Shown: positions 1-64,000 of the stretch, one piece after another | Position numbering within the stretch: the stretch's first letter is position 1 | Layout of the letters: every line of letters begins with the position of its first letter | Notes under the pieces: model-generated | Seen by the model: the letters and a program-made list of their open reading frames with translations, nothing else | What the model was told of the DNA's origin: nothing | Database searches by the model: none | From: Candidatus Bathyarchaeia archaeon | Lineage (GTDB): Archaea > Thermoproteota > Bathyarchaeia > Bathyarchaeales > Bathycorpusculaceae | Direction: 5' to 3' | DNA length: 64,000 nucleotides | Assembly: GCA_049515895.1 (NCBI GenBank) | Contig: JBEKTQ010000003.1 | Span: forward strand, 1-64,000 | Made by a program: the position numbers and the translations under genes

Positions 1-503
1 ACCTTTCATGTTCTTCTAATGGCTTAAAGCACCAACCACAAACGCATTTATTTTTGGTTGACATTTTTAATCAGAATCCCTGATATGTCGCAGTCTCCAA
101 CGTGGTCGCATTCGTAGGAGCCGAATTTATAGTCGGGGCACCACCTAAACTTTCGGCAGGTCATAATTATTTTGCCTTCTCCTTTCTCCACAACCACAAC
201 CAAACCGTTTTGGCAATTATAGGCAATGTTCCGACCTTTGACACATATCAACTGCAAAGTATGAAACAAGATAGAAAACTGCAATTCTACGCTGGAAAAA
301 CTGGAAGATGAGAGGCAGGCTGTACCTAGATTTTCTGTTAGTTTTTGCCATTCTTTTCGATTCTCTTAGAAATCTAGCGCACGTGCACGTTCCTAAATTA
401 ACAACTTGAGTCCCGTACCTCTGCGGCTAGAAGCAAACCAGAAAGCGAATGAGTTTTTCACGTCGGTTATAGCCAAGTGAAAGACTCTGTTCAAGAGTCG
501 CTT

Positions 504-905
504 TTATCTCACGTGAATTCCTAATGGTGGGAACTCGGACCTTTTTGTTTGGAGTGGTGCCGCTTCGATTCTTACTTTGCTCTCGGAAGAGATGGTTTTG
601 CATATGAGGTTTAGTGATCCTTCAGTGAAATTCAACACGCTTTCTCCGTCATGTGTGAGACTGTAAACTTTTCGGGGTCGTTCGCATTCCATATTCCACT
701 GGCTTTTGATGTAGCCTTTTTTTTCGAGTATGTTGAGGAGGGGGTAGATTGTGCTGGGGCCGAAGTAGACGCCAAAGCTTTTTCGGATTTTTGTGATTAC
801 TTGATAACCGTGCATGGGTTGTTGTTCGAGAAATTGGAGTACTATCATGTCTAGTAGTCCTTTGGTGAGTTTTGTTTGGATTTCTTTTGGGTGGTTGTCG
901 ATCAT
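504..905 (-). CDS. PadR-family winged-helix transcriptional regulator
   Basis: Motifs PMHGYQVI, GPSTIYPLLNILEKKGYI, RPRKVYSLT. Confidence 0.9.
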   Translation of the reverse strand: MIDNHPKEIQTKLTKGLLDMIVLQFLEQQPMHGYQVITKIRKSFGVYFGPSTIYPLLNILEKKGYIKSQWNMECERPRKVYSLTHDGESVLNFTEGSLNLICKTISSESKVRIEAAPLQTKRSEFPPLGIHVR

Positions 906-1411
906 TTTTTTGTTCCTTCTGTTTGTGTAGTCTTGTTCTACACATACACAATATGTCGTTTTAAGACATATTTCTCATGTCTTCATATGCATAAACGGCT
1001 AAATAAACCCTCACACATAACACAAGCATACAAAATCATACCGAAAAACCATAGCTGTCGAACACAAAAACATATCAATACATAAAATACGTCCTAAAAA
1101 CCAATATTTCAAAAATTTGTGTAGCTTAAAAGGAACTGTACGACAGGTCAACAGAAAAATCGAGCAAGTGCCATAAAAACACGAAAAAGGAATCAGTCAG
1201 CAAACGAGATGAATGGTAATTGTTGTGGTGGTTCGTGGACAAACTTTTCCCTGTTCAAAGACAGCTATTCCACCCTTACCTAAGTCAGGGAGACATAAGC
1301 TGCGGAAATTCATAACCGACGCTCACATTCATATCTTGAATATTATTTTGGCTTTCATAAGTGAGTTAAGCACCTTGAATCTTACCTGTTCAGCAACAGG
1401 ATTGGCGGAAG

Positions 1412-1582
1412 TTGAACCAACAGTTGGCAGTCAAAGGTAGAAAAGAGTTGGAAGCTAAGATGGCCACGGTTTTCGGTGAAAAAATCAACGGGCTTTCTGT
1501 TGAACTGCAGGAGATGCTGTTAGACGACATGGTTACCGCGTTTGAAAACAGGCTTATCGTATTCAAGCGTGAAAAACTATAA
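1412..1582 (+). CDS. Small hypothetical protein (not in ORF track)
   Basis: Manual translation from TTG: (M)NQQLAVKGRKELEAKMATVFGEKINGLSVELQEMLLDDMVTAFENRLIVFKREKL; helical, protein-like composition. Confidence 0.5.
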   Translation: MNQQLAVKGRKELEAKMATVFGEKINGLSVELQEMLLDDMVTAFENRLIVFKREKL

Positions 1583-1621
1583 CTCAACCGTCGGGCTTAT
1601 CCCTGAAGTTCCCGGACTAAT

Positions 1622-1837
1622 CTAGTAAAGAGTTTCAACGTAATATCGCTTGTCCTGAGTCTTTTTTACCAGTGCAAACAATCCTCCAGCTACATAGCAC
1701 AACCAATTTTGCTCTGGATCGTCAAAGTCAGCCTCTCGGGCTGTAACCGCTTTATCTCTTGAATTGGCTCCCACCGCTCTAAGTTTAGACGCTATTCTTT
1801 GTTGCATCTCGGAAAGAGTTCTTGAAACTTCCTCCAT
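1622..1837 (-). CDS. Small hypothetical protein
   Basis: 71 aa ORF with GAGGGT SD-like sequence upstream. Confidence 0.55.
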   Translation of the reverse strand: MEEVSRTLSEMQQRIASKLRAVGANSRDKAVTAREADFDDPEQNWLCYVAGGLFALVKKTQDKRYYVETLY

Positions 1838-2056
1838 GTGATTACCCTCAAGCTAGCGAATCCTGCTTTGGGGGAAATAATTGAGGGTTAGGGCCGATCA
1901 TAATTATTTTGGCAGGATTCGCAGCTTACCCTGAATATTGGCTTAAATTACTTATTAGTACTATGAATTTGAAATTCATAAATACTATAAGTAGCCTCAA
2001 TAAATATTTGCCATAAACACGTTTCTACACAACCAACTTGGAGGTGGGAACGAGGT

Positions 2057-2617
2057 ATGAGCGAAGTTATTCTAGAAAATTCAAACCAACCAATAAAGAA
2101 AATAAAAGCAGTGAAGCTTGTTTCCCAAAGCACTCTCGCTGCAAAACTCTTTAACACTGTACCGTTCGATAATGGTTTCCACTTCTTCACAGCTATCCGC
2201 AACTACACTGGAATAACTGCAACCAATCTCAGCGAGTTCGAGGCAAAACTGCAAATCATTCCCGAAGAGTCAGTCAAGTTTCATTTTCAACGCAAAGACT
2301 TCGAAAAATGGATAAAGGACACAATTAAAGATGTAGAACTTGGTGAAAAAATAGACAGGATTAGAGAAGCACAATCTACGGAAGACCTGAGAGAAGAAAT
2401 ACTCAGAATAACGCAAGAACGAATTTCGGAACTGACAAGGTTTAGCCTAAGCCAAGATTCTGTGGCGACAAATTTTCTTGAGGGTAGAACTATTAGCGCG
2501 TGTAAGCACTCGCGACACGACTCAACTCAGAACATACAACACCGCACACCGCAACCCATGATTCCTAATGTCTGTCACAGTCATCTGTTTCTGTCACATA
2601 GGCATACAAAGGAGTAA
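2057..2617 (+). CDS. DUF5752-family protein
   Basis: GFHFF..NYTGITATNLSEF..ESVKFHFQRKDFEKWIKDTIKDVEL pattern; the last ~50 aa look like read-through. Confidence 0.7.
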   Translation: MSEVILENSNQPIKKIKAVKLVSQSTLAAKLFNTVPFDNGFHFFTAIRNYTGITATNLSEFEAKLQIIPEESVKFHFQRKDFEKWIKDTIKDVELGEKIDRIREAQSTEDLREEILRITQERISELTRFSLSQDSVATNFLEGRTISACKHSRHDSTQNIQHRTPQPMIPNVCHSHLFLSHRHTKE

Positions 2618-3155
2618 ACGCTTACTCACGTTCGTCTGAATGTATGCACTTGGCTTTCTGTCTGGAGAACAAGTGAAATCGGGTTTGGGTTTGGGGATTA
2701 AATTTTAATCAAAAAAAATTATGGTGAGTAGCGGTAGGTGGCTCGCTTCATTTTTGTATGAATATATGCTGAATTGTGTGCTAGTGGTTGGATAATTTAA
2801 ATCATACTTATGCTGGCGCCTCGTTTACTAACGACAAACCAGTTAGGCTTAACTTTAAGCGGATATATACATAAGAATTCAACTGGATGGAGTATAAATT
2901 ATTGAGGAAAAAAGACAGCGTAGAAGTAAGTGAAGCAGAAACTTTTGAGTCCTACAATGAGAAGTTGAGAAAGAAGTACGGTGACAACTGGCTAGGAAAA
3001 GGCAAGTGTACAGGACTAGAGTTTAAACGTTGGTTAGCTCTACGTGATAATAAAACAGAAATTCCGTGAATCAGCCGCTAAGAATTGACGGTTGCTATCC
3101 AACACAGCAAGCTTTAATTAAAGCTTCTACCTTACGATAACTTGAGGTTTTTTAA

Positions 3156-3563
3156 TTGAATATGGCTGGTTTTGATGTGTCTTTTCCAGGCATACTTTAT
3201 ACAATAATAGGGTTAATTATTCTTTGGATAATTGTTTCTATTCCTGTTTGGCTTGCTGGAAAGGCTGTTACTGGGGGAAAAGCGACTTTTGGAGATGCTT
3301 TGCTGGCAACGCTTGCTGGGCCAATTGTCTATTTCATCGTTGTTTTTGTGGTGGGCTTTTTCCTCGGAGCATCAGCTTTGGTTTTCGGTTATATTTTGGC
3401 GCTTATTGCTTGGATTTGGGTTTTCAAGGCAAGTTTTCAAACAGGCTGGCTTAGAGCAATTCTCATAGCGATTCTAGCGTGGGTTCTCTTTATCGTTTTA
3501 AGCATAATAATTGGTGCTCTGTTCGGAATAGTATATCCTGCGCCGTTTTTCCCAAAAATATAG
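3156..3563 (+). CDS. Four-TM membrane protein
   Basis: Four hydrophobic segments. Confidence 0.75.
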   Translation: MNMAGFDVSFPGILYTIIGLIILWIIVSIPVWLAGKAVTGGKATFGDALLATLAGPIVYFIVVFVVGFFLGASALVFGYILALIAWIWVFKASFQTGWLRAILIAILAWVLFIVLSIIIGALFGIVYPAPFFPKI

Positions 3564-3579
3564 TAAAGGTGGTTATATA

Positions 3580-4041
3580 ATGTCTGCACCGGATGATTTA
3601 AAAAATATTCTTGGCTCGAACGAAAAGGTTGAGCTGTTTATTCAGGAAAAAATCTATCATCCTCGAATTAACATTGAATCCGTGATCGTTACGAATGAAC
3701 GGATAATTTTGCGGCATCCTCATGCGCTTAATTTGAAGAAGGATTACACTGATTACAGTTACAGAGACATTATAAACGTAAAATTAGATAAAGGAATATT
3801 GCGTTCAACTATTAAGCTTATGCTTAAACCTAAGGAAGGGAATCAGGGAAAGAATCTGGAAGAACCGTTGGATTTGGATAATTTGCCAAATGACCTTGCA
3901 GAAAAAGGATATGGCATAATCAGGGAGAATATTGGTAAATTCCAAACACCCTTTTCAACTGGATATGCTAATGTTTCTCAACTTCAGCAGCAAGGATCAC
4001 CCACATCGGAAGGACAAAAACCCACAGAAGAAAAAAGATAG
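3580..4041 (+). CDS. Bacterial-PH (bPH) domain protein
   Basis: VIVTNERII..DYSYRDIINVKLDKGILRSTI pattern. Confidence 0.75.
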   Translation: MSAPDDLKNILGSNEKVELFIQEKIYHPRINIESVIVTNERIILRHPHALNLKKDYTDYSYRDIINVKLDKGILRSTIKLMLKPKEGNQGKNLEEPLDLDNLPNDLAEKGYGIIRENIGKFQTPFSTGYANVSQLQQQGSPTSEGQKPTEEKR

Positions 4042-4464
4042 CACAAAACGATTGCGTTCCAATTCAATATGGAGTAAATCTCATAGGTATACTGCCACTT
4101 GGTTTAGGGCTAATGACTGGTCTTGTCATCGGGTTCATTTCATCATAAACAATCATTCCCCTTTGTAGAAAAACTATTGAAAAAAGGCTTAAAGGAGGTT
4201 TGAGATTATTTCATGTGTGTATTATTTGTGGGAACCTGACAAAAAACGTAGGTCTACAAAAAGCCAAAAAGCAGAAAACAACCAACTATTGTAAACACCT
4301 AAACCAGTCAAATATTCATCAAATACCATTATCCTCATGCATAAATTAGATTCTTGATTAAAGAAATCCACACAAGATACTGGGCAAGGAAGCTGTAACT
4401 GTTTATTGACAGTCACACATCTTAAAATAGAATGCCAAGTTAAGGATAACTAGGGTTTTTGAAA

Positions 4465-4623
4465 ATGGGCGCACTCGATTTCCTTTTCGTGGTTGCTGTG
4501 ATACTTATTGTGCTGTGGCTTCTTGGCTTTGTCTTCTTCAACCTGGGCGCCATCATATGGCTGCTGCTAGTCATCGCCATCATCATAATACTTGTTCGAC
4601 TAATTTCAGGACGCAGAATATAA
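4465..4623 (+). CDS. Small two-TM membrane protein (lmo0937/DUF5670-like)
   Basis: MGALDFLFVVAVILIVLWLLGFVFFNLGAIIWLLLVIAIIIILVRLISGRRI, translated manually. Confidence 0.7.
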   Translation: MGALDFLFVVAVILIVLWLLGFVFFNLGAIIWLLLVIAIIIILVRLISGRRI

Positions 4624-4664
4624 CATGCATAAATCTAATGTAGATGGGTGTGTGAGGTAGAAAA

Positions 4665-4908
4665 ATGAGAGCTGGGGCGTTGGCGGTTGGTGTTTTCCTG
4701 TTGGCTATCGGTGTGTGATTTTCTGGCTCTTGGCTACTCCGATTTGCAGCAATACGGCGGTTTGTTTGGTCAAATATCACAGGCCCTTTCCGCACAGGTT
4801 CGAGACAAGGTTGCTCAAGACAAGTTTATGGCAGCTGGCGGAGTCATCATGGCAATCATCGGCTTGGCAGTAACAATTTACGGTTTAGCTGCTAATCGAA
4901 AAAACTAA
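4665..4908 (+). pseudogene. Frameshifted small membrane protein
   Basis: MRAGALAVGVFLLAIGV* continues in the +1 frame as FLALGYSDLQQYGG...; shift at a GTGTGTG run (~4711). Confidence 0.5.
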
Positions 4909-5443
4909 AAACTCTTTTTTCATTCTAATTTATGACGCTATTTTTGTTTGAGTAAAGTCGCGAGGATACGAGTGAGCGTATACACTCAGAGGTTCGGATT
5001 TAGGGTTTTTACTAATATTTAATCCCACACACAAAGGTCTACATCTTCTCTACTTAGCAGGCTTTTTATAAAAACATCAAGAAGTAACCTAGTAATGGAT
5101 GTGGAAGTAAAGGACTGGAACTTTGCTGTTGGAAAACTTGAAAAAGAATATACTGTTGAGGTCAACGTTAAGCTAAGTCTAAAGCCAAAATAAACCTAAG
5201 TTGTTAAGGTATGAACTAAAGTAAGGGTTGCCCGTGAAGATAGCTGTTAATACGCCTGCGAAAAAGATGTGGGCACCGAGATTCAAAACTGAGACCTACT
5301 AAAAAATAATTAAGACTAAAATAAAAAGATTCATCAACGTCGCAAGCGGAAACAATAAGCCTTCATTCTTGCTCCTATTGAGAGATGACTATAATATGGC
5401 GGGTTAGTTATTGCATCGTCAGTAATCCAGGCTATAAACCTGC

Positions 5444-6118
5444 TTAAGTATTAAGAAGTCGGCTGTTGACCTTTGATTTGGCATCTTGACTTAAGAACCG
5501 CTGAATTTTTCCGCTTGACACTAGGTACTTGAAAAGCAGAATGCAAACTGTCACCCAGAAAGCGCCCAAGAAAATTGAGCCTACGATGTCACTGAACCAG
5601 TGAACGTTTAGGTATATTCTGTCAAAACCCACGATTGCAGTTATGGAAACGTAGAGTCCGGCTGTTAAAGCTTTAACTTTCGGTGAGTCCCAGTTTTTCC
5701 AAACGAAGTATGTTAGTACCCCGAAGAAAACCACGCTGCTCGTAGTATGCCCGCTTGGGAAAGAGTAGCCCGACACAGCGATAATCCCATTTAATGGTCT
5801 TGGAGACTTAATTATGGTTTTGAATAATTCTACGAGAAAAGTGACTCCAGCCATTGCACCTATCAACAACAAACCGTACCTTCTGTAATGCCAGACGAAA
5901 AGAAAGACAGCTAAAACAAGTGATAGGATTGTTAACGCGATAGTATCAAAGACGACAGATATGGTTTGGGCTACCAAAGTGAAAAAGCCCGTGTTAACTA
6001 AGGCCGACCAAAAGTTAAGACTCAAATTTACCGTGTCAAAGCTGTCTCTAAAAGATGCAACAAGTAAGAAACAAATCATGAACAGGATAGAAAATAGCAG
6101 AATTCTTCTTTGATTCAA
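5444..6118 (-). CDS. PAP2-family membrane phosphatase
   Basis: KxxxxxxRP, SFPSGH, DRIYLNVHWFSD motifs. Confidence 0.9.
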   Translation of the reverse strand: MNQRRILLFSILFMICFLLVASFRDSFDTVNLSLNFWSALVNTGFFTLVAQTISVVFDTIALTILSLVLAVFLFVWHYRRYGLLLIGAMAGVTFLVELFKTIIKSPRPLNGIIAVSGYSFPSGHTTSSVVFFGVLTYFVWKNWDSPKVKALTAGLYVSITAIVGFDRIYLNVHWFSDIVGSIFLGAFWVTVCILLFKYLVSSGKIQRFLSQDAKSKVNSRLLNT

Positions 6119-6419
6119 AAGCGCTCAATCTAAGGGATCAGTACAGGATTGACGTTAAAAAAATTTTCCGTTTCTTCAGTAAATCTTCAGCATCTAAGAA
6201 GAAACAAATTTTGATGCTTGCAGGAGAGCATCAACGGTGCTTTTTTTATAGGCGCACGACTTTCTCTTTTCAAGCGAAGTTTAAGCCAAAAATAGAAAGC
6301 CGTACATTTTAGGCTTTGTCGAGCCAACAACGCCTTACAAACTATGTTAACTGAGGAAGTAACCATAAAACGCGGTCGAAAAAGTTCAAAAAGCGATCGT
6401 CAGCCCGGACGACACCGGT

Positions 6420-6488
6420 ATGAGTGCACCTGAAAAAGTAAAAGGGAAAATCCAAGAAGACGTAGGCAAAGCCAAAAGAAAAGCCTAA
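6420..6488 (+). pseudogene. CsbD-like micro-ORF or relic
   Basis: MSAPEKVKGKIQEDVGKAKRKA resembles a CsbD repeat. Confidence 0.3.
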
Positions 6489-6628
6489 CAAAGCTTAAAA
6501 CCAACTATTCAAAGCTTCAATAATCAGCCGAAATAAGATTTTCAAGAAATTGGAAAAATACTGTCAATTGTTAAGCAGATAGCTTATCCCCTTTTGGGGT
6601 GTGCTTCACAAGTTTTGGGGTGATAAAC

Positions 6629-6908
6629 ATGAGTAAGCCAGCCGAGAAGAGCTTTGAAGAAAGAGCAAAGAAGTGGCTTCTAGCCTTCATTAAATTCAAT
6701 TTGGTAGGTTTCTTGTTTTCCTTGTCGGAACCGCCATCTTCGCGTTGCTTTCAGCACTTTTGGGGCTTGGACATGGCTAGTTGCCAGCGGTACTGGAGGT
6801 ATACTGCAGTTTTCCTTAATCAGCTACCTAAACAAAACAAAGGGAGAAAAAATATTTGACAGCTGCGAACAAAGAATCCGACAAGAAAACGAAGAAAAAA
6901 ATAATTAA
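6629..6908 (+). pseudogene. GtrA-like membrane protein with two frameshifts
   Basis: FIKFNLVGF / LVFLVGTAIFALL / AWTWLVASGTGGILQFSLISYL lie in three different frames. Confidence 0.45.
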
Positions 6909-7159
6909 GAACAACACCACAGAACACCTAAAAATTTAACAAAAAGGAAGAATAGTTTATTTCCCATAGCTTTTGTCGGTCAACCACGCATTCATAGTAA
7001 ATTCTTCAACTGAGTTTCAACTACTGGTCTTAGGGCGATTATCCGAGTGTGTTTTTTGGGTTATGACAAGAAATTTTTTTAAGCTTTGTAATCGCGCGGC
7101 GTGCTCACCAACATACTTCAACACGTAATAAAGGGACAAGGCAGCGCGCTTTGTGTTAG

Positions 7160-7474
7160 CTAGCTTTGTTGTTTAATAACGGTGATGGTGCATCTTGTTG
7201 CTAAAGCTGCTATTGCGCCCAAGGCTGCCAGCCAAGGAGCCAGTAATGTTCCTACAATACCTGCCCAAGCCGGTATCTCTAAGAGGGTCTTACCCGCCTC
7301 GTCCTTCACGATGATTCTTGATATGTCTCCCTCATGGATCAGTTCTTTGATTTTCGCAACAAGATCCTCTGAGCGGACTGTAAACTCCTCTTTTACGCCT
7401 ACAGGAGCCCCACATTTTGAGCAGAATTTGGCCCCTTCAGACAAGTCGGCTCCACAATTTTCACACTTAACCAT
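7160..7474 (-). CDS. Zinc-ribbon + DUF4342 domain protein
   Basis: CENC..CSKC; KIKELIHEGDISRIIVKD..LLEIP..LAPWLAALG. Confidence 0.85.
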   Translation of the reverse strand: MVKCENCGADLSEGAKFCSKCGAPVGVKEEFTVRSEDLVAKIKELIHEGDISRIIVKDEAGKTLLEIPAWAGIVGTLLAPWLAALGAIAALATRCTITVIKQQS

Positions 7475-7770
7475 TTAATCTTCTCCTAAAAGTATCTAGC
7501 AAGCTATTTGATTTTAAGTTTTCTGCGATTATTCTTTTAAATATAGTTAGAGCGTGTCTAAGCTTCAGTTTCTCCTCTAAGACCAAGGGCCTCTATGAGC
7601 CAGAACCGAAAGAATGTCAACGTACATTTCTAGTTTGGAACGCCTCATACTAATCGTCTAAGGAGCAATCTGAAATCAGAATTAACGATACGTGTGTAGT
7701 GAAAAACATATCCATTTGATTTATCTGCTTGGGTTCTGTTAAATCTTAGGTTCAAAGCCAAACTTGAAGA

Positions 7771-8616
7771 GTGCTAAGTGCGTTGATTGGAAGGTGGACA
7801 GAAGACTCCTCTTTGGTCAAGAAGATAACTGATTACGCGGTTAATCGTCAGAACGCTGATGGCGGCTACACTTTCTGTCAAGGTGCAGAGTCAAATCTTC
7901 AGGACACATATTATGGCTTGGCTATGCTAAGTTTGCTGGGAGGCAATTTTTCTGATGTTGAAAAAACCGTCAAATTCATAGACGACGCCCGTTTGGACGG
8001 CATCTACTCCACCTACTACGTAGCCAAGTCTTCTCTGCTTCTTGGCAAAAACATTGAACCAAAATTGAAAAAAAGCCTTGTTTCAATTCTTAACTCAAAG
8101 AATTATTTTGGTTCAACCGTGTTATTTTCTGAGCCCTCCTCAGAGTTCACTACAACTTTCATGACTCTAGAAATTGCGCACTTGCTGAAAGTCAAGGTCA
8201 ACGCAGAAGATGTTACCAATTGGCTGCTTGAGTCTAGAAACGACGACGGAGGATTTGGTGTTCAAGGGTACTCAAACATTAACTCAACCTACTACGCCAT
8301 CGCATCCATTCATCTTCTAAAAGAAAGCTTAAGCAACCAGTTTGAAACCTTAGCGTTTATGAGAAAATGCGAGAAACCCCATGGAAGCTTCACAGTCGTA
8401 CCCATAAATTTCACGCCTTATATGGAACATACTTACTACGGGGTTATGACGCTGCACTTGCTCGGTGAAAAAAGCAAGTACCCTTCACAAACAATAGACT
8501 TTGTGCTAGGGTGCCAGAATAACAACGGAGGCTTCGCCCGCTCAGACCTCGGCATTTCCACCTTCGAGAACACCTTCCAAGCGGTTGAAGTGCTTAGAAA
8601 ACTCGATTTCCAATAA
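7771..8616 (+). CDS. Prenyltransferase/squalene-oxidase repeat protein
   Basis: Repeated QNxDGG(F/Y)...TYY motifs. Confidence 0.8.
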   Translation: MLSALIGRWTEDSSLVKKITDYAVNRQNADGGYTFCQGAESNLQDTYYGLAMLSLLGGNFSDVEKTVKFIDDARLDGIYSTYYVAKSSLLLGKNIEPKLKKSLVSILNSKNYFGSTVLFSEPSSEFTTTFMTLEIAHLLKVKVNAEDVTNWLLESRNDDGGFGVQGYSNINSTYYAIASIHLLKESLSNQFETLAFMRKCEKPHGSFTVVPINFTPYMEHTYYGVMTLHLLGEKSKYPSQTIDFVLGCQNNNGGFARSDLGISTFENTFQAVEVLRKLDFQ

Positions 8617-8775
8617 GACCAAACACTAATTAATGCTTACTAAATCAGCTGGACAGAATTGATAAACTATAAGATGAGAGGCAGACTGCACGTAGACTTT
8701 ATGATGGATATATATGATTGAGCGTAGCGCGCGCAAGAGAACCTATGAATTCACCATAACCCCCGAACCCTGCAA

Positions 8776-9231
8776 GTGTCCAACCGCCTGCTTTCAATGC
8801 TTAATAGTCTTCCGAAAAAATCACCCAGAGTCTTCGCTTGCACTTACCGCAGCGTCAGCTGCGCCTTCAGTCGACTCAGAAAACGTACCGCTGAACTCCA
8901 AAAGAACCCTCGCTTTCTATCGATAGAACTCAGAACCTTTAGACAGTGGGCAGGCACCATGATCGCGTACCATACAAACGGAAACGTGCTAATCGTCAAG
9001 AAACTGCTAGGCCACAAACGTGTTGAAAACAGCATGAAGTACATTGGCATGATCGACTTCAAAGAAGACGAATTTGAAACAGCAACAGCCACAACCGTGG
9101 AAGACGTACTGAAACTCGGACAAACCGGATGGATCAAGTACGACGAATTAAGCATCGGCGGAACCGTAGTCCACTGCTATCGGAGACCAAAAAGATTCTC
9201 CAAGCTCAATCTAGGAGGGCGCGTAGAATAA
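8776..9231 (+). pseudogene. Truncated tyrosine recombinase (C-terminal part)
   Basis: LRTFRQW..VKKLLGHKRVENSMKY retains the LGH and catalytic Tyr; N-terminal domain and first Arg are absent. Confidence 0.75.
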
Positions 9232-9306
9232 ACGCAAATCTACATCACCCTGCGTGCAATACGATTATATATAACTTGAAACTAAGGCTATTTTGAGGAA
9301 AATATC

Positions 9307-9678
9307 TTGTCAGAACTTGTTTGGAATAAGCCTGTTGTATGCATTTTTAAGGAGCGAGACGATAACCCAGAGATAGACCCATTCGTGGTTGTCAAAGCCA
9401 GAAAAATATCGCTGTCCCAAAAGGATAAGGGTAAAGTCGAAGGAAACCTTGAAGATTTCTTCACTTTGATGGGCGACGCTGATTACCTTTCGTCAGCAAA
9501 AGGCGCAGCAGACCATTACGTCATGTGCTGGTTTGACGACTCTGAGCCGGACATGACTCGGGACTTGAGGCGTTTAAGAGGAGTTTCCTTCAAGGGAAAA
9601 GTGACGTTTGTCCTAAATGAGAGCGGAAAAAGAACATACAACGCGGCTTTCAAAGCTGAACACGCTAAGCTGAAATAG
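9307..9678 (+). CDS. Hypothetical protein
   Basis: 123 aa ORF, TATA-like TTATATA upstream. Confidence 0.7.
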   Translation: MSELVWNKPVVCIFKERDDNPEIDPFVVVKARKISLSQKDKGKVEGNLEDFFTLMGDADYLSSAKGAADHYVMCWFDDSEPDMTRDLRRLRGVSFKGKVTFVLNESGKRTYNAAFKAEHAKLK

Positions 9679-9785
9679 AGACGGCTTAGATAGTGGCCTT
9701 ATTGGGTCAAAATAGAGTAGGCTTAAAAGATTTGACCAAAAAATATAATTTATGCAGCTTGCATAGTTAAGTCTGGGTTTTTGTT

Positions 9786-10223
9786 TTGTCAAGTTGCGAC
9801 TCAGCTATTCTTAAGAACCTTATGCTTTTGCTAAAAACTAAATCGCTCACTTCTGAAAACGTGTTTAAACGAGAAACCAAGGAAGTAGACGAGATGTTTA
9901 TGGATCTTTTAAGCGTTTTTCAACGTTTCTATGACCAAGCAGCGGAAGCAGACAAGCTAACAGTTAGAAGCATCCAAGACCTAGTTATCCTCGTGTCGGA
10001 AAAGGTGCACTCGTCCCATAGACAAGCTGAAAGCACGATCGGCGATTTTAAGAATTACGTAATTGCCCTTGAGGGCAAATGCAAGGGTTTCGATGGAGAC
10101 TTTGAAAAATCGGTTACCCAACCCGCAGAAAAAGAGGCTCAAGCTAAAGACAAAGAGGAAGAAGTAAGAGCTAAAGCTCTTGATGAGTATAGCCAGAAAG
10201 TTAGGCCAAGATTCTATGAATAG
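9786..10223 (+). CDS. Hypothetical coiled-coil protein
   Basis: Charged helical ORF; start uncertain. Confidence 0.55.
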   Translation: MSSCDSAILKNLMLLLKTKSLTSENVFKRETKEVDEMFMDLLSVFQRFYDQAAEADKLTVRSIQDLVILVSEKVHSSHRQAESTIGDFKNYVIALEGKCKGFDGDFEKSVTQPAEKEAQAKDKEEEVRAKALDEYSQKVRPRFYE

Positions 10224-10257
10224 CTTTTTGAAAATAAGTTTTTAGGAGGCGATATGT

Positions 10258-10569
10258 TTGTCAATGGGATTTGTCAAGTTAGCTTCAAAAAACGACGTAA
10301 AATCAAACACCATGATGAAGGTCGTTGTCAAGGACCAGAAAGTATTGCTTGCAAACGTGAACGGGAACTACTACGCGATAGGTGACGTCTGCATGCACAG
10401 AGGTTGCCAACTTTCTAAAGGAGAATTAGAAGGAGAAACAGTGATTTGCCCATGCCACGGATCCACTTACGATCTTAAAACAGGCAACTTTCTCAAGGGA
10501 CCCACAAAGAAAGGCGAACCGAAATACGAGTTAAAAGTCGAAAACAATGACATCATGATTAATCTGTAG
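10258..10569 (+). CDS. Rieske-type ferredoxin
   Basis: CMH...CPCHGS Rieske ligands. Confidence 0.92.
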   Translation: MSMGFVKLASKNDVKSNTMMKVVVKDQKVLLANVNGNYYAIGDVCMHRGCQLSKGELEGETVICPCHGSTYDLKTGNFLKGPTKKGEPKYELKVENNDIMINL

Positions 10570-10957
10570 ATTGCCTTTCTATAAGTTCAATGAGCGTTCC
10601 ATCAGGGTCTTCAACGAAAGCTATTATTGGTCCATTCGTTCCGAGTTTGAATGGCTCATCAGTAACCTTCACTTTTTCTTTGCGCATTGCAGTTATGGTC
10701 TGATTCATGTCTGAAATTGCGAAACCTAAATGGTCGAACAGCCGCTCTTCATATTCAGGCTGCAAAAATGTCTTCTGGTCGCGATAAAACGTTAACTCAA
10801 GCGTGCATCCCTCGGCTTTTGGGTCTTGAAGAAAAACAATTTCAGCATTATTCTGTTTGATCTCGCGGCGGCTTAAGACTTTCAATCCTAAAAACCTCGT
10901 GTAAAAATCAATTGACCTCTCCACATCGCTAGTGCGAATACTTGTATGAACAAACAT
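10559..10957 (-). CDS. VOC/glyoxalase (lactoylglutathione lyase-like)
   Basis: HTSIRTSDVERSIDFY, HLGFA, FVEDPDGTLIEL. Confidence 0.9.
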   Translation of the reverse strand: MFVHTSIRTSDVERSIDFYTRFLGLKVLSRREIKQNNAEIVFLQDPKAEGCTLELTFYRDQKTFLQPEYEERLFDHLGFAISDMNQTITAMRKEKVKVTDEPFKLGTNGPIIAFVEDPDGTLIELIERQSTD

Positions 10958-11007
10958 GGTTTTCCATCCCTAACTTTTCTAATACACTGTTCGTAATAAC
11001 CCTTGAG

Positions 11008-11433
11008 CTACGCAAGCTTTCTTTCTTGTTCATCTAAAGTTCTGTTCACAAGCTCGTCAGCCCTCGAAATGTACGGGTTGCTTCTCGGAACGTTAACAAA
11101 ACCTATTTTTTTGAAGCACCCTTTTAATTTCTGAGCTTTACACCACAGTTTTTTCAGCTCAAGATTTTTTACGCTGTACTCGCCTTTGAGTTGTTTCCCA
11201 ACCAGTTCGCTGTCTAAATGGCAGATGACTTCTTGTGCTTTGAAGGCTCTGGCAAACTCCAAGGCTGCAATCAACGCATTATACTCTGCCTGATTGTTGG
11301 TTGCTTTGCCGATGAAACGCGAATCTGCCTTAATGGTCTGCCCTGCATCCGTTACGGCAAGAAAAGCTATGGCGGCTGGTCCAGGATTTCCTCTTGCCCC
11401 TCCATCAGAGTAAAGCGCCAAACGCTCAAGCAT
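11008..11433 (-). CDS. rnhA: Ribonuclease HI
   Basis: YSDGGARGNPGPAA, TNNQAEY, DSELV, ADELVN; probable start at the internal Met. Confidence 0.9.
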   Translation of the reverse strand: MLERLALYSDGGARGNPGPAAIAFLAVTDAGQTIKADSRFIGKATNNQAEYNALIAALEFARAFKAQEVICHLDSELVGKQLKGEYSVKNLELKKLWCKAQKLKGCFKKIGFVNVPRSNPYISRADELVNRTLDEQERKLA

Positions 11434-11585
11434 AGACTTCCGCTTCCAAACAAGTGCTAACTGAGATTTATTATTTAAATCGTTAAACAACAGCTTGCTT
11501 AACTTCGGTCCTCAATCGATAGAAGAACTTTTTCATAAAATCCATTGAAGGTGACATCAAAGGGAAATTTATGATGGTAAATTAG

Positions 11586-11963
11586 CTATTTCAGCGATTC
11601 TTTTAATGCAGCAAAATACGCTAGAACCTGCTCCATTTGCTCTTCAGACATCGCGAGAATCGTCCGCACCGCCGTCTTCTGCTTAGGCGAGGAAGAAACA
11701 CTAACGGTCGCCAACGCGTAATCCAGGCTTGTAAATAGGGGTTCCCATGGGATGTTGACCCGCCTGCCTTTAAGATTGTATAGGGCAAGCACAAACGCGC
11801 TGGCTCGGCTTAAGCTATCCTTGAAAGACTGAATAGCCCCGCCGACAGCCAAAGCATCATAATCTTTCCCTGAAATGAAACTCCGAAGAACACCATGATT
11901 TTGCTCTAAATTTTTGATTTCAACAAAAAGGTCCTGCTTAAGTTTTGCCTCAGCCTCTGCCAA
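11586..11963 (-). CDS. Hypothetical protein
   Basis: 125 aa helical ORF. Confidence 0.65.
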   Translation of the reverse strand: MAEAEAKLKQDLFVEIKNLEQNHGVLRSFISGKDYDALAVGGAIQSFKDSLSRASAFVLALYNLKGRRVNIPWEPLFTSLDYALATVSVSSSPKQKTAVRTILAMSEEQMEQVLAYFAALKESLK

Positions 11964-12183
11964 ACATCTTCACCGCTTCCCTGTAAGCTGAAAACAAGTA
12001 CATAAAACTTTTTTGCTCCAGCAACCCTTTTTTCTTGTAGACAAGCAAAACGGGCTACTAACGCAAGAATTATTTGATACTTTTCTAAAGCAACAACACT
12101 TTGTCGCTGACACAAAAAAACAAGCAATGCAGCAAAAATTTAAGCAAAACTCTTAATAGCCAATGCCTTAATCAACAAGTTTC

Positions 12184-15066
12184 ATGAGCCAAACCAAGGA
12201 AATCGAGCAGAAATGGCAGGCCAAATGGGAAGCCGCCCACGTTTTCGAAGCTGACCCGGACCCGAAAAGAAAGAAGATGATGGTGACTTTCCCGTACCCG
12301 TACATGAACGGTCCCTTGCATGTTGGACACGCCTTCACTGCTTCACGAGTTGACGCGTACGCCCGATTCAAGCGCATGCAAGGCTACAACGTGCTTTGGC
12401 CTTGGGGTTGGCACTGGACAGGTCAGCCGCTTTTAGGAGCAAGTCAACGTGTTGCAAGGGGCGACGAAGCCTTCATCAAAGTGCTCCGTGAAGTCGACGG
12501 CGTACCCGAATCAGAACTCAAAAAGTTCGTTGAACCCCTCTACATGGCGCAGTACTACACTAACGAAGGGCGTTTAGCGGCTAAAAGCATAGGGTTCTCA
12601 GTGGATTGGCGTCGGGAATTCACAACGGTGATGCCGACTTACCAGAAATTCATCGAGTGGCAGTACAAGAACCTCAGAGAAAAAGGTTACGTTACACGGG
12701 GAACCCATCCTGTGGTTTGGTGCCCAAAGGACCAAAGCCCAACAGGTGACCACGACCGCCAAGTGGGCGAAGGAGTGACCCCCGAAGAATACACCCTGAT
12801 AAAATACGTGCTAGGTGAAAACACGTTTTTGCCGGCAGCGACATTCCGGCCTGAAACAATCTACGGCATAACAAACATGTGGATAAATCCTGACGCGACA
12901 TACGTTGAAGCAGTGGTTAACGGGGAAAACTGGATAATTAGCCAAGAAGCAGCGGAAAAACTCAAAGAACAAGAAAAGAAGGTACAAGTGAAACGCTCCT
13001 TCAAAGGCAAGAAGCTTATCGGCAAAACCTTCCAAAACCCCATCACAAAAGAGATACTTCCCATTTTGCCAGGCTGGTTTGTTGACCCTAAAACCGCCAC
13101 TGGCGTCGTTTACAGCGTTCCCGCACATGCACCCTACGATTGGCTAGCCCTCAAAGACTTGCAAGAAAAACCAGAAGTTCTCTCCGAGTTCGGCATTGAC
13201 TCAGAGGTTGTCAAGCAGATTAAACCTATATCAATCATAAAGGTTGAAGGCTTCGGCGAGTTTCCAGCCGTTGAAATAACGCGGCAGATGGGCATAAAAG
13301 ACCAGAAGGACCCTAAAGCGGATCAAGCTACAAAAGAATTGTACAAGAAAGAGTTCCACAACGGAGTTCTAAAAGAAAACTGCGGACCCTACGCCGGGAA
13401 AACTATACGGGATGCCAAAGACATCTTGATCAATGATTTCCGTAAGCTCGGAGTCGCCGACAGCATGTACGATTTGCCTGAGCCAGTGATTTGCCGCTGC
13501 ATGACCCAGTGCATAGTGAAGATTCTCAGCGACCAGTGGTTCCTAAACTACTCTGACCCCCAGTGGAAAACACTGGCGAAAGAAGTCGTGGCTCAAATGA
13601 CGGTTTACCCCGACTCAGCCAAACAATGGTTCTGCACCGTAATCGACTGGCTCCGGGAATGGGCATGTGCAAGAACCACAGGTTTCGGAACCCCGCTGCC
13701 GTGGGGTAAAGGCTGGATAATCGAGACTCTTAGCGACTCAACGGTTTACATGGCGTTTTACACCATAAACAAGTACATTAAACAAAACGACCTCAAACCT
13801 GAAGCCTTGACGCCCGAGGTTTTCGACTACATTTTCTACGGCAAAGGTAACCCGTCCCATCTTGAAGCAGCGGTCGGCATAAAGGCTTCTTTACTTGACA
13901 CGATGCGCAGCGAATTCATGTACTGGTACCCATTTGACCTGAGAAACTCAGCCAAAGAACTCGTGCCGAATCATCTGACCTTCTGCATCTTCCACCACGC
14001 TGCCCTTTTTCCACCCCAATATTGGCCCAAAGCCATAGCAGTCAACGGCATGCTTATGGTTGAAGGAAAACAAATGCACAAGAGCAAAGGAAATTTCATA
14101 ACCATGAAGGGAGCAGTTGAAAAGTACGGTGCCGACGCAACTCGATGCGCGTTACTTTTAGGCGCGGAGGGCATGGATGACCCTGATTGGCGAGCAGAAA
14201 ACGTAAGCGACTTGAAGAGCAAGTTTGAAGCGTTAAATGGCTTTGCATGCGGAGTGATCGCTTCAGCCAAACATGATGAGGACACGGTAATGGAGCGGTG
14301 GCTGCAAAGTAAACTTCAAAGTAGAGTCAAAGAAGTTACTGCAAGTCTTGAGGAGTTGAAGACACGTACGGCCCTACAGGTTGCCCTGTTTGAAACTTGG
14401 AATGACTTGCGTTGGTACATTCAACGAAAAGGCAGCAACGACGCCAAAGAGTTGGCTGAAGTAGTAAGAACTTGGGTCAAGCTACTTGCACCATTCGCTC
14501 CGTTTCTATGCGAGGAACTTTGGAGCCGAACAGGCGAAAAGTGCTTGGTCACCGTTGCTCCATGGCCAATTTGTGAAGAAGGAAAAATTGACGCAGCAGC
14601 TGAGGAACAAGAAAACATGATAATCGACCTCATTGAAGACACGTCTAATATTCTGAAAGTCATGAAAATCACGCCTAAACGCATATGCTATTACACAAAC
14701 GCACCTTGGAAATGGCAGGTTTACCTTAAAATCTTAGACAAAAGCTTGCTTGGCGACGCAAAAATTAACGAGCTAATGAAGGAGTTCGCTTTTGACAGTG
14801 AATTCAAGCCGCGCATTAAGGACATTGCAGGGTTGGTGCCAAAAATAATGAAGGCTTTAACCAAGTTGCCTACCGAACGGAAAACTAACATGCTTAAGTT
14901 TAAAGGTCTATGCGAGAAAGAAATCTTGGAGGACGCGATTGGCTTTTTGAAGGAACGCTTCAAAGCTGAAGTGTCAATTTACAGCGAAAACGACGAGAAA
15001 CGTTATGACCCTAAGCATCGGGCAGCGATGGCTATGCCCAATCAACCAGCAATATACATCGAGTAA
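12184..15066 (+). CDS. leuS: Leucyl-tRNA synthetase (archaeal type)
   Basis: FPYPYMNGPLHVGH (HIGH), ATFRPET editing domain, QMHKSKGN (KMSKS). Confidence 0.97.
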   Translation: MSQTKEIEQKWQAKWEAAHVFEADPDPKRKKMMVTFPYPYMNGPLHVGHAFTASRVDAYARFKRMQGYNVLWPWGWHWTGQPLLGASQRVARGDEAFIKVLREVDGVPESELKKFVEPLYMAQYYTNEGRLAAKSIGFSVDWRREFTTVMPTYQKFIEWQYKNLREKGYVTRGTHPVVWCPKDQSPTGDHDRQVGEGVTPEEYTLIKYVLGENTFLPAATFRPETIYGITNMWINPDATYVEAVVNGENWIISQEAAEKLKEQEKKVQVKRSFKGKKLIGKTFQNPITKEILPILPGWFVDPKTATGVVYSVPAHAPYDWLALKDLQEKPEVLSEFGIDSEVVKQIKPISIIKVEGFGEFPAVEITRQMGIKDQKDPKADQATKELYKKEFHNGVLKENCGPYAGKTIRDAKDILINDFRKLGVADSMYDLPEPVICRCMTQCIVKILSDQWFLNYSDPQWKTLAKEVVAQMTVYPDSAKQWFCTVIDWLREWACARTTGFGTPLPWGKGWIIETLSDSTVYMAFYTINKYIKQNDLKPEALTPEVFDYIFYGKGNPSHLEAAVGIKASLLDTMRSEFMYWYPFDLRNSAKELVPNHLTFCIFHHAALFPPQYWPKAIAVNGMLMVEGKQMHKSKGNFITMKGAVEKYGADATRCALLLGAEGMDDPDWRAENVSDLKSKFEALNGFACGVIASAKHDEDTVMERWLQSKLQSRVKEVTASLEELKTRTALQVALFETWNDLRWYIQRKGSNDAKELAEVVRTWVKLLAPFAPFLCEELWSRTGEKCLVTVAPWPICEEGKIDAAAEEQENMIIDLIEDTSNILKVMKITPKRICYYTNAPWKWQVYLKILDKSLLGDAKINELMKEFAFDSEFKPRIKDIAGLVPKIMKALTKLPTERKTNMLKFKGLCEKEILEDAIGFLKERFKAEVSIYSENDEKRYDPKHRAAMAMPNQPAIYIE

Positions 15067-15163
15067 ACGTGCGCTGATTAGTCAACCATCAAGCCTTTAT
15101 TTGCTTTTGTCCGTTTAAAAGCTAAACAAAGATAACTCAATTGGGCTTTGAATCGTTCAGGTT

Positions 15164-15562
15164 TTAGCTGCGCACTTCTGTCGGTTCTTCCCGGTTTTTA
15201 AGTTTCTCTTCCAAAAGCAGCAGCAGCTCCTGGGGTTTCACGGGTTTGACCAGGTAAGCGTCTGCCCCTTCATCGAGCGCTTTGACACCTGTCTCCAGGG
15301 ATGGGAAACCAGTAATCATGATTTTCACTGTATGTTGGAGTTGTTTTTTGAGTTTTGCAAGCAGGTCTGTGCCATCCATGTCTGGAAGCCTGATGTCAAC
15401 TAATGCTAAATCGTAATGTTGATTTTCCGCTTTGTCAATGGCTTCCCTACCGGTTTCCGCAACATCAATTTCGTAGCCGCTTTTCTGAAGAATACGAGTG
15501 AACGTTCTAAGAATCGATTTGTCATCATCAACAACAAGTATGTTTTTTTTAGATCCTGCCAT
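15164..15562 (-). CDS. Stand-alone response-regulator receiver
   Basis: ILVVDDD, LVDIRLPDMDG, MITG, YLVKP. Confidence 0.93.
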   Translation of the reverse strand: MAGSKKNILVVDDDKSILRTFTRILQKSGYEIDVAETGREAIDKAENQHYDLALVDIRLPDMDGTDLLAKLKKQLQHTVKIMITGFPSLETGVKALDEGADAYLVKPVKPQELLLLLEEKLKNREEPTEVRS

Positions 15563-15799
15563 TAATTATTCCTTCATTTTACACGATTGCTTTCTTCAAC
15601 TCTTGATTAAGTTGAACATTAAGCCATCAAAGCCATTGCGAGCCAAACCAATCGCTTGCTTAATTTTTTTTGACCGACAAAGACTTTGACCCTTTTTGGG
15701 CATGCTAAAAATGGTTTTCGAGACTAATAAACGCTATCCCATTTAGCTATTCGGACATAAATGTGTGCTGGAAAAGCCGAGAATAAAATCGCTTGCTGG

Positions 15800-16426
15800 C
15801 TATAGTTCTTTTTTGAAGTAGTGTTCAAGCAGTCTTCTTGTTCCTCTTCGTATGATCTCCGACAACGTTGCGGGGCTAATTTCGAGTTTAGCCGCTAGCT
15901 CTGCCATACCAACTTTGCGGGGATAATCGAAAAAGCCGCTTTTCAAAGCAAGCCAAAAAATCCTCTCTTGGTTCTCAGTTAAGACCCCGATTTGCTGCTC
16001 AAACTTACCTACTTTTAGAACCTTCACGGTGCCGCATGCTTTTTCTAAATCGTCTATTATACCCTTGTAGGCTTCAAAAGTTGGCACCATGAAACTGTAA
16101 GCGATGATGTTGCCTTGCATGCTTTTGCCTGAAACCAGGAAGGCTTCATGGGACAATATGGTGTTGCAGACTTCGCAGCCTTCGCTTTCAAGCCAAACGG
16201 CAGATTTTCCTTCAACATGGCCTTTAGCGGCAAGTTCACGCGGAACTCTACGTGCCTGTTCCTCGCCAACATCCATTAGGTGCCTAACTGACCCGCTGCT
16301 GGAACTTCTAACGTCAACTACCTTCAAATGCTCAAACCCAAGCGTAGCAAGCTTCTTAACCATTTTACATTGCTTGTTCTCTACTTCAATCACAACATGG
16401 TAAGGTTCACGCCAAGCATCAACCAC
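15800..16426 (-). CDS. HTH-10 (bacterio-opsin activator-type) regulator
   Basis: LTENQERIFWLALKSGFFDYPRK..LAAKLEISPATLSEIIRR. Confidence 0.88.
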   Translation of the reverse strand: MVDAWREPYHVVIEVENKQCKMVKKLATLGFEHLKVVDVRSSSSGSVRHLMDVGEEQARRVPRELAAKGHVEGKSAVWLESEGCEVCNTILSHEAFLVSGKSMQGNIIAYSFMVPTFEAYKGIIDDLEKACGTVKVLKVGKFEQQIGVLTENQERIFWLALKSGFFDYPRKVGMAELAAKLEISPATLSEIIRRGTRRLLEHYFKKEL

Positions 16427-17203
16427 GTCTATCAGCCCTATCTTATGTAAACAGAAAAACCTGAAATTAAAGATAGTTACTCAAAAACGCTTTCCGGCGC
16501 ACGGACGGAAAAATATTCGGGGGAATTTACGCTTTGTACTACGGTTTTATTGAAATAGGCATAGGAATTTTTGCTACACCGATATTTCATCGGTTACCGC
16601 ACCATTTTCACTTATACTTATAAAGTGAGCAAACTTGAAGGAAAGTGCATTTTTTTCCATTGTGCGCAAAGTGCTTGCATAGCTCAATAAACCCATAAAT
16701 GTAAGGGGCAAAATTAATATGAAAAATAACACTGTTATGATTGGGGTAGGAGGCATAGAAAACATTGTACCCTTGCCCAATGGTGCAATTTCCCAATGCT
16801 TCCTACCCATTTGAAATTAGCGCTTTTCTGAAAGAAAGGAAAAATGAATAGGGCGTCTAATTTACACAACATGGCTCTTTTCCATTTAGGAAGCTAAAAA
16901 ACCAAGTCAATAAACAGAAGCTAATCTTTTCAGGTGCCGTTTGGCAGTTTTTTCCACTGTCTAAAAGGATGCTCAGAAATATACATTTGGGAGCCTAAGC
17001 CCCATAGTACAGATTCCGAAATCAGAGCCATATCATGACAGAAGATTTACCTGCCAAACGACTCGTTTTGTTCGCTAAATAAACTCCTACGCGCTAAGCA
17101 GATTACAAAAATTTGTGATAGTACATAAGCAGTCACAGGCAGCCTTCAAGCTTCCGCTACCACGTTTAAGTATAAATAAGAGAGAAACGGTTTTTGTTGA
17201 AGC

Positions 17204-17548
17204 TTGGGGGAAACGAAGTTGAGTTTGGAAGAAATGAAGAATCAAATTGAAGCGTTGGTAATTGCAAAAGGATTTTACAACAAGCCTGAGGACATTCCAA
17301 AAAAGCTGCTTTTTGCCTTCATAGAGTTAGGTGAGGCAAGCGACGCTTGGAAAAAAGGTTTGCCGGAGGAGAAAATAGCGGAAGAGCTCATCGATGTGAT
17401 TTTTTACGTTTTAGACGCCAGTCGCTTGGCCTGTCCCAACACGAACATGGATGAGGCATTCGCGAGGAAACTGGATAAAAACCTTAGCCGACCCTTCCAG
17501 TACGGTGAAGGCCACCGTGCAAAAGATCCTGAAGAAAAACAAAAGTGA
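17204..17548 (+). CDS. MazG-like NTP pyrophosphohydrolase
   Basis: ELGEA..IAEELIDVIFY. Confidence 0.85.
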   Translation: MGETKLSLEEMKNQIEALVIAKGFYNKPEDIPKKLLFAFIELGEASDAWKKGLPEEKIAEELIDVIFYVLDASRLACPNTNMDEAFARKLDKNLSRPFQYGEGHRAKDPEEKQK

Positions 17549-17590
17549 CCGCCAACTTTTTTATGTGAGGCTTTTAGCTATACTTGTTGA

Positions 17591-18037
17591 ATGAAAGTGG
17601 ACTTTGGTTACCCCGTTGGGATACGGTTTGAATGCAACCGATGCGGATTATGCTGCGGCGATACAAATCAAAGAACAAGGCATATTCTCCTTTTGAAAAA
17701 CGAAGCAGAAAAAATTTCACTCCAAACCAGCCAACCAATAACTAGTTTTTTAGATGAAATTAGCGGCAAGTATCCTTATGTTTACGAGGTGAAAAAGTCA
17801 AGGGAAGGCAAATGCGTCTTCTTAAAAAATAACCAATGCACCATTTACTCTTTAAGACCGCTAATCTGCGCGTTTTACCCCTTTGAATTAAAATTCAACG
17901 AAGATAAAGAATCGCATGAATTTGGTTTCACCGTTGAGTGCCCAGGAATAAATCAGGGCAAACTTCTGAACAAAGCCGACTTCAATAGACTCTTCGATAT
18001 AGCTCAAGAAAGGTTAGCTCAAAAAACTGGCAGTTAA
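17591..18037 (+). CDS. YkgJ-family CxxCxxCC cluster protein
   Basis: CNRCGLCC, CVFL..CTIYSLRPLICAFYPF, CPG. Confidence 0.88.
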   Translation: MKVDFGYPVGIRFECNRCGLCCGDTNQRTRHILLLKNEAEKISLQTSQPITSFLDEISGKYPYVYEVKKSREGKCVFLKNNQCTIYSLRPLICAFYPFELKFNEDKESHEFGFTVECPGINQGKLLNKADFNRLFDIAQERLAQKTGS

Positions 18038-18196
18038 AACTGCTGCAAGATATCAGCTTGTTCAAGAATTACACAGCAGTAATGGCATTTCAAAGTCAAC
18101 TAAGATCGTGACAACATCAAGTGCGTATCCGCCTTTAGTATGATCAGTCACCGTGTCATCTTTGATTTTTGATACCCTAAGTTCCATATCGCTCAT
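18034..18196 (-). pseudogene. pyrI: Aspartate carbamoyltransferase regulatory subunit relic with internal deletion
   Basis: MSDMELRVSKIKDDTVTDHTKGGYALDVVTIL (PyrI N-terminus) abuts, out of frame, LKCHYCCVILEQADILQQF* (PyrI C-terminal Zn site). Confidence 0.7.
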
Positions 18197-18307
18197 AGAA
18201 AGCTCCTGTTAGAAGGGTATGGCATAGCTACAAATAAGATTTTACGTTGAGAACCATGCCGTTTTTTGAAACACCAAAATTTTCGTTTGAGACTATTTTC
18301 TTCTTTT

Positions 18308-19288
18308 TTAACCAAGCTTTGGTAAAGCCAGGTTCCCTGCCACTCGGAGCTTCGAGCCCTCCAAATACATCAACACTGCCGTGTCGTTTGGACGATAGAT
18401 AAGCGGTTTATCGAGAGTTAGGGTTAAAGTTAGTTTTCTCCAGTCCCCAGCGTCTTCGGCAGCTTCGACCTTTGCGGTTACGAATTGCGTCCAATGTCCA
18501 ATGTGCATGACCATTCCTTGCTTCATTGGGGTCTGCCAATATTTCACGAGAGAGGCATGCGTTTTCAGTTTAGATGAAGACTTAATTGACGGGTCATTTG
18601 ACAAGACGACGCCCCGATCCAAATCTTCGACTTCGATGTTTTTTAGGGCCAACCCAACGCGGTCACCTTCACCGGCAACGTCGAACTCGTCATCATGTTT
18701 CTGTATTGAACGAATCTGAGCCGATTTTCCGGCTGGCAGAACGTTGAGGATTTCATGTTTTTGCACTGTGCCGTAAGCAACATTGCCGAGTACGACGGCA
18801 CCGACGCCTTTAACGTTAAAAGAGTGGTCAACTGGAACGGTCCCAACCGCCTGCTGCCCAGCGGTAATCTCTGCGGGTTTTTGTCGCGAGGCTTCCATTA
18901 AAAGTTGCTCTCGGAGGTGGTTGGGGTCGTCGTTTGCGAACTCGAATTTTTCAAGACTTGTTCCCTTTATGAGGGGTTCAATTTTCTCTTTGGGAATGTA
19001 GTTCCTGAGAACGAAGTAGCCTGCTTCGATGTCTGAGCATTGAAGCATGACAAGGCATTCGCCAAAGGTAGCGTCTATCTGATCCACCACGACTATGGCT
19101 TTTTTGGCCAGCGAGACAGCGTAAAAAAGAGGCGCGAGCCTTTCAGGGTACCTTTCGGGTTCAATCAGAGTCACGGTGTCTTCGCCTTTTTTAAGATTGT
19201 AGAAAGTTATGTCTGTCGATGTTCCTTTTTTGCCGATGCTCCCTGCGTAACCTAAAGCGCCGAGCGCCGCGACTGTTATATTTCCCAT
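18308..19288 (-). CDS. SelB-like/EF-Tu domain II protein with degenerate G domain
   Basis: VDHSFNVKGVGAVVLG, IRSIQKHD, GDRVGLALK. Confidence 0.85.
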   Translation of the reverse strand: MGNITVAALGALGYAGSIGKKGTSTDITFYNLKKGEDTVTLIEPERYPERLAPLFYAVSLAKKAIVVVDQIDATFGECLVMLQCSDIEAGYFVLRNYIPKEKIEPLIKGTSLEKFEFANDDPNHLREQLLMEASRQKPAEITAGQQAVGTVPVDHSFNVKGVGAVVLGNVAYGTVQKHEILNVLPAGKSAQIRSIQKHDDEFDVAGEGDRVGLALKNIEVEDLDRGVVLSNDPSIKSSSKLKTHASLVKYWQTPMKQGMVMHIGHWTQFVTAKVEAAEDAGDWRKLTLTLTLDKPLIYRPNDTAVLMYLEGSKLRVAGNLALPKLG

Positions 19289-19385
19289 AATATCAAAGAC
19301 CTGGAAAGATTCAACGTACTGTGCCGCGCCTTAAAGATAAGTTTTGTGAAAGTTTTAGCAGCTTCCTGAGGAACGAGTTAACTGT

Positions 19386-20354
19386 TTAGGATTTTTCTGA
19401 GTCAAGCTGCCTAAGATGGCCTTCCTTTAACTCAATTTTAGCGAAAAATCGTTTAAGCCTTGACTGCTCGCAAACCACGAAGAAATTTTCGATGATTTCC
19501 TTGCTGTTAACAAGAAGCAGCGCGGTCAACGTCAACAATGGGATATAGGCGTAAGCATAAAGTGCCGTCTTAAAAGCCTGGCCAAAAACCATGTCAAGGA
19601 ATCCGTCGCCTGTTGGAGGATAGAAAAGAATTACGTTTGAAGCGATTAATACGACAAAAGCGGTTTTTACCGAAGCGGCCATGCTATTTTTGTTGTAGAA
19701 AAGAAAAAGAGGCAAACCTAAAAGGGCAAATCTTAGGTCGAAAGCTGCGAAGGCAAAAACTATCCCCGATGCATAAGGTTTACCCTTGAAACCCAAGTAG
19801 AAAGACAAAATAAAAAGAAATGTTTCAAAAACTTTGGCTTGTCCTTCCGCCCATTGCCAGTAATAAGTAGCAAGAATTCCCCAATGTGGCAAGGGGAAAG
19901 GCAGCAAAACTATTGCAGTAACTGCCAAGAGCAAGATTGCATTTTTTCGATGTAGCAAACTGTACAGCATCATTGCAACTAAAGGCAGTAGGGCAAATTG
20001 AAAAATGTCGAACCCTTCCAAGCCTTGATGGTAACTGAGAAACTGAAAGGGAATAATCAGTAGCAGAAAGGAAGGTAGATATTTGTAATCTTGCGGGTGC
20101 GGGTAGATAATTGGTTCGCCATCATGAATTAAACCGGGGATATACAACGCTGAGGTATCATGCCACAGCCGCCAAGCGCCTATGTAATACGCTGAAAAAT
20201 CTTTCGCTACTTTCCCGCCGCCATCGAGTTGAAGAGTTTGAGGATAAGCAGACATCAAAACAAAAAAGTTGAAAATTATCAATACCGCTATAACTAACGT
20301 TATCAAAACTTTGCCTTCTCGTGAATATGGCGACCGTAACATTTTGATGATCAA
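19386..20354 (-). CDS. GT-C fold membrane glycosyltransferase (GT87-like)
   Basis: DFSAYY...YKYLPSFLLL...EGQ, multi-TM. Confidence 0.7.
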   Translation of the reverse strand: MIIKMLRSPYSREGKVLITLVIAVLIIFNFFVLMSAYPQTLQLDGGGKVAKDFSAYYIGAWRLWHDTSALYIPGLIHDGEPIIYPHPQDYKYLPSFLLLIIPFQFLSYHQGLEGFDIFQFALLPLVAMMLYSLLHRKNAILLLAVTAIVLLPFPLPHWGILATYYWQWAEGQAKVFETFLFILSFYLGFKGKPYASGIVFAFAAFDLRFALLGLPLFLFYNKNSMAASVKTAFVVLIASNVILFYPPTGDGFLDMVFGQAFKTALYAYAYIPLLTLTALLLVNSKEIIENFFVVCEQSRLKRFFAKIELKEGHLRQLDSEKS

Positions 20355-20564
20355 GGACTTTGCCTGATTGATTTGATATTTGTCAATTATGGCTCTAACA
20401 TGCGCTTCAAATTCTTAAATATTTTTAGCTTAAGTTTTTTTCTTCAAAAAAGGTAGATATATCAAAAAACAACCTCCTGAAACATAACTCGCAAGCAAAC
20501 CAAAGAACGCTGATCTACCAAATAGTATGGACGAAAGGTTCTTAAGTAATTGGGTCTTTTTCCT

Positions 20565-20662
20565 AACGGCAACAATGGCAGAACTAACTGCCAATTCAAG
20601 GTAACGACCAGCATCATGAAAGAGGCTGGTGTTGGCCAACTGAAAAGTTAAAATAGTCCGTT
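20565..20662 (+). promoter_or_regulatory. Structured 5' leader of rpl12
   Basis: AACGG/CCGTT closing stem with TGGCAG/CTGCCA, ACCAGC/GCTGGT and AACT/AGTT hairpins; TATA-like TTAAGTA at ~20542. Confidence 0.45.
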
Positions 20663-20678
20663 GAAGAGGTGAAAAGGT

Positions 20679-21005
20679 ATGGAAAACATTTACGCAGCGA
20701 TGCTCCTTCACAAGGCAGGAAAAGAAATAAACGAAGATTCGGTTACAAACGTTCTCAAAGCTGCAGGAATCACTGTTGACGTAGTTCAAATCAAAGCGCT
20801 CGTCGCTTCTCTTAGCGAGGTAAACATTGATGAGGCGCTTAAAGCAGCACCGACCATGATGGCAGCCGCTCCAGTTGCAGCTCCAGCAGCAGGTGCAGAA
20901 GCTAAGCCAGCAGCCGCCGCTCCAGAAGACAAGAAGAAGAAAGCTGAAGAAGAGAAAGCCAAAGAAGAAGCAGCGTTAGAAGGATTAGGCGCCCTATTCG
21001 GGTAA
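20679..21005 (+). CDS. rpl12: 50S ribosomal stalk protein P1/L12
   Basis: [11 protein letters not shown].., Ala-rich hinge, [14 protein letters not shown]-terminus. Confidence 0.97.
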
Positions 21006-21007
21006 AT
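20995..21007. repeat. attL core (13-bp direct repeat)
   Basis: TATTCGGGTAAAT, identical to 36890-36902; spans the rpl12 stop codon. Confidence 0.85.
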
Positions 21008-21019
21008 ACGCCGTTAATG

Positions 21020-21048
21020 GGTGATTTATTCACCATAATTTATTTTTT
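21020..21048 (+). terminator. Element-supplied hairpin and T-tract after rpl12
   Basis: GGTGA-TTTAT-TCACC followed by ATTTATTTTTT. Confidence 0.45.
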
Positions 21049-21050
21049 GG

Positions 21051-21407
21051 TCAAGTCTTAGTTTCTATTCGTTGACTCTCTTTAATAGTCTCAATCATTT
21101 TTGGCAAAAAGTCTATGAACTGCTCTTTCTCCGCATAAATTGACTTTTCAACAGCCTCGATTAAATTATTAATCAAAAGCCTATAGGGCCTAGTAACATT
21201 CTGAAGTTTATACTCTGTTACCTCATGCGTGAAAGTCTGCCATGCCTCTATTTCTGAAGCATCATAAAGAAAAATCACGTTGCCCTTGATCTCTCCATGA
21301 TTAGCTTTTGCCTTATCCGGTTTCCAGAGAACAACCAGGTTAACACCTAAACGGCCTAGGCAATCTTGCATCTGTTTTTGAACCTTAGCGATTTCAGCTT
21401 TAATCAT
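21051..21407 (-). CDS. Hypothetical protein with zincin-like HExxE motif
   Basis: HGEIKGNVIFLY...TFTHEVTE. Confidence 0.6.
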   Translation of the reverse strand: MIKAEIAKVQKQMQDCLGRLGVNLVVLWKPDKAKANHGEIKGNVIFLYDASEIEAWQTFTHEVTEYKLQNVTRPYRLLINNLIEAVEKSIYAEKEQFIDFLPKMIETIKESQRIETKT

Positions 21408-21712
21408 GGCCTAAAACTCCTATGTTCTTTAGTTTTTGGGAAAGCAAAACTGCATGTTGCCTGAACGTTTCCACTTTTTGAGAATGTAACTCAAGCGCGC
21501 ATTGTTGGGCTAAAAAGAAACTACCGCACAAAGACTAAGCATCCCCTGGAAGCCTTCGGCTGCCAATCTCAAGGTTTGTTTTCCTTCGCCAAGTTCTGCA
21601 GGATATACCGCCGCCGTGAGTGCACGAATAATTATCCTTCTTAAATTTGCCTTCTAATTTGCATTGATAATCAAACTTGCAAGGGTATGTTTCGAGAGAG
21701 TTTCTTTGTATG

Positions 21713-21921
21713 TTACCACGATTACCACGTTTAACATACTCAGAATAAGACCCCCCTACCCCTCTTTTCCTTAGTATATTGATTTGAACATTGACCACTG
21801 CTAGTTTATTGACTGTTTTTAGGAGTTTACTGTTAATCATTATCGTAATCTCCTATACTTTTTTCCTTTTTAGCAGTAGGGGTATCGTTTCCAAGTGTGG
21901 TAAGCGTGGTAATCGTGGTAA
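21713..21921. other. Putative replication origin (inverted iterons around an AT-rich core)
   Basis: TTACCACGATTACCACG (21713-29) is the exact reverse complement of 21905-21; inner CCCCTAC/GTAGGGG pair. Confidence 0.6.
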
Positions 21922-24028
21922 AACCCTCAGTCACTTTGTAGGCTTCTATCAGTTTTGGTGTTGAGTAGTAGCCTTTTCCAGATTTTAATAGGCCTTCACT
22001 TTGTAGAACTGCCATTAATGGACGCATTTCATTGGTGTCTGTTAACTGAAACTTTGATGCTAAGACCTCTTTTGTTACCCTGTTTTGCGTTACTATCCAA
22101 TGTAGTATTTTTCCAAGTTTCTCGATTTCGATTTTGCCTTGTGTTTTGGAAAAGATTATCGCAAAAATTTCTTTAATGTCTTCCAGGGTCAATTTTTCAA
22201 ATTTGTTTTCTTGCGCTAAAATTCCTAAACCGGCTTTCATGTATTCTTCTGTTAAGAAGTTTACAACAGTTTCAACATGCTCTGTCGTTACTGTGACAAT
22301 AGTGTTATCATCGTTTGTTGATAAGGTGCTATAAGCCAATCCAACACTTAGTCTTGCAATTTTCCATTTTACATCAATACTTACTAATGGGATTTCTTCG
22401 CTGAAAAACGTGTTATAGAGCTCTGTTGACATATCTAAAAGCAAGGTTACGGCTGCCTCTTCCCATTGAACTTTAGCGGTATTACTCCAACACCACTTCA
22501 AAACTTCAGCCATATAATCCAGCTTTGGGTCGTATTCTTCAGTTACCTTAACATTAAGTTTCTCAGGTGCAACGTCACGTTGATCTGAAAAAACTGCTAC
22601 GTCTAACCTTGCTATGCTTGTTTTGTCTAATACTGTTGACCATGCTTGCGCCGGATGTAAAAAGGAACTTAGGCTTTTCGTACTATACTTATCATCTTCT
22701 GGGTCTACAGCATTGTAGATTCTGAGTTGCCTAGTTCTTGCGTATGTCGTATTTTTTGCTGCCTTCGCTATACTGAGAACTCCACTCCTTTCGGCTTCCG
22801 CCAAAGCGGCCCAACAAGAAGCATTAAGTTTTTGCGATCCATCAATAGCTAAAAGTTTGCGATCCATAAGTGGCAAGAAACCCCAATCGATGAACCAGCC
22901 TTCCTTTTCAACTTGCGTTGCTGTTCCAGTTAAGCCAACGGTGCTTGCGGTTTCGGCTGAAATTATGGACCCTGCCTTTAAGAGTTTGGCTTGTTTCTTA
23001 ACCGTTTCAGATTTAGCTGTGGTTGTGTCACCGATAATTCCGCATTTGCCCCAGCCCTCTTTTACTTCACCGTCCAACTTAACGTATAGCGGTGTGAAGT
23101 AAGTTAGGAATCCCGCAGTAGCTATGTTCTCTCTGCCAACAATATGACTGTATAACTCGAAGTTGTCTAATATCCAGTTTAGCCGGTCACTTACGCTTTT
23201 CCCCTTAAAAACTTCTTTGAGAGCTGCCAATTTTGAAACATCAAAACTTAATATATCCTCTGGGAATTCCACTTTGTAAGCTAGCAAAGTTGTTTTTTGG
23301 GTTTTTGGATTCGGTAATGGTAAACCAACAATCCGCATGAGAGTGCTCGGTTGAAAAGTTAACGGTACATCGGAAGCGACATAAATGTCTAAGGCCTTGT
23401 ACTCGTACCCTTTTTCATCGACAATCTTGTCACCGCATTTTTCCAAAGTAAAAACTGGTGGTCTTACTCTCAACCGGTACATAGTGCGATATTGTTGTAT
23501 TTCTTCGATAATGGCATGGAGCGGATAGAATAAACTTTTTAGTCGTATTGCTTGAGTTTCTTTTGAAACATCTACTAAACCAATGTTCACTGGGTTATCT
23601 ACATCAATTACTTTAAAAACTTCATAATTGTCGTCCTCAGTTTCACCTTTTATAAATGCCTTGATTCTTGAAGGCACACCAATGTAGGCTATGCTTGTGC
23701 TTGAGATAACAGCTTCAATAATAACAGGTTTACCAACTAAAGAGGGATTCTCAATGTTATTGATATGCTCTAAAACTGACGGTTGATTTTCCAATTCCTC
23801 TTCTCTTGTTTCGTCACAAGCCTTCTTAAATTGCAACCTAGCTTGGTATCGTGCCATTTTTTCTTTGTATTCATTCAAGGCAAACTCGAAGTTTTCAGGG
23901 TTGCTATAATCTTCTTTTTTTGGCGGTGTTGGTTCTTCCAACCAAGGCTCTTTTACAGTCGGTATGTCTGAAGTGATATTATCTCTTGGCGATTTTTCTG
24001 GGGTTGCTGTCTGCTCTGGATCTGTCAC
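21833..24028 (-). CDS. Divergent MCM-family AAA+ helicase
   Basis: Walker A GDTTTAKS, STVGLTG, Walker B-like LLAIDG, SIAKAA (PS1), SIARLD (Arg finger), C-terminal wHTH-like segment. Confidence 0.8.
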   Translation of the reverse strand: MTDPEQTATPEKSPRDNITSDIPTVKEPWLEEPTPPKKEDYSNPENFEFALNEYKEKMARYQARLQFKKACDETREEELENQPSVLEHINNIENPSLVGKPVIIEAVISSTSIAYIGVPSRIKAFIKGETEDDNYEVFKVIDVDNPVNIGLVDVSKETQAIRLKSLFYPLHAIIEEIQQYRTMYRLRVRPPVFTLEKCGDKIVDEKGYEYKALDIYVASDVPLTFQPSTLMRIVGLPLPNPKTQKTTLLAYKVEFPEDILSFDVSKLAALKEVFKGKSVSDRLNWILDNFELYSHIVGRENIATAGFLTYFTPLYVKLDGEVKEGWGKCGIIGDTTTAKSETVKKQAKLLKAGSIISAETASTVGLTGTATQVEKEGWFIDWGFLPLMDRKLLAIDGSQKLNASCWAALAEAERSGVLSIAKAAKNTTYARTRQLRIYNAVDPEDDKYSTKSLSSFLHPAQAWSTVLDKTSIARLDVAVFSDQRDVAPEKLNVKVTEEYDPKLDYMAEVLKWCWSNTAKVQWEEAAVTLLLDMSTELYNTFFSEEIPLVSIDVKWKIARLSVGLAYSTLSTNDDNTIVTVTTEHVETVVNFLTEEYMKAGLGILAQENKFEKLTLEDIKEIFAIIFSKTQGKIEIEKLGKILHWIVTQNRVTKEVLASKFQLTDTNEMRPLMAVLQSEGLLKSGKGYYSTPKLIEAYKVTEGFTTITTLTTLGNDTPTAKKEKSIGDYDND

Positions 24029-24288
24029 TGTGTTATAGCTCCAGGGTTCTTTTTGTTGTACTCTATGAGGTCAGCCGGAATCTGAATACGATTCTCCAAA
24101 ATGCTGTTACTGTGAATGTATAAGTCAACTTCTTCCACTTGTTTTTGCAAAAGGAGAGCAACTCTTGAAGCATTTGCAAATCCACCAAAAATACGAGGTA
24201 TTTCAGTGTTATTTGACAGGTAAATTACTACCACAGAACCATTGCCAAGAGAGCGCACAAGGTGGCCTACAACATAGTAATAGCCCAA
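24025..24288 (-). CDS. Hypothetical protein
   Basis: Tightly packed in the operon (4-nt overlap with the MCM-like gene). Confidence 0.55.
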   Translation of the reverse strand: MGYYYVVGHLVRSLGNGSVVVIYLSNNTEIPRIFGGFANASRVALLLQKQVEEVDLYIHSNSILENRIQIPADLIEYNKKNPGAITQ

Positions 24289-24292
24289 ATTG

Positions 24293-25159
24293 TCATTTCT
24301 CCTCTGTTTTTTCTAAAGCCTTAGAGAAACTCCACCGCGCTGCTGCCTGCAATTCTTTAATTTGTTGGTCCGAGAGTTTACCGATAACAAGAATGTAGTC
24401 AAGGTCTCCGTTTTCTTTCTTTGCAACACTATATGAAAAGCTGTACTTTGCAACCATAGGTTCTAAGACTTTTGGGATCAGAAAATTAGTGATTGTGGGG
24501 CCGTCTATTTTGAATGGATGCTCTGGACAAATACTTATCTCATCCTCGAAAACGTTCAACATGCCTATGGCTTTCAAGCCTTCGCATAACGGGAACTGCC
24601 GTAACCCTTCCATCTTCAGAGTATCTTTGACTATTGGCACATGAGGAATAGGCTGCTCTTTTTGAGGAGTTGGTGTAACGTTTTCAGGGATTTTGCTTTG
24701 TGTTTGTACTTGAGTTTTTTTGGTGCGGTAGTCATCAATCAAGGTTGCTAACCATTTCGCTGGAATCAGTTTTGCAAAAGCATTCCTTTCAGCTTTGTTA
24801 ACTGCTAATATGTACGCAAAGGGCTTTTCCTTTTCGACACTGCTCGCGCCGATAACATCAATGCGGTTCTGAAGATCACGCATTTTTATTGTTACTCGGA
24901 TTTCCTTGTCCGTTTCTTCAATGTGGACATCGAGGATTTCTACATTGCCTCTATGTCGAATTGCTTCTTTGACACCGGCATAAGACAAGTTAGTAACTCG
25001 TTTGCCTTGAATCGTAACATCATAAACAAGGTCTTCTAAGATTTCGCCGCGCATTTCAGCTAAGATTTGGTTTTCATCTCTATGGTCAAGAACTTGAAAG
25101 ATTTGGGTTCGGTCTTCAGTCTTTGCTTCAGTTTTTGTCTGTTGTTCTGTTTCAGCCAA
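24293..25159 (-). CDS. Putative Rad52/Sak-like single-strand annealing protein
   Basis: LSYAGVKE...beta strands...IGAS...LAVNKAERNAFAKLIP resembles the SSAP core; linker plus C-terminal domain. Confidence 0.45.
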   Translation of the reverse strand: MAETEQQTKTEAKTEDRTQIFQVLDHRDENQILAEMRGEILEDLVYDVTIQGKRVTNLSYAGVKEAIRHRGNVEILDVHIEETDKEIRVTIKMRDLQNRIDVIGASSVEKEKPFAYILAVNKAERNAFAKLIPAKWLATLIDDYRTKKTQVQTQSKIPENVTPTPQKEQPIPHVPIVKDTLKMEGLRQFPLCEGLKAIGMLNVFEDEISICPEHPFKIDGPTITNFLIPKVLEPMVAKYSFSYSVAKKENGDLDYILVIGKLSDQQIKELQAAARWSFSKALEKTEEK

Positions 25160-25162
25160 CTT

Positions 25163-25321
25163 CTAGGCACCTCCACTGTTATTCTGTTTTCCGCATCCTT
25201 GGCCACAGCTTTTGTTTCGCGCATTGGTAAAATAACCCAAATTACACTTTGAGTATTGGAAATGAACGCAATCAGCGCAGGACTCAGGTTTTTCGGGTTT
25301 CTTAGGAAGAAAACCGTTCAA
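25163..25321 (-). CDS. Small Cys-rich (Zn-finger-like) protein, not in ORF track
   Basis: (M)NGFLPKKPEKPESCADCVHFQYSKCNLGYFTNARNKSCGQGCGKQNNSGGA fills the operon gap. Confidence 0.5.
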   Translation of the reverse strand: MNGFLPKKPEKPESCADCVHFQYSKCNLGYFTNARNKSCGQGCGKQNNSGGA

Positions 25322-25344
25322 TGATACACCAAAACAAGGCAAGG

Positions 25345-25536
25345 CTAGGCCTCCTTTGTTTGGATGGTTATGTATTGGAAAAAAATGTCTTTTTCGTCAT
25401 TGTACATCTTTGGTGAAGTTGCTTCGCAGTTAAAAACAGTTTTTAGACAGTTGAAAACTTGGTCGATAATCGCCTTATTTTTTGAAGTTACTTTTACGGT
25501 TGTTTCAAAATTTGATCTGTCTTCTTCTATCACCAT
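25345..25536 (-). CDS. Small protein, paralog of 27731-28021
   Basis: VKVTSKNKAIIDQV..TSPKMYNDEKDIFFQY aligns with VKISSPDVNFLDQV..TSAKMFNSETKQFFEF. Confidence 0.65.
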   Translation of the reverse strand: MVIEEDRSNFETTVKVTSKNKAIIDQVFNCLKTVFNCEATSPKMYNDEKDIFFQYITIQTKEA

Positions 25537-25587
25537 ATACTATATCACTAATAGAAAAAAGGAAAAAAAAGAAATTCCAGTAGATAA

Positions 25588-27072
25588 TCACGGTTCTGGC
25601 TCTCTTTTAAGAAAACGTTGGATTGATGCTTCTATACTGCCGTTGTCTATAGCTTCTTGTAAACCGTTTTTTATGTCAAGTATTATTTGTTTTGTATCAA
25701 GTTGCTGTTTGAACGCATTGAGATTTTTCTTTTCTTTAACTGCTTGCACTAAACAACCTTGCGGAAAACCTAAATCATACTTTTCCCGCGTCCACTTCTC
25801 TTTTTTCTCATTGTACAGTATCCATAGAGCAGAGGTTAACAACTGACGGCTTGCTGTATATTGCCATTGTATTTCTTCTATTTGATCCTGATAGGGTTTT
25901 TCCATATTTTCTTTTTGTTGTTCTAAATCACTAAGTTGATCTTCCAGTTCAGCGATTTCGTCAGCTATCCCTTCTGTTTTCTTTTCCATTTCGGACTCAA
26001 TAGGGCTAACACGTTCACTATATTCGTCATAAGATAAGTATTCGGTAGGTAGCTCTTGCGGAACTGCTAAATCTTCTTCAGAGGTATCGCAATTATCAAT
26101 AGCATACATCAAAGATTGCAATGCTTCTTTAGGTGCATTATTCCATGCTGTAGTAACTATTTCGTTTATTCGGTCTACCTCCGAAAGATACTTTAAAAGT
26201 TCTGTAGCTACGATTTCCCTGATTTTGTCGTGTCCTTGTGGTTGTGCTGATATTGCTTCGATTTCTAGGCCATAAGCGCCTTCTATGCCATACTTGGCTA
26301 ACCACTTGTCACTGTTAAAGTCTATTCCCTCACAACTTAGTTTTCTGCCTCTTTTAATTGGATATTTTTGTACGTCTAAGATTTCTGGTGTAGCATGTTC
26401 AACGTTAACGCCTATTCTATAATGTTTGCTTACGGTTAATCCAAAGGTTTGGCACTTACTAACAAACTCCTGGTCTATAGCAAAACCAAAGGGATCATAG
26501 TCAGTCAACGAAAAAATAACCACTTCAGTTATACCTTTTTCCTGAAGCAGCCGTAACATGTGCTCAATACCTGCTCCTTTGCTCCAGCCACCACCGCTTA
26601 AGATATTGATGTTAAAGAGTTCTTGCAAAGGCAATAAATGAACATACACAGCGTCTTTTTCAACGAATAACAAAATGTTGCTCCAGCATTGCGCTTGATT
26701 CTGATTGACGTTATAAGTTTCTTTTAGCATGCGAAACTCATTTATGCCTAAATCCGCGTAAGCTAACCGTCCTTCCTTAACCATTTTCGCTAGAACTGCC
26801 TCAAAAGTCTTCATGTATTTTTCTGAGCGTTTGCGTTCAATCTTCAGCAATATTGGCTTAATTGGGTTATACCAAACCTCGCGGCAACCTCTTTGGTCAG
26901 ATAACGGATAATGCATGGCTTTAGTAGCTAAAATTACAGCTTCGATTAAACTGTTAAAATCAACCAAGTAACCTTTTCTTACCCATTGCGACATTTTTTG
27001 AGGGAAAGCTGCGATTAACTGCTCTGGAGTCATGGCTTGCAGTTGCATCAATGTATAGATATATTGGTTCAC
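25588..27072 (-). CDS. Spo11/Topo VI-A-like protein (5Y-CAP + TOPRIM) with C-terminal coiled coil
   Basis: REVWY (catalytic Tyr position), FVEKDAV, SGGGW, LTDYDPFG, LEIEAI. Confidence 0.75.
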   Translation of the reverse strand: MNQYIYTLMQLQAMTPEQLIAAFPQKMSQWVRKGYLVDFNSLIEAVILATKAMHYPLSDQRGCREVWYNPIKPILLKIERKRSEKYMKTFEAVLAKMVKEGRLAYADLGINEFRMLKETYNVNQNQAQCWSNILLFVEKDAVYVHLLPLQELFNINILSGGGWSKGAGIEHMLRLLQEKGITEVVIFSLTDYDPFGFAIDQEFVSKCQTFGLTVSKHYRIGVNVEHATPEILDVQKYPIKRGRKLSCEGIDFNSDKWLAKYGIEGAYGLEIEAISAQPQGHDKIREIVATELLKYLSEVDRINEIVTTAWNNAPKEALQSLMYAIDNCDTSEEDLAVPQELPTEYLSYDEYSERVSPIESEMEKKTEGIADEIAELEDQLSDLEQQKENMEKPYQDQIEEIQWQYTASRQLLTSALWILYNEKKEKWTREKYDLGFPQGCLVQAVKEKKNLNAFKQQLDTKQIILDIKNGLQEAIDNGSIEASIQRFLKREPEP

Positions 27073-27728
27073 GATAAAGCCCTCCGAATGGTTAGAAGGT
27101 CTTTTCTGTACGCTTCATGGAGTGTTTTTAAATCGGGTTTGCTTGATTGCTGGATTAGCTTGTAAACTTCCAGTTCTTCTATTGTTACGGCGTAACATTT
27201 TTGCGGTGTAGGTATAGGTTGCGGAATCGAATTTGATAGGATTCTTGCGTTAGCAAAAGTGATTTCTTTCCGCTCAAGTTTTGTCTGAGTTTCTTCAGGT
27301 AGTTTAAGCAATAAAAGGCGCTGTGTAACATAGGCTCTGCTTTTCTTAATGACCGCTGCTATTTCCTCATGCGTTTGCCCTTTTTCAATGCGCCTCTGAA
27401 ACTCTTTTGCTAACTCCATATCAGAGAGGTCGTTTCTTTCCAGATTCTCAATTAACTGCAGGTCTTTGGCCGTGGCTTCATCCATTTCCCTTACAATGCA
27501 CTTGATTGTCAATAGATGTGCTATGCGGTGAGCTCTAAAGCGTCTTTCACCATGAACAATAACATATTTGCCTTCACTCAGGGGTCTAACCTGAATCGGC
27601 TGCAATAACCCATGTTGCTTGATACTATCCGCTAACTCTTCTAACGCCTGCGAATCAAAATATTTCCGTGGCTGCTCTGAATCAGCGATTATGCATGTCA
27701 GTGGTAAGTCTAAAATTTGCTCGGTCAA
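27069..27728 (-). CDS. ParB/Spo0J-family protein
   Basis: QPRKYFD..ELADSIKQHGLLQPI..HGERRFRA..LIENLERNDL, HTH EEIAAVIKKSRAYVTQRL. Confidence 0.93.
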   Translation of the reverse strand: MTEQILDLPLTCIIADSEQPRKYFDSQALEELADSIKQHGLLQPIQVRPLSEGKYVIVHGERRFRAHRIAHLLTIKCIVREMDEATAKDLQLIENLERNDLSDMELAKEFQRRIEKGQTHEEIAAVIKKSRAYVTQRLLLLKLPEETQTKLERKEITFANARILSNSIPQPIPTPQKCYAVTIEELEVYKLIQQSSKPDLKTLHEAYRKDLLTIRRALS

Positions 27729-27730
27729 AG

Positions 27731-28021
27731 TTACTGAGCCTCCTTTAGTTTTGGTGCCACGCTGACGAACTCGAAAAACTGCTTGGTTTCAGAATTGAAC
27801 ATCTTGGCGCTTGTAGGTGCGACGGCGAAACCAATAGATAGGTAGGCTATGACTTGGTCGAGAAAGTTAACGTCTGGGCTGCTAATCTTGACGATTGTAG
27901 CGTTTGGAAATTTAGGTTTCAGTTTTTTTTCTTCTTTCGATAATTCAGTTGGGTTCTTACAAAAAACTCTAGGGTTTGAAATTTTGCTTACTGGGCTCGA
28001 TTCTAATTCTGTTTCTACCAA
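27731..28021 (-). CDS. Small protein, paralog of 25345-25536
   Basis: See paralog alignment; ends 2 nt before parB start. Confidence 0.65.
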   Translation of the reverse strand: MVETELESSPVSKISNPRVFCKNPTELSKEEKKLKPKFPNATIVKISSPDVNFLDQVIAYLSIGFAVAPTSAKMFNSETKQFFEFVSVAPKLKEAQ

Positions 28022-28446
28022 TGTGTTTTTACCTTATGGACCGCTCAAAGCGAGCGTATCCACAAGAAAAATATACTATATACGAAATCGTTAGCACATC
28101 TGCTAATTCGAACTGTTCGATAGGTAAAGATACCAGACTCTGGTGAACTTTACAAGCCGCTTGTGTGGGGGAAGATTATCAGACTCTGATGAGGTAAAAG
28201 GTTTATGAACAGTTAATAAAAATGCCTTTCTCGTTATACGAACCAATCTGCTGAAGCAGTTCAGCAGACTGTTAGTACTCAAGATACTATCGACTTCTTT
28301 CTCTTCATGTTTTTCTGCTTCTCTCGTAAATATGGTTATCAGAAAGTTTGGTCGCACATGAAACATGGCTGAATAGAAAAAACTGTTGGGCAACTAACTT
28401 TTCTAAAAGTGTGTTCAAGCTAAAAAATAAGAGAGGGGAAGGAATT

Positions 28447-28665
28447 TTAGTTGGCGCTTTTCAGCTCAAATAAGTAGCCTTTGCTTGTTTGTAGTGCTCG
28501 GATTTTGTCGTTCAATGACATTTTTAATAGAAGACCCCTGGCTGTTTGCCAAGTAATCTTCAAGTTGAACGCGACAAATCCGATGCTGACCGGCATCTTA
28601 CTGTTTTCCAACAGTTCTAAAGTCTTTTTCTCATTCTCTTCTGCGACCATTTTAAAACATTGCAT
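28447..28665 (-). CDS. Winged-helix DNA-binding protein
   Basis: PVSIGFVAFNLKITWQTARGLLLKM..KGYLF; GAGGTG SD before the Met at 28665. Confidence 0.65.
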   Translation of the reverse strand: MQCFKMVAEENEKKTLELLENSKMPVSIGFVAFNLKITWQTARGLLLKMSLNDKIRALQTSKGYLFELKSAN

Positions 28666-28703
28666 TTGTTTCACCTCTTTCCTCTCTATACGAAAAATGC
28701 CAA

Positions 28704-28772
28704 GAAGGCTAGAGCCATGACAAGGCAACTGTTGAGTTATTGAGCCAGTCCTTGCCACAGCTCCTAACCTTC
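28704..28772 (-). promoter_or_regulatory. Long G-U-rich RNA hairpin in operon leader
   Basis: GAAGGTTAG-GAGC-TGTGGCAAGG pairs with CCTTGTCATG-GCTC-TAGCCTTC on the minus strand. Confidence 0.45.
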
Positions 28773-28853
28773 AAGGTTCTTTTTCCCCTCTCCTCAATAG
28801 AAAAAAGAGTTAAGAGCAAATTTTACCATTCTTGTCAAAATGAAACTCTGGGT

Positions 28854-29234
28854 TTACGCTCTCTCTAATATTTGATAAACGAACTCTGGAACTTTCTCCT
28901 TAAGCATTAACTCACAGAACCTTATCGCTGTTCGCTTGTTACCGTCAGTGAAGGGATGCTGCTCTGCAACAACTAAAGCAATCTCCAAGGCGATCTTTGA
29001 TTCCAAGTTATCAAGGCAACCGTCATAGCGGATCGTGCCGGTTGAAAAGCCTTTGTTGATTTCTATTAACTTGTTTCTTATCTGCTCTGAAGTTAGGTCC
29101 ATAAGATTTCTTCCTCTACTTGAAAGGTGAAAGTTTTTCCAACCGTTGCTTCCCACCGCGCCGTCTTCCTGTAGGTCTTCTATGGTGTCGTTTTCTCTTG
29201 CCTTCGGAATTTTTCTCTTACTCTTTCTAGGCAT
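28854..29234 (-). CDS. Fic/Doc-family toxin
   Basis: HPFTDGNKRTA Doc-type motif. Confidence 0.85.
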   Translation of the reverse strand: MPRKSKRKIPKARENDTIEDLQEDGAVGSNGWKNFHLSSRGRNLMDLTSEQIRNKLIEINKGFSTGTIRYDGCLDNLESKIALEIALVVAEQHPFTDGNKRTAIRFCELMLKEKVPEFVYQILERA

Positions 29235-29245
29235 AGTGTTACGGC

Positions 29246-29392
29246 CTACTCCTTCTTTTTTGCTGCTTCTTGAAACTCTGTTAGGGCCAGCTCGACCAAG
29301 TGGCTTCTGTTTCGATACTTTTTGGTTTCAACCTGCTTGTCGATCCACTCAACTAGTTCCTTGTCTATTGTGACGCTAATCGATTGCTTCAT
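29246..29392 (-). CDS. Ribbon-helix-helix protein, probable antitoxin (not in ORF track)
   Basis: MKQSISVTIDKELVEWIDKQVETKKYRNRSHLVELALTEFQEAAKKKE. Confidence 0.85.
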   Translation of the reverse strand: MKQSISVTIDKELVEWIDKQVETKKYRNRSHLVELALTEFQEAAKKKE

Positions 29393-29505
29393 ACTTTGCA
29401 ATACATAATCAACTCCTTTAAATGCTTTATACGATAAAATATGTAATGCAAAGGCTTATATATTTTACCCTATAATAATAAGAATACACAAGGAGAAATA
29501 AGAAT

Positions 29506-29853
29506 ATGGAAAAAACAGAAACTTTTAAAATGTCACCTGAAGAAATTTTGGATACAATAGAAAACTTGCAACAATACCTCAAACCTTGTAAACATTGCCG
29601 ACATGGCATCAGATCAGAGAAACCCTACATAGCTATGACTAATGTTCCAATTCCGGACTCAGTGGACCTAAAGAAATTCAAAGAAGGCACCGCAGCGTAT
29701 CAAAAAGCGTTAGCTACAACCGCTTGTAGGACCTGCATTGCCATCCAGGCGCTCAGAAACTTGCCGAGAGATAAACAGTTGGCCTTTGCCAAAGAACCAA
29801 ACTCAGAACTACTTGCTGAAGGTCTAGGGAGAAATGAAGAATGTCTGAATTAG
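29506..29853 (+). CDS. Zn-binding hypothetical protein
   Basis: CKHC and CRTC pairs. Confidence 0.6.
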   Translation: MEKTETFKMSPEEILDTIENLQQYLKPCKHCRHGIRSEKPYIAMTNVPIPDSVDLKKFKEGTAAYQKALATTACRTCIAIQALRNLPRDKQLAFAKEPNSELLAEGLGRNEECLN

Positions 29854-29993
29854 AGCTGGAATCCGTGACCGTTAAAGTGCCAAAAAGCTTCCTCAAAACC
29901 GTAAAGGACTACATAGCAAGAACAGGATACTACAACGACTTAAACGAGTTTGTTATGGAATCGCTGAGAGAACGAATTCTGCAAACATTATGA
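29841..29993 (+). CDS. Ribbon-helix-helix protein (not in ORF track)
   Basis: MSELELESVTVKVPKSFLKTVKDYIARTGYYNDLNEFVMESLRERILQTL. Confidence 0.8.
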   Translation: MSELELESVTVKVPKSFLKTVKDYIARTGYYNDLNEFVMESLRERILQTL

Positions 29994-30232
29994 TCTTAAC
30001 CTTCTTTTTTTTTATTTTTTCTTTTGTAAGGGCGGCCAAGAGCCCGATAACTCAAAACTCATCTCATCATGCCCCTTGAACCAGGGCTACTACCTAGGGC
30101 TTCTTGGTTTTGTTTCGCCCTTTTTTCTCTGTTTTTCTTTTGTAGAGGAGTCGGGGGCTTTGTTGCATATCGCGATAGTTCAATTTTTTTCACTTCCCTC
30201 GGCTTCTCTATTTTTCTAGAGAGGTTTGAGAC

Positions 30233-30454
30233 TTGGTTAAGAAACAAAAGGCAAAAAGACCTGCTTTCATTCTTGTATCTTTGGTTCTGCTCGTAATAGG
30301 CGTAGCACTTCTATATGGCTCAATAACGCTGTTATCAATTAGTTCGGGGTCTTTGGCGATTGTTTTTTCCAGTGTACCTTTGCTTCGTATGCTGGAGTTT
30401 GATCTTGGTGCTGTATTTGTCTTCTCAGGATCGTTAGTTCTGAGTGTCGCCTAA
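30233..30454 (+). CDS. Small two-TM membrane protein
   Basis: Basic N-terminus plus two hydrophobic helices; GAGGT SD. Confidence 0.65.
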   Translation: MVKKQKAKRPAFILVSLVLLVIGVALLYGSITLLSISSGSLAIVFSSVPLLRMLEFDLGAVFVFSGSLVLSVA

Positions 30455-30466
30455 GAGGTTTCAAAA

Positions 30467-30994
30467 TTGAGCTATCGCGGTCAAAAAAAGGGCTCTTATG
30501 CTCCGTATAAGAAATCTCGTTTTTCATGGGTTAGGTCTAAAAAGGCAAAACCAAAAGAAAACATTACTGACATCAAAGACGATCCTGAGCCTCAATCATC
30601 TAAAGATGATTCAGAACCTCAAAAAGTTAGGGATGAACCAGAACCTCAAACAGTAGCTCCCGAAACTATCAGTTGGCAAAATAGACCCTTGGCTCCGGAC
30701 ATAAGGATTTTTCTTGTTAGACCAGAAACTCTAACAGTCACCGGTGCTAGAACGATTTTGCCTGTTGACCTAACCCTGCAAAAGGAACTTGGGTATCAAA
30801 TCGCACTTTTGGCTGAAAGCCAGCGGCTTAACATCGAAGCGCAATCGGGTGACGGCTCAGTAAAAAAGTATCGCATCCTAAAAATTAGCTCTCAGTTACC
30901 AACAGACAAAAATTTGTCTTTCAGCGATTATCCTCTTGTCGGAAACATAAAAAACAGTCTAGGGCCTCACGGTTACACGATTTTGCCTCAGTAA
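30467..30994 (+). CDS. Hypothetical protein with basic/acidic N-terminus
   Basis: MSYRGQKKGSY.., DDPEPQ repeats. Confidence 0.65.
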   Translation: MSYRGQKKGSYAPYKKSRFSWVRSKKAKPKENITDIKDDPEPQSSKDDSEPQKVRDEPEPQTVAPETISWQNRPLAPDIRIFLVRPETLTVTGARTILPVDLTLQKELGYQIALLAESQRLNIEAQSGDGSVKKYRILKISSQLPTDKNLSFSDYPLVGNIKNSLGPHGYTILPQ

Positions 30995-31018
30995 TCATTT
31001 TTCTATTGAGGTTAGAGA

Positions 31019-31189
31019 TTGTCTTATAAAGGCAACAAAAAAGGCAATTATGGCTACAATCAGCGACGCGGCGGCCAAAGTGGGTTTCATAGCTACGGCA
31101 AAAGCAAGAATCGAAATGACAATGAGAGTTTTGAAAATCAGTCTCAGGAGCCTGAGAACCAAGCTGAGAATCAAGAGACAGAAGAATGA
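31019..31189 (+). CDS. Microprotein paralogous to the N-terminus of 30467-30994 (not in ORF track)
   Basis: (M)SYKGNKKGNYGYNQRRGGQSGFHSYGKSKNRNDNESFENQSQEPENQAENQETEE; GAGGT SD. Confidence 0.6.
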   Translation: MSYKGNKKGNYGYNQRRGGQSGFHSYGKSKNRNDNESFENQSQEPENQAENQETEE

Positions 31190-31358
31190 TGCTAAGTTTT
31201 TAGCGTCTCAAATCCTTTTTTTCTCTTTTTTAATTTTTTTGCTTAGTGTGTCAATGTTCCTAGGGCTTGTTAGGGGTTCTGTGTATTTAACGTCACCTAC
31301 CTAAAAATTAGTTAATTCCTACCTTTTTGTGAAAAATCGTCACCTAAGTAAATTACTT

Positions 31359-31814
31359 CTATTTTGGCATATTCGGCAAACTGGGCATCGGTTGATTTTC
31401 CTTATCTTCTTTTTTCTTACTCAGATATAACCCGATTCCAAAGCTTACGCTAAAAACAGTAATAGCAACCCCGAAAGCCACAGGAACCAATCCGACAAAA
31501 TAAGCCAATATAGAAAAAGCAACACTTGCAAGACCTATAGCCCATGTTATCGTTTTTGCCTCAATTTTACTTCCAGCGTAAACATTTACTTGGGCTCCGT
31601 GAACCCCTGAACCGCTTGTCAGTTGAGTTGTTTGCATTTGCCAAATGAGGTTTTGATAGAGTTGGAGCAATTCTTTATGCCTTTCAACTAATTCGTCATA
31701 TCTGCCTCTTTGATAATCCTCACTTATCTCCGAGCTCATAGATGTTTTTCCCTCAAGTCTTATTCGTTTTGAAGGGCTATTTAAAACAACCGAACAACAA
31801 GTTACTACATCCAT
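31359..31814 (-). CDS. Coiled-coil + two-TM membrane protein
   Basis: Probable start at MSSEISED; two C-terminal TM helices. Confidence 0.6.
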   Translation of the reverse strand: MDVVTCCSVVLNSPSKRIRLEGKTSMSSEISEDYQRGRYDELVERHKELLQLYQNLIWQMQTTQLTSGSGVHGAQVNVYAGSKIEAKTITWAIGLASVAFSILAYFVGLVPVAFGVAITVFSVSFGIGLYLSKKKEDKENQPMPSLPNMPK

Positions 31815-31964
31815 CTAGGGTTGTGCGGAAGAGCTATTTTTTGAAAACTGCAAGTTTTCTATGATTAATGCCTTTTACCGTTAGCCGAAGCTTCTATGCA
31901 AGCTTTTGTTAACATGACAAAACTTAAAACCTCTTAGATATAATGAAAAGAGGGGTTACTTGTC

Positions 31965-33050
31965 ATGATTCATGTTGGATTTGATAGCGCACCAATAAGG
32001 AAAGTACCTGTTCTTCCAGATGGTAAAAAAGGTTCAGAGTTTGTTGCTAACTTGGGTGTCTCAGTTTCCGTTGCTGATAAAGAAAGGTTTGAGGTTGCAT
32101 ATGATATTGCAATTGAACATGCATTCAAAAAAATTGGGGCAACACGGAAAAAGAGGTTTTATAAAGGCGCTCATTTAGTCGGCCAAGTTTCTGAACATGC
32201 ACCTCAAGTTATAGCTATGATGCTTAACGAATTAGCCCCCGAGATTTTGCATGTAGATGTATATTGTGCATATTATTCACAAGAATACATTTCTCTCTAT
32301 GGACAAAGTGAACCACAACAACTCTCACCTCCAGTCTTTGTAAAGAAGACACAAGGCGCTTTCCCACATGTGTGTGCTTGGTGGTATGTCTCTAAATATG
32401 AGCAAACAGAAAATCCACTTACACTTGAAATAGATTCAATGCAAACCGCTACTACTCCAGCATGGCGAAAATTGTCTAGTATCCCAGAGAAAAGCATCAA
32501 AATAGAATTTTACTTCGGTGGTGACGAATGTAACCCAATTATTTCATTAGCAGATTTGATTCTTAAGCTAATTAGAATCTTTCACAGGGGAACAGTTGAA
32601 GGGCGCTCTCTGCTTGAACCATTATACGATAGATGCACAAGTTACTGTTCTCAAAGAAAAGTCTGGTTTCACAATTTAGGATCAAGAGGCTTTATTTTAA
32701 AAGCAACAGCCCCAGATTTAGATATTCAAGCGAATACAAAACAATTCATCAAACATCCTCTCACATTCTATTATGCAACAAATAAACCCATGGAAGGCAA
32801 AGATGAAATTGCAAACGCCCTATATTTATCTCCGATTTACAACGCAATTGCTTACAATGTTTCTTGCGTTAAAGGTGGCATGAAGAAGTTTTCACCTACA
32901 GAAGACATACACATATGGAATCCTGAACTCGATAGCATTGTTCCCTTCACAAAGGAAGATAAAGAGCAATTAAAACGACTTGAAACCTACGGGTACACTC
33001 TGCCCCAACTGAAGGAACCGAAGGACTTGATTAAGTCCTCTAAATTCTAA
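31965..33050 (+). CDS. Hypothetical protein, possible RNase H-like (DUF3800-like) fold
   Basis: N-terminal VGFD, mid EIDS, GDECNPIISLADLI. Confidence 0.5.
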   Translation: MIHVGFDSAPIRKVPVLPDGKKGSEFVANLGVSVSVADKERFEVAYDIAIEHAFKKIGATRKKRFYKGAHLVGQVSEHAPQVIAMMLNELAPEILHVDVYCAYYSQEYISLYGQSEPQQLSPPVFVKKTQGAFPHVCAWWYVSKYEQTENPLTLEIDSMQTATTPAWRKLSSIPEKSIKIEFYFGGDECNPIISLADLILKLIRIFHRGTVEGRSLLEPLYDRCTSYCSQRKVWFHNLGSRGFILKATAPDLDIQANTKQFIKHPLTFYYATNKPMEGKDEIANALYLSPIYNAIAYNVSCVKGGMKKFSPTEDIHIWNPELDSIVPFTKEDKEQLKRLETYGYTLPQLKEPKDLIKSSKF

Positions 33051-33813
33051 ATCTAAAGTAGTAAGACGCACATTCCGCGTACAAGAGCTACCCTTTGGTC
33101 TTAGGGTGCCCATTATGTCCATGCACATAAGTTGTATATAAAACTTAGTCCGAAACAGTATGGAGACACAATCTGAACAGCAAAGCAATAAGTCAATGTT
33201 TTCTTTTTTCGTGTGAGGAGCTGGGAGCGATTTGCAACAATCCATTTCTTGACTCAATTAAATTATTACCTCGCTCTCAGCTTCTCTTTATGCTTATGAA
33301 CGGCATTGAGGTTTCTCAACTCATTTACCCTACTCTAAACACTCACAATAGTTAAGACGCTATCGCTCTATATGCTATAGTCAGAACAGCTTTATCCTTT
33401 AGGTCATGGCAATTTATCATCAAGCTTCACGCCTAGAAGGTTTTTTTGTTTTTAAAAAACTGAAAACGGTAACGCACGTTACATTTTCCTCTTATCCTCG
33501 TTTAACATTATTTAACCGCTAAAACCCTCTATTTACCATATATAAAAGGTGTACGTACGGGTTGCGTAACGCAGCGCCCATGCAAAATTAGTCTTTTACT
33601 AGCGCTAAAATATTTGTATTGTGTTTCAGGTAGGGTAATGACATAAAAGAGCTTTGTAACGCACATATAAAGGAGTCCATGCTTGAGCGTTACCTTTTAG
33701 GCTTTAGGCTTGGCTTTCAGGTGTCAGTTTGGGGTTTTGCATGGTAAAAGTCCATGATTAAAACGTGAAGAAATAATGTTAAGGAAACATGTAGAAAAAT
33801 GGTGTTAGAAAGT

Positions 33814-34785
33814 TTAATCCCTGTCGCTCTTTTCAGGTTTCCAAGGCACTACATCTTTCTGTTTCTCTATAAGTTCGTTTGTCATGCACTCGGGAAAAGG
33901 CATTGGAAAATTATGGCTAAAGAAATAGTCGTTAACCATAACTTTTTGATTGTAACTACCATGCTCAATCAAGTATTTCACTATCAGCTCCTTTTCTTCT
34001 TTGCTTGAAGTGTGATCCATACCCATTTGGCTAATCCGGTCAAGTATTTTTTGAGGTGTGTTGATGAATTGGTTAATTCCATGTAACATTCCATCATGGA
34101 TATGGAAGGCTCTTTGGTTATGCTCAAACAACGTATGTTTGGGAAGGTAACTGCATTTACAACTATCTTTTTCGGATATGTAACGCTCTTGTACCGCAGG
34201 GCCTTGGTCAACATTTTCAGCTTCTGGTATGGTTACGCCGTATTTTTCTGCTCGGAGTTTGTCACGTATTTTTTCAGCCTTTTTGCTTTTCTGCCAAGTT
34301 TCCAACCAATTTATGAAGGTATTTTTGTCACGTTCAGTAAAGTCGTCTTGAGAACTTACTTTGTATGTCAATAATCCTTTTATGATTGTATCCACGTTCT
34401 CAACTGTCAACGGTGTTGTTTTTTGGGCTACAGCGTTAATCAAGTCAAACCTGCTACTCAACGCTTTTTTGATACTTTGTAATTCTTGCTGGTGCTCTTC
34501 AACTTCAGAAACAAGTCTTTCATAAGAAACGTCAATCTGGATGTGCGCTCCCGATTGCTTAGCTTCATTTTCGATTAGCTCTGTAACCTTTGCCGTCATT
34601 TTGCCCTCTGGAGATATTTTCTTCAGAGCCTCTTTGATTGCTGGAGTCACACGCATGTTTAGGGTTACAAGTTTATCTTTGGATGGCTCTGGTTCTTTTG
34701 CCCTCTCAGATTCCTTATTTTCTTCAGGTTTTTTAGTTTCGTCATCGTTAGATTTTTCGTTGTCAGTCAATTTTCTTCTCTCCAA
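33814..34785 (-). CDS. RHH-like + coiled-coil protein
   Basis: VTLNMRVTPAIKEALKK..KVTELIENE. Confidence 0.6.
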   Translation of the reverse strand: MERRKLTDNEKSNDDETKKPEENKESERAKEPEPSKDKLVTLNMRVTPAIKEALKKISPEGKMTAKVTELIENEAKQSGAHIQIDVSYERLVSEVEEHQQELQSIKKALSSRFDLINAVAQKTTPLTVENVDTIIKGLLTYKVSSQDDFTERDKNTFINWLETWQKSKKAEKIRDKLRAEKYGVTIPEAENVDQGPAVQERYISEKDSCKCSYLPKHTLFEHNQRAFHIHDGMLHGINQFINTPQKILDRISQMGMDHTSSKEEKELIVKYLIEHGSYNQKVMVNDYFFSHNFPMPFPECMTNELIEKQKDVVPWKPEKSDRD

Positions 34786-35225
34786 ATTATGGTTACGGTT
34801 GGCCCATCTTTCTTAGTTTGCGCACGCGCTTTGAATTGTTCTACGCAACGAGGGCATAAAATCCAAATGAATTCTTTTTCTTCGTGCCCTACAACCTCAG
34901 TTTTTCCGTTTGTATTTACCTTGGTTTTAATGCTGAACCGTTGATGTCGTACAAATTGATGTGCTATGTTTCTGCAGGATGTCGTATCGCATGGTTCAGA
35001 AAGACCAGGACATTGGTACAGCTCCAATATATGCGCGTCTTGTCCTCTTAATTGCTCTTGCGAAAACTGCATATTTTCAAGGAGTTGATCGCATACGAAG
35101 CAGCCAATAGTATCGACTCTTTTGTCTTGTAAGGAAAAAATACACGGTTGGTTGCAACACGCACAGAATCGCATAGCGTATTTTTCTGCAGGTAAATCTC
35201 GGTCAAATTCATTCAAACTGCTCAA
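34767..35225 (-). CDS. Cys-rich Zn-finger protein
   Basis: CACC, CFVC, CPRC. Confidence 0.6.
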   Translation of the reverse strand: MSSLNEFDRDLPAEKYAMRFCACCNQPCIFSLQDKRVDTIGCFVCDQLLENMQFSQEQLRGQDAHILELYQCPGLSEPCDTTSCRNIAHQFVRHQRFSIKTKVNTNGKTEVVGHEEKEFIWILCPRCVEQFKARAQTKKDGPTVTIIWREEN

Positions 35226-35296
35226 ACTTAGTCGCCAATAGAAAAATAACGGAATATGGTTAGTCTCAGGTTAGGATTTTCAGGTTTTCGTTAGTT

Positions 35297-35527
35297 TCAC
35301 TTTGTAACTACTTGCTCACTCGTAGTTGTTTCTTGCTGAAGCGGTTTTTCTATGATTTGGAAAACTCCTATTATCCGGTGATTCTTGACGGCCTGCTCCA
35401 GTAGGTCTTGAATGCCAATAACATAAAGTCTCTTGTCTATCTCAATTTTCAGGGCTTGAAGGTCTTTATCGACCTGGGCCACGCCTATCTTTTCAAAGAC
35501 CAAGTACGTTTCTCTCCTAAATATCAA
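35297..35527 (-). CDS. Small hypothetical protein
   Basis: Directly follows the integrase. Confidence 0.5.
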   Translation of the reverse strand: MIFRRETYLVFEKIGVAQVDKDLQALKIEIDKRLYVIGIQDLLEQAVKNHRIIGVFQIIEKPLQQETTTSEQVVTK

Positions 35528-35528
35528 T

Positions 35529-36824
35529 TTATAGTTTCATTAAGAATTTATCATCATCTAGGGATTGAACCAAACTGTAGCCGTCCTCAAGTTTCTTGAG
35601 TAATTCAGTATCGCCTTTCACGATAATATTCTTGGGCTGTTGTTTCTGTATTTCTCTCGTTCTTATGCCTTCAGCGTCATCCTTTAGTTTGCGAAATTCC
35701 GTTATAGCCTCATCTGGGTCTTTAGCCCTTGCTAATACCTCTTCCAGCTTCCTTAATTGGTTAGGTTCATATCCCTGCAACCTTGCGAAGTCTAAAAGCA
35801 TTTGGCTTCTAAGTTTCTTCTCTTCAGTTGGAACAGCATAAACCGACAAGTGTGGAACAGCCTTACGGTATTCAGCTAAATGCAAATGTTCTTCAGCCTT
35901 GAAATAAGACATATCCAAATAAAGACCCTGGTGCCCCATCCAACGCTCGCGGTAAGAAGCGTCGACACCTATACAGTTTGAACGGAAATACTTTCTTAGG
36001 GTGTGAACATGAAGAACATAGAAGTAATTAGCTTTCTCGTTTAATCCTGCTTTCTTGAGTAACCTAGCCCAAACTTTCTCAAAAGCTGCTATACCGATGA
36101 AAGAACCTTTGTAAGTATAGTTAGTTACTAAGGGGCTTTCAGGGGTTATGATCTCTCCAGCGTTTTCTCTCTCAGCTAGATACTCTTGCAAAGCTGCTTT
36201 AGCTTCAGGGCTTATGAAAGTACAGAAAAAGCGTCCGGCTGCTCTACCTTTATTTGAGAATTTACGGCCACGTTTTCTTTCAACAGTTAACCGCGCCACG
36301 TCTGGGTAGTTTAAGTCAATATCTCCAACTTTCAAACTTAGAAAGGTGCCAATCCTTAAACCGCTGCTCGAATCTCCAAGAACCACAAACCGATCTCTGC
36401 ATCTCGTAGCATGATTAAGAAGTTTTTTCAGTTCTTCTTTTGTTGGCGCTCTATCCTCTTCCGTTATCTCGGTTGCTGTCGGTAGTTCAATCTTTGCCCA
36501 ATCAACCTTGACACCATTGAGATCAAGCCACTTTTTGACACCATAAACGTAAAGTCTAACTGACTTGTGGCTTCTTTCCATTTTGTCTAGAGCGTAGTCA
36601 ATAAAGGAATCAACCTTAGCTCCAGCATCCACTTTGCACTCAAGCATCGCTGTAAGCGCGGTTTCTGGATCTGAAAAACCTAAGTACATCACGAATCTTG
36701 ATATGCCATTGATATAATTAGAAACTGTTTTCTCGCTGCCCATTCTTCTTGAGCCGGTTATGGCTTCGTTAATTTTTCTTACACTGGGGTACTTTTCGAT
36801 ATATTCTCTTGCGAATCTTCGCAT
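35529..36824 (-). CDS. Tyrosine recombinase/integrase
   Basis: GLRIG (R), HTLRK (HxxR), MGH, MSY (Y); N-terminal core-binding domain; adjacent to attR. Confidence 0.93.
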   Translation of the reverse strand: MRRFAREYIEKYPSVRKINEAITGSRRMGSEKTVSNYINGISRFVMYLGFSDPETALTAMLECKVDAGAKVDSFIDYALDKMERSHKSVRLYVYGVKKWLDLNGVKVDWAKIELPTATEITEEDRAPTKEELKKLLNHATRCRDRFVVLGDSSSGLRIGTFLSLKVGDIDLNYPDVARLTVERKRGRKFSNKGRAAGRFFCTFISPEAKAALQEYLAERENAGEIITPESPLVTNYTYKGSFIGIAAFEKVWARLLKKAGLNEKANYFYVLHVHTLRKYFRSNCIGVDASYRERWMGHQGLYLDMSYFKAEEHLHLAEYRKAVPHLSVYAVPTEEKKLRSQMLLDFARLQGYEPNQLRKLEEVLARAKDPDEAITEFRKLKDDAEGIRTREIQKQQPKNIIVKGDTELLKKLEDGYSLVQSLDDDKFLMKL

Positions 36825-36889
36825 TTTTATCCCTGAATATGCTTACGCATAAGTTCTATTTATAGTTAATCACCCTTTAGCGTAGGGCT

Positions 36890-36902
36890 TATTCGGGTAA
36901 AT
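36890..36902. repeat. attR core (13-bp direct repeat)
   Basis: TATTCGGGTAAAT, identical to 20995-21007. Confidence 0.85.
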
Positions 36903-36995
36903 TAGCCTCTCTCTTATTTTTAAACAATTTTTCCCCAAATTAATTATTTTTCAAGTAACACGCTAAAAGACAAGGACAAAAAGCAAAAAAAACAG

Positions 36996-38141
36996 TTATT
37001 TTATTGGTAAGCTGCTTTGTTCTTTGGCAGCTTCGAGCGGCTGATTAACAATTGGCATTTTCGCCGCTTTTCTCCTTTCACTAATCAACTTCCATGCGAT
37101 GATGGGTGCCCAACCGCTGATGATCATTACTGTCCCTGGGAACCCGCCGATGTCTCGTCCAACGATAGGTTTCAGACCGATTATTATGTCCGTCAGGAAA
37201 GCTTCCCAAATACCGAAGGCAACAGCTACTGCCACGGCGGCGATCAAGGCGGTTTTCCTTCCGAACTTATTGAACGTTTGAACTATCAGAACCCCTGCGA
37301 AGAAAAAGTCGCCGAGTCCAAGTCCTCTGAACAAGTACGCGCCAGCTTGAGTCATAAGGGGAATATTCGGGAGCCAAACCAGCACCGGAAGACCAAGTGA
37401 AGTGAACGAAGTTGCGGCGGTAACCATTGCTGGTGTCCCAATCACCAGAATTATGTCCATTGCCGTTAAAAGAACGGCGAAGAGTCCCACGGTCTTCCAA
37501 CTGAACAGGGAGCTAAGATAAAGAATTATTAAGATCGCAAATGTTAACCCGAATACATCCATAAGGTAAGGCGCCCAAACCGCCGCTGTGCCACGGTTGC
37601 TGATGAAGTTAAAGAACACAAACAGTAGCACAAATATTGCGGGAGGCTGAACAGCCACATACCATCGCTGCCTAAGCGACGTATCTTTCCCTGCGTAAAC
37701 TGAAACAACAAAGCAGAAAACCGCTAAACTGAAAAACGCCCCTACTCGGTAGATTGTAAAAGCGTCACGGAATGGAGACAAAAGGCAAACGACGCCCGCC
37801 ACAATGCTCGCTACGCCGAAGCCGACTGAAAGCAGTTGTGCCCTAATTTTGGTGAGACCAGAGAACACGTATGAAATTGTAAACAGCAGCATAGTGTAGG
37901 CTGAAAGGAAAAAGACTAAGAGAATGTTCTCAAATGTTGCCCCGGGATTGTACGTTGCAGTGATTGCAATAGCTGAAATAATTATAGCCATGAAGACTAT
38001 AAGTAAAACTACGTCTCTTGTCTTCAGCTCTTTTTCTTCAATGGTTGACTGCAATTTGCCAGAAACACGCTTGTTAAGAAGCATGGCAACGGTAACCACG
38101 ACTAACAGTGCAATAGGCATTGCAACGTCGAGGGATGGCAT
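36996..38141 (-). CDS. Presenilin/SPP-like GxGD intramembrane aspartyl protease
   Basis: AMDIIL (YD-like), GLGLGDFFF, FPG (PAL-like); multi-TM. Confidence 0.75.
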   Translation of the reverse strand: MPSLDVAMPIALLVVVTVAMLLNKRVSGKLQSTIEEKELKTRDVVLLIVFMAIIISAIAITATYNPGATFENILLVFFLSAYTMLLFTISYVFSGLTKIRAQLLSVGFGVASIVAGVVCLLSPFRDAFTIYRVGAFFSLAVFCFVVSVYAGKDTSLRQRWYVAVQPPAIFVLLFVFFNFISNRGTAAVWAPYLMDVFGLTFAILIILYLSSLFSWKTVGLFAVLLTAMDIILVIGTPAMVTAATSFTSLGLPVLVWLPNIPLMTQAGAYLFRGLGLGDFFFAGVLIVQTFNKFGRKTALIAAVAVAVAFGIWEAFLTDIIIGLKPIVGRDIGGFPGTVMIISGWAPIIAWKLISERRKAAKMPIVNQPLEAAKEQSSLPIK

Positions 38142-38262
38142 AGACAGCACAATAATCAGCGACGCATTTATTTCTTTAGCCAAAACAGAAAAGAACTATC
38201 GGCATTTACGTCGACTAGCTCCTGGATTAAACTTAAGAACGACAACCCAATTACCCACACGC

Positions 38263-38844
38263 ATGGAATCAACACCCAGAAGATGTTGGGGAACGACTAA
38301 TCCCCTTTATGTCAAATACCATGATGAAGAATGGGGCGTCCCCGTTCATGACGACCGCAATCTTTTCGAGTTCCTAGTCCTCGACAGCTTTCAGGCCGGC
38401 TTAACGTGGTTAATAATACTTCAGCGAAGAGAGTACTTCAGAAAAGCCTTCAGTGATTTCAACCCTGAAAAAGTCGCAAAATACACATCTATCGACGCAG
38501 AACGATTAATGAGGACACCTAATATCATCCACAATCAATTGAAAATTAAAGCAGCCATAAACAACGCTGAAAAATTCCTATCGGTCCAAAAAGAATTCGG
38601 CAGTTTTGACGCCTACGTCTGGCGTTTTGTCAACGGGAAAACAATCCACAACTCTTTCGAAAGCTTAGCAGATTTGCCTGCGGAAACGGAGGAGTCAAGG
38701 GCGATGAGCCAAGACCTAAAAAAGAGGGGTTTCAAGTTTGTCGGACCCACAATATGCTACGCTTTCATGCAAGCCGCAGGTTTAGTTAACGACCACCTGC
38801 TGTTTTGCTTCAGATACAAGCAAATCAAAGAAAACAAGTTCTAA
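38263..38844 (+). CDS. tag: DNA-3-methyladenine glycosylase I
   Basis: RCWG..YHDEEWGVP..FQAGLTW..FKFVGPTICYAFMQAAGLVNDH; start at MESTP. Confidence 0.93.
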   Translation: MESTPRRCWGTTNPLYVKYHDEEWGVPVHDDRNLFEFLVLDSFQAGLTWLIILQRREYFRKAFSDFNPEKVAKYTSIDAERLMRTPNIIHNQLKIKAAINNAEKFLSVQKEFGSFDAYVWRFVNGKTIHNSFESLADLPAETEESRAMSQDLKKRGFKFVGPTICYAFMQAAGLVNDHLLFCFRYKQIKENKF

Positions 38845-38880
38845 AAACTGACCGAACGACGCGAGGCTTTACTTAGGGAT

Positions 38881-39735
38881 TCAAGAGTTAAATTCTTCAT
38901 TGAAAATAGCCAGTGAAGCCAGAAGCGCCTCTTCAGTTCTAACAGTCGCCGTACCCTGGGCAGGAATGGTATTAACCACAAAATCAACAATGGTCTCGAG
39001 TCTCGTTCCCTCCTCTTTGACAATTTCATGCAGACCACGCGTCGGGGCACCAAACGCAATCAAAATGTGCTGGGAGCGGTTCCATTTTTCGTAGATTCTT
39101 TCTCCGACCTGTTTGAAGTTGATGCCGAGCCTTGCCGTAGCAATGGTTAGGTCAAAGCCACCGTTTGAAACAAGCTGCCCGAACGGCTTGTTTTCCAGTC
39201 GGATCCTAAAACCCCAGTAAGCCTCGATGTCATCCCGATCTACTGTTTGAACATCAATTCGTTCAGAAACATTGACAACCTGAAGAGTCAGCCGGTCGCC
39301 TACAGCATGCTGAGTTTCCCTTAAAATGCCGGGCTGCCCAACGCCGATATCCACGAGCAACCCCTCCTTAGCCTTCGAAAGCACCAAGCCTTCACGGTAC
39401 ATGCCAGCCTTCAAATCCCTTGCTTTACCGCTTACTGGATGATGAGGAGTACGCAACGGCGGCAAAATCCCAGCGAACTGCAAGCGCGGCTCGAGTTTGA
39501 AAAGGCTTTTTCGCAGATACTGAGGCGTTTCCAAGTAGTTAAGCAGAAGCACAATAAACTCTAAGTCCCTTGCCTGGTTAGCCTTAGGGTTGTCTGGGTA
39601 AACAATGATTTGGTTAACCCTGAAAATCGCCGCTGCCCGTCCAATCAACCCAACCTTAGCTGTCTTCTCCCGAAGATGAGGTGTGTCTGAAATAGCGGAT
39701 GCTGGGATGGCGATTGAAAGTCTCTTTTTATCCAT
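38881..39735 (-). CDS. SPOUT RNA methyltransferase (MTH1/SPOUT1 family)
   Basis: LETPQYLRK, GILPPLRTPHH, QGTATVRTEEA. Confidence 0.9.
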   Translation of the reverse strand: MDKKRLSIAIPASAISDTPHLREKTAKVGLIGRAAAIFRVNQIIVYPDNPKANQARDLEFIVLLLNYLETPQYLRKSLFKLEPRLQFAGILPPLRTPHHPVSGKARDLKAGMYREGLVLSKAKEGLLVDIGVGQPGILRETQHAVGDRLTLQVVNVSERIDVQTVDRDDIEAYWGFRIRLENKPFGQLVSNGGFDLTIATARLGINFKQVGERIYEKWNRSQHILIAFGAPTRGLHEIVKEEGTRLETIVDFVVNTIPAQGTATVRTEEALLASLAIFNEEFNS

Positions 39736-39836
39736 GAATTTGTTTGGCTCCCGACAGCTAGATCGATACACGTCTGCGTTGAGCTTAAAAGGCGGAGTTT
39801 AGATATAAAATTGCGGGTTACTGGAGGAACATAGAA

Positions 39837-40937
39837 ATGGCAAGTTCCGTTTTAGACGACGCAGAAAGAATTAGATCCGTTGACAGAAGCAGCATGATTA
39901 ACTTTTGTGTTAACGCCGCGAAACTCTACCATGAAGCCTCTACGTTAGCCGCTAAGATCCAGGTTAACTATCCCAAACCAGAAAACGTAATCCTCGCGGG
40001 CATGGGCGGTTCAGGAATCGGAGGCGACCTGCTCAAAGACTGGGCTAAAAAACAAGCCGCCGTACCAATCGAAGTCAACAGAGAATACGAACTTCCAGAG
40101 TACGCTGGCAAAAAAACCCTTGTTTTTATCACAAGCTATTCAGGCGACACCGAAGAAACCCTCAGTTCTTTTCTTGACGCACTAAATCGGAAATGCATGA
40201 TTTTCTGCGTCAGCAGCGGCGGCGCCTTGCTTGAAAACGCTCAAAGGCTTGATGTGCCTTACCTGCGTGTTCCCAGCGGCATGCCTCCCAGAGCAGCGCT
40301 CCCTTACATGTTCGTTCCCCTTCTGATTTACATGCAGAAAGCAGGTTTAGTTGAAGGCGCTTCAAGAGAGCTATCCGAAGCTGTTCAAGTTCTCGAGAAA
40401 ATAAGCCAAGAAAACGCGCCTGCCAAGCCCACAGTAGAGAACTACGCCAAAGCCTTAGCTTTAAATATTGGAAAATCCTCGCCAATCATCTATGGGTTTG
40501 GCATGTACCGCAGTGTTGCACTACGTTTTAAGCAGCAGTTCAATGAGAACAGCAAGATTCCAGCGAAATCAGATGTTTTCAGCGAGCTCAATCACAACGA
40601 GATTGTAGGTTGGGAACGTGCTGGCGAGCTCGCCAAGTGCTATTCAGCAATCTTTCTGAGAGACAGTGACGAGCCAACTGCGATTCAAAGCCGAATCGAA
40701 ATTACAAAGGAGCTCATGGAACAAGAGGAAGTTGGGATCCTCGAAATTCAGGCGCAAGGCAAAAGCAGCCTAGCACGGATGCTGTCAACAATTCTAGTCG
40801 GCGACTTCACAAGCGTTTATCTGGCTGCCTTGCACGGAGTTGACCCCACTCCAGTAAAAACCATAAACTACCTGAAAAACACGCTGAAACAAAACGGGTT
40901 CAGAGAGAAAATAATAAGCGAACTAGCAAAACTTTAG
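39837..40937 (+). CDS. Bifunctional phosphoglucose/phosphomannose isomerase
   Basis: GMGGSGIGG, SYSGDTEET, SSGG, QFNENSK, ELNHNE. Confidence 0.93.
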   Translation: MASSVLDDAERIRSVDRSSMINFCVNAAKLYHEASTLAAKIQVNYPKPENVILAGMGGSGIGGDLLKDWAKKQAAVPIEVNREYELPEYAGKKTLVFITSYSGDTEETLSSFLDALNRKCMIFCVSSGGALLENAQRLDVPYLRVPSGMPPRAALPYMFVPLLIYMQKAGLVEGASRELSEAVQVLEKISQENAPAKPTVENYAKALALNIGKSSPIIYGFGMYRSVALRFKQQFNENSKIPAKSDVFSELNHNEIVGWERAGELAKCYSAIFLRDSDEPTAIQSRIEITKELMEQEEVGILEIQAQGKSSLARMLSTILVGDFTSVYLAALHGVDPTPVKTINYLKNTLKQNGFREKIISELAKL

Positions 40938-40970
40938 CTGCAAACTCAAAAAAAACATGTTCTCTAACGA

Positions 40971-41624
40971 CTAATCCTTCTTTCGGGCACTAATGACTAT
41001 TGAAGCAATCAACACAATTAACACGATAATGGTCGCAATAACCAAGTAAAACGTTCTCTGATTCAACCCTAGAATTTGAGGGCTCCAAATATTTGTCGCA
41101 GTGGCTCTGGCATTGACAGTGTAATTTCCCAAGTTATCAACGCTCTGAACGTAGAACCCCGTAGCTTTATCCCATTCCTTGTTTCTTTCAACGCCGCCTG
41201 CAGTACTGTTTGTGAACGTGATTGTTCTGTCTGCTCCAGCGACGGTTTTTTGCATTTGACCTTGAATGGTTACGTTACTGTTAATTGATGAATCGTAGAA
41301 GGATTCTCCTGGACTAAGATTTGCAGGTATGATTATCCAAGCTTGAACGTCTCCGGCGGAGAAATTAAAGAACCTAACGGAACTCGAGACCGTTCCATTA
41401 ACGTATTTGACAGTAAAATTAGCATGAAACACTTCGCCTTCTACATCCAAAATCTCAATTTTAGCCCACGTTAAATCTTGAGCGGCAGGCGTTGCACCAG
41501 TAGTTTTGACAGAGTACTCAACCCAATATCCTGTCTTAACGCCCACTGAGGGCTGAGCCTCCGTCACAGTTATCGAAATAAATACAAAAGCAATAATTAT
41601 TATTGCGGCAGCAATTTTGTGCAT
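40971..41624 (-). CDS. Secreted membrane-anchored protein
   Basis: Signal peptide, beta-rich body, C-terminal TM. Confidence 0.75.
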   Translation of the reverse strand: MHKIAAAIIIIAFVFISITVTEAQPSVGVKTGYWVEYSVKTTGATPAAQDLTWAKIEILDVEGEVFHANFTVKYVNGTVSSSVRFFNFSAGDVQAWIIIPANLSPGESFYDSSINSNVTIQGQMQKTVAGADRTITFTNSTAGGVERNKEWDKATGFYVQSVDNLGNYTVNARATATNIWSPQILGLNQRTFYLVIATIIVLIVLIASIVISARKKD

Positions 41625-41722
41625 TAAACGGACTCAAATATGAGTTCATTTTTTCTATTAAAATACTTTTTGTTGAAGGAAGATTTGGAATGCGTGAGGC
41701 AAAAATTGTTTCCGAAAGAATT

Positions 41723-42775
41723 TCAAGCGATGAATTTCGCAAATTCCTTTTCGGCAACGTCCATTGGCACAATTTGCGGCGGACGTTTAAAGGCATAGGC
41801 ACAAACAGGTTCCACCGCCCCACTAAACTTCCTATTCAAAGCTAGTTTCATCGCGCGGACTACGTCGAAGAGCACGCTGCCAGCGTTTGGAGCGTCGACA
41901 GTTTGAAATTTGAGGTCGATTTTCATTGGTGCATGGCAGAAGTAAACGCCGCTTATCCAGAAGTAGCTGTCGCGTTTGTTTTGCAGAAAATCAACGTAGT
42001 CAGTTGAGCCAGCCACAACTTCAGCCTTGTAGGGTATTGATGCAGCCACTGATTCAGTTTTTATGCTGCGTTTAGCATCTCGACTTCGATCCATAGTATC
42101 CACGGATTCTGTTCCCCCGCCTACATCAAGCTGGTAAGTCTCATCAATTTTAACGCCGCTATCGCTAAGCAGCTTAAGCAATGTCTTGTGAAGGGCAGTT
42201 GAACCAACCTGATCCACAAGATCGTCGCCGACAAGTGGGAGTTTTGCGTCAGCGAACCTTTTAGCCCAAGCTGAATCGCTAGCTATGAAGGTCGGCGTAG
42301 CATTGACGAATGCGCATCCCGCCGCCAAAGCCTGCTCCGCATACCACCGTGAAGCCTGTGAGGCTCCGCTTGGAAGCAAATTAACCATGACCTCAGCACC
42401 AGCATCCTTGAGAACCCTTACAACATCTGCATCAAGGACAGCGCTAACTTGAACGATGGCTTTACTTGATTTTCCCAAACCGTCAAGCAACGGACCCTTA
42501 CTAACCCTAACACCCAACTGAGGTACGTCAACAACCTTTGGCGCGTTGTTCGGCAGAGCAAATATAGCTTCAGAGAGGTCTTTTCCAACTTTCCGGTCAT
42601 CTACATCAAAAGCCGCAACCACCTCGATGTCTTCGGAGCTTAAACCTGCCAAAACTGGATTGCGCAACCCAACAAAGTCTTCGGGTTTGCTGAATTTCTT
42701 GTAGTAATGGACGCCTTGGATGAAGGCTGAGGCGCAGTTTCCAACGCCGATTAATGCAACTTTAACCTTGGGCAT
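41723..42775 (-). CDS. ino1: myo-Inositol-1-phosphate synthase
   Basis: GVGNCASA, VAAFDVD, FVNATP, GDD..QVGST, DAPNAG. Confidence 0.88.
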   Translation of the reverse strand: MPKVKVALIGVGNCASAFIQGVHYYKKFSKPEDFVGLRNPVLAGLSSEDIEVVAAFDVDDRKVGKDLSEAIFALPNNAPKVVDVPQLGVRVSKGPLLDGLGKSSKAIVQVSAVLDADVVRVLKDAGAEVMVNLLPSGASQASRWYAEQALAAGCAFVNATPTFIASDSAWAKRFADAKLPLVGDDLVDQVGSTALHKTLLKLLSDSGVKIDETYQLDVGGGTESVDTMDRSRDAKRSIKTESVAASIPYKAEVVAGSTDYVDFLQNKRDSYFWISGVYFCHAPMKIDLKFQTVDAPNAGSVLFDVVRAMKLALNRKFSGAVEPVCAYAFKRPPQIVPMDVAEKEFAKFIA

Positions 42776-42912
42776 GTGTGGCACCTTGCTTGGCTTTTCT
42801 ATTTGCGATTGCATTATAAAAAGATACGCCGTCGATTTCCCACGCTAGTCAGCACCTATGCGTAATTTATCATAGATTTTTTAAACAAACTTCAACTAGT
42901 CAATCATGACTA

Positions 42913-43632
42913 TTGATGAAACGGTTCTCCACCACCGAACTTGACCAGATTAAAACGTTTGTAGAAAAGGGTGCAAGCCTAAACGAGATAAGCTCTCAGA
43001 TGGGACGCTGCAAGTCTGCCATTCAGTATCATGTCGCAAAGGTAAGAGTGAAGAACCCAAGAGAAAAAACCTTATTGATGGAAAAATTAACGGATTTGGA
43101 ATTGGGTTAGCTTATTGGCTGCTACGCTGGTGACGGTAGCCGCCTTTTCAGGAAGGAAGACTATTCTTACAGCATCAAGTTTGCGCTAAACGAAAACGAA
43201 TACCCGATTGTTGAAAGAGTTGAAAACTTCCTTTCCAAAGGTGGATTAAAAACATGGAGATCCATCGAAGGCAAACGGGTATATGTTAAATGTAAAAACA
43301 AGAAATTCTACTGTTTTGTCGAGAAATATCTGGCTTGGAAGGGCACCAGAAAATCCAACTCGGTACATCTGGCTGACTTCGGTTCTTACTCAAGGGATTT
43401 CTTGTTTGGGTTTCTTTGCGGAATCATAGATGCAGAAGGCGGAACCAAAAAGCTGTACATTTCAACCTCTTCCCCGATGTTAGCTGAAAACATAATTGAG
43501 ATTGCTTCATTGATGAATATCCGCTCCAAAAAATACACTTACGACGTCTTCCACGTTTACCTAAGAAAGAACGATTTCGTAATTGCTTGCGAAAACCACC
43601 GCTTTTCCTCCATTAAACACCGCGGAAAGTAA
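42913..43632 (+). pseudogene. HTH + double-motif LAGLIDADG protein interrupted by one in-frame TAG (43108-10)
   Basis: ELG*LIGCYAGDGS and FLCGIIDAEGG in the same frame, no other stops over 240 codons. Confidence 0.8.
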
Positions 43633-43673
43633 GTAGGATGGGCTGGGAAGGGATCTCCCCTTCCGCTCCAGAA

Positions 43674-43779
43674 TGGACTGGGCGGGATTTGAATTCGCGA
43701 GCACAGCCGCAAAGTGCTGAGCTTCCCGCGACCTCCACGATGCCAACGTGGCGATCATACCAGACTGATCTACCAGCCC
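43674..43779 (-). tRNA. tRNA-Ala(GGC) with 31-nt intron at position 53/54 (43694-43724)
   Basis: GGGCTGG/CCAGTCC acceptor with G3-U70, CCACG-TTGGCAT-CGTGG anticodon arm, GCGGG[intron]TTCAAAT-CCCGC T-arm. Confidence 0.9.
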
Positions 43780-43940
43780 TCAGCCACACATAGCACGCAC
43801 AAAAACAATTTAAGGATTATGCATCAGAAAAGCCCAATATTAGCAGAGTTTGAAGACATACATTCGATTACTATATCGGATTCTGGCGCTATCTTTTTGT
43901 ACATCCAATAGTTGAGGCAAAAAGCAAAATAAAAACAGTG

Positions 43941-44315
43941 TTATCTAAGACGCCCCGCTTTTCTTGCTTTTTTTCTTATTCGCTCCAAAGCCAAAAGATC
44001 CTTGTAGTAATTAAGCCTGATCAGTTCGAAAACATCTTGACTCTCAGGTTTATAGGTCGTTTCCGTATTGAAAACAGCCGCAGTTCCCGCTGATACCGCA
44101 ATCGTTCCGGCCATTAAGACCTTTGCTTCTTTAATAGGCATGAAATCTGGAAGGGCCTTAGGATTGTATAAAACAACCCAGTCTAGATCTTTTTGCGTTT
44201 GGTATTGTGCTCCAATACCGCCAGTGTTGCCTTTTCCATAAACTTTTACTTCCCGTTGTTTTGAAGTACCGACGGCAATAAGAAAGGGCTCATTGTCGTA
44301 TTTGGCTTCAACTAC
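43941..44315 (-). pseudogene. Decayed hypothetical gene
   Basis: Frame is open upstream of the annotated Met to ~44315 with no start codon, then hits stops. Confidence 0.4.
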
Positions 44316-44542
44316 TTAACATCTGGATTATCAATGATTAATGAACCCTCGAAAGACTTCTTTTTCTTCTGCCTCTTAAGGAAATTGGGGGTACGCAATT
44401 TTATCGTTTTTCATTGTGATTTGTCCCACTATAAAAGACTGGATTCTCATCGGAAGACTTTTTTCCATATGGAAACAAAAATCTTTCAAAAGTAATAGCT
44501 ATAACAAATTATTGAGCAAGGGAGAGACACATTTGCGTCCGA

Positions 44543-44565
44543 GGGTTCAAATCCCGACTCGTCCA
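44543..44565 (+). other. tRNA 3'-end fragment (att-like scar)
   Basis: GGGTTCAAATCCCGACTCGTCCA = T-loop plus acceptor 3' strand, no 5' half upstream. Confidence 0.6.
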
Positions 44566-44628
44566 CTATTTTTGCTTACAACCAGACACGAGTCTAAATC
44601 ACAAGAAACCTTATGAATTAGCGAAAAC

Positions 44629-45201
44629 ATGAACAATCTGGTGGGGACCCAATGCATGTCAAGTTCTGAAAGGTTGTTGGGAATCGTTAAAGACGTTGTT
44701 TTGCCGGTTGATGTCCGCACTAGGTATGATGTTTATTTTACGGACAAACGTGTTGCGATTGTTTGCCTGGGTAGGGCAGATCGTTTTGAATCCGAGACAT
44801 TGCAGCCGCTTTCCGTAATGCCTTCAGTATTTGGGGTGCCTCCGCCCATGTCATCGAGTGTGGAAAAGACACAGAACCTAGAATCGATTGATGAAAAAAT
44901 AAAAGACTGGTCTTTAGACGACATTTTGAAGCTCAGCAAGAAAAGCTGCTTCTACACTCATGATGAAATCGGAGAGGTGAAATTGATTTGTGGACACAGC
45001 CCAAAGTTCATTATTTTGAGCAAAGAATGCGAATCAAAGTTTTCTCCCGATGAGGAGCAGTTCAAGCAGCTAATCGAAATATTAACGACGGTAGAACCGT
45101 TGACGAACAAGCTTTGGATCGCCGGCAAATGGAACATGCTTTTCGACATGGGATTCATGAAGCCTTTCTGCAAATTCTACGAGAAAGGAGCTACGAAATA
45201 A
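44629..45201 (+). CDS. Hypothetical protein (PH-like)
   Basis: YDVYFTDKRVAIV motif. Confidence 0.6.
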   Translation: MNNLVGTQCMSSSERLLGIVKDVVLPVDVRTRYDVYFTDKRVAIVCLGRADRFESETLQPLSVMPSVFGVPPPMSSSVEKTQNLESIDEKIKDWSLDDILKLSKKSCFYTHDEIGEVKLICGHSPKFIILSKECESKFSPDEEQFKQLIEILTTVEPLTNKLWIAGKWNMLFDMGFMKPFCKFYEKGATK

Positions 45202-45503
45202 TTTGGCTATTCTTCATTGCTTGCTAACTGTTCATGCGAGACTTGTTTCATCTACAAGGTGTACTGTGCCGTCTGCGCAGTAGATCTGTTCTCCGAACGA
45301 AACGCGTCGGTAACTTCTAATGCATGGCTCTTGCCGTTCACAACCACCGCAACCTTGCGGAACCATTTTTTTCATATTTTCTATCTTCCACAATTACTAT
45401 TGTGACCGTTTAATTTAAGGAGTTTTGCGCGTCAGGGCTTGGTTGGGTGGCGTAAATCTTAAGTTATGCAAAGCCGTTGTGGCAGTAGGAAAATCGAGGA
45501 TAA

Positions 45504-45800
45504 ATGAACATTGCAAATGTAGCTTTGAGCGTCGCCAGCATCATCAACTTCACAGCCCTGCTGCTAATGTTGCGCGCGGTCATCAAGAACAGGAATGCAC
45601 TGCGGGGGTACAGCGTCTCCGGTTCATTCTTAACATTCATTTCCATCGTAGGCTTCCAAATCGCGTATTACCTGCTGGGCAACTCAATCGGGTTCATACT
45701 GGGTTGGGTAAGCGTTGCGTTCTGGTTCATCGCCTTCATCTACACACTGCGGCAACGTCTGAAAGGCACCGAACCAGAGAAGGAAATGGTTGAGCCTTAA
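45504..45800 (+). CDS. Three-TM membrane protein (PQ-loop/SemiSWEET-like)
   Basis: Three TM helices, GYSVSG. Confidence 0.55.
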   Translation: MNIANVALSVASIINFTALLLMLRAVIKNRNALRGYSVSGSFLTFISIVGFQIAYYLLGNSIGFILGWVSVAFWFIAFIYTLRQRLKGTEPEKEMVEP

Positions 45801-46696
45801 AGTGCCAGATGTCTACTAGAGATTAATCCTATGGTGTAATTTAGTGTTCCATGGGATGGACTCACTGAGTAGCTTAACCCTGCCCATGAAAAACGATTTC
45901 TCGTCCTTTCCCAACCTCTGAACAAAGCCGCTTCAGGAATCTTTTGCAAACTAAACGAAAGCTCCCCATTGAAGTTAAACAATGAAGCAAAATTCGCAAC
46001 AACCGCATCCCAAGCGCCGATTTTTCTTCCGTGCAGTTTCAAGCCGCTGGCGTCAACGTACTTTTCAAAAATTGCGGCTCCTTGTTCATTTAGAACCAAA
46101 ATTTCTGCACATTCTTCTTTAGATAAAGCTGAAAAATCAACGTTGACATTGATGTAAGTTGGGTAGATCTCATAATTCAAAGTTACGGAGCCCCTATCTT
46201 TTACTTTGATGAATTCAGTCCTTACCTTCGCCATCTGACGAAGCTCCATAATCGCATTGAAGAACGGCGACATGCTTTTTTTGGCAAGGTATGCTTTTTC
46301 GAATGTCTTTCTTATCGAAGAATAAAACCCGTCATCAATGTAGGTTGTTTGCCCAAACTTCTTCCTGGAGATTGCATCCATAACGTACCTCTTGCTTAAC
46401 TTGCAGACTGAGGGTGTTTCCATTATTGAGATTTCGGCGGAACTGGAAAAGTAGGTTTTATCTCGGTACTTAACAACTGGAACTCCAAAGCCGAGCCCTT
46501 CCTCGATTAACTCTTCACCGTCAAGCATCAGGACTATGCCCTTTTGAATTGATGCTGTCTCCATGCAATGAGGACTACAGTCTTCATACAGCCTCACTGA
46601 TAATTGTTTAGTTAGCTGTGCAGTAACGGGTTCCTCTGCGTTGACCAAACATGATTTCTGATTGCTCATAGGAAAATTCACATTTACACCTTTCAA
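45797..46696 (-). CDS. Hypothetical protein
   Basis: 299 aa, beta-rich. Confidence 0.7.
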   Translation of the reverse strand: MKGVNVNFPMSNQKSCLVNAEEPVTAQLTKQLSVRLYEDCSPHCMETASIQKGIVLMLDGEELIEEGLGFGVPVVKYRDKTYFSSSAEISIMETPSVCKLSKRYVMDAISRKKFGQTTYIDDGFYSSIRKTFEKAYLAKKSMSPFFNAIMELRQMAKVRTEFIKVKDRGSVTLNYEIYPTYINVNVDFSALSKEECAEILVLNEQGAAIFEKYVDASGLKLHGRKIGAWDAVVANFASLFNFNGELSFSLQKIPEAALFRGWERTRNRFSWAGLSYSVSPSHGTLNYTIGLISSRHLAL

Positions 46697-46853
46697 GTCA
46701 TTCTTACAATCAGCCCAATCATTTTCCCAGTCTTTGATCTTCCTAAATATTTAATAACATAATCGCGTTAACATTGATTGTCAAAACTGCGTTGTTCCAA
46801 TCGAGCTGTCACTGAACTATTCTAAAGATTGGTAACTGGCGGAGTTAAAGATT

Positions 46854-48026
46854 TTGCTTTGGAATTACCTTTGGCTAATTTGGGTACTGTCGTCAATCCT
46901 GTTCATCAGGTTCTACTTTTACCTGATATCGCAACATTCCAAGCTGGTGGCGAAACCGATAAAGGAAAGATTTGGAACCCCAAAAATCATTTTTCAAATA
47001 ACTACCAAAGGCAACATTGGAATAGTCCAGGAAACGATTAATCGCGTGAATAGCGTTTGCGCAGACATTGAGTATAAGAAATATGAATTGTGGGTTGTAA
47101 CAGATGCACAGGAAAAGTTTGAAGGGTGCAGAACAATCGTAGTTCCACAGAACTACAGCTGTAACGCAATCCATAAAGGCAGAGCACTTCAGTATTCGGT
47201 TGAAGTTCGAAGAAGTGAAAACAAATGCGACAAAGACACCTACGTATTTCACCTCGACGATGAAAGCTTAATCACAAAACAAACGTTATGCAGCATACTC
47301 TGCTACCTAGAGGACAAACCTAAGCCAATAAGCGAAGGCTTAATAATTTATCCAGTGCAAAAAAAAGAAGAAATCAAAGTTTCTAACCTTATGGATACAC
47401 TTAGGCCCTTTTGCTGCTACGAATGTTTAGCGTTGATGAGCGGCGGAAATCCAGCATACATCCACGGGTCAAATCTTCTGGTGAGAAGCGACGTGGAAGA
47501 TGAAGTCGGTTGGACAAACGGGAAAACCTTAGCTGAAGACACCCTGTTCGCCATCAACGCCCGATTGAAGTTTGGAAAAGACGCTTTTGGATGGCACGGC
47601 GGAGTTGTTGAAGAGAAAAGCCCTCTGAATCTAAAAGACTTAATCCGGCAGCGGCGAAGATGGTTTTACGGCTTAATCATGAATATGAAGTTTTTCGAAA
47701 CAGGCGAGAAAATTAGGCAATGCGTCAGAACATTAATTTGGTCGTCGGGTTTGGTTTCAGGGATTGCATCAATTTTCACTTTTTTCATCTTTCAAAAAAT
47801 CCCGTTTTGGGAATTGAGAGTCTGCTTTACCATAACCAGTTTGATGTGGCTGTTTTCATATCAAATAGGAGCTTACGTAAACGGAAAATATCTCCCATTG
47901 AAAAAGAGAATAACCTTCCACTTCTTAACCTTGGTATCTTCAATAATCATAGGAATGCTTGAATGCCTTACGCCTGTAATCGCCATCCTAAAAAAACCCA
48001 AAACGTTTGAAGTCATCCAAAAATAA
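46854..48026 (+). CDS. Membrane GT2 glycosyltransferase (Egghead-like)
   Basis: HKGRALQY, FHLDDES, LAED, QRRRW. Confidence 0.85.
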   Translation: MLWNYLWLIWVLSSILFIRFYFYLISQHSKLVAKPIKERFGTPKIIFQITTKGNIGIVQETINRVNSVCADIEYKKYELWVVTDAQEKFEGCRTIVVPQNYSCNAIHKGRALQYSVEVRRSENKCDKDTYVFHLDDESLITKQTLCSILCYLEDKPKPISEGLIIYPVQKKEEIKVSNLMDTLRPFCCYECLALMSGGNPAYIHGSNLLVRSDVEDEVGWTNGKTLAEDTLFAINARLKFGKDAFGWHGGVVEEKSPLNLKDLIRQRRRWFYGLIMNMKFFETGEKIRQCVRTLIWSSGLVSGIASIFTFFIFQKIPFWELRVCFTITSLMWLFSYQIGAYVNGKYLPLKKRITFHFLTLVSSIIIGMLECLTPVIAILKKPKTFEVIQK

Positions 48027-49322
48027 TCAATCTACAACATCAATCTGCTGATTAAATTTCTTCAATAGAAGGATCTTGATAACTAACATCCAAGCAAAAA
48101 CCTGCCAAAGCACGACGATCAAAAACCGTGCGATTAGTCTCCAATTTCTAATGTTATGCTCAATTTGAATCGCAGATGCGACAAGCGATTGGGGAGAGAC
48201 AAGGTAAAAAAGTTGAACAAAATTAGTCGTGAGGACCATGAAAACTAGTGTAATGACCCACAAAAAGTGGAAGTTGCGGAAATTGATTTTCGTAAATGGC
48301 AAAGCTAAGAGAGCTAAAACGATTACCACGTTGATGTAAGGTTCTGAGAGCCAAGAGTAGGTGAGGAAAAAGATAAGCATAATGCCGATTGCTTTCTGGG
48401 TTAGTTCATTGAATGTTTTAGGCGGATCACGGTAAACCAAGTAGTAACCCAACATCAAAGCAGGTACCCAAATGTAGCCGAAGAGCTCAAGCCCCGTCGG
48501 AATCGTAACCGTATTCTTGAAGATTTCCACCACGTCGAAAGGCGTCATGCCGCCGGCTCTTGTGAAATATGAGGCTAACTGGCTGCTTGAAGTGGGCATG
48601 CTCCAACCGAGGGGGAAGAAAGGCAGAATCCATAAAGCTACGATTACCGCAACTGAAATCAGAATGTACTGCAATGTTTTTGACCAATGAGGTCTTGGGG
48701 TAAAGAGAAAAGGCAAGCCCAGGAGCGGAAGGGAAATCGGTTTCAACACAACACTCAGGGAAAGCAGAATTGCACTTCCCTTAATCCTGCCTTTGCTCAA
48801 GAGATAAAGTGAAGAGACACATAGGAGCGCTATGAGAGTGTCGAATTGTCCCCAAGCAGTGGTTGTAAGCAGCACGAAAGGATTGAACAGCAAAAAAAGC
48901 CATGCGAACTTGATTTTTCGTTCTGATGCACCTTGCTGACGCAGAATGCTCTTAGTGATGTAGGCTAATCCTATGTTAGCGGCGATGACTGGAAGTTTTA
49001 TCGCAAAGTTATACAGAAAAATGTTTGGCAAAATGTTATAGGAAAGCTTGTAAATGGCGCCTAAAAGCAGAGGCCACAATGGTGGATCACCAATAATTGG
49101 GTTAACTCCAACTAGGTGAGGAGAAAAAACTGTGATTAAGTGAGGTTGGTAAGGGTTTAACCCAGCACTTACTAAGTACCCTGTATCCATAAACGATGTT
49201 TGGTCGTAGGCGTGCCCGAGAAAGATCGCTAAAGGGACCTGCACGGCAACACTTAAAAGCGCTGCAAGAACGTCACGGTTAACGTGGAACTTCACCATAA
49301 AATCTTCCCAAACTTGTTCCAA
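48027..49322 (-). CDS. GT-C fold glycosyltransferase (PIG-M/GT87-like)
   Basis: DPPLWP, KLPVIAAN, LLFNPF..WGQFD, VVLKP; multi-TM. Confidence 0.75.
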   Translation of the reverse strand: MEQVWEDFMVKFHVNRDVLAALLSVAVQVPLAIFLGHAYDQTSFMDTGYLVSAGLNPYQPHLITVFSPHLVGVNPIIGDPPLWPLLLGAIYKLSYNILPNIFLYNFAIKLPVIAANIGLAYITKSILRQQGASERKIKFAWLFLLFNPFVLLTTTAWGQFDTLIALLCVSSLYLLSKGRIKGSAILLSLSVVLKPISLPLLGLPFLFTPRPHWSKTLQYILISVAVIVALWILPFFPLGWSMPTSSSQLASYFTRAGGMTPFDVVEIFKNTVTIPTGLELFGYIWVPALMLGYYLVYRDPPKTFNELTQKAIGIMLIFFLTYSWLSEPYINVVIVLALLALPFTKINFRNFHFLWVITLVFMVLTTNFVQLFYLVSPQSLVASAIQIEHNIRNWRLIARFLIVVLWQVFAWMLVIKILLLKKFNQQIDVVD

Positions 49323-49576
49323 GCGAAAAGACTTAGTTTCTCATGGAAAGGTAATCAAGTAATGATATTTAAAACTGGATGTTACCGAAAAAGAATCTTG
49401 TCTCAAGATAAAAACACTTCTTGCAACTTAATGTGTTTGATATGACTTTGTGGTTCCATGCCTATGACGAATTTAGATCAGGATAAACAAGCGAAAAAGT
49501 TTTTCAGGTCTATTTTGTAGGGTTTGATTAGAAATAGTCTTAAAGTTGTCTTACCGATAGTATTTGCGAAGTTTGT

Positions 49577-50761
49577 ATGCCGACTAATCTGCCGCCTGAA
49601 GCATTAGATAAGTGGGAGGAGGTTGAAGCTGCCCATACTCCACGAGAGAAACTGCAAAAGATGCAGGAGTTCCTCAGCGCTGTCCCCCAACATAAGGGCA
49701 CGATGAAGCTTCGGGGCACTATTAAGAAGAAAATGGCTATTATTCGCGCAGATTTGGAGGATAAGAAACGCAAGGGCACAGGCAAGAGTAGCGGGGGACC
49801 GAAACTTTTTGTTGAAAAAGAAGGTTCAGCGCAGATAGCGTTGATCGGCATGACAAACGTGGGTAAGAGCTGCCTTATGAGCGCCACAACGAATTCAAAA
49901 GTAGTGGTTACTCCGACACCTTTCAGCACTCATGAACCAGTGCCCGGCATAATGAATTTTTTAGATGTCCAGTTCCAAATTGTTGAAGCACCAGCGGTAA
50001 TGGAAGGCAGCGCAGATGGACGCGCTGGGGGCCATGTTACCCTTGGCTTAGCACGGAATGCTGACGGCGTGATTTTGATGGTTGATTTGTCTCGTGACCC
50101 TATCGAGCAGCTGGAGCTGGTTTTAGCTGAGTTAGAGAAAAGCCGCGTACTTGTAAGTAAGCCGAGCGGAAGGGTGGATATTGACCGCCGTCATGCTGGT
50201 GCAGCATTGAGAGTTATTCTTGTCGGTAAGCTTTTGGACTGCAGCATGCAAGATGTCGAGGATTTGCTTCGCAGCTACAAAATAAACGATGCTATAGTAA
50301 GAATCAGTGGAGACGTCCGGCTTGATGACGTAGAGGACGCTATTTTTGAGACGACCACATATAAGCCTGCAGTAATTGTCGCGAACAAGTTGGATTTGAA
50401 GGGTGCAGAAGTGAATCTTCGGCTTTTAAAACAGTATGTAAATGGGCGGTTGCCTGTTGTCGCCATGTCATGTGAGCAAAAGACTGGCATTGACGAATTG
50501 GGGCGGGCGCTTTTAGAAAGTTTAAAGGTTATTCGAGTTTACACCAAGGAGCCTGGCTCTAAAGAGGATACAGGTCACCCGTTTGTTCTCAAGCGTGGAG
50601 CAACAATTAACGACTTGGCGAAGAATATTCACAAGGAGTTTGTTCAGAACTTCATGTTTGCTATGGTGTGGGCTAAACGTTTGCCTTTCAGCCCGAAAAA
50701 AGTCGGCCTTGGTTTCATGTTAGAAGACGGGGACATAGTGGAAATCCACACAAGAATTTAG
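49577..50761 (+). CDS. DRG/OBG-family GTPase with TGS domain
   Basis: GMTNVGKS, PFST, ANKLD, IRVYTK, LEDGDIVEI. Confidence 0.92.
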   Translation: MPTNLPPEALDKWEEVEAAHTPREKLQKMQEFLSAVPQHKGTMKLRGTIKKKMAIIRADLEDKKRKGTGKSSGGPKLFVEKEGSAQIALIGMTNVGKSCLMSATTNSKVVVTPTPFSTHEPVPGIMNFLDVQFQIVEAPAVMEGSADGRAGGHVTLGLARNADGVILMVDLSRDPIEQLELVLAELEKSRVLVSKPSGRVDIDRRHAGAALRVILVGKLLDCSMQDVEDLLRSYKINDAIVRISGDVRLDDVEDAIFETTTYKPAVIVANKLDLKGAEVNLRLLKQYVNGRLPVVAMSCEQKTGIDELGRALLESLKVIRVYTKEPGSKEDTGHPFVLKRGATINDLAKNIHKEFVQNFMFAMVWAKRLPFSPKKVGLGFMLEDGDIVEIHTRI

Positions 50762-50826
50762 GTTAATCAAGAAGAGCCCATTATTTCCCTTATAAGTTTG
50801 AGAAAGTTCGTTTTCAGAAAAAGGGG

Positions 50827-51807
50827 TTATGGTGGAGGCGGTGGAGGGGGCGGCGGAGGTGGAGGTTCAAATTGGCCTTGTTTTCGTCGGCTTCTGAGAA
50901 GCGTTATGGCAATGAGTGCTGCTACCACGATCACTATTGCAGTAATAGCTCCGTAAGTCCATAGGGAGTTCATTGGAGTCGATTTTTGAGTTGTCGTGGA
51001 AGATGAGGGAGGAGGGGTCGGTGTGGGCGTATTTTGGGCTTTAGGCGTAGAGGTGCTAGATGGTCCCGAGTAGGATGCGTATTCGACCAGCAGCGTGTAG
51101 TTTGCTATATGATTTGACATTGTGGCTGTGTTGTCTGTGGGCGTGGCAGTAAATGTTACTGCGTTACCGGGTGAAAGCGAGCCCGACGGATCCAAGAAGT
51201 TAGTGCAATTCATTCCAATGACGGTGCCTGAAGAGTTATAGTACGTAGTCAGAACCCAAACGTCGCCGACTGTTTTGACGCCGCTGTTTTCAACGGTTCC
51301 AGTGACAGTGTATGCACCGCTGTTGAGAAAGTTGTGAACTGATCCAGTGGGGATAGTTAAGCCTGAGTAAGGGGTTTGAGTGGAGTTAAGCTGAGCGCCT
51401 ACCCGAAGGGCGACGCTGGTGACTGTAGGAACCCAATTTTGGCTTAGGCTTGGGCTTTCCTCAGGGTAAAAGTCCATGTAGAATGGTGCCTTCTGACCTG
51501 GAAGCAATTCAGGCACGCCGATAAGAGTAGTGAAGCCTGGGCACACAACATCTCCGCTTGAATTGTAAGCTGCGCCGCTGATTGATACCGTGCCTAGGTT
51601 GGTTGTTCCCGTGTTCTCTACTTCCCCTACCACCACTAAATCACCAGCGTATTGCGCTAGAGTTTGGGTGGTGGCGGGTGAGGTGTACCAACTGTAGCTA
51701 ACAATAGTAGCTTGTGTAGTCTGTGCTTTCACGTGCGGTGCTGACAAAATAGCAAACGCACCTATAATCAAGATAACTAGCAGTAATGCTATCAAAATTC
51801 TCTTCAA
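50827..51807 (-). CDS. Cell-surface protein with tandem FxLYD-like domains and poly-Pro tail
   Basis: VVGEVENTG / VTGTVENSG repeats, S/T/P linker, TM helix, 12 C-terminal prolines. Confidence 0.75.
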   Translation of the reverse strand: MKRILIALLLVILIIGAFAILSAPHVKAQTTQATIVSYSWYTSPATTQTLAQYAGDLVVVGEVENTGTTNLGTVSISGAAYNSSGDVVCPGFTTLIGVPELLPGQKAPFYMDFYPEESPSLSQNWVPTVTSVALRVGAQLNSTQTPYSGLTIPTGSVHNFLNSGAYTVTGTVENSGVKTVGDVWVLTTYYNSSGTVIGMNCTNFLDPSGSLSPGNAVTFTATPTDNTATMSNHIANYTLLVEYASYSGPSSTSTPKAQNTPTPTPPPSSSTTTQKSTPMNSLWTYGAITAIVIVVAALIAITLLRSRRKQGQFEPPPPPPPPPPPP

Positions 51808-52130
51808 TTTATCCCACCCAATTGAATGATTCCTTTAGAACCATCATCTCCGTAAAACAGTTATTAAACTTTTTCAAAATTAACCCCAAATTATACCCTT
51901 CTCTTGAAGAGCAAGGAAATGAGTTTAGAGTCGCCTGCTCGTCAATTGGCCTGCCAACAAAAAACACTATCCAATCACACATCTTCTGCTTCCCAACGGC
52001 GTCGTCTACATTTCAAAGAAGGCGATAGAAGAAAAGAATAACGGCTAAACCAAAACGACTCTTAAGAATCACAGCTTTTGCTAACTAACGAAATAGCAAG
52101 AAAAAGAAAAAATTTAGTAGATTGAAAGTG

Positions 52131-52724
52131 TTATCTGCTTGATTGTGCAACGCGTTCAATTTCGTTGCGTTTTGCTACGCCGGCGCTCTTTATGTCTTTG
52201 TTTGCCGCCAGTATCAGTTCGTCTGCGAGTGTTTCTTGGATGCTCTTAGGGTTGTTTATGCTAGCGGCTCGTGCGCCTTCACTTATGTGTCTTATCGCCA
52301 AATCAATGCGACGCTGTGGCGCAACGTCGACTGACAGGTGGTAGACGACTCCTCCGTAGCTGATGCGCGTGGTATCTTCGCACGGTGAAGCGTTTTCTAC
52401 TGCTTTAACAAGAACTTCAATCGGGTTTTTGCCCGTGCGTACATATATTATTTCGAAGGCTTCTTTGACTATGTTGGTTGCTTTGGCTTTTTTGCCGCTG
52501 TTTTTGCCCGAGCGCATTAAGCTGTTGATTAAGCGTTCGACAATGTTGACTTTAGCCTTGCGGAATCTTTGGTGCTCATGGCGTCCCATGCTATGCGGGG
52601 CTACCATTGGGGTTAGGTTAAGATAACGTTGCAAGCCGATGTCGACTACTGATATGTCTTTAAAACTCCATTTCTGGAAAAGCATGATTTCTTGAGGTTG
52701 AGCTGCGGTTTGTGCCATACGCAT
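52131..52724 (-). CDS. rps7: 30S ribosomal protein uS7
   Basis: VNIVERLIN, NPIEVLVKAVEN, VDVAPQRRIDLA. Confidence 0.97.
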   Translation of the reverse strand: MRMAQTAAQPQEIMLFQKWSFKDISVVDIGLQRYLNLTPMVAPHSMGRHEHQRFRKAKVNIVERLINSLMRSGKNSGKKAKATNIVKEAFEIIYVRTGKNPIEVLVKAVENASPCEDTTRISYGGVVYHLSVDVAPQRRIDLAIRHISEGARAASINNPKSIQETLADELILAANKDIKSAGVAKRNEIERVAQSSR

Positions 52725-53164
52725 TACCTTGCTGGTTTCTGTTTCCGTCCATAGACGAGTTCGTTGAGGCTTACGCCGTTAACCATGACAACCTTCCAGC
52801 GGACACCTGGAATGTCCCCCATTGCGCCGCCTCTTGTTCCGCCGATGCCTTCGACTACGACCTCATCGTGTTCGTCAACGACGTTGAGAGCGCCATCTCC
52901 GGGTAGAAACGCGGTTATTGTTCTGCCGTTCTTGATAAGCTGAGTGCGGACGCATTTGCGAATAGCGCTGTTTGGCTGTTTTGATTCAACACCTACTTTT
53001 TCTAGAACAATGCCCCTAGCTTGGGGTGCACCCTGCATCGGGTCAACTTTTTCGTCGAGCATAAGCATGCGACGGTTAAAATAACGATCATGCCAACGGA
53101 AATTTTTCCGTTTAGCTGCTAGCTGCCTTGCGGCGAATTCGCCTCTTGGTGACTTGGAACCCAT
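52724..53164 (-). CDS. rps12: 30S ribosomal protein uS12
   Basis: [18 protein letters not shown]. Confidence 0.97.
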
Positions 53165-53422
53165 ACTTTAGATATTCCTTCTTTTTGCACATGCATAGTC
53201 AAAGTTCAGATATATAAACAAAACGAAGACAAACAGCGAATAGTATAAGAAATGCAACTTAGGCTGGCAACAGAAAACCCTTCTTAGCTAATCAGACGGA
53301 TTCACAAAAGAACAGTTCATTAAGACATATTTCTTGCCCAGCTAGAAAAGCTACATGCTTGCCACTTACATTAGGACGAGAAGAACTTCCTGAACACAAT
53401 AAAAGGCTAATCTATTCGGCTT

Positions 53423-53689
53423 TTAGATTGTTAGAACCAATGGGTATTCTTGTGTCTGTTGTCTTTTGGTGTGGCTGCTTGCATTCTGTTGTTTTATTTT
53501 TGAAGCTTTTAATTGGTATGGGGATAAGTCTGTTTTCTTCTCCCGTATGGCGACGTCTCTTTCGATGGAGCACATCATTTCTTCGTCTTGAGCAATCCCA
53601 AGTCTCTCAAGCGCTTCACAGTGTTCCAGAATATCCTTCAGTTCTGGAACGGTAAAGTTGTTCCAATGAAGGGTCTGTTGAACTTTCAT
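53423..53689 (-). CDS. Small hypothetical protein
   Basis: 88 aa ORF with GAGG SD. Confidence 0.55.
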   Translation of the reverse strand: MKVQQTLHWNNFTVPELKDILEHCEALERLGIAQDEEMMCSIERDVAIREKKTDLSPYQLKASKIKQQNASSHTKRQQTQEYPLVLTI

Positions 53690-53938
53690 TCAAGATTCCT
53701 CGTTCAACTTTCTTTCGGTTATCCTGTATAGGTATTTGCGTTGGTTGCTTAAAAAAATATCTATTTGTCCAAAAAAACGCTATTCTAAGAACAAATTTCC
53801 AAAACACAAAAAATCAAGTTGAATTAACTGCACGTTTGTCCAAATTATAGCAGTAAGCAAAGATACTAAAGACATGTAGAACAACAAAGGCGCTCGCGTT
53901 ACAGATAAATACGTTGACATTCTCACTATTAATTTGGA

Positions 53939-54913
53939 ATGCAAGTTCTCAAACAGCATAAAAGAGCAGGTTTGGCTTCATTATTGTTAGTGGCAGTGCT
54001 GATTGTGTCGCTTTTCATTGTTCAGAACGCTCTCAAACCTTCCTCAACGCCTAAGCCTTCCCCCGCCCCACCGACGATTTCCCCAACACCAACAAGCATA
54101 ACATCTCCTACTCCTACGGCTCTGTTAACGGCAGCGCCTTCATCACTACCAACCATCCCCTCTACGGCCACCCCTCCCTACCTTTTCCCAGGAGAAGTTA
54201 CCCAATATGGGGGCCAAAATTTGACGCCAGTTTACTTTTACCTTACAGACCTCAGTCAGCACCCGGACGTTTCTATCGAGGGAGTGCAGGTCTTAGACCC
54301 GACAACTTACCGTCTAACCATCAATGGACTCGTTAATCAATCAATGGAGTACACATACGACAACATAATCAGCAACTTCACTTCTCACCAAAATGTTGCC
54401 ACACTTCTCTGCGTGGAAGGCTGGAGCGTCACATGTTTATGGCAAGGTGCCCTTGTAAGCGACCTCATTAAAGATGCAGGCGTCAGCCCAAATGCGAACA
54501 CACTCATTTTCAAAGCTTCAGACGGCTACACTACCGCGATTCCCTTGGACTACGCTGTGCAGAACAACTTAATTTTAGCCTACAAAATGAACAACGTAAC
54601 CCTCACGGCAGCCGCAGGATGGCCTCTAATGCTTATACCCTCAAACCAATATGGATACAAGTGGATAAGATGGATAACAGAAATCGATGTGTCAAACGAC
54701 TCAAGCTACCTCGGATACTGGGAAAGCCGTGGCTACCCCAACAACGCGACAATCTCCAACCCCGGCAGCCTAGCGCCCGGTCCTGCCTTGTCAGCCGCTG
54801 AAACGGCGGCGCCTTACGTTGCGGTGATAGCAATGGTTGCAGTAGCTTACTGGATTTTGGTGAGGGTCAAGAGAAAACGCGTAAAAAATGTTGTTAGGAC
54901 GCAGGCTGGCTAA
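53939..54913 (+). CDS. Molybdopterin-dependent oxidoreductase (sulfite oxidase/MsrP-like), membrane anchored
   Basis: CVEGWS, DGYTTAIPL, GWPLML..YGYKWIRWI..GYWESRGY. Confidence 0.88.
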   Translation: MQVLKQHKRAGLASLLLVAVLIVSLFIVQNALKPSSTPKPSPAPPTISPTPTSITSPTPTALLTAAPSSLPTIPSTATPPYLFPGEVTQYGGQNLTPVYFYLTDLSQHPDVSIEGVQVLDPTTYRLTINGLVNQSMEYTYDNIISNFTSHQNVATLLCVEGWSVTCLWQGALVSDLIKDAGVSPNANTLIFKASDGYTTAIPLDYAVQNNLILAYKMNNVTLTAAAGWPLMLIPSNQYGYKWIRWITEIDVSNDSSYLGYWESRGYPNNATISNPGSLAPGPALSAAETAAPYVAVIAMVAVAYWILVRVKRKRVKNVVRTQAG

Positions 54914-54966
54914 AAGCTATAAATGGCTTGCGTCATCTAGTTCTTTTAGGGGAGGGTTCGTTCCTT

Positions 54967-55149
54967 ATGGCTCAGTTTGAAGTGTATAAGGATAACGCTC
55001 GACTGTTCAGGTGGCGGCTGAGGGTAAACGACAATGACATTATCGCGGAAAGCTGCGAGGGCTACCAGAACAGGTCTGGCTGCGAGAACGCGGTTAACCT
55101 GGTTCGTAACGAGGCACCGAGGGCAGGCATAATCTTAAACAACACTTAG
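54967..55149 (+). CDS. DUF1508/YegP-family protein
   Basis: FEVYKD..FRWRL..IIAESCEGY. Confidence 0.85.
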   Translation: MAQFEVYKDNARLFRWRLRVNDNDIIAESCEGYQNRSGCENAVNLVRNEAPRAGIILNNT

Positions 55150-55279
55150 CCGCCAACACAGACATGAGAGCGGCGAAGAAACATCAAAAGGTACGGTCGA
55201 CTTTGTGCCCATTCTTGGATTTTTCACAAAAAAGTTTTAAGTCTAACCCTCGAATAATGCTATGAAGAGGTCGTCGAGC

Positions 55280-55384
55280 ATGGACAAGAAATGCCCAGTT
55301 TGCAAGCGTGTTTACACAACGTTCAATGCAAAAAGTAAGTACTGCAGTGACGCGTGCGCTAAGAAAGCTGGAAAAGCAAAATAA
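55280..55384 (+). CDS. Zn-finger microprotein (not in ORF track)
   Basis: MDKKCPVCKRVYTTFNAKSKYCSDACAKKAGKAK. Confidence 0.55.
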   Translation: MDKKCPVCKRVYTTFNAKSKYCSDACAKKAGKAK

Positions 55385-55485
55385 GTACCTGCGCTGCTAG
55401 CCAGCTGCTCTTTTGTTTATGCCTAAATGATTGGCAAATTAGAAATAATAGTTGTTGCATAGTATATTGCGTTGACTGAAGCTTT

Positions 55486-55680
55486 GTGGGAGGTTTCGAA
55501 TTGGCAGAGAATGTGGAGTATGTGAAGGGTCTTGAGCCTGACAGGTGGCATTGGCAGAAAGACTGCCAGCAGTACCCTCGAGTCGCCATTCGAAAACGGT
55601 TCAGCAGACCAACTTCTGACCTATGCGATGAATGCCAAGACCTAGAAAGACTTGAGATGCGCAAATTAGCGACTGCATAA
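55486..55680 (+). CDS. Small metal-binding protein
   Basis: WHWQKDC..LCDEC. Confidence 0.55.
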   Translation: MGGFELAENVEYVKGLEPDRWHWQKDCQQYPRVAIRKRFSRPTSDLCDECQDLERLEMRKLATA

Positions 55681-56148
55681 ACCAGGCTTAACCCCCTCAA
55701 AACGTTGCAAGTCTAAAACTTAGCCTGCGCTTTACCAGAGCCAAACCCGGAGTTGAGCGAAAACTCAACGGTTATCGTTTTCCTTTAGGACGTTTTTTAG
55801 GTCTGCTTAATCCTTAGACAAAACGATTGCCGGGGTGACACAGGATCAATATTTTCAGGAACAACACAAATTAGGATAGCGTGAATGTCATCAGCAAACT
55901 TCCGCCCGCGTCCTATGCAAAGGTTTTTATGCTAACTCAGTTGATTACCAATTTGGTTGAGGGTGGCCTACTGGTTCACCCCTTCTCTCCTGAAGGTTCC
56001 AGACAGCCCTTAACCAATCCTTCTATAAACGGTAGGACGCTTGGTCAATGAAAGGTTTTTGAACAGTTATCAGCATGCTTTTATTTGACGCGAAAGAACT
56101 ATCCATTAACAAACCCAGAAAACAACAGCCTAAAAGGCGCATGCCAAA

Positions 56149-57681
56149 ATGGTTGAACTTAGAACCCAAGAAAACCAACTTCTATCCGCACTACAGGCAA
56201 TCGGCGGGAAAGCCACAGTGGAGCAGCTAATCGAAAAAACAGGAATGCAAGACGCGGCGGTCATGCGCATCGGTCTGACGCTGCAGGAAAAGAGTCTCAT
56301 TTCCATACATGCGAAACTTCAAAACGTCATCAAATTAACCGCTGAAGGTGAAGGTTACGCCTCAAACGGGCTGCCTGAACGCAGATTGATTCGTGCGGTG
56401 GCGGCGCTTGGTGGGACAGCAGACCTCAAAGCCGCGGCTGAGCAAGCGCGCATCGAATCTCAGTTCATCCAAATCGCGCTTGGCTGGGTAATAAGAAAAA
56501 AATGGGCGCTCTACACTTCAAGTAACAACACATTGCGGGTAAACGAAAGTCTTGTTCATCAAGTTTTTATTTCAGATGGTGCAGATGAGAAGCTCCTCGC
56601 AATTGTGACCGGAAAAGGGCAAGTAGCACTTGAGGAGCTCAAAGACGTTGAGTTAAAGATGGCGGCTGAGCAGCTTAAGAAACGCAAAGTCCTCTCAATT
56701 GACCCTAAAACAAGCCGCACCTTGCAAATTACTGCTGAAGGCAAAGCAGCAGCCACTAAAGCTAAACCTGCTCTCCAAGAAATCACCCAACTGACTCCAG
56801 AACTCATAATCACGGGCAAGTGGCACACATCAAAGCTTCAAAAATATAATATAGCTGCGCCAGTAGCCAAGACATGGCCCGGCAAAAAACATCCGTACCT
56901 TCAGTTCCTCGATGAAGTTCGCGCTAAACTCGTGCAGTTGGGCTTCCAAGAAATGACGGGGACCGCGGTGGAAACTGGATTCTTCAACTTCGATGCCCTC
57001 TACGTACCTCAGGATCACCCGGCAAGGGAAGAAAGCGACATTTATTACGCTAAGGACCCAGCTTTTGGAGACGTGAGCGAGCATGCAGAAGCCGTTGAGC
57101 GTGTGAGGGAGACACATGAGAACGGTTGGACCACGGGTTCCACAGGATGGGGATACAAGTATTCGCTTCTGTCCGCTCAACGATTGATTCTCAGAGGGCA
57201 CGGCACATGCCTAAGCGCCCGAACGCTTGAAGCAAAAAAATATCAAGTTCCCAGTAAACACTTCAGCATTGCACGGGTTTACCGCCCTGAACTCATCGAT
57301 AGAACCCATTTATCCGAGTTCAACCAAGTGGAAGGCATAATCATCGACGAAAACCTAACCCTCAAAGACCTTCTTGGTGTGCTCGGCAAGTTCGCCATAG
57401 AAATTGCGGGAGCCGACAAAGTCCGCTTTAAACCCGACTATTTCCCATTTACTGAACCCAGCGTTGAACTTAGTGCTTACAGGGAAGGCTACGGCTGGGT
57501 TGAATTCGGCGGCAGCGGCATATTTCGCCCAGAAGTCACGTTGCCTCTCGGTGTCAATGAACCCGTAATCGCATGGGGCTTAGGCGTGGATCGACTGTTC
57601 ATGATGCGGGCAGGTCTACAGGATATACGGATGATTTTCAGCCAAGACCTGAATTGGGTAAGACGAAAAGAGGCGACGTAA
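56149..57681 (+). CDS. pheS: Phenylalanyl-tRNA synthetase alpha subunit
   Basis: NFDALYVPQDHPARE, HLSEFNQVEG, YFPFTEPS, WGLGVDRL. Confidence 0.97.
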   Translation: MVELRTQENQLLSALQAIGGKATVEQLIEKTGMQDAAVMRIGLTLQEKSLISIHAKLQNVIKLTAEGEGYASNGLPERRLIRAVAALGGTADLKAAAEQARIESQFIQIALGWVIRKKWALYTSSNNTLRVNESLVHQVFISDGADEKLLAIVTGKGQVALEELKDVELKMAAEQLKKRKVLSIDPKTSRTLQITAEGKAAATKAKPALQEITQLTPELIITGKWHTSKLQKYNIAAPVAKTWPGKKHPYLQFLDEVRAKLVQLGFQEMTGTAVETGFFNFDALYVPQDHPAREESDIYYAKDPAFGDVSEHAEAVERVRETHENGWTTGSTGWGYKYSLLSAQRLILRGHGTCLSARTLEAKKYQVPSKHFSIARVYRPELIDRTHLSEFNQVEGIIIDENLTLKDLLGVLGKFAIEIAGADKVRFKPDYFPFTEPSVELSAYREGYGWVEFGGSGIFRPEVTLPLGVNEPVIAWGLGVDRLFMMRAGLQDIRMIFSQDLNWVRRKEAT

Positions 57682-59382
57682 ATGCCTACAATCGACGTTG
57701 AATACCAAGAACTTGAGCGTCTACTGGGTCTGGATCTACATTGGAAAATAGAGAAGCTAGATGAAATCCTTGCAAACGTAAAAGCTGAAGTGAAACTTTT
57801 CAACGAGCAGGAAGGCATCGTCAGCATCGAAATGAAAGACACTAACCGCCCTGATCTCTGGAGCGCAGAAGGACTAGCAAGAGGCCTAAGATGTTATCTT
57901 GGCTATGAAAAAGGGCCCCGACGCTACGTTGCAGAAAAACCAACTGTAGAAGTGAACGTCGACGCTAAACTCTTCAATATACGTCCATTCATCGCCTGCG
58001 CCGTCGTAAAAGACGTGCAGTTAACTGACCCGGCTATCCGAGGGCTAATGCATCTGCAGGATAAGCTGGACAAAACTTTCGGCAGAAACCGCCAGAAAAC
58101 TTCAATCGGCATCTACAACTTCCACTTGATCACGCCGCCTATTGTGTACAGCGCTGTTAACCCGCGTGACGTCAGTTTTGTTCCTTTAGGATTCAACGAA
58201 AAATTGACTTTGGATGATATTTTGGAGAGGCACCCAAAAGGCGTCGAGTACGGTCACATAGTTAAAAAGAACCCTCTCTACCCGATGCTTTTTGATTCAG
58301 AAGGAAAAATCTTATCTTTCCCGCCAATAATCAACTCGAATGATTTGGGCAAGATTACCGAAGAATCGCGAAATTTGCTAGTTGAAGTCACAGGAACCCT
58401 GAACAAAACCGTCGTCAACACGCTGAATCTGGTGACTTCTGCGTTGATTGACCACGGCGGAAAAGCTTGCCAGGCGACGATTCATTACCAAGATGCCTCA
58501 GGCGATGTGCACATGGATGTTGTTACCCCCGACTTTAGCAGCCGAACCGTGCCGCTAAGCGTGGAGTACACAAACATGTTACTTGGACTGAAACTTTCAG
58601 CAACGCAAATCGGCGAGTTGCTCTTAAAGGCTGGCTTAGGCGTTGGAAAAGTGGACGCTTGCTGCGTGGAGGTTGCGGTTCCGTTCTACCGCGTTGACGT
58701 CATGCACCAGGTGGATTTAATAGAAGACGTCGCAGTCGCTTACGGCTACAACAACATCGAGTGCCTTTGGCGTGAAATGCCGACTACTGGCAAAGCGAAA
58801 CCTGATCAGCAACGCATCAACATCGCGCGCGAACTCATGGTTGGCTTAGGCTACCAAGAAATCTTAACCTACACGTTGACAAACGAAGAAAACATGTTTG
58901 CAAAAATGAACACGAAAGAATCCGAACACGTCAAACTTGCAAACCCGAAAGTCGCAACCATGACTTGCCTACGCAACTGTCTTCTGCCAAGCCTCATGGA
59001 GTTCCTCAGCAACAACCAATCCGTCGAGTTCCCGCAGAAAATATTCGAACAGGGAAAAGTAACGCTGCCGGACGAGACAAGAGAAACCAAGACCAGGGAC
59101 GAGGAATGGGTCTGTGCAGTGACAACACATGCGAACGCCAACTTCACCGAGACAAAGTCGGCTCTGGACTCTCTCTTTAGAAATTTGGGGGTTGAATGGC
59201 AAATAACGGAAACCGCTCACCCAAGCTTCATAGAAGGCAGGGTTGGCAAAGTAATCGTAGGCGACATTGACGTGGGCTTCGTGGGCGAAATCAACCCGTT
59301 GGTACTTGAAGCTTGGAAGCTTGAGAACCCGGTGGCATCCTTCGAGATAGATTTGCAAAAAGTCTATAAAAAGAACAGTTAG
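57682..59382 (+). CDS. pheT: Phenylalanyl-tRNA synthetase beta subunit
   Basis: NRPDLWSAEG, SFPPIINS, RVDVMHQVDLIEDVAVAYGY. Confidence 0.97.
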   Translation: MPTIDVEYQELERLLGLDLHWKIEKLDEILANVKAEVKLFNEQEGIVSIEMKDTNRPDLWSAEGLARGLRCYLGYEKGPRRYVAEKPTVEVNVDAKLFNIRPFIACAVVKDVQLTDPAIRGLMHLQDKLDKTFGRNRQKTSIGIYNFHLITPPIVYSAVNPRDVSFVPLGFNEKLTLDDILERHPKGVEYGHIVKKNPLYPMLFDSEGKILSFPPIINSNDLGKITEESRNLLVEVTGTLNKTVVNTLNLVTSALIDHGGKACQATIHYQDASGDVHMDVVTPDFSSRTVPLSVEYTNMLLGLKLSATQIGELLLKAGLGVGKVDACCVEVAVPFYRVDVMHQVDLIEDVAVAYGYNNIECLWREMPTTGKAKPDQQRINIARELMVGLGYQEILTYTLTNEENMFAKMNTKESEHVKLANPKVATMTCLRNCLLPSLMEFLSNNQSVEFPQKIFEQGKVTLPDETRETKTRDEEWVCAVTTHANANFTETKSALDSLFRNLGVEWQITETAHPSFIEGRVGKVIVGDIDVGFVGEINPLVLEAWKLENPVASFEIDLQKVYKKNS

Positions 59383-59431
59383 AAGAGATATCAAAGAAGG
59401 CGGTTGTGCTACGGTCGAGGGAGGGACTGTA

Positions 59432-59917
59432 CTGAACAGCATTGGAGAAGAAGAACCAAGAATTTGGATTTTTCAAGCTAATCCACTTAGATTTAGATTC
59501 TATGATTCTCTTTGTGATGAGAGTTTGAAGAAGGACACTTGGCTTATAAGTCGTTTTGGCGATGAAATAAAAGTCGGAGACATTGGGTTGATTTGGAAGG
59601 CTCGTTTTGAGAGGGGTATCTACGCCGTAGGAAGGATAATAACAGCTCCTCGAATGATGAAAGAGTTGCCTGAATCGACAAAATATTGGACTTCAGCGTC
59701 TGATAGAGGCAAAGAGGCTATGAGGGTAGTAATAAGTTACCAGTTGAAATTAACTCTTGCAACGGCGCTAACAAGCGATGAGCTAATCAAAATACCAGGT
59801 CTGCAAAATATGACGATACTACGACAATCCCAAGGAACCAACTTTAGAGTCAAACCTTCAGAATGGCAAATAATCAGGGATTTGTTGAAACGAAAATACA
59901 AGTTTGAAATTGTTTAG
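59432..59917 (+). CDS. EVE-domain protein, probable non-canonical start
   Basis: WIFQANP lies in frame upstream of the annotated TTG; IKVGD..GIYAVG..QGTNF. Confidence 0.75.
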   Translation: MNSIGEEEPRIWIFQANPLRFRFYDSLCDESLKKDTWLISRFGDEIKVGDIGLIWKARFERGIYAVGRIITAPRMMKELPESTKYWTSASDRGKEAMRVVISYQLKLTLATALTSDELIKIPGLQNMTILRQSQGTNFRVKPSEWQIIRDLLKRKYKFEIV

Positions 59918-60711
59918 AACCATGATAGGGTTCCGTTTTTTCTTGCCGTTTTCAAACACCACGCGTATATCACGTATCCGACGGGTACAATGATCGCGCA
60001 CATCAGAGCCAAAATCTCCAAGTTGGGCAAAATCATGGCGATAGTGGAGCCTGTTAACATTTGCTTGATGCATGTCATGAAGTAATATGGTGGAGTTAAG
60101 TAGGCAATTATTCGCAGGGGGGTCGGCAGGATTTGTGGCGGAAAAAGCACGTTCCCAAAAAGGGTTATTGCTATGGTCATTAGTGCTGTCACCGGGTCGC
60201 CTTGCTTGGTTAGAATCAGAATGCCCGAGCCAATCATACTAATACCTATGAATGTGCCGATGCCCAAGGCAAGAACAATCAATGCCCCAACAATGTTTAC
60301 ACTGAGGACTACCCCGAAAAAGTACACGCCGATAACAAGGTAAATTGCTACTACGCCAGTGCTCCAGACAAATCCCCAAATAGAACTGCCGATGATGAAT
60401 GTTGTTAAGGTAGTCGGCGAAACCAAGACTTCTTCAAGCGACCAAGGGTTAATGGTTTTTTGCACAAGTGTTAAGGCTTGTCCAAGGTAAGTGTTGAATG
60501 CTAATCCGATAAGCAGGTAAGTTGTGTAGTTCGTATGGTATAATTGAGTTACAGTTTGATTGACTGAACTCTGTCCAAGATAAGCGAAGGATAATGCCCC
60601 GAAAACTGCAGTAAAAACCAGAATGAGAATGTTTGTTTTGTAAGTAGAGAAGCTTACCATGTCCCGTTTCATGAAATACCAGATTTTCTCAAGCTCGCCC
60701 CCAACAGTCAT
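59914..60711 (-). CDS. ABC-2 type exporter permease
   Basis: LEEVLVSP, FPPQILP; six TMs. Confidence 0.9.
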   Translation of the reverse strand: MTVGGELEKIWYFMKRDMVSFSTYKTNILILVFTAVFGALSFAYLGQSSVNQTVTQLYHTNYTTYLLIGLAFNTYLGQALTLVQKTINPWSLEEVLVSPTTLTTFIIGSSIWGFVWSTGVVAIYLVIGVYFFGVVLSVNIVGALIVLALGIGTFIGISMIGSGILILTKQGDPVTALMTIAITLFGNVLFPPQILPTPLRIIAYLTPPYYFMTCIKQMLTGSTIAMILPNLEILALMCAIIVPVGYVIYAWCLKTARKNGTLSWF

Positions 60712-60715
60712 GCGG

Positions 60716-61726
60716 TCACGCCCTCTTAGTTAACTCGATAAACGCGTCTTCAAGGCTGGGTTCTTCCCGCTTGAAGTTCACAAGTTTGATTTTTTGCTCG
60801 AATAGGAAATCAAAGATCGACGGCAGCTGGTCGACGGTTTGGAGTTCAACATGCAATTCGTGCTGCCCAGACATCAGGGGTTGCTCCGTTTTTTCGGATA
60901 CTTCTATCACTCCTTGCATCATACGCATCTTCTCAATCTGAGGCTGCGAGATATCTTCTAGCACCAAGTAGATTTGCTCGTCTTTCTTTATTTTGGCTTT
61001 CAAAGCCTCGGGAGTGTCGTAGGCGACTATTTTTCCCTGTTTGAGTATGCCGATTTTGGTGCAGATTTGCGCTGCTTCTTCAATGTAATGCGTTGTGTAC
61101 AGCACTGTCTTGCCTGTTTCCCGAACGGTGCTCTGGACGAAATCGCGGATGGTCCTTGAGGATATGGCGTCCAAACCCGTTGTTGGCTCGTCAAGCATGA
61201 TTATGGGTGGGTCAGGAAGCAGGGTTCTTGCGAGGGCAAGTTTCCTTTTCATTCCGCCTGAGTACTTCTGGAACAACTGGAAAGTGTTGTTTTCTAAACC
61301 TACAAGGTTTAACACTTCCAAAATCCGTTCATGCCGCTTCTGCCTAGGCACATTATAGATCGCGGCGAAAAACTCCAGGTTCCTGTACCCGTTAAGCCGC
61401 CAAAAGAACCCGCGCTCCCCAACGCTGAAAAGTGTGCCAAGCGAACGTTTAACCTGCATCTGTTGCTTAACGATGTCGAAGCCATTAATCAACGCGGTTC
61501 CCCCATCGGGCGGAAGAAGGGTACAAAGCATCTTAACTAACGTGGTTTTTCCCGCACCGTTGGGACCGAGAAGCCCAAAAAGCTCGCCTTTCTTGACAGT
61601 AAGGTTGATGCCGTCAACCGCGTTTACAGTGACGGCTTTGCGCCTGAGAAAGCCGCCTCCGTTTGGAACTGTCGACTTGAACCTTTTTGTCAAGCTGATG
61701 GTTTCGATGGCGTTTTCAGTTGGCAA
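60716..61726 (-). CDS. ABC exporter ATPase
   Basis: GPNGAGKTT, YSGGM, LDEPTTGLD. Confidence 0.95.
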   Translation of the reverse strand: MPTENAIETISLTKRFKSTVPNGGGFLRRKAVTVNAVDGINLTVKKGELFGLLGPNGAGKTTLVKMLCTLLPPDGGTALINGFDIVKQQMQVKRSLGTLFSVGERGFFWRLNGYRNLEFFAAIYNVPRQKRHERILEVLNLVGLENNTFQLFQKYSGGMKRKLALARTLLPDPPIIMLDEPTTGLDAISSRTIRDFVQSTVRETGKTVLYTTHYIEEAAQICTKIGILKQGKIVAYDTPEALKAKIKKDEQIYLVLEDISQPQIEKMRMMQGVIEVSEKTEQPLMSGQHELHVELQTVDQLPSIFDFLFEQKIKLVNFKREEPSLEDAFIELTKRA

Positions 61727-61867
61727 TCATTAAACCTCTTGCTGTCACCATGATTTCTATTTATTCAGTAACTAATCAGTTTTGCATCAAGAAACGATTA
61801 GTTGTATTTTAGTTAAGTTATCGGTGAAACAATTAAGCGTTTTGACGCTGCCGAGACCAATCTTAAA

Positions 61868-62788
61868 CTAGAACTTGTGGACAAAGGGTGCAAGCTGCTT
61901 TGCGTTTTCGAATTTCTGTGCCAGCGGCACGTGCAAGTACGCTCCGTACCTATTGAAATATGGTGGGCCTTTTCTTGAGAACAGGGTTAAGACTTTGCCA
62001 CCGTGGTTGATTTTGTAGCCTGTGTCGCTTGCTTCATGACCTCTAATCAGGATTTGTGCATTCACCCTATCAAGAACCTTTTCGGTGACATCTCTACCGA
62101 AGAATTTTCCCGCGCCTCTCTCTGACAAGGAAACGCCACGCATTCCTTCGACAGGGTCGCTCCAAAGCAAATCCACAAGCAGCGCTTCATTGTTTCCCTC
62201 TCGGGCTTGAGCGATATCTTGGAGGCTACTGATTTCTGGAGAGACACCGCCGTGAACCATTAAGAAACGTCCATCAACGAAAACGGCGTTGTACAGGCAA
62301 GTCCACAGAGTACGTGTTTTTTCATAAACCTCATTAGAGTATTCGCCGAACTTGGCTTGGAATCTATCTGGTAAATCGTGCGGAGAGGCCACCAGATTCT
62401 TCGGTCCCTCATGATTCCCTCTCATAAGAATGACTTGTTTTGGGAAGTCAAGCTTTAGTTTTAGAATCATGTAGTAGGTTTCGGCTGGTTTATCTCCTCT
62501 GTCGCCGTAGTCGCCCAAGAAAATTATGGTTGCGTCTTCTGTTTTTTCCATTTTTTGTACGAATTGGCTTTCCTTAAGTATCTGGAAGAGGCTCTCTATG
62601 TCTCCATGCAAGTCGCCTATGACCAGGGCCTCCCCAACCGGTTCAACAGTGACAAGACGGTTAGTGATTTTTAAATTGCCGATTTTCCCGTTTTCGTTCT
62701 GCATCAAAAGCGTGGCTTTATCTAATGTTTCAATAAGTATTTTACTTTGAATATTTTGGGCTTTTTTAACTATTGCAAATAAATCCAA
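61868..62788 (-). CDS. PPP-family Ser/Thr protein phosphatase
   Basis: GDLHG, GDYGDRG, RGNHE, HGG, DLLWSDP, IRGHE, TLFS. Confidence 0.92.
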   Translation of the reverse strand: MDLFAIVKKAQNIQSKILIETLDKATLLMQNENGKIGNLKITNRLVTVEPVGEALVIGDLHGDIESLFQILKESQFVQKMEKTEDATIIFLGDYGDRGDKPAETYYMILKLKLDFPKQVILMRGNHEGPKNLVASPHDLPDRFQAKFGEYSNEVYEKTRTLWTCLYNAVFVDGRFLMVHGGVSPEISSLQDIAQAREGNNEALLVDLLWSDPVEGMRGVSLSERGAGKFFGRDVTEKVLDRVNAQILIRGHEASDTGYKINHGGKVLTLFSRKGPPYFNRYGAYLHVPLAQKFENAKQLAPFVHKF

Positions 62789-62806
62789 TGGAAACCACAG
62801 GTAAAA

Positions 62807-64000
62807 TTAGGGAATTTGAACTTTTATGTCGGTTGAACTGTAAATGTTTTTCTCAATTGTTCTTTTGAGATTGCTGATTTTATCAACTGCTTCATTGAAC
62901 GCGTTTTCCTTGACTGCCTCATGAGTTTCGATACTTGTTTTCCTTGATTTAAGTTGGTCAAGCTGTTGCTGGCACGTAGCGAGACTGCGTTTTGTCCGGT
63001 CCATCAATGGAGAAGCCAGCAGTTGCTCCCTTGACTTTGCCAATTCCACGGTCCTGATTTGAATCTGACAGAGCGAATTGTTCTTGAGGATCTCATTTGT
63101 CGACTGCTCTGCTTTCCGTGCCTTTTCATCTTTTAGTTTTAACTTGTCTTCCACCAAAAAACGCTGAAGCTTCTCTAAGATCTCCCTGAACTCAGGGTAG
63201 TCGTTCTGCTCAGTTATTAAAGCCTCAAAGGGATTTTCTAGATATAAGTTTATTCGCTTCAGCTCATCGGGCGTTATTCCGCCTCCCCCGCCGCTGGTTG
63301 CTAACGCCTGCATCTTTATGAACGGTTTTTGCAGGTGCCGGAGCGTATTTTTTAGCTCATTAGTTAAATTGCATATTTCGTTGTTAACCGTGTTTAACTC
63401 ATCAATAGGTCCCTTAGTCTTCAACTCGTCAATTTTCTGCTCTAAATCAGAGATTTCTTTCTCTATGGGCAAGCGCTCATTTTTAATTTGGTTTTTTTCT
63501 TCACCTAGCGTTCCCCGGAGGTTCTGCACGTCTTGGAGCTCGTTTAGAAGATTGAATGTTTCCTCCAGAGTTTTAGTTTTCATGTATTCTTTTGAAAGGA
63601 AGTCATTGAGAAATGTGTGTGTTTGTTTAGCTTTTTCGTACACGGTCTGAAACCTTCTTCGGTCCATTATGAAGAAGGGAGAAATTCTTGGAAACCAGTT
63701 CTTGATGTCTATGTCAAATACGATGAAGATTTTTTGGATTTCCTGAGCATACCGATTCAACGTGTCATAGGAGATTTCTTCTGGCGCTTCAAGTTTCTTG
63801 AGCCGATCAACAAATAAATGCGCAAGCTTGTTTAAGGCTCGGGCTCGATTGTAAACTTTCATGTTCCTTCGTTCAATTTCTCTTGTGCTGTTATCCAAGA
63901 GCATCTTGCTCACGTCGTCGACGCCTTGCATTGCCAGCTTCATGTCGTCCCTTAGTTTTTTGGCTTGGGCATGCACAGGCGAGAGGATAGAGTTTGTTTT
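62807..64000 (-). CDS. Long coiled-coil protein (5' end outside window)
   Basis: Heptad-rich ORF open to the window edge. Confidence 0.7.
   Translation of the reverse strand, partial: KTNSILSPVHAQAKKLRDDMKLAMQGVDDVSKMLLDNSTREIERRNMKVYNRARALNKLAHLFVDRLKKLEAPEEISYDTLNRYAQEIQKIFIVFDIDIKNWFPRISPFFIMDRRRFQTVYEKAKQTHTFLNDFLSKEYMKTKTLEETFNLLNELQDVQNLRGTLGEEKNQIKNERLPIEKEISDLEQKIDELKTKGPIDELNTVNNEICNLTNELKNTLRHLQKPFIKMQALATSGGGGGITPDELKRINLYLENPFEALITEQNDYPEFREILEKLQRFLVEDKLKLKDEKARKAEQSTNEILKNNSLCQIQIRTVELAKSREQLLASPLMDRTKRSLATCQQQLDQLKSRKTSIETHEAVKENAFNEAVDKISNLKRTIEKNIYSSTDIKVQIP

Follow-up and report, generated by a model that had tools for sequence, protein, structure and literature searches.

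The locus raised the question of whether the DNA between the stalk-protein gene rpl12 and a second copy of a 13-nt sequence is an integrated mobile element, how it entered the chromosome and which kind of element it is. The window, i.e., the whole stretch of 64,000 nucleotides that was analyzed, belongs to a Bathyarchaeia metagenome-assembled genome of a peat-soil archaeon (3.18 Mb, 53 contigs). The features at the two borders are given below.

20679..21005, plus strand: rpl12, archaeal L12/P1 stalk protein, 108 aa, the target (Pfam Ribosomal_60s, PF00428, E 3.4e-15)
20995..21007, plus strand: attL core, spanning the final three codons of rpl12, its stop and 2 further nt
21008..21052, plus strand: element arm at attL, a hairpin (21020-21034) and a T-rich run after the rpl12 stop, terminator-like
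35529..36824, minus strand: intact tyrosine integrase of 431 aa, oriented toward the interior of the element (PF00589, Phage_integrase)
36850..36889, plus strand: element arm at attR, integrase promoter region with a TATA-like box and a small dyad motif
36890..36902, plus strand: attR core, the second exact copy of the 13-mer
36903..36995, plus strand: native T-rich stretch that follows rpl12 in empty sites, matching the post-stop region in 14/14 relatives read
36996..38183, minus strand: host gene of a 395-aa membrane protein, convergent with rpl12 in empty sites

Positions 21008-36902 very probably represent a plasmid-like element of 15,895 bp that was integrated into the end of rpl12 by its own integrase. 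The exact 13-mer TATTCGGGTAAAT was located by a window search at 20995-21007 and 36890-36902, which confirmed the two copies that the earlier note had placed over the rpl12 end and upstream of the integrase. No further match with one mismatch or fewer was present in the window, and no third place was found in all 53 contigs of the genome. The copy at 20995 spans CTA TTC GGG TAA, which encodes L-F-G-stop of rpl12, and the copy at 36890 is separated from the integrase ATG (36824, minus strand) by 65 nt. The target gene was left intact, as previously claimed, and all of its residues (1-108) aligned with those of relatives at 72-92% identity.

The unoccupied form of the site was explored in relatives. 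A search of 40 relatives with the 395-aa protein of the flank returned loci for 19, and in 18 of these 19 rpl12 lay within 1.5 kb of the 395-aa gene. The rpl12 core ran directly into the sequence right of attR in all 14 congener loci read at the junction. The junction of G009 was empty too, and its rpl12 stop was followed by the same sequence. The empty-site junction in these 14 loci and G009 consisted of the left side of attL and the right side of attR, and the direct repeats of the element equaled the attB sequence of the empty sites. Both predictions of the earlier note, namely, that relatives would join rpl12 to the 395-aa gene and that attB is the conserved ALFG-stop tail of rpl12, agreed with these junctions. 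The insertion moved the native sequence 36903..36995 to a position 15.9 kb away from rpl12, and the G+C content was 0.37-0.42 inside the insert versus 0.42-0.49 in the flanks. The 395-aa gene was present in 23 of the 24 same-genus genomes searched. Its product spans the membrane several times and contains a GLGD motif; despite these features, the label "presenilin-like" was left unconfirmed, given that at E ≤ 0.01 neither Pfam nor NCBIfam gave a matching family.

The integrase matched PF00589 over residues 128-300 with a score of 32.7 bits (cut-off 27.1). The catalytic set comprised R157 (GLR), H274 and R277 (HTLR), H298 (WMGH) and Y307 (DMSY), assigned by motif order rather than by structure-based alignment and exclusive of the beta-hairpin Lys; these five residues were invariant in 8/8 aligned relatives. 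The closest solved or curated relative of the enzyme is XerA-like and matches weakly (NCBIfam XerA_Arch, E 3.3e-17; PDB 4A8E, 6.7e-07). The identity of XerA itself (NF040815) was rejected, the score being 62.9 bits versus an equivalog cut-off of 220, and the protein is related to XerA without being XerA. Archaeal integrases of the SSV1 type split their gene on integration, whereas those of the pNOB8 type leave it whole. A partitioning integrase of the SSV1 type was also rejected, since the 431-aa ORF is unbroken and has the core upstream of its ATG. The likeness to the pNOB8 type consists of an attP outside the integrase ORF and an ORF that is whole when integrated, and denotes behavior only, not sequence membership. 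No excisionase was identified in the element.

According to the proposed mechanism, the integrase (35529-36824) would recombine the attP of the circular element with attB, which comprises the final codons and the stop of rpl12, and strand exchange would occur inside the shared TATTCGGGTAA(AT). The gene thereby retains its ...ALFG-stop end, a second copy of the core is left at the far end of the element, and the element itself provides the new sequence after the rpl12 stop. A circular intermediate is presumed in this route, and the element may be active at present.

The remaining genes of the element are listed below.

21051..21407, minus strand: 118-aa ORF at the element end, with 73-79% identical homologues at the corresponding end of the G013 and G047 elements; no Pfam or PHROG family
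21833..24028, minus strand: MCM-like helicase, 731 aa (Pfam MCM P-loop domain, E 8.8e-14)
24025..25159, minus strand: two ORFs (87 and 288 aa) that follow the helicase, 32% and 57% identical to G013 ORFs in the same order; no above-threshold family in Pfam, PHROGs, NCBIfam or PADLOC
25588..27072, minus strand: 494-aa Toprim-like (Topo VI-A/Spo11-like) protein, weak signal (phrog_6247 "DNA topoisomerase", 5.3e-07)
27069..27728, minus strand: ParB-like protein, 219 aa (Pfam ParB_N, 1.8e-27; HTH_ParB, 5.5e-14)
28854..29234, minus strand: 126-aa ORF that covers just the end of a Fic/DOC domain (Pfam PF02661, E 4.2e-05, profile positions 65-93 of 93)
29506..29853, plus strand: 115-aa ORF, 72% identical to a G013 element ORF; no Pfam or PHROG family
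30467..35527, no strand assigned: variable cargo, ORFs of 175, 84, 151 (membrane), 361, 323, 152 (Cys-rich) and 76 aa; no convincing Pfam, PHROG, NCBIfam or PADLOC family

The helicase, which also matched phrog_18685 (1.6e-32) and phrog_10371 "DNA helicase" (2e-12), is likely the replication protein, as judged from these profiles, and the two conserved ORFs that follow it would be its partners in this role. The ParB-like protein matched PHROG ParB families down to 1.1e-37. The 494-aa protein matched Pfam PF21180 at E 0.0076, below the cut-off of that family, and its Atlas matches (virus-rich clusters with PF21180, scores 0.88-0.89) are leads only. These two proteins would act in DNA handling or partition. 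Among the cargo, the 361-aa ORF had Atlas leads to DUF8203/DUF3800, and the 175-aa ORF was represented by two proteins in a 5.8-billion set, one being itself. Scans of 30 ORFs with Pfam, PHROGs, NCBIfam and PADLOC gave no family of capsid, terminase or conjugation proteins; hence, the same statement in the earlier note held. Furthermore, VirB4/VirD4-type ATPases, pilins and transfer genes, by which an integrative and conjugative element (ICE) would be recognized, had no Pfam or NCBIfam match, and the virion proteins of a provirus (capsid, portal, terminase) were absent by HMM search. The element is provisionally placed among the cryptic integrated elements (CIEs), a class defined by missing features. 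Its plasmid or satellite nature is an inference, no free or circular form having been observed.

An integrase at least 76% identical was present in five of 120 genomes of the genus, G000 included, and all five lay beside the core at rpl12. The earlier note asked whether related integrases also flank rpl12, and they did so at the same core and site in all four other carrier genomes. Two more distinct integrases beside the core (L091 and L099) were obtained from a metagenome scan. In G013, a single 127-kb contig holds a complete element of 14.3 kb. Besides the integrase (75-76%) and the helicase (79-81%), it shares four further ORFs with the present element. G045 and G047 have little in common with the present element beyond the integrase, which fits independent insertions. 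The boundary of the G013, G045 and G047 elements is formed by the same 11-12 nt, TATTCGGGTAA[A]. Terminator-like sites were only weakly enriched (2 found versus 1.1 expected), and these three elements have a comparable hairpin and T-run at the attL arm; the arm is possibly an integrase arm site as well as a replacement terminator. The attR arm was resembled in G013, G045, G071 and G047. In G000, G013, G045, G071, L091 and L099, the core has an inverted orientation with respect to the integrase gene, and therefore the integrase ends at the far side of the insert. The G047 element lies in the opposite orientation.

A repeat of this length occurring by chance in a native, variable chromosomal region is scarcely credible, even though the 13-nt repeat alone is within chance expectation. 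The window contained 60 exact direct-repeat pairs of at least 13 nt, 39 of which were 5-40 kb apart, versus a mean of approximately 31 in 50 block shuffles. The repeat was judged to be real because of its position, the drop in G+C and the empty sites, which stop and resume exactly at the core in every relative read; moreover, the integrase starts next to one copy, and related integrases occupy the same core in four other genomes. A provirus of an undescribed archaeal virus with structural proteins too divergent to be recognized, e.g., the small membrane-embedded capsid proteins of a spindle-shaped or pleomorphic virus, is unlikely. In its favor, approximately half of the ORFs lack a family, the best matches of the helicase and the Toprim-like protein are in PHROG and virus-rich clusters, and spindle-shaped and other Bathyarchaeia proviruses have been reported (PMC10848311). 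Small, strongly hydrophobic ORFs (30233-30454 and 30995-31174) and the hydrophobic C-terminus of the 151-aa ORF (31359-31814) also speak for a virus; however, the hydrophobic ORFs are not kept in the G013 element, and no structural, packaging or lysis family was found among the 30 ORFs (PHROG, Pfam, NCBIfam). Relatives of the integrase and helicase were absent from IMG/VR and 50,697 phage records, and ParB suits a plasmid-like lifestyle better.

An island that was integrated once by the same route and then lost excision is possible though rather doubtful. The attP circular junction (36902 back to 21008) was absent from the Logan contigs of four runs, in which contigs crossed both junctions without the break expected from an attP form. 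Logan drops rare variants, and this absence is weak counter-evidence. The identical filled junction was present in runs of three studies, and attR was bridged with zero differences in the independent run X3 (contig record 24, 36465-37124). The Fic/DOC fragment hints at some decay, and ORF-poor stretches occur, e.g., at approximately 33050-33810. However, the integrase ORF is full-length with all catalytic residues, the two cores are identical over 13 nt, and the helicase, ParB and other long ORFs are open. The sparse clade, always at rpl12 and with differing cargo where compared (G013 and parts of G045 and G047), points to recent turnover. In run X2, an empty-type junction with 12 rpl12 letters before 36890 was present in three contigs, which stands against a fixed state, but it may come from a related strain rather than from excision. 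In G071, homology between an empty and a filled contig begins 2 nt before the core; these contigs are only 91% identical and therefore represent two strains in one bin, with no evidence of excision. An integrated, plasmid-like element was thus preferred.

The history of the target was explored with integrase trees. The rpl12-site integrases formed one clade with support of 99/98 (5 of 24 tree rows), and the clade was recovered in a larger tree with an SH-aLRT of 98 (7 of 46 rows; 7 distinct integrases). In the trees, it was nested among a larger family located beside the 3' end of a box C/D guide-RNA gene, and therefore rpl12 looks like a derived target and a recent change. On balance, this integrase lineage of peat Bathyarchaeia seems to have moved from the box C/D guide-RNA 3' end to the rpl12 stop region and then flipped the attP core relative to the integrase gene; most descendants would thus insert in the opposite orientation. 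In one register, the guide-RNA and rpl12 att regions have as many as 10 of 14 positions in common, a similarity that may indicate the route of the target jump. The C/D sRNA-site elements of Bathyarchaeia share the host group, the habitat and the layout of target 3' end, core, hairpin/dyad, TATA-like box and integrase, whereas their target is a guide sRNA gene instead of a protein gene. Each target is the short, conserved 3' end of a gene of the translation apparatus. If the change of target is true, sister enzymes that are approximately 77% identical and use different sites would provide a natural series for the residues and arm sequences involved in target choice.

The mode of integration is already known, and the rpl12 landing site is new. 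Archaeal L12/P1 is the functional counterpart of bacterial L7/L12, and the two belong to different families. In the literature searched, no description of a Bathyarchaeia integrative plasmid-like element was found, and only viruses were described there. Thaumarchaeal CIEs carry a tyrosine integrase and are mostly smaller than 20 kb (median 17 kb); some have MCM helicases, and viral or conjugative hallmarks are described for none (Krupovic et al., 2019, PMC6563490). Their att sites are short, from 8 bp with a median of 17 and one worked example of 13 bp (PMC6563490). The earlier note described archaeal elements as mostly targeting tRNA genes; a correction to it is that protein-gene 3' ends were already documented for archaea. 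Of 68 thaumarchaeal elements, 14 lie in the 3'-distal part of protein-coding genes, verified by the empty sites of relatives, and one of these has a 13-bp att (PMC6563490). These targets include EF-2, a Zn-finger protein, AsnC and others, and the term "ribosomal protein" does not occur in the main text (PMC6563490). Compared by description only, the present element resembles these CIEs in integrase, size, MCM, short att and absence of hallmarks, but they belong to another phylum-level lineage and use other target genes than the Bathyarchaeia rpl12. Streptococcal ICEs and IMEs integrate in the 3' end of rplL (L7/L12), rpsI or rpmG (Ambroset et al., 2016, PMC4701971). The direct repeat there is the end of the gene only, the product is unchanged, and the rationale given is that a conserved essential gene offers a harmless, widely available site (PMC4701971). 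All three points apply to the rpl12 element too, although the streptococcal ICEs are bacterial and conjugative, whereas it is archaeal and without recognizable conjugation genes.

The finding provides a cleanly delimited and apparently intact mobile element for the abundant, uncultured Bathyarchaeia. Its practical value is modest, with the 13-bp attB and the integrase as a candidate genetic tool for Bathyarchaeia or a retargetable integrase scaffold. The stalk-protein gene joins the archaeal integration sites, in parallel to rplL of the streptococcal ICEs. This supports a general rule that the 3' ends chosen by integrases are short, highly conserved and part of essential genes, and the insertion is therefore harmless and the site available in many hosts. 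Furthermore, the guide-RNA-site relatives make the single case a small evolutionary series for the change in target and orientation.

The core repeat of the element was evaluated across the window and the assembly. The 13-mer TATTCGGGTAAAT occurred in exactly two copies in the window, which confirmed the earlier note's claim of a shared core at the rpl12 end and by the integrase gene, and it had no further copies across the whole assembly (3.18 Mb, 53 contigs). The site comprises the following features.

20679-21005: 108-aa ORF of rpl12, the target gene
20995-21007: left core copy (attL)
21008-36902: the element, 15,895 bp with one core counted
35529-36824, minus strand: 431-aa integrase ORF
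36890-36902: right core copy (attR)
36996-38183, minus strand: 395-aa membrane protein of the host

The left copy spanned the codons CTA TTC GGG TAA that end the 108-aa ORF, which matched the Pfam family Ribosomal_60s (E 3.4e-15) and is the archaeal L12/P1 stalk protein. The right copy lay 65 nt past the ATG of the integrase ORF. The G+C content was 0.37-0.42 between the core copies, compared with 0.42-0.49 in most of the flanks. The 13-nt repeat by itself is no proof of insertion, because exact direct repeats of 13 nt or longer formed 60 pairs in the window versus approximately 31 in block shuffles. A tRNA gene as the target was ruled out because a tRNA scan of the window gave 0 genes, and an Rfam search of 20000-38500 returned nothing at E <= 0.1. 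A tandem or composite insert was also ruled out, as no degenerate internal core (two mismatches or fewer) was present inside the element.

The unoccupied form of the site was explored in 40 relatives, with the 395-aa membrane protein encoded right of attR as the query. Its gene was present in 23 of the 24 same-genus genomes searched, and loci were obtained for 19 of the 40 relatives. The distance between rpl12 and the membrane gene was at most 1.5 kb in 18 of these 19 loci, and the sole exception, the genome G013, carried a related element there. The junction was read in 14 loci and in the genome G009, a reading that did not extend to loci L015, L018 and L019. Every junction read had the rpl12 end ...GGCGCC CTA TTC GGG TAA followed directly by a T-rich sequence (AGCCTC...TTATTTTTAAC.AATTTTTCCC), which begins at 36903 in the window, and the convergent membrane gene was found about 90-110 nt further on in most of the empty loci read. 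Hence, the empty junction was the left side of attL joined to the right side of attR in all 14 loci and G009, as had been predicted. All 108 rpl12 residues were unchanged despite the insertion, in agreement with the claim that the gene stays intact. Overall, the observation of the earlier note was confirmed and its interpretation, an element inserted at the 3' end of rpl12, was supported. Among the loci obtained, L015 (genome G014) and L019 (genome G008) had rpl12 downstream of the membrane gene and on the same strand rather than convergent, which suggests a local inversion at the site. Approximately nine hydrophobic segments were present in the membrane protein, together with a GLGD motif (289-292). 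It had no YD motif, no PAL motif and no Pfam or NCBIfam family, leaving the label "presenilin-like" unproven.

The survey of all 120 genomes of the genus, at an integrase threshold of E <= 1e-90, gave matches in 12, and five of these (G000, the genome of the window, and G047, G071, G045 and G013) adjoined the same core at the rpl12 site. Integrase homologues therefore also flank rpl12 in four relatives, and the five integrases shared 76-82% identity with the closest among themselves. The G013 element was complete, with a length of 14.3 kb on a single 127-kb contig, and its order and orientation were those of the window. The integrase and the 115-aa, 288-aa, 87-aa and terminal 118-aa ORFs were common to both elements, the MCM-like helicases matched at 79-81%, and the middle part of the G013 element was unlike that of the window and included a second tyrosine recombinase. 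G045 and G047 had essentially the integrase alone in common with the window, with the 118-aa ORF in addition in G047; both elements were cut by contig ends and carried IS transposases and other cargo. G071 had one empty and one filled contig, with homology starting 2 nt before the core. Excision was rejected as their source, because the two contigs were only 91% identical and thus represent two strains in one bin. The core common to these elements reduces to TATTCGGGTAA(A), 11-12 nt. A metagenome scan provided two more distinct integrases adjoining the core (loci L091 and L099) and recovered the G047 and G013 types again; a scan of genome contigs with the integrase as the query gave only 2 loci. 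On contig C1 of G013 (locus L052, 600-3930), a further 3.4 kb separated the membrane gene from the native sequence after rpl12; this segment encoded a beta-helix protein of 648 aa and a 4Fe-4S protein of 243 aa.

The integrase exceeded the curated threshold of the Phage_integrase family, and its catalytic set (R157, H274-x-x-R277, H298 and Y307) was present and did not vary among the 8 relatives aligned. XerA-like proteins were its nearest curated or solved relatives, far below family thresholds. The gene-splitting type of SSV1 was ruled out because the integrase gene is whole in the integrated state. The arms of the element on both sides of the core contained short dyad or hairpin motifs and AT-rich TATA-like boxes. 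A 5-bp hairpin at 21020-21034 with a T-run was located in the arm after rpl12 (two such sites were found and 1.1 expected), and a hairpin and T-run also followed rpl12 in G013, G045 and G047 with differing stem sequences. These motifs are putative integrase arm sites and may also end the rpl12 transcript. The contigs of four metagenome runs were aligned to window 20000-38000, with depths taken per contig and not used as copy number. The filled attR junction was bridged without differences in run X1, which may be a source sample, and in run X3 (independent study). Three contigs of run X2 starting at 36890 were preceded by GATTAGGCGCCC, the end of rpl12. This empty-type junction carried the right flank of the window strain over at least 30 nt and may stem from a close relative or from cells that lack the element. 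No attP joint, right end back to left end, was listed among the contigs of the four runs, a form of data that misses rare forms. Present-day activity of the element is likely on sequence grounds, because the enzyme is intact, the cores are identical, the long genes are all open and the distribution is patchy (5 of 120 genomes) with differing cargo.

Nearly all genes of the element read leftwards from the integrase. The following products were recognized.

MCM-like helicase, 731 aa (Pfam MCM, 8.8e-14; phrog_18685, 1.6e-32)
ParB (1.8e-27)
494-aa protein, weak Toprim/Topo VI-A-like signal (phrog_6247, 5.3e-07; Pfam below threshold)
Fic/DOC domain fragment

A total of 30 ORFs were scanned (20 with Pfam, 20 with PHROGs, 10 with NCBIfam and 10 with PADLOC), and no capsid, portal, terminase, lysis, secretion or pilus family was found among them. 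The earlier statement that no capsid, terminase or conjugation gene was recognizable held over this set. PADLOC gave weak partial matches only, for ParB and the Fic fragment, and therefore no defence system was called. IMG/VR and phage records had no relatives of the integrase or the helicase, and plasmid records gave one weak match to the integrase, from Nostoc, at 30% identity. The 175-aa ORF had 2 homologues, itself among them, in a set of 5.8 billion proteins, and Atlas searches with the 494-aa and 361-aa ORFs produced leads only. Several small hydrophobic ORFs would fit a novel virus whose structural proteins escape recognition, but they were not conserved in G013, and this explanation is unlikely.

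Several local peculiarities were observed within and outside the element. The ORFs at 30467-30994 (+) and 31019-31189 (+) had near-identical basic N-termini, MSYRGQKKGSY and MSYKGNKKGNY; the longer of the two is the one with a single further relative among the 5.8 billion proteins. A 71-nt stretch at 31277-31347 was 91.5% identical to contig C6 of the same genome (52630-52700) and contained two copies of CGTCACCTA..TAAA, 47 nt apart. Contigs of all four runs joined 31347 to 31772 or exited the window at 31328 and 31796, with depths above that of the element; the shorter side of the 31347-31772 joint was only 20 letters long, too short for the joint to be interpreted. The 151-aa membrane ORF seems to be flanked by a short repeat common to other DNA. 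Elsewhere in the genome, contig C31 (~21650-24860) carried homologues of the 101-aa (68%), 76-aa (62%) and 175-aa (39%) ORFs and is probably another related mobile element, and contig C12 (~63780-75530) carried a distant homologue (28%) of the terminal 118-aa ORF near two further tyrosine integrase genes.

The next-closest integrases outside the rpl12 site had identities of 60-66% in genomes and up to 77% in metagenome contigs. Each was preceded by a conserved gene of ~70 nt in the same direction, whose parts were, in order, a terminal stem, a C box (GATGATGA), a 12-nt guide, a D'-like box, a C'-like box, another guide, a D box and a terminal stem. The assignment to box C/D sRNAs was based on box motifs read by eye, because no Rfam family reached its gathering level on L061, L062 and L074, the sRNA loci searched, or on L083. 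The gene was located as follows.

G000 contig C5, ~31920-31989 (locus L074, ~2920-2990): box C/D sRNA-like gene, empty site
L061, L062, L065-L070, L092, L094, L097, L098 and L100-L113: box C/D sRNA-like gene, further loci

The wider integrase family uses this gene as its landing site. The homology of the empty version in G000 to the filled loci ended at the gene, and its last 17-22 nt recurred 11-32 kb downstream of the integrase in the genomes G447, G012 and G129, which defines the att sites of these elements. An earlier repeat search inside single loci gave no far-end repeats, and synteny with the G000 flank in five genomes gave two matches, hundreds of kb away. Guide pairing was evaluated on relatives' rRNA, G000 having no assembled rRNA, and was best in the 23S rRNA of G003 and G014 (10-11 of 12 near 2024 and 9 of 12 near 2049). 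Of 300 trials with shuffled guides, 21-36 attained that score, and the two 23S rRNA sites 25 nt apart are only hinted at as guide targets. In L093 (1923-3649), a sister-group integrase of the sRNA-site type, 76% identical to that of the window, directly followed a gene for a 128-aa protein; this context, neither sRNA nor rpl12, represents a third target or else the attP surroundings of a free form.

The relation between the two sites was examined with trees rooted on two distant integrases of the genus. In the careful tree (24 rows, omitting G074 with just 115 residues aligned and the frameshifted G058), the five rpl12-site integrases grouped in a single clade (99/98), which was nested within nine integrases of the sRNA site. 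In the quick tree (46 rows, identical rows merged), the seven rpl12-site integrases again grouped in a single clade (SH-aLRT 98), the sister of which was L092 from the sRNA site (88), and just one change of site label was needed. The simplest reading is a single switch of target from the sRNA gene to rpl12. One gapless register aligned the att regions of L092 and rpl12 with 10 of 14 positions alike, a likeness that is only a hint because another register was about equally good for other members.

The orientation of the insert also differed within the lineage. The sRNA-site elements and G047 had the order target gene, core, hairpin, TATA-like box and integrase in one direction. In G000, G013, G045, G071, L091 and L099, the core was inverted relative to the integrase, which occupied the far end of the insert. 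The opposite orientation of the G047 element was represented by L053 (G047 contig C8, 2955-4630) and L054 (G047 contig C15, 2097-3997), and also by L089 and L090. The integrase gene of G047 immediately followed rpl12 and was read in the same direction, and the terminal gene for the 118-aa protein was on the membrane-gene side. The ~35 nt beside the core on that side were alike in G000 and G047, with different genes beyond, which suggests that a short attP segment was inverted within the element and that the whole insert was thereby flipped. G047, G000 and the rest formed a polytomy in the tree, which allows a single attP inversion.

Archaeal integrases mostly target tRNA genes. One survey of 68 thaumarchaeal elements gives 39 in tRNA genes, 15 in intergenic sites and 14 in the 3'-distal portions of protein genes; the att sites there are 8 bp or longer, with one example of 13 bp (PMC6563490). 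Protein-gene 3' ends as the target and a short att are features shared with the present element. A review of archaeal recombinases mentions coding-region targets and uses the word "ribosomal" 0 times (PMC8371274). Streptococcal ICEs with tyrosine integrases occupy the exact 3' ends of rplL, rpsI and rpmG with the product unchanged (PMC4701971), and this use of a ribosomal-protein gene end resembles that at rpl12. Hence, the mechanism and logic of the insertion are already known, because protein-gene 3' ends are documented in Thaumarchaeota and rplL, rpsI and rpmG in streptococcal ICEs. Within the main-text literature searched, no paper placed an archaeal element at the gene of a ribosomal protein or of a C/D sRNA, although supplementary tables may list further targets; as far as that literature extends, the target gene, host group and integrase lineage are new.

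What the first reader, a model, noticed from the sequence alone, without database searches (positions are those of the whole stretch)
25588..27728. ParB clamp coupled to a Spo11/Topo VI-A-like protein, with no ParA and no Topo VI-B: best candidate new system
Seen: parB (GERR CTP-binding motif, HTH) overlaps by 4 nt a 494-aa gene with REVWY, VEKD, GGGW, TDYDPFG and EIEAI plus a ~60-aa coiled coil; no ParA, GHKL ATPase or SMC was recognised in the element. Established: these motifs match the catalytic Tyr and TOPRIM of Top6A/Spo11; B-less 'Mini-A' homologs exist on mobile elements; Wadjet JetD is a related TOPRIM nuclease; ParB is a CTP-dependent sliding clamp. Inference: ParB may load or license a tyrosine transesterase in place of a B subunit, for decatenating or resolving the circle, initiating recombination, or cutting competing DNA that lacks the parS-like site.
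Basis: partly seen in the sequence, partly recalled or inferred. Interest (0 to 1): 0.85.

Follow-up and report, generated by a model that had tools for sequence, protein, structure and literature searches.

The report
ParB coupled to long Mini-A topoisomerase-like protein
A mobile element in a peat archaeon carries a DNA-clamp gene (ParB, with its own binding-site-like palindrome inside the gene) fused in expression to a stand-alone relative of the DNA-cutting subunit of topoisomerase VI/Spo11, and this pairing recurs in related elements, giving a first concrete partner and DNA site for a protein family whose job is unknown.

Summary
Window 27069-27728(-) is a canonical ParB (ParB_N 1.8e-27, HTH_ParB 5.5e-14, GERR box). 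Its stop overlaps by 4 nt the GTG start of a 494-aa protein (25588-27072).

The 494-aa protein is a remote Top6A/Spo11-type protein:
- the only significant PDB fold match is the M. mazei Topo VI A subunit;
- hhalign places its Toprim E138 and D191/D193 on host Top6A E197 and D249/D251;
- Y68 is invariant in 97 of 97 relatives.

It fits the published, functionally unsolved "Mini-A" group best. It is a long form, with a uS19-like N-terminal motif and a 200-aa helical C-terminal domain that has no structural match.

No ParA-type or GHKL ATPase lies in the ~15.9-kb integrated element.

New here:
- ParB lies upstream in 14 of 17 assessable close homologues and in 0 of 6 distant ones.
- The NTGA start/stop overlap is kept in 13 of 14 junctions.
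- A 13-bp palindrome (GTTACGNCGTAAC) inside parB is kept in 13 of 13 loci, at synonymous sites too.

So this is a conserved ParB-parS-Mini-A cassette of Bathyarchaeia mobile elements. Whether ParB replaces a B subunit is untested. The scan noted a ParB/Mini-A adjacency once before, in a phage on other DNA. I class it as a new variant of a known kind, of moderately high interest.

The parts
27069..27728 (-). parB: 219-aa canonical ParB/Spo0J-type protein (ParB_N with QPR, GERRFRA and ENxxRxDLS boxes, HTH_ParB, and a short conserved C-terminal tail ...AYRKDLxTxRRAL)
   Evidence: Pfam ParB_N 1.8e-27 and HTH_ParB 5.5e-14. TIGR00180 2.1e-43. Boxes invariant in 12 aligned ParBs.
27184..27196 (.). 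13-bp palindrome GTTACG-N-CGTAAC (15 bp with the outer T/A in the window), inside the parB linker codons and ~110 bp upstream of the Mini-A-like start; candidate parS-like ParB site
   Evidence: Unique in the 64-kb window. Present with at most 1 mismatch at the same codons in 13 of 13 main-clade ParB loci. It is the best-conserved 15-nt stretch of the parB codon alignment, 0.972 against a next best of 0.883. Of the 5 codons fixed in all 12 ParBs, 3 lie in it.
27080..27085 (-). GGAGGG Shine-Dalgarno-like hexamer inside the last ParB codons, 8-13 nt before the GTG start of the next gene; with the GTGA overlap it indicates translational coupling
   Evidence: Junction contexts of 14 loci: 13 have (A/G)TGA overlaps, most preceded by GGAGG(G).
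26917..27072 (-). Mini-A-like protein, residues 1-52: small helical N-terminal motif that resembles the N-terminal extension of archaeal ribosomal protein uS19
   Evidence: A1 profile against PDB sequences: 4v4n_BT S19P E 9.5e-4, residues 5-52. Borderline.
26683..26916 (-). Mini-A-like protein, residues 53-130: 5Y-CAP-like part with R64-E-V-W-Y68 (candidate catalytic Tyr)
   Evidence: Y68 invariant and R64/W67 in 90% or more of 97 relatives. The motif form Rxx(Y/F)Y is described for Top6A and Mini-A in PMC7671362. The Foldseek alignment to the Topo VI A chain spans 334 columns. hhalign did not align this part.
26203..26682 (-). Mini-A-like protein, residues 131-290: Toprim domain (E138, D191-x-D193-x-x-G196) and the GLEIEAI box (T2BI-like)
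   Evidence: hhalign A2 against host Top6A: probability 94.6, E 7.2e-8, E138 on E197 and D191/D193 on D249/D251. phrog_6247 E 5.3e-7. 15 of 97 relatives hit PF21180.
25588..26202 (-). Mini-A-like protein, residues 291-494 plus stop: subfamily-specific all-helical C-terminal domain with long paired helices (coiled-coil-like)
   Evidence: AF2 on 18 sequences: pLDDT 86.6, pTM 0.79. No PDB fold match, best E 0.86. No Atlas lead.
21833..24028 (-). MCM-like helicase of the same operon direction (context: replication module)
   Evidence: Pfam MCM 8.8e-14. MCM also lies downstream of the homologue in L011, L013 and L015.
35529..36824 (-). Tyrosine integrase of the element (context)
   Evidence: Pfam Phage_integrase 7.7e-8. 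An integrase cluster is present in 7 loci.
20995..36902 (.). ~15.9-kb integrated element bounded by the direct repeat TATTCGGGTAAAT (20995-21007 at the 3' end of the ribosomal stalk protein P1/L12 gene, and 36890-36902)
   Evidence: Repeat D13. Sequences and the rpl12 ORF 20679-21005. The homologue is absent from 40 of 40 other same-genus genomes searched.

Best explanation
This is a conserved two-gene maintenance cassette of Bathyarchaeia integrative elements.

ParB is a CTP-clamp-type protein with all its boxes intact. It recognises the conserved 13-bp palindrome that lies inside its own gene and loads onto the element's DNA. The co-translated partner is a long-form Mini-A, that is, a stand-alone Top6A/Spo11-type protein with a Tyr and a Toprim domain. 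It has no ATPase subunit and no evident sequence-specific DNA-binding domain of its own. I infer that ParB gives it its address, so that it acts in cis on ParB-marked DNA.

My pick for the step it performs is breaking and rejoining DNA to unlink or resolve the replicated circular copies of the excised element, so that they can separate without a ParA motor. The helical C-terminal domain would hold the two catalytic protomers together.

Shown: the identities of both proteins, the conservation of the catalytic residues, the conserved adjacency and start/stop overlap, DNA-level selection on the palindrome, and the absence of ParA and GHKL.

Inferred: ParB binding to the palindrome, a physical ParB-Mini-A partnership, DNA cleavage, and the unlinking role.
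For: 1. ParB is canonical: ParB_N 1.8e-27 and HTH_ParB 5.5e-14. The QPR, GERR and ENxxRxDLS boxes are invariant in 12 of 12 aligned ParBs.

2. The partner is Top6A-type. The only significant PDB fold hit is the Topo VI A subunit. The Toprim catalytic E and DxD align to host Top6A. Y68, E138 and D191 are invariant in 97 of 97 relatives.

3. The pairing is conserved. ParB lies upstream on the same strand in 14 of 17 assessable homologues of 41% identity or more (1 inconclusive, 2 without). This includes a second ParB architecture (L017, L020). The flanking genes differ between loci: MCM in 4, another 514-570-aa protein in 3, integrase in 7 at varying places.

4. An (A/G)TGA overlap with an internal GGAGG is present at 13 of 14 junctions.

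5. The palindrome is kept in 13 of 13 main-clade loci. The overlapped amino acids vary (C/G/S at one position, A/T/G at another) while the bases stay. It is the most conserved 15-nt stretch of parB, and 3 of the 5 codons fixed in all 12 sequences lie in it. The L017/L020 clade carries a different palindrome at the matching place, with compensating changes in the two arms.

6. No ParA-type or GHKL hit lies inside the element. The host has its own Top6A and B genes elsewhere.

7. Distant relatives carry an N-terminal LytTR DNA-binding domain: 2 above and 3 below the Pfam cut-off among the 10 scanned. This fits a catalytic core that needs a DNA-targeting module.

8. The cassette sits in the replication region, next to an MCM gene and an inverted-repeat cluster at 21713-21921.
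Against: - No experiment or contact prediction links the two proteins.
- The loci are relatives, so conserved adjacency is partly inheritance.
- 2 of 17 close homologues (L013, L018) and 6 of 6 distant ones (L003, L004, L026, L027, L029, L030) have no ParB upstream in the DNA held.
- No ParB-Mini-A fusion was found among 97 relatives or in the 'longer' search (weak evidence).
- The CAP/Tyr region is tied to Top6A only by motif and by the Foldseek alignment (TM 0.31/0.40). hhalign and the PDB profile search did not align it.
- A type IIB A subunit without an ATPase is not known to pass strands (my own knowledge).
- An element that integrates may not need a segregation device.
- The palindrome lies inside parB, so tracking ParB is partly trivial. 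It could instead be the Mini-A target or an operator.
Confidence: 0.4

Rival explanations
1. Replication initiation. The Mini-A-like protein nicks or cuts the element at or near the palindrome to start replication, either rolling-circle or break/recombination-dependent. The downstream MCM helicase is then loaded there. ParB acts as the origin-specifying accessory factor.
For: Mini-A was proposed as the replication initiator of skuldviruses, which lack other replication genes (bioRxiv 10.1101/2021.07.29.453957, passages seen; repeated in 10.64898/2026.02.13.705702). The gene lies in one operon direction with MCM, and MCM follows the homologue in L011, L013 and L015. The palindrome sits ~110 bp upstream of the gene, as nick sites often do for Tyr-transesterase initiators (my own knowledge). 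A relative of the neighbouring 288-aa protein lies beside a distant homologue in L030 (E 4.5e-4).
Against: A separate inverted-repeat, iteron-like cluster next to the MCM 3' end (21713-21921) is a better origin candidate. ParB proteins are not known as initiator specificity factors (my own knowledge). The palindrome is of ParB-operator type and tracks the ParB clade. L013 keeps Mini-A and MCM but shows neither ParB nor the palindrome in its 4450 bases.
Confidence: 0.25
2. No partnership. ParB is a KorB-like autoregulator, silencer or partition remnant that binds its intragenic operator. The Mini-A-like protein works on its own, and the two genes are neighbours by descent in one family of elements.
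For: The pairing is absent in 8 of 23 assessable loci, including all 6 distant homologues. Published Mini-A genes are described without any ParB; the word occurs 0 times in PMC7671362. All positive loci are related elements.
Against: The NTGA overlap is kept in 13 of 14 junctions, across ParBs of 54-64% identity to the window's and one ParB clade with another C-terminal architecture, while the genes on either side change. Only L002 has a gene inserted between the pair, and there the Mini-A-like N-terminal part is replaced.
Confidence: 0.2
3. Exclusion or defence nuclease. ParB marks 'self' DNA that carries the palindrome, and the Toprim/Tyr protein cuts competing circular DNA that lacks it, in a Wadjet-like logic.
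For: Toprim/CAP nucleases such as JetD work in plasmid restriction (my own knowledge). A Fic/DOC-domain gene lies 1.1 kb upstream (28854-29234, Pfam 4.2e-5). ParB_N gives weak hits to two PADLOC candidate-system models (E 1.2e-4 and 6.9e-3).
Against: The 494-aa protein has no PADLOC hit. No JetD or other nuclease structure appears among the Foldseek hits. There is no SMC-like or other ATPase in the element. The cassette sits in the replication module, not in a defence island. An invariant Tyr argues for transesterification, not plain hydrolysis.
Confidence: 0.07

Closest known systems
Topo Mini-A, the stand-alone type IIB topoisomerase A-subunit homologues of viruses and integrated elements (Takahashi et al., NAR Genom Bioinform 2019/2020, PMC7671362; passages seen)
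   Same: [quoted passage not shown] The function is unknown in both.
   Different: It is 494 aa against the ~300 aa quoted for Mini-A. It carries an extra N-terminal uS19-like motif and a 200-aa helical C-terminal domain with no structural match. Its motif is RxxWY, and its box reads GLEIEAI where Mini-A has xWELDAL. It is translationally coupled to a canonical ParB with an intragenic palindrome, which the paper does not mention. No capsid genes were recognised in the element. No known Mini-A sequence was compared directly here.
Topoisomerase VI A subunit (Top6A) / Spo11
   Same: Same fold by Foldseek (9o8p_A). The Toprim catalytic residues align. The Tyr motif has the same form as the host's RDVYY.
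   Different: It lacks the TP6A_N Pfam domain, scores below the Pfam Toprim cut-off, and has no Top6B/GHKL partner. The host keeps its own Top6A/B elsewhere.
ParB/Spo0J-parS CTP-dependent clamps, including KorB of RK2, whose operator I recall as a 13-bp palindrome with a central G/C (recalled, from no call)
   Same: Same domain set and CTP-box residues. A short palindromic site lies within or near the par genes.
   Different: There is no ParA/IncC partner in the element. The C-terminal region is short (~50 aa). The downstream, co-translated partner is a Top6A-type protein, which is not among the ParB partners I know of (ParA, SMC, KorA, MipZ; recalled).
Atabeyarchaeia (Asgard) plasmid with 'mini-topoisomerase VI', a ParB-like NTPase, primase-helicase and integrase (Genome Res 2024, PMC11529989; passages seen)
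   Same: An archaeal mobile element that encodes both a Mini-A-type protein and a ParB-like NTPase together with replication and integration genes.
   Different: That paper lists them as separate genes of one plasmid. The passages seen make no statement of adjacency, coupling or a shared site. I could not see its supplements or compare sequences.

Membership tests
ParB/Spo0J (CTP-clamp type) | ParB N-terminal domain with the GERRxRA box | tested here: met
   PF02195 E 1.8e-27, positions 2-94 of 95. G60-E-R-R63 invariant in 12 of 12.
ParB/Spo0J (CTP-clamp type) | ParB helix-turn-helix DNA-binding domain | tested here: met
   PF17762 E 5.5e-14.
ParB/Spo0J (CTP-clamp type) | Cognate palindromic parS-type site | tested here: inconclusive
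   A 13-bp palindrome under DNA-level selection lies inside parB in 13 of 13 loci. Binding was not tested.
ParB/Spo0J (CTP-clamp type) | ParA-type ATPase partner in the same locus | tested here: not met
   No AAA_31 hit within C3 20995-36902; the nearest is at C3 136 kb. Pfam scans of the element's ORFs found none.
ParB/Spo0J (CTP-clamp type) | CTP binding, hydrolysis and clamp closure | not testable with these tools
   Only the conserved box residues can be read.
Topo Mini-A | 5Y-CAP (second half) plus Toprim fold, homologous to type IIB A subunits | tested here: met
   Foldseek 9o8p_A E 6.2e-4, prob 1.00, 334 columns. hhalign Toprim probability 94.6. phrog_6247 E 5.3e-7.
Topo Mini-A | Conserved catalytic Tyr in an R-x-x-(Y/F)-Y motif | tested here: met
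   R64-E-V-W-Y68. Y68 in 97 of 97 relatives; R64 and W67 in 90% or more. The aromatic residue is W, not Y/F.
Topo Mini-A | Toprim E followed by DxDxxG | tested here: met
   E138, D191 and G196 invariant, D193 in 90% or more, of 97.
Topo Mini-A | T2BI box of the form xWELDAL | tested here: inconclusive
   GLEIEAI at 268-274, with G268 and E270 in 90% or more. It has the same pattern of acidic and hydrophobic positions, but L replaces W and E replaces D.
Topo Mini-A | Short length (~300 aa) | tested here: not met
   494 aa. Close homologues are 479-575 aa.
Topo Mini-A | No B (GHKL) subunit encoded nearby | tested here: met
   No HATPase_c hit in the element.
Topo Mini-A | Groups with published Mini-A sequences in a tree, apart from Topo VI and Topo VIII | not tested
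tblastn against the phage and plasmid collections gave nothing.
Topoisomerase VI A subunit / Spo11 | TP6A_N (PF04406) domain and PF21180 above the cut-off | tested here: not met
   No TP6A_N hit. PF21180 scores 16.7 bits against a cut-off of 24.1.
Topoisomerase VI A subunit / Spo11 | Adjacent Top6B (GHKL plus transducer) gene | tested here: not met
   The host pair lies on contig C10.
Wadjet JetD | Match to JetD models and neighbouring JetABC genes | tested here: not met
   PADLOC gives 0 families for the 494-aa protein. There are no SMC-like neighbours in the Pfam scans.

The most novel reading that the evidence does not exclude
ParB is the missing 'B subunit'. Its CTP-dependent N-terminal gate would replace the ATP-dependent GHKL gate of Top6B, and the helical C-terminal domain of the long Mini-A would supply a second dimer gate. 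Together, ParB-parS-Mini-A would be a site-loaded, CTP-gated type II topoisomerase-like machine (or a licensed double-strand-break maker), a nucleotide-gating solution not known for any topoisomerase.
Probability: 0.08. Interest if true: 0.95.

Novelty: new variant of a known kind. Interest (0 to 1): 0.62.

Why it matters
Mini-A proteins were described in 2019 and are spread over phages, archaeal viruses and integrated elements. They still have no known activity, partner or DNA target, and their authors asked explicitly what replaces the B subunit (PMC7671362).

This subfamily offers three concrete handles: a conserved co-translated partner of well-understood biochemistry (ParB), a defined 13-bp DNA site, and clear catalytic residues to mutate. 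That makes in-vitro reconstitution practical.

For the ParB field, it would add a DNA-breaking enzyme to the short list of clients of the CTP clamp. It would also give an example of a ParA-less ParB module on an archaeal mobile element.

If the two proteins turn out to be independent, the finding is still a new long-form branch of Mini-A, together with an intragenic parS under unusually clear DNA-level selection.

Tried and rejected
Complex prediction: ParB (A4) with the 494-aa protein (A1) returned 'no answer', score 0.00 against a mark of 0.32. I count it neither for nor against binding.

I therefore could not examine the neighbourhoods of most of the 52 close and 174 representative homologues. 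The survey rests on 31 loci from the search for related loci and on the genome search.

Searches that found nothing for the 494-aa protein:
- Viral contigs: no relative.
- tblastn against the phage and plasmid collections: no match.
- phmmer and the A1 profile against PDB sequences: no Top6A hit.
- BFVD fold search: nothing significant.
- 'longer' homologue search for fused forms: none, which is weak evidence.
- Source names for 10 relatives: none informative.

C-terminal domain: no Atlas lead and no PDB fold match.

Neighbouring proteins with no PHROG or Pfam family: the 288-aa, 87-aa, 96-aa and 63-aa proteins, and the 514-679-aa proteins downstream in L001, L002 and L010. I therefore could not test the 'annealase' reading of the 288-aa protein made in another note.

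Expression: no RNA holder is listed for the cassette. Only contigs could be laid, so nothing can be said about expression.

JetD/Wadjet membership: considered and rejected.

RNA hairpin reading of the palindrome: considered. In most loci only a 5-bp stem with a 3-nt loop could form, so I judge a DNA site more likely. I did not fold it.

Literature: 'mini-A' with 'ParB' gave 4 unrelated papers. 'Topo mini-A' gave 2 papers. Bathyarchaea/MGE/MCM/ParB gave 128 papers, of which 15 were listed and one read in passages. None of the passages read describes a ParB-Mini-A operon.
Full report
**What is there**

One search lists two overlapping ORFs on the minus strand. One is 27069-27728 (219 aa). The other is 25588-27072 (494 aa, GTG start). 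With the stop codon they share 4 nt (GTGA).

The 219-aa protein is a canonical ParB:
- Pfam ParB_N E 1.8e-27 and HTH_ParB E 5.5e-14.
- NCBIfam TIGR00180 E 2.1e-43.
- In an alignment of 12 ParBs from homologous loci, the QPR, GERR and ENxxRxDLS boxes are invariant. The box names are recalled.

**What the 494-aa protein is**

Sequence searches alone barely see it:
- Pfam TOP6A-Spo11_Toprim scores 16.7 bits against a cut-off of 24.1.
- phmmer and a family profile find no PDB Top6A.
- PADLOC finds nothing.
- PHROGs gives phrog_6247 'DNA topoisomerase', E 5.3e-7.

I collected 52 close homologues, all unnamed, and 174 cluster representatives at E up to 1e-3 among 1.84 billion proteins.

Structure and profile evidence:
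- An AlphaFold2 model built on 39 sequences is confident (pLDDT 86.4).
- Its only significant PDB neighbour is the A subunit of M. mazei topoisomerase VI (9o8p_A, E 6.2e-4, prob 1.00, 334 aligned columns, TM 0.31/0.40).
- A profile of 97 diverse relatives aligns to the host's own Top6A over the Toprim core (hhalign probability 94.6, E 7.2e-8). This puts E138 on E197 and D191/D193 on D249/D251.
- Across those 97 relatives, Y68, E138, G162, D191 and G196 are invariant. R64, W67, K139, D193, G268 and E270 are kept in 90% or more.
- 15 of the 97 reach E up to 1e-3 on PF21180. None hits TP6A_N.

The R64-E-V-W-Y68 motif has the R-x-x-aromatic-Y form that the Mini-A paper describes for Topo VI and Mini-A (PMC7671362, passages seen). 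The host Top6A reads RDVYY at that place. However, the CAP region is tied to Top6A only by this motif and by the Foldseek alignment. hhalign did not align it.

The protein also carries parts that the published Mini-A lacks:
- Residues 1-52 resemble the N-terminal extension of archaeal uS19 (E 9.5e-4; borderline).
- Residues ~291-494 fold confidently into long paired helices plus a small helical bundle (pLDDT 86.6, pTM 0.79). This domain has no PDB match (best E 0.86) and no Atlas lead.

**Setting**

- The cassette lies in a ~15.9-kb element bounded by the 13-nt direct repeat TATTCGGGTAAAT. One copy is at the 3' end of the ribosomal stalk protein P1/L12 gene (20995). The other is just beyond a tyrosine integrase (36890).
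- The gene order on the minus strand is 96-aa ORF, parB, Mini-A-like, 63-aa ORF, 288-aa ORF, 87-aa ORF, MCM-like helicase.
- The genome is a Bathyarchaeia MAG, judged from the titles of the nearest genome records.
- It has its own Top6A, with a GHKL gene beside it, on another contig.
- Six-frame searches find no ParA-type (AAA_31) or GHKL (HATPase_c) match inside the element.
- The family profile matches 4 of 401 Bathyarchaeia genomes, this one included, and 0 of 40 other genomes of the same genus. This fits a sporadic mobile element.

**Is the pairing conserved?**

I fetched 31 loci that encode relatives: 4 from genome contigs and 27 from metagenome contigs.
- I dropped L005 because it is the same element as the window (99.8-100% identity).
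- Seven loci have less than 250 bp upstream of the match and cannot be judged (L008, L016, L022, L024, L025, L028, L031).
- Of the 23 left, 14 have a ParB upstream on the same strand:
  - 11 directly adjacent by tblastn (L001, L006, L007, L009, L010, L011, L012, L014, L015, L019, L023);
  - L017 and L020, which are contig-cut ORFs with HTH_ParB at 3.3e-9 and 7.8e-10;
  - L002, where a NurA-like gene lies between the pair and the Mini-A-like N-terminal part is replaced.
- L021 is inconclusive. Its upstream 246-aa ORF shares only the ParB C-terminal tail (HMM E 0.018 in a small database; no Pfam hit).
- Eight have no ParB (L003, L004, L013, L018, L026, L027, L029, L030).

Split by identity to the query:
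- homologues of 41% or more: 14 of 17 with ParB, 1 inconclusive, 2 without;
- more distant homologues: 0 of 6.

Further points:
- At 13 of 14 junctions examined (window included), the ParB stop and the next start form an ATGA or GTGA overlap, mostly preceded by GGAGG(G) inside the last ParB codons. L020 has a 2-nt spacer.
- The genes around the pair vary: MCM in 4 loci, another 514-570-aa protein in 3, integrase in 7 at different places.
- L017 and L020 carry a ParB with a different C-terminal part.
- These loci are relatives, so the counts overstate independence. Even so, the pair is kept while its surroundings change.

**A conserved DNA site**

Another first-reader note pointed to a palindrome inside parB (e1-6368534). 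I tested it.

- GTTACG-N-CGTAAC occurs once in the 64-kb window, at 27184.
- It occurs at the same codons in 13 of 13 main-clade ParB loci, window included: 9 exact and 4 with one mismatch.
- In the ~249 kb of loci held, the only match outside a parB gene was a single one-mismatch match, in L038.
- In the codon alignment, the first overlapped amino acid varies (Cys/Gly/Ser) while its last two bases stay GT. The central codon varies (Ala/Thr/Gly). The Tyr, Val and Thr codons are TAC, GTA and ACA in 12 of 12.
- Of the 64 columns where the amino acid is invariant and the codon is free to vary, only 5 use one codon in all 12 sequences. Three of those 5 lie in the palindrome.
- The palindrome is also the most conserved 15-nt stretch of the whole gene (0.972, next best 0.883).
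- The L017/L020 ParB clade has different 18-22-nt palindromes at the corresponding place. They differ from each other by matching changes in both arms.

This is selection on DNA, not on protein. A ParB operator or parS-type site is the simplest reading. Binding is untested, and the site could also be the target of the neighbouring enzyme.

**How it most likely works**

Shown here:
- a CTP-box-intact ParB;
- a Top6A-type Tyr/Toprim protein without an ATPase partner;
- conserved translational coupling;
- a conserved intragenic palindrome;
- no ParA;
- a replication-module setting.

Inferred: ParB loads at the palindrome and gives the Mini-A-like enzyme its address on the element. The enzyme then breaks and rejoins DNA in cis.

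The idea that the catalytic core needs a targeting module gets some support from distant relatives. Of 10 N-terminally extended relatives scanned, 2 carry an N-terminal LytTR DNA-binding domain above the Pfam cut-off and 3 below it. In the earlier scan, 4 of 97 relatives had LytTR at E up to 1e-3.

My pick for the step is unlinking or resolving replicated circles at segregation (confidence about 0.4 for the whole statement). The rivals are replication initiation (0.25), no real partnership (0.2) and an exclusion nuclease (0.07). I cannot separate the first two with sequence data.

**Comparison with what is known**

- The protein works like, and most probably belongs to, the Mini-A branch of type IIB A subunits. 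It fails the 'short' criterion, its T2BI-like box differs, and I could not place it in a tree with named Mini-A sequences.
- It is not a Top6A orthologue and not JetD.
- ParB is a regular family member that lacks its usual ParA partner.
- In print I found Mini-A without any mention of ParB. One Asgard plasmid lists both a 'mini-topoisomerase VI' and a ParB-like NTPase among its genes, with no link drawn in the passages seen. Searches gave nothing closer. Supplements were closed.
- This scan had noted a phage Mini-A beside an orphan ParB before and judged that pairing not conserved (e1-5973693; not checked by me). It had also noted a 'long-form' Mini-A branch (e1-3945083).

**Verdict**

The cassette is a new variant of a known kind: a ParB-coupled, long-form Mini-A with an intragenic parS-like site. 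Its interest is that it turns the open question of what Mini-A does, and with what partner, into a defined experiment. The bold reading, that ParB acts as a CTP-driven substitute for the B subunit, is not excluded but has no direct support.

Noticed in passing
window 25345-25536(-) and 27731-28021(-); 25535-25545 and 28071-28081: The 63-aa and 96-aa ORFs that bracket the cassette are paralogues (36% identity over 50 aa, E about 1e-6). Each is preceded by the same 11-nt near-palindrome ATATAGTATAT. It has 2 sites in the window, each matching on both strands (4 matches, against 0.35 expected), and may be a shared promoter or operator. The ORF just upstream of the homologue in L018 looks similar by eye.
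   Followed up: partly
window 26917-27072(-), residues 1-52 of the 494-aa protein: The family's N-terminal ~50 residues align to the N-terminal extension of archaeal ribosomal protein uS19 (PDB 4v4n_BT, E 9.5e-4). This may be a small nucleic-acid-binding helical motif borrowed from, or shared with, a ribosomal protein.
   Followed up: no
window 20995-21007 and 36890-36902; read laying: The element sits at the 3' end of the P1/L12 stalk protein gene. In coded run X1, 3 contigs that reach 36890 from the right carry 10-12 loose letters equal to the rpl12 tail. Contig depth over rpl12 is about 4 times that of the element. Both hint at element-free (empty attB) genomes in the same sample. This is weak: contigs only, and very short overhangs.
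   Followed up: partly
L003 9686-11146 and L004 (Haladaptatus chromosomes): Distant homologues (31-32% identity over residues 58-325; PF21180 24.4 bits, just above the cut-off) lie a few kb from the ribosomal L10/P0 gene, after a TctA transporter gene and without ParB. I did not examine whether they sit in an element integrated near the same stalk-protein operon.
   Followed up: no
L002 8635-9639 and 9563-11188: In one Bathyarchaeota MAG, a weak NurA-like ORF (Pfam E 6.4e-4, below the cut-off) is inserted between parB and the Mini-A-like gene. That gene's CAP/Tyr region is replaced by unrelated sequence. It is either a decayed copy or a remodelled one.
   Followed up: partly
L017 2-652 and L020 1-678: The ParBs paired with the 568-aa Mini-A-like clade end in a ~45-residue segment that looks like an AbrB/SpoVT-type swapped-hairpin by eye (not tested). 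They carry their own palindromes, with compensatory arm changes between the two loci.
   Followed up: partly
window 21713-21745 and 21889-21921: A 33-nt inverted repeat (85% complementary) made of TTACCACG-type units straddles the 3' end of the MCM gene (repeat I2). It is a better origin candidate than the parB palindrome.
   Followed up: no
window 24293-25159(-); L030 643-1548: The 288-aa ORF between the cassette and MCM has no Pfam or PHROG family. A weak relative (E 4.5e-4) lies just upstream of a distant Mini-A-like gene in L030. This suggests a second recurring neighbour of the family. The annealase idea in another note could not be tested.
   Followed up: partly
window 28854-29234(-): A 126-aa ORF with a Fic/DOC domain (E 4.2e-5, 24.8 bits against a cut-off of 24.0) lies in the element upstream of the cassette. 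It may be the toxin part of an addiction module.
   Followed up: no
distant relatives P0159, P0192 (also P0143, P0167, P0191): A branch of the wider Mini-A-like family carries an N-terminal LytTR DNA-binding domain fused to the CAP-Toprim core. The Mini-A passages I read do not mention this architecture.
   Followed up: partly
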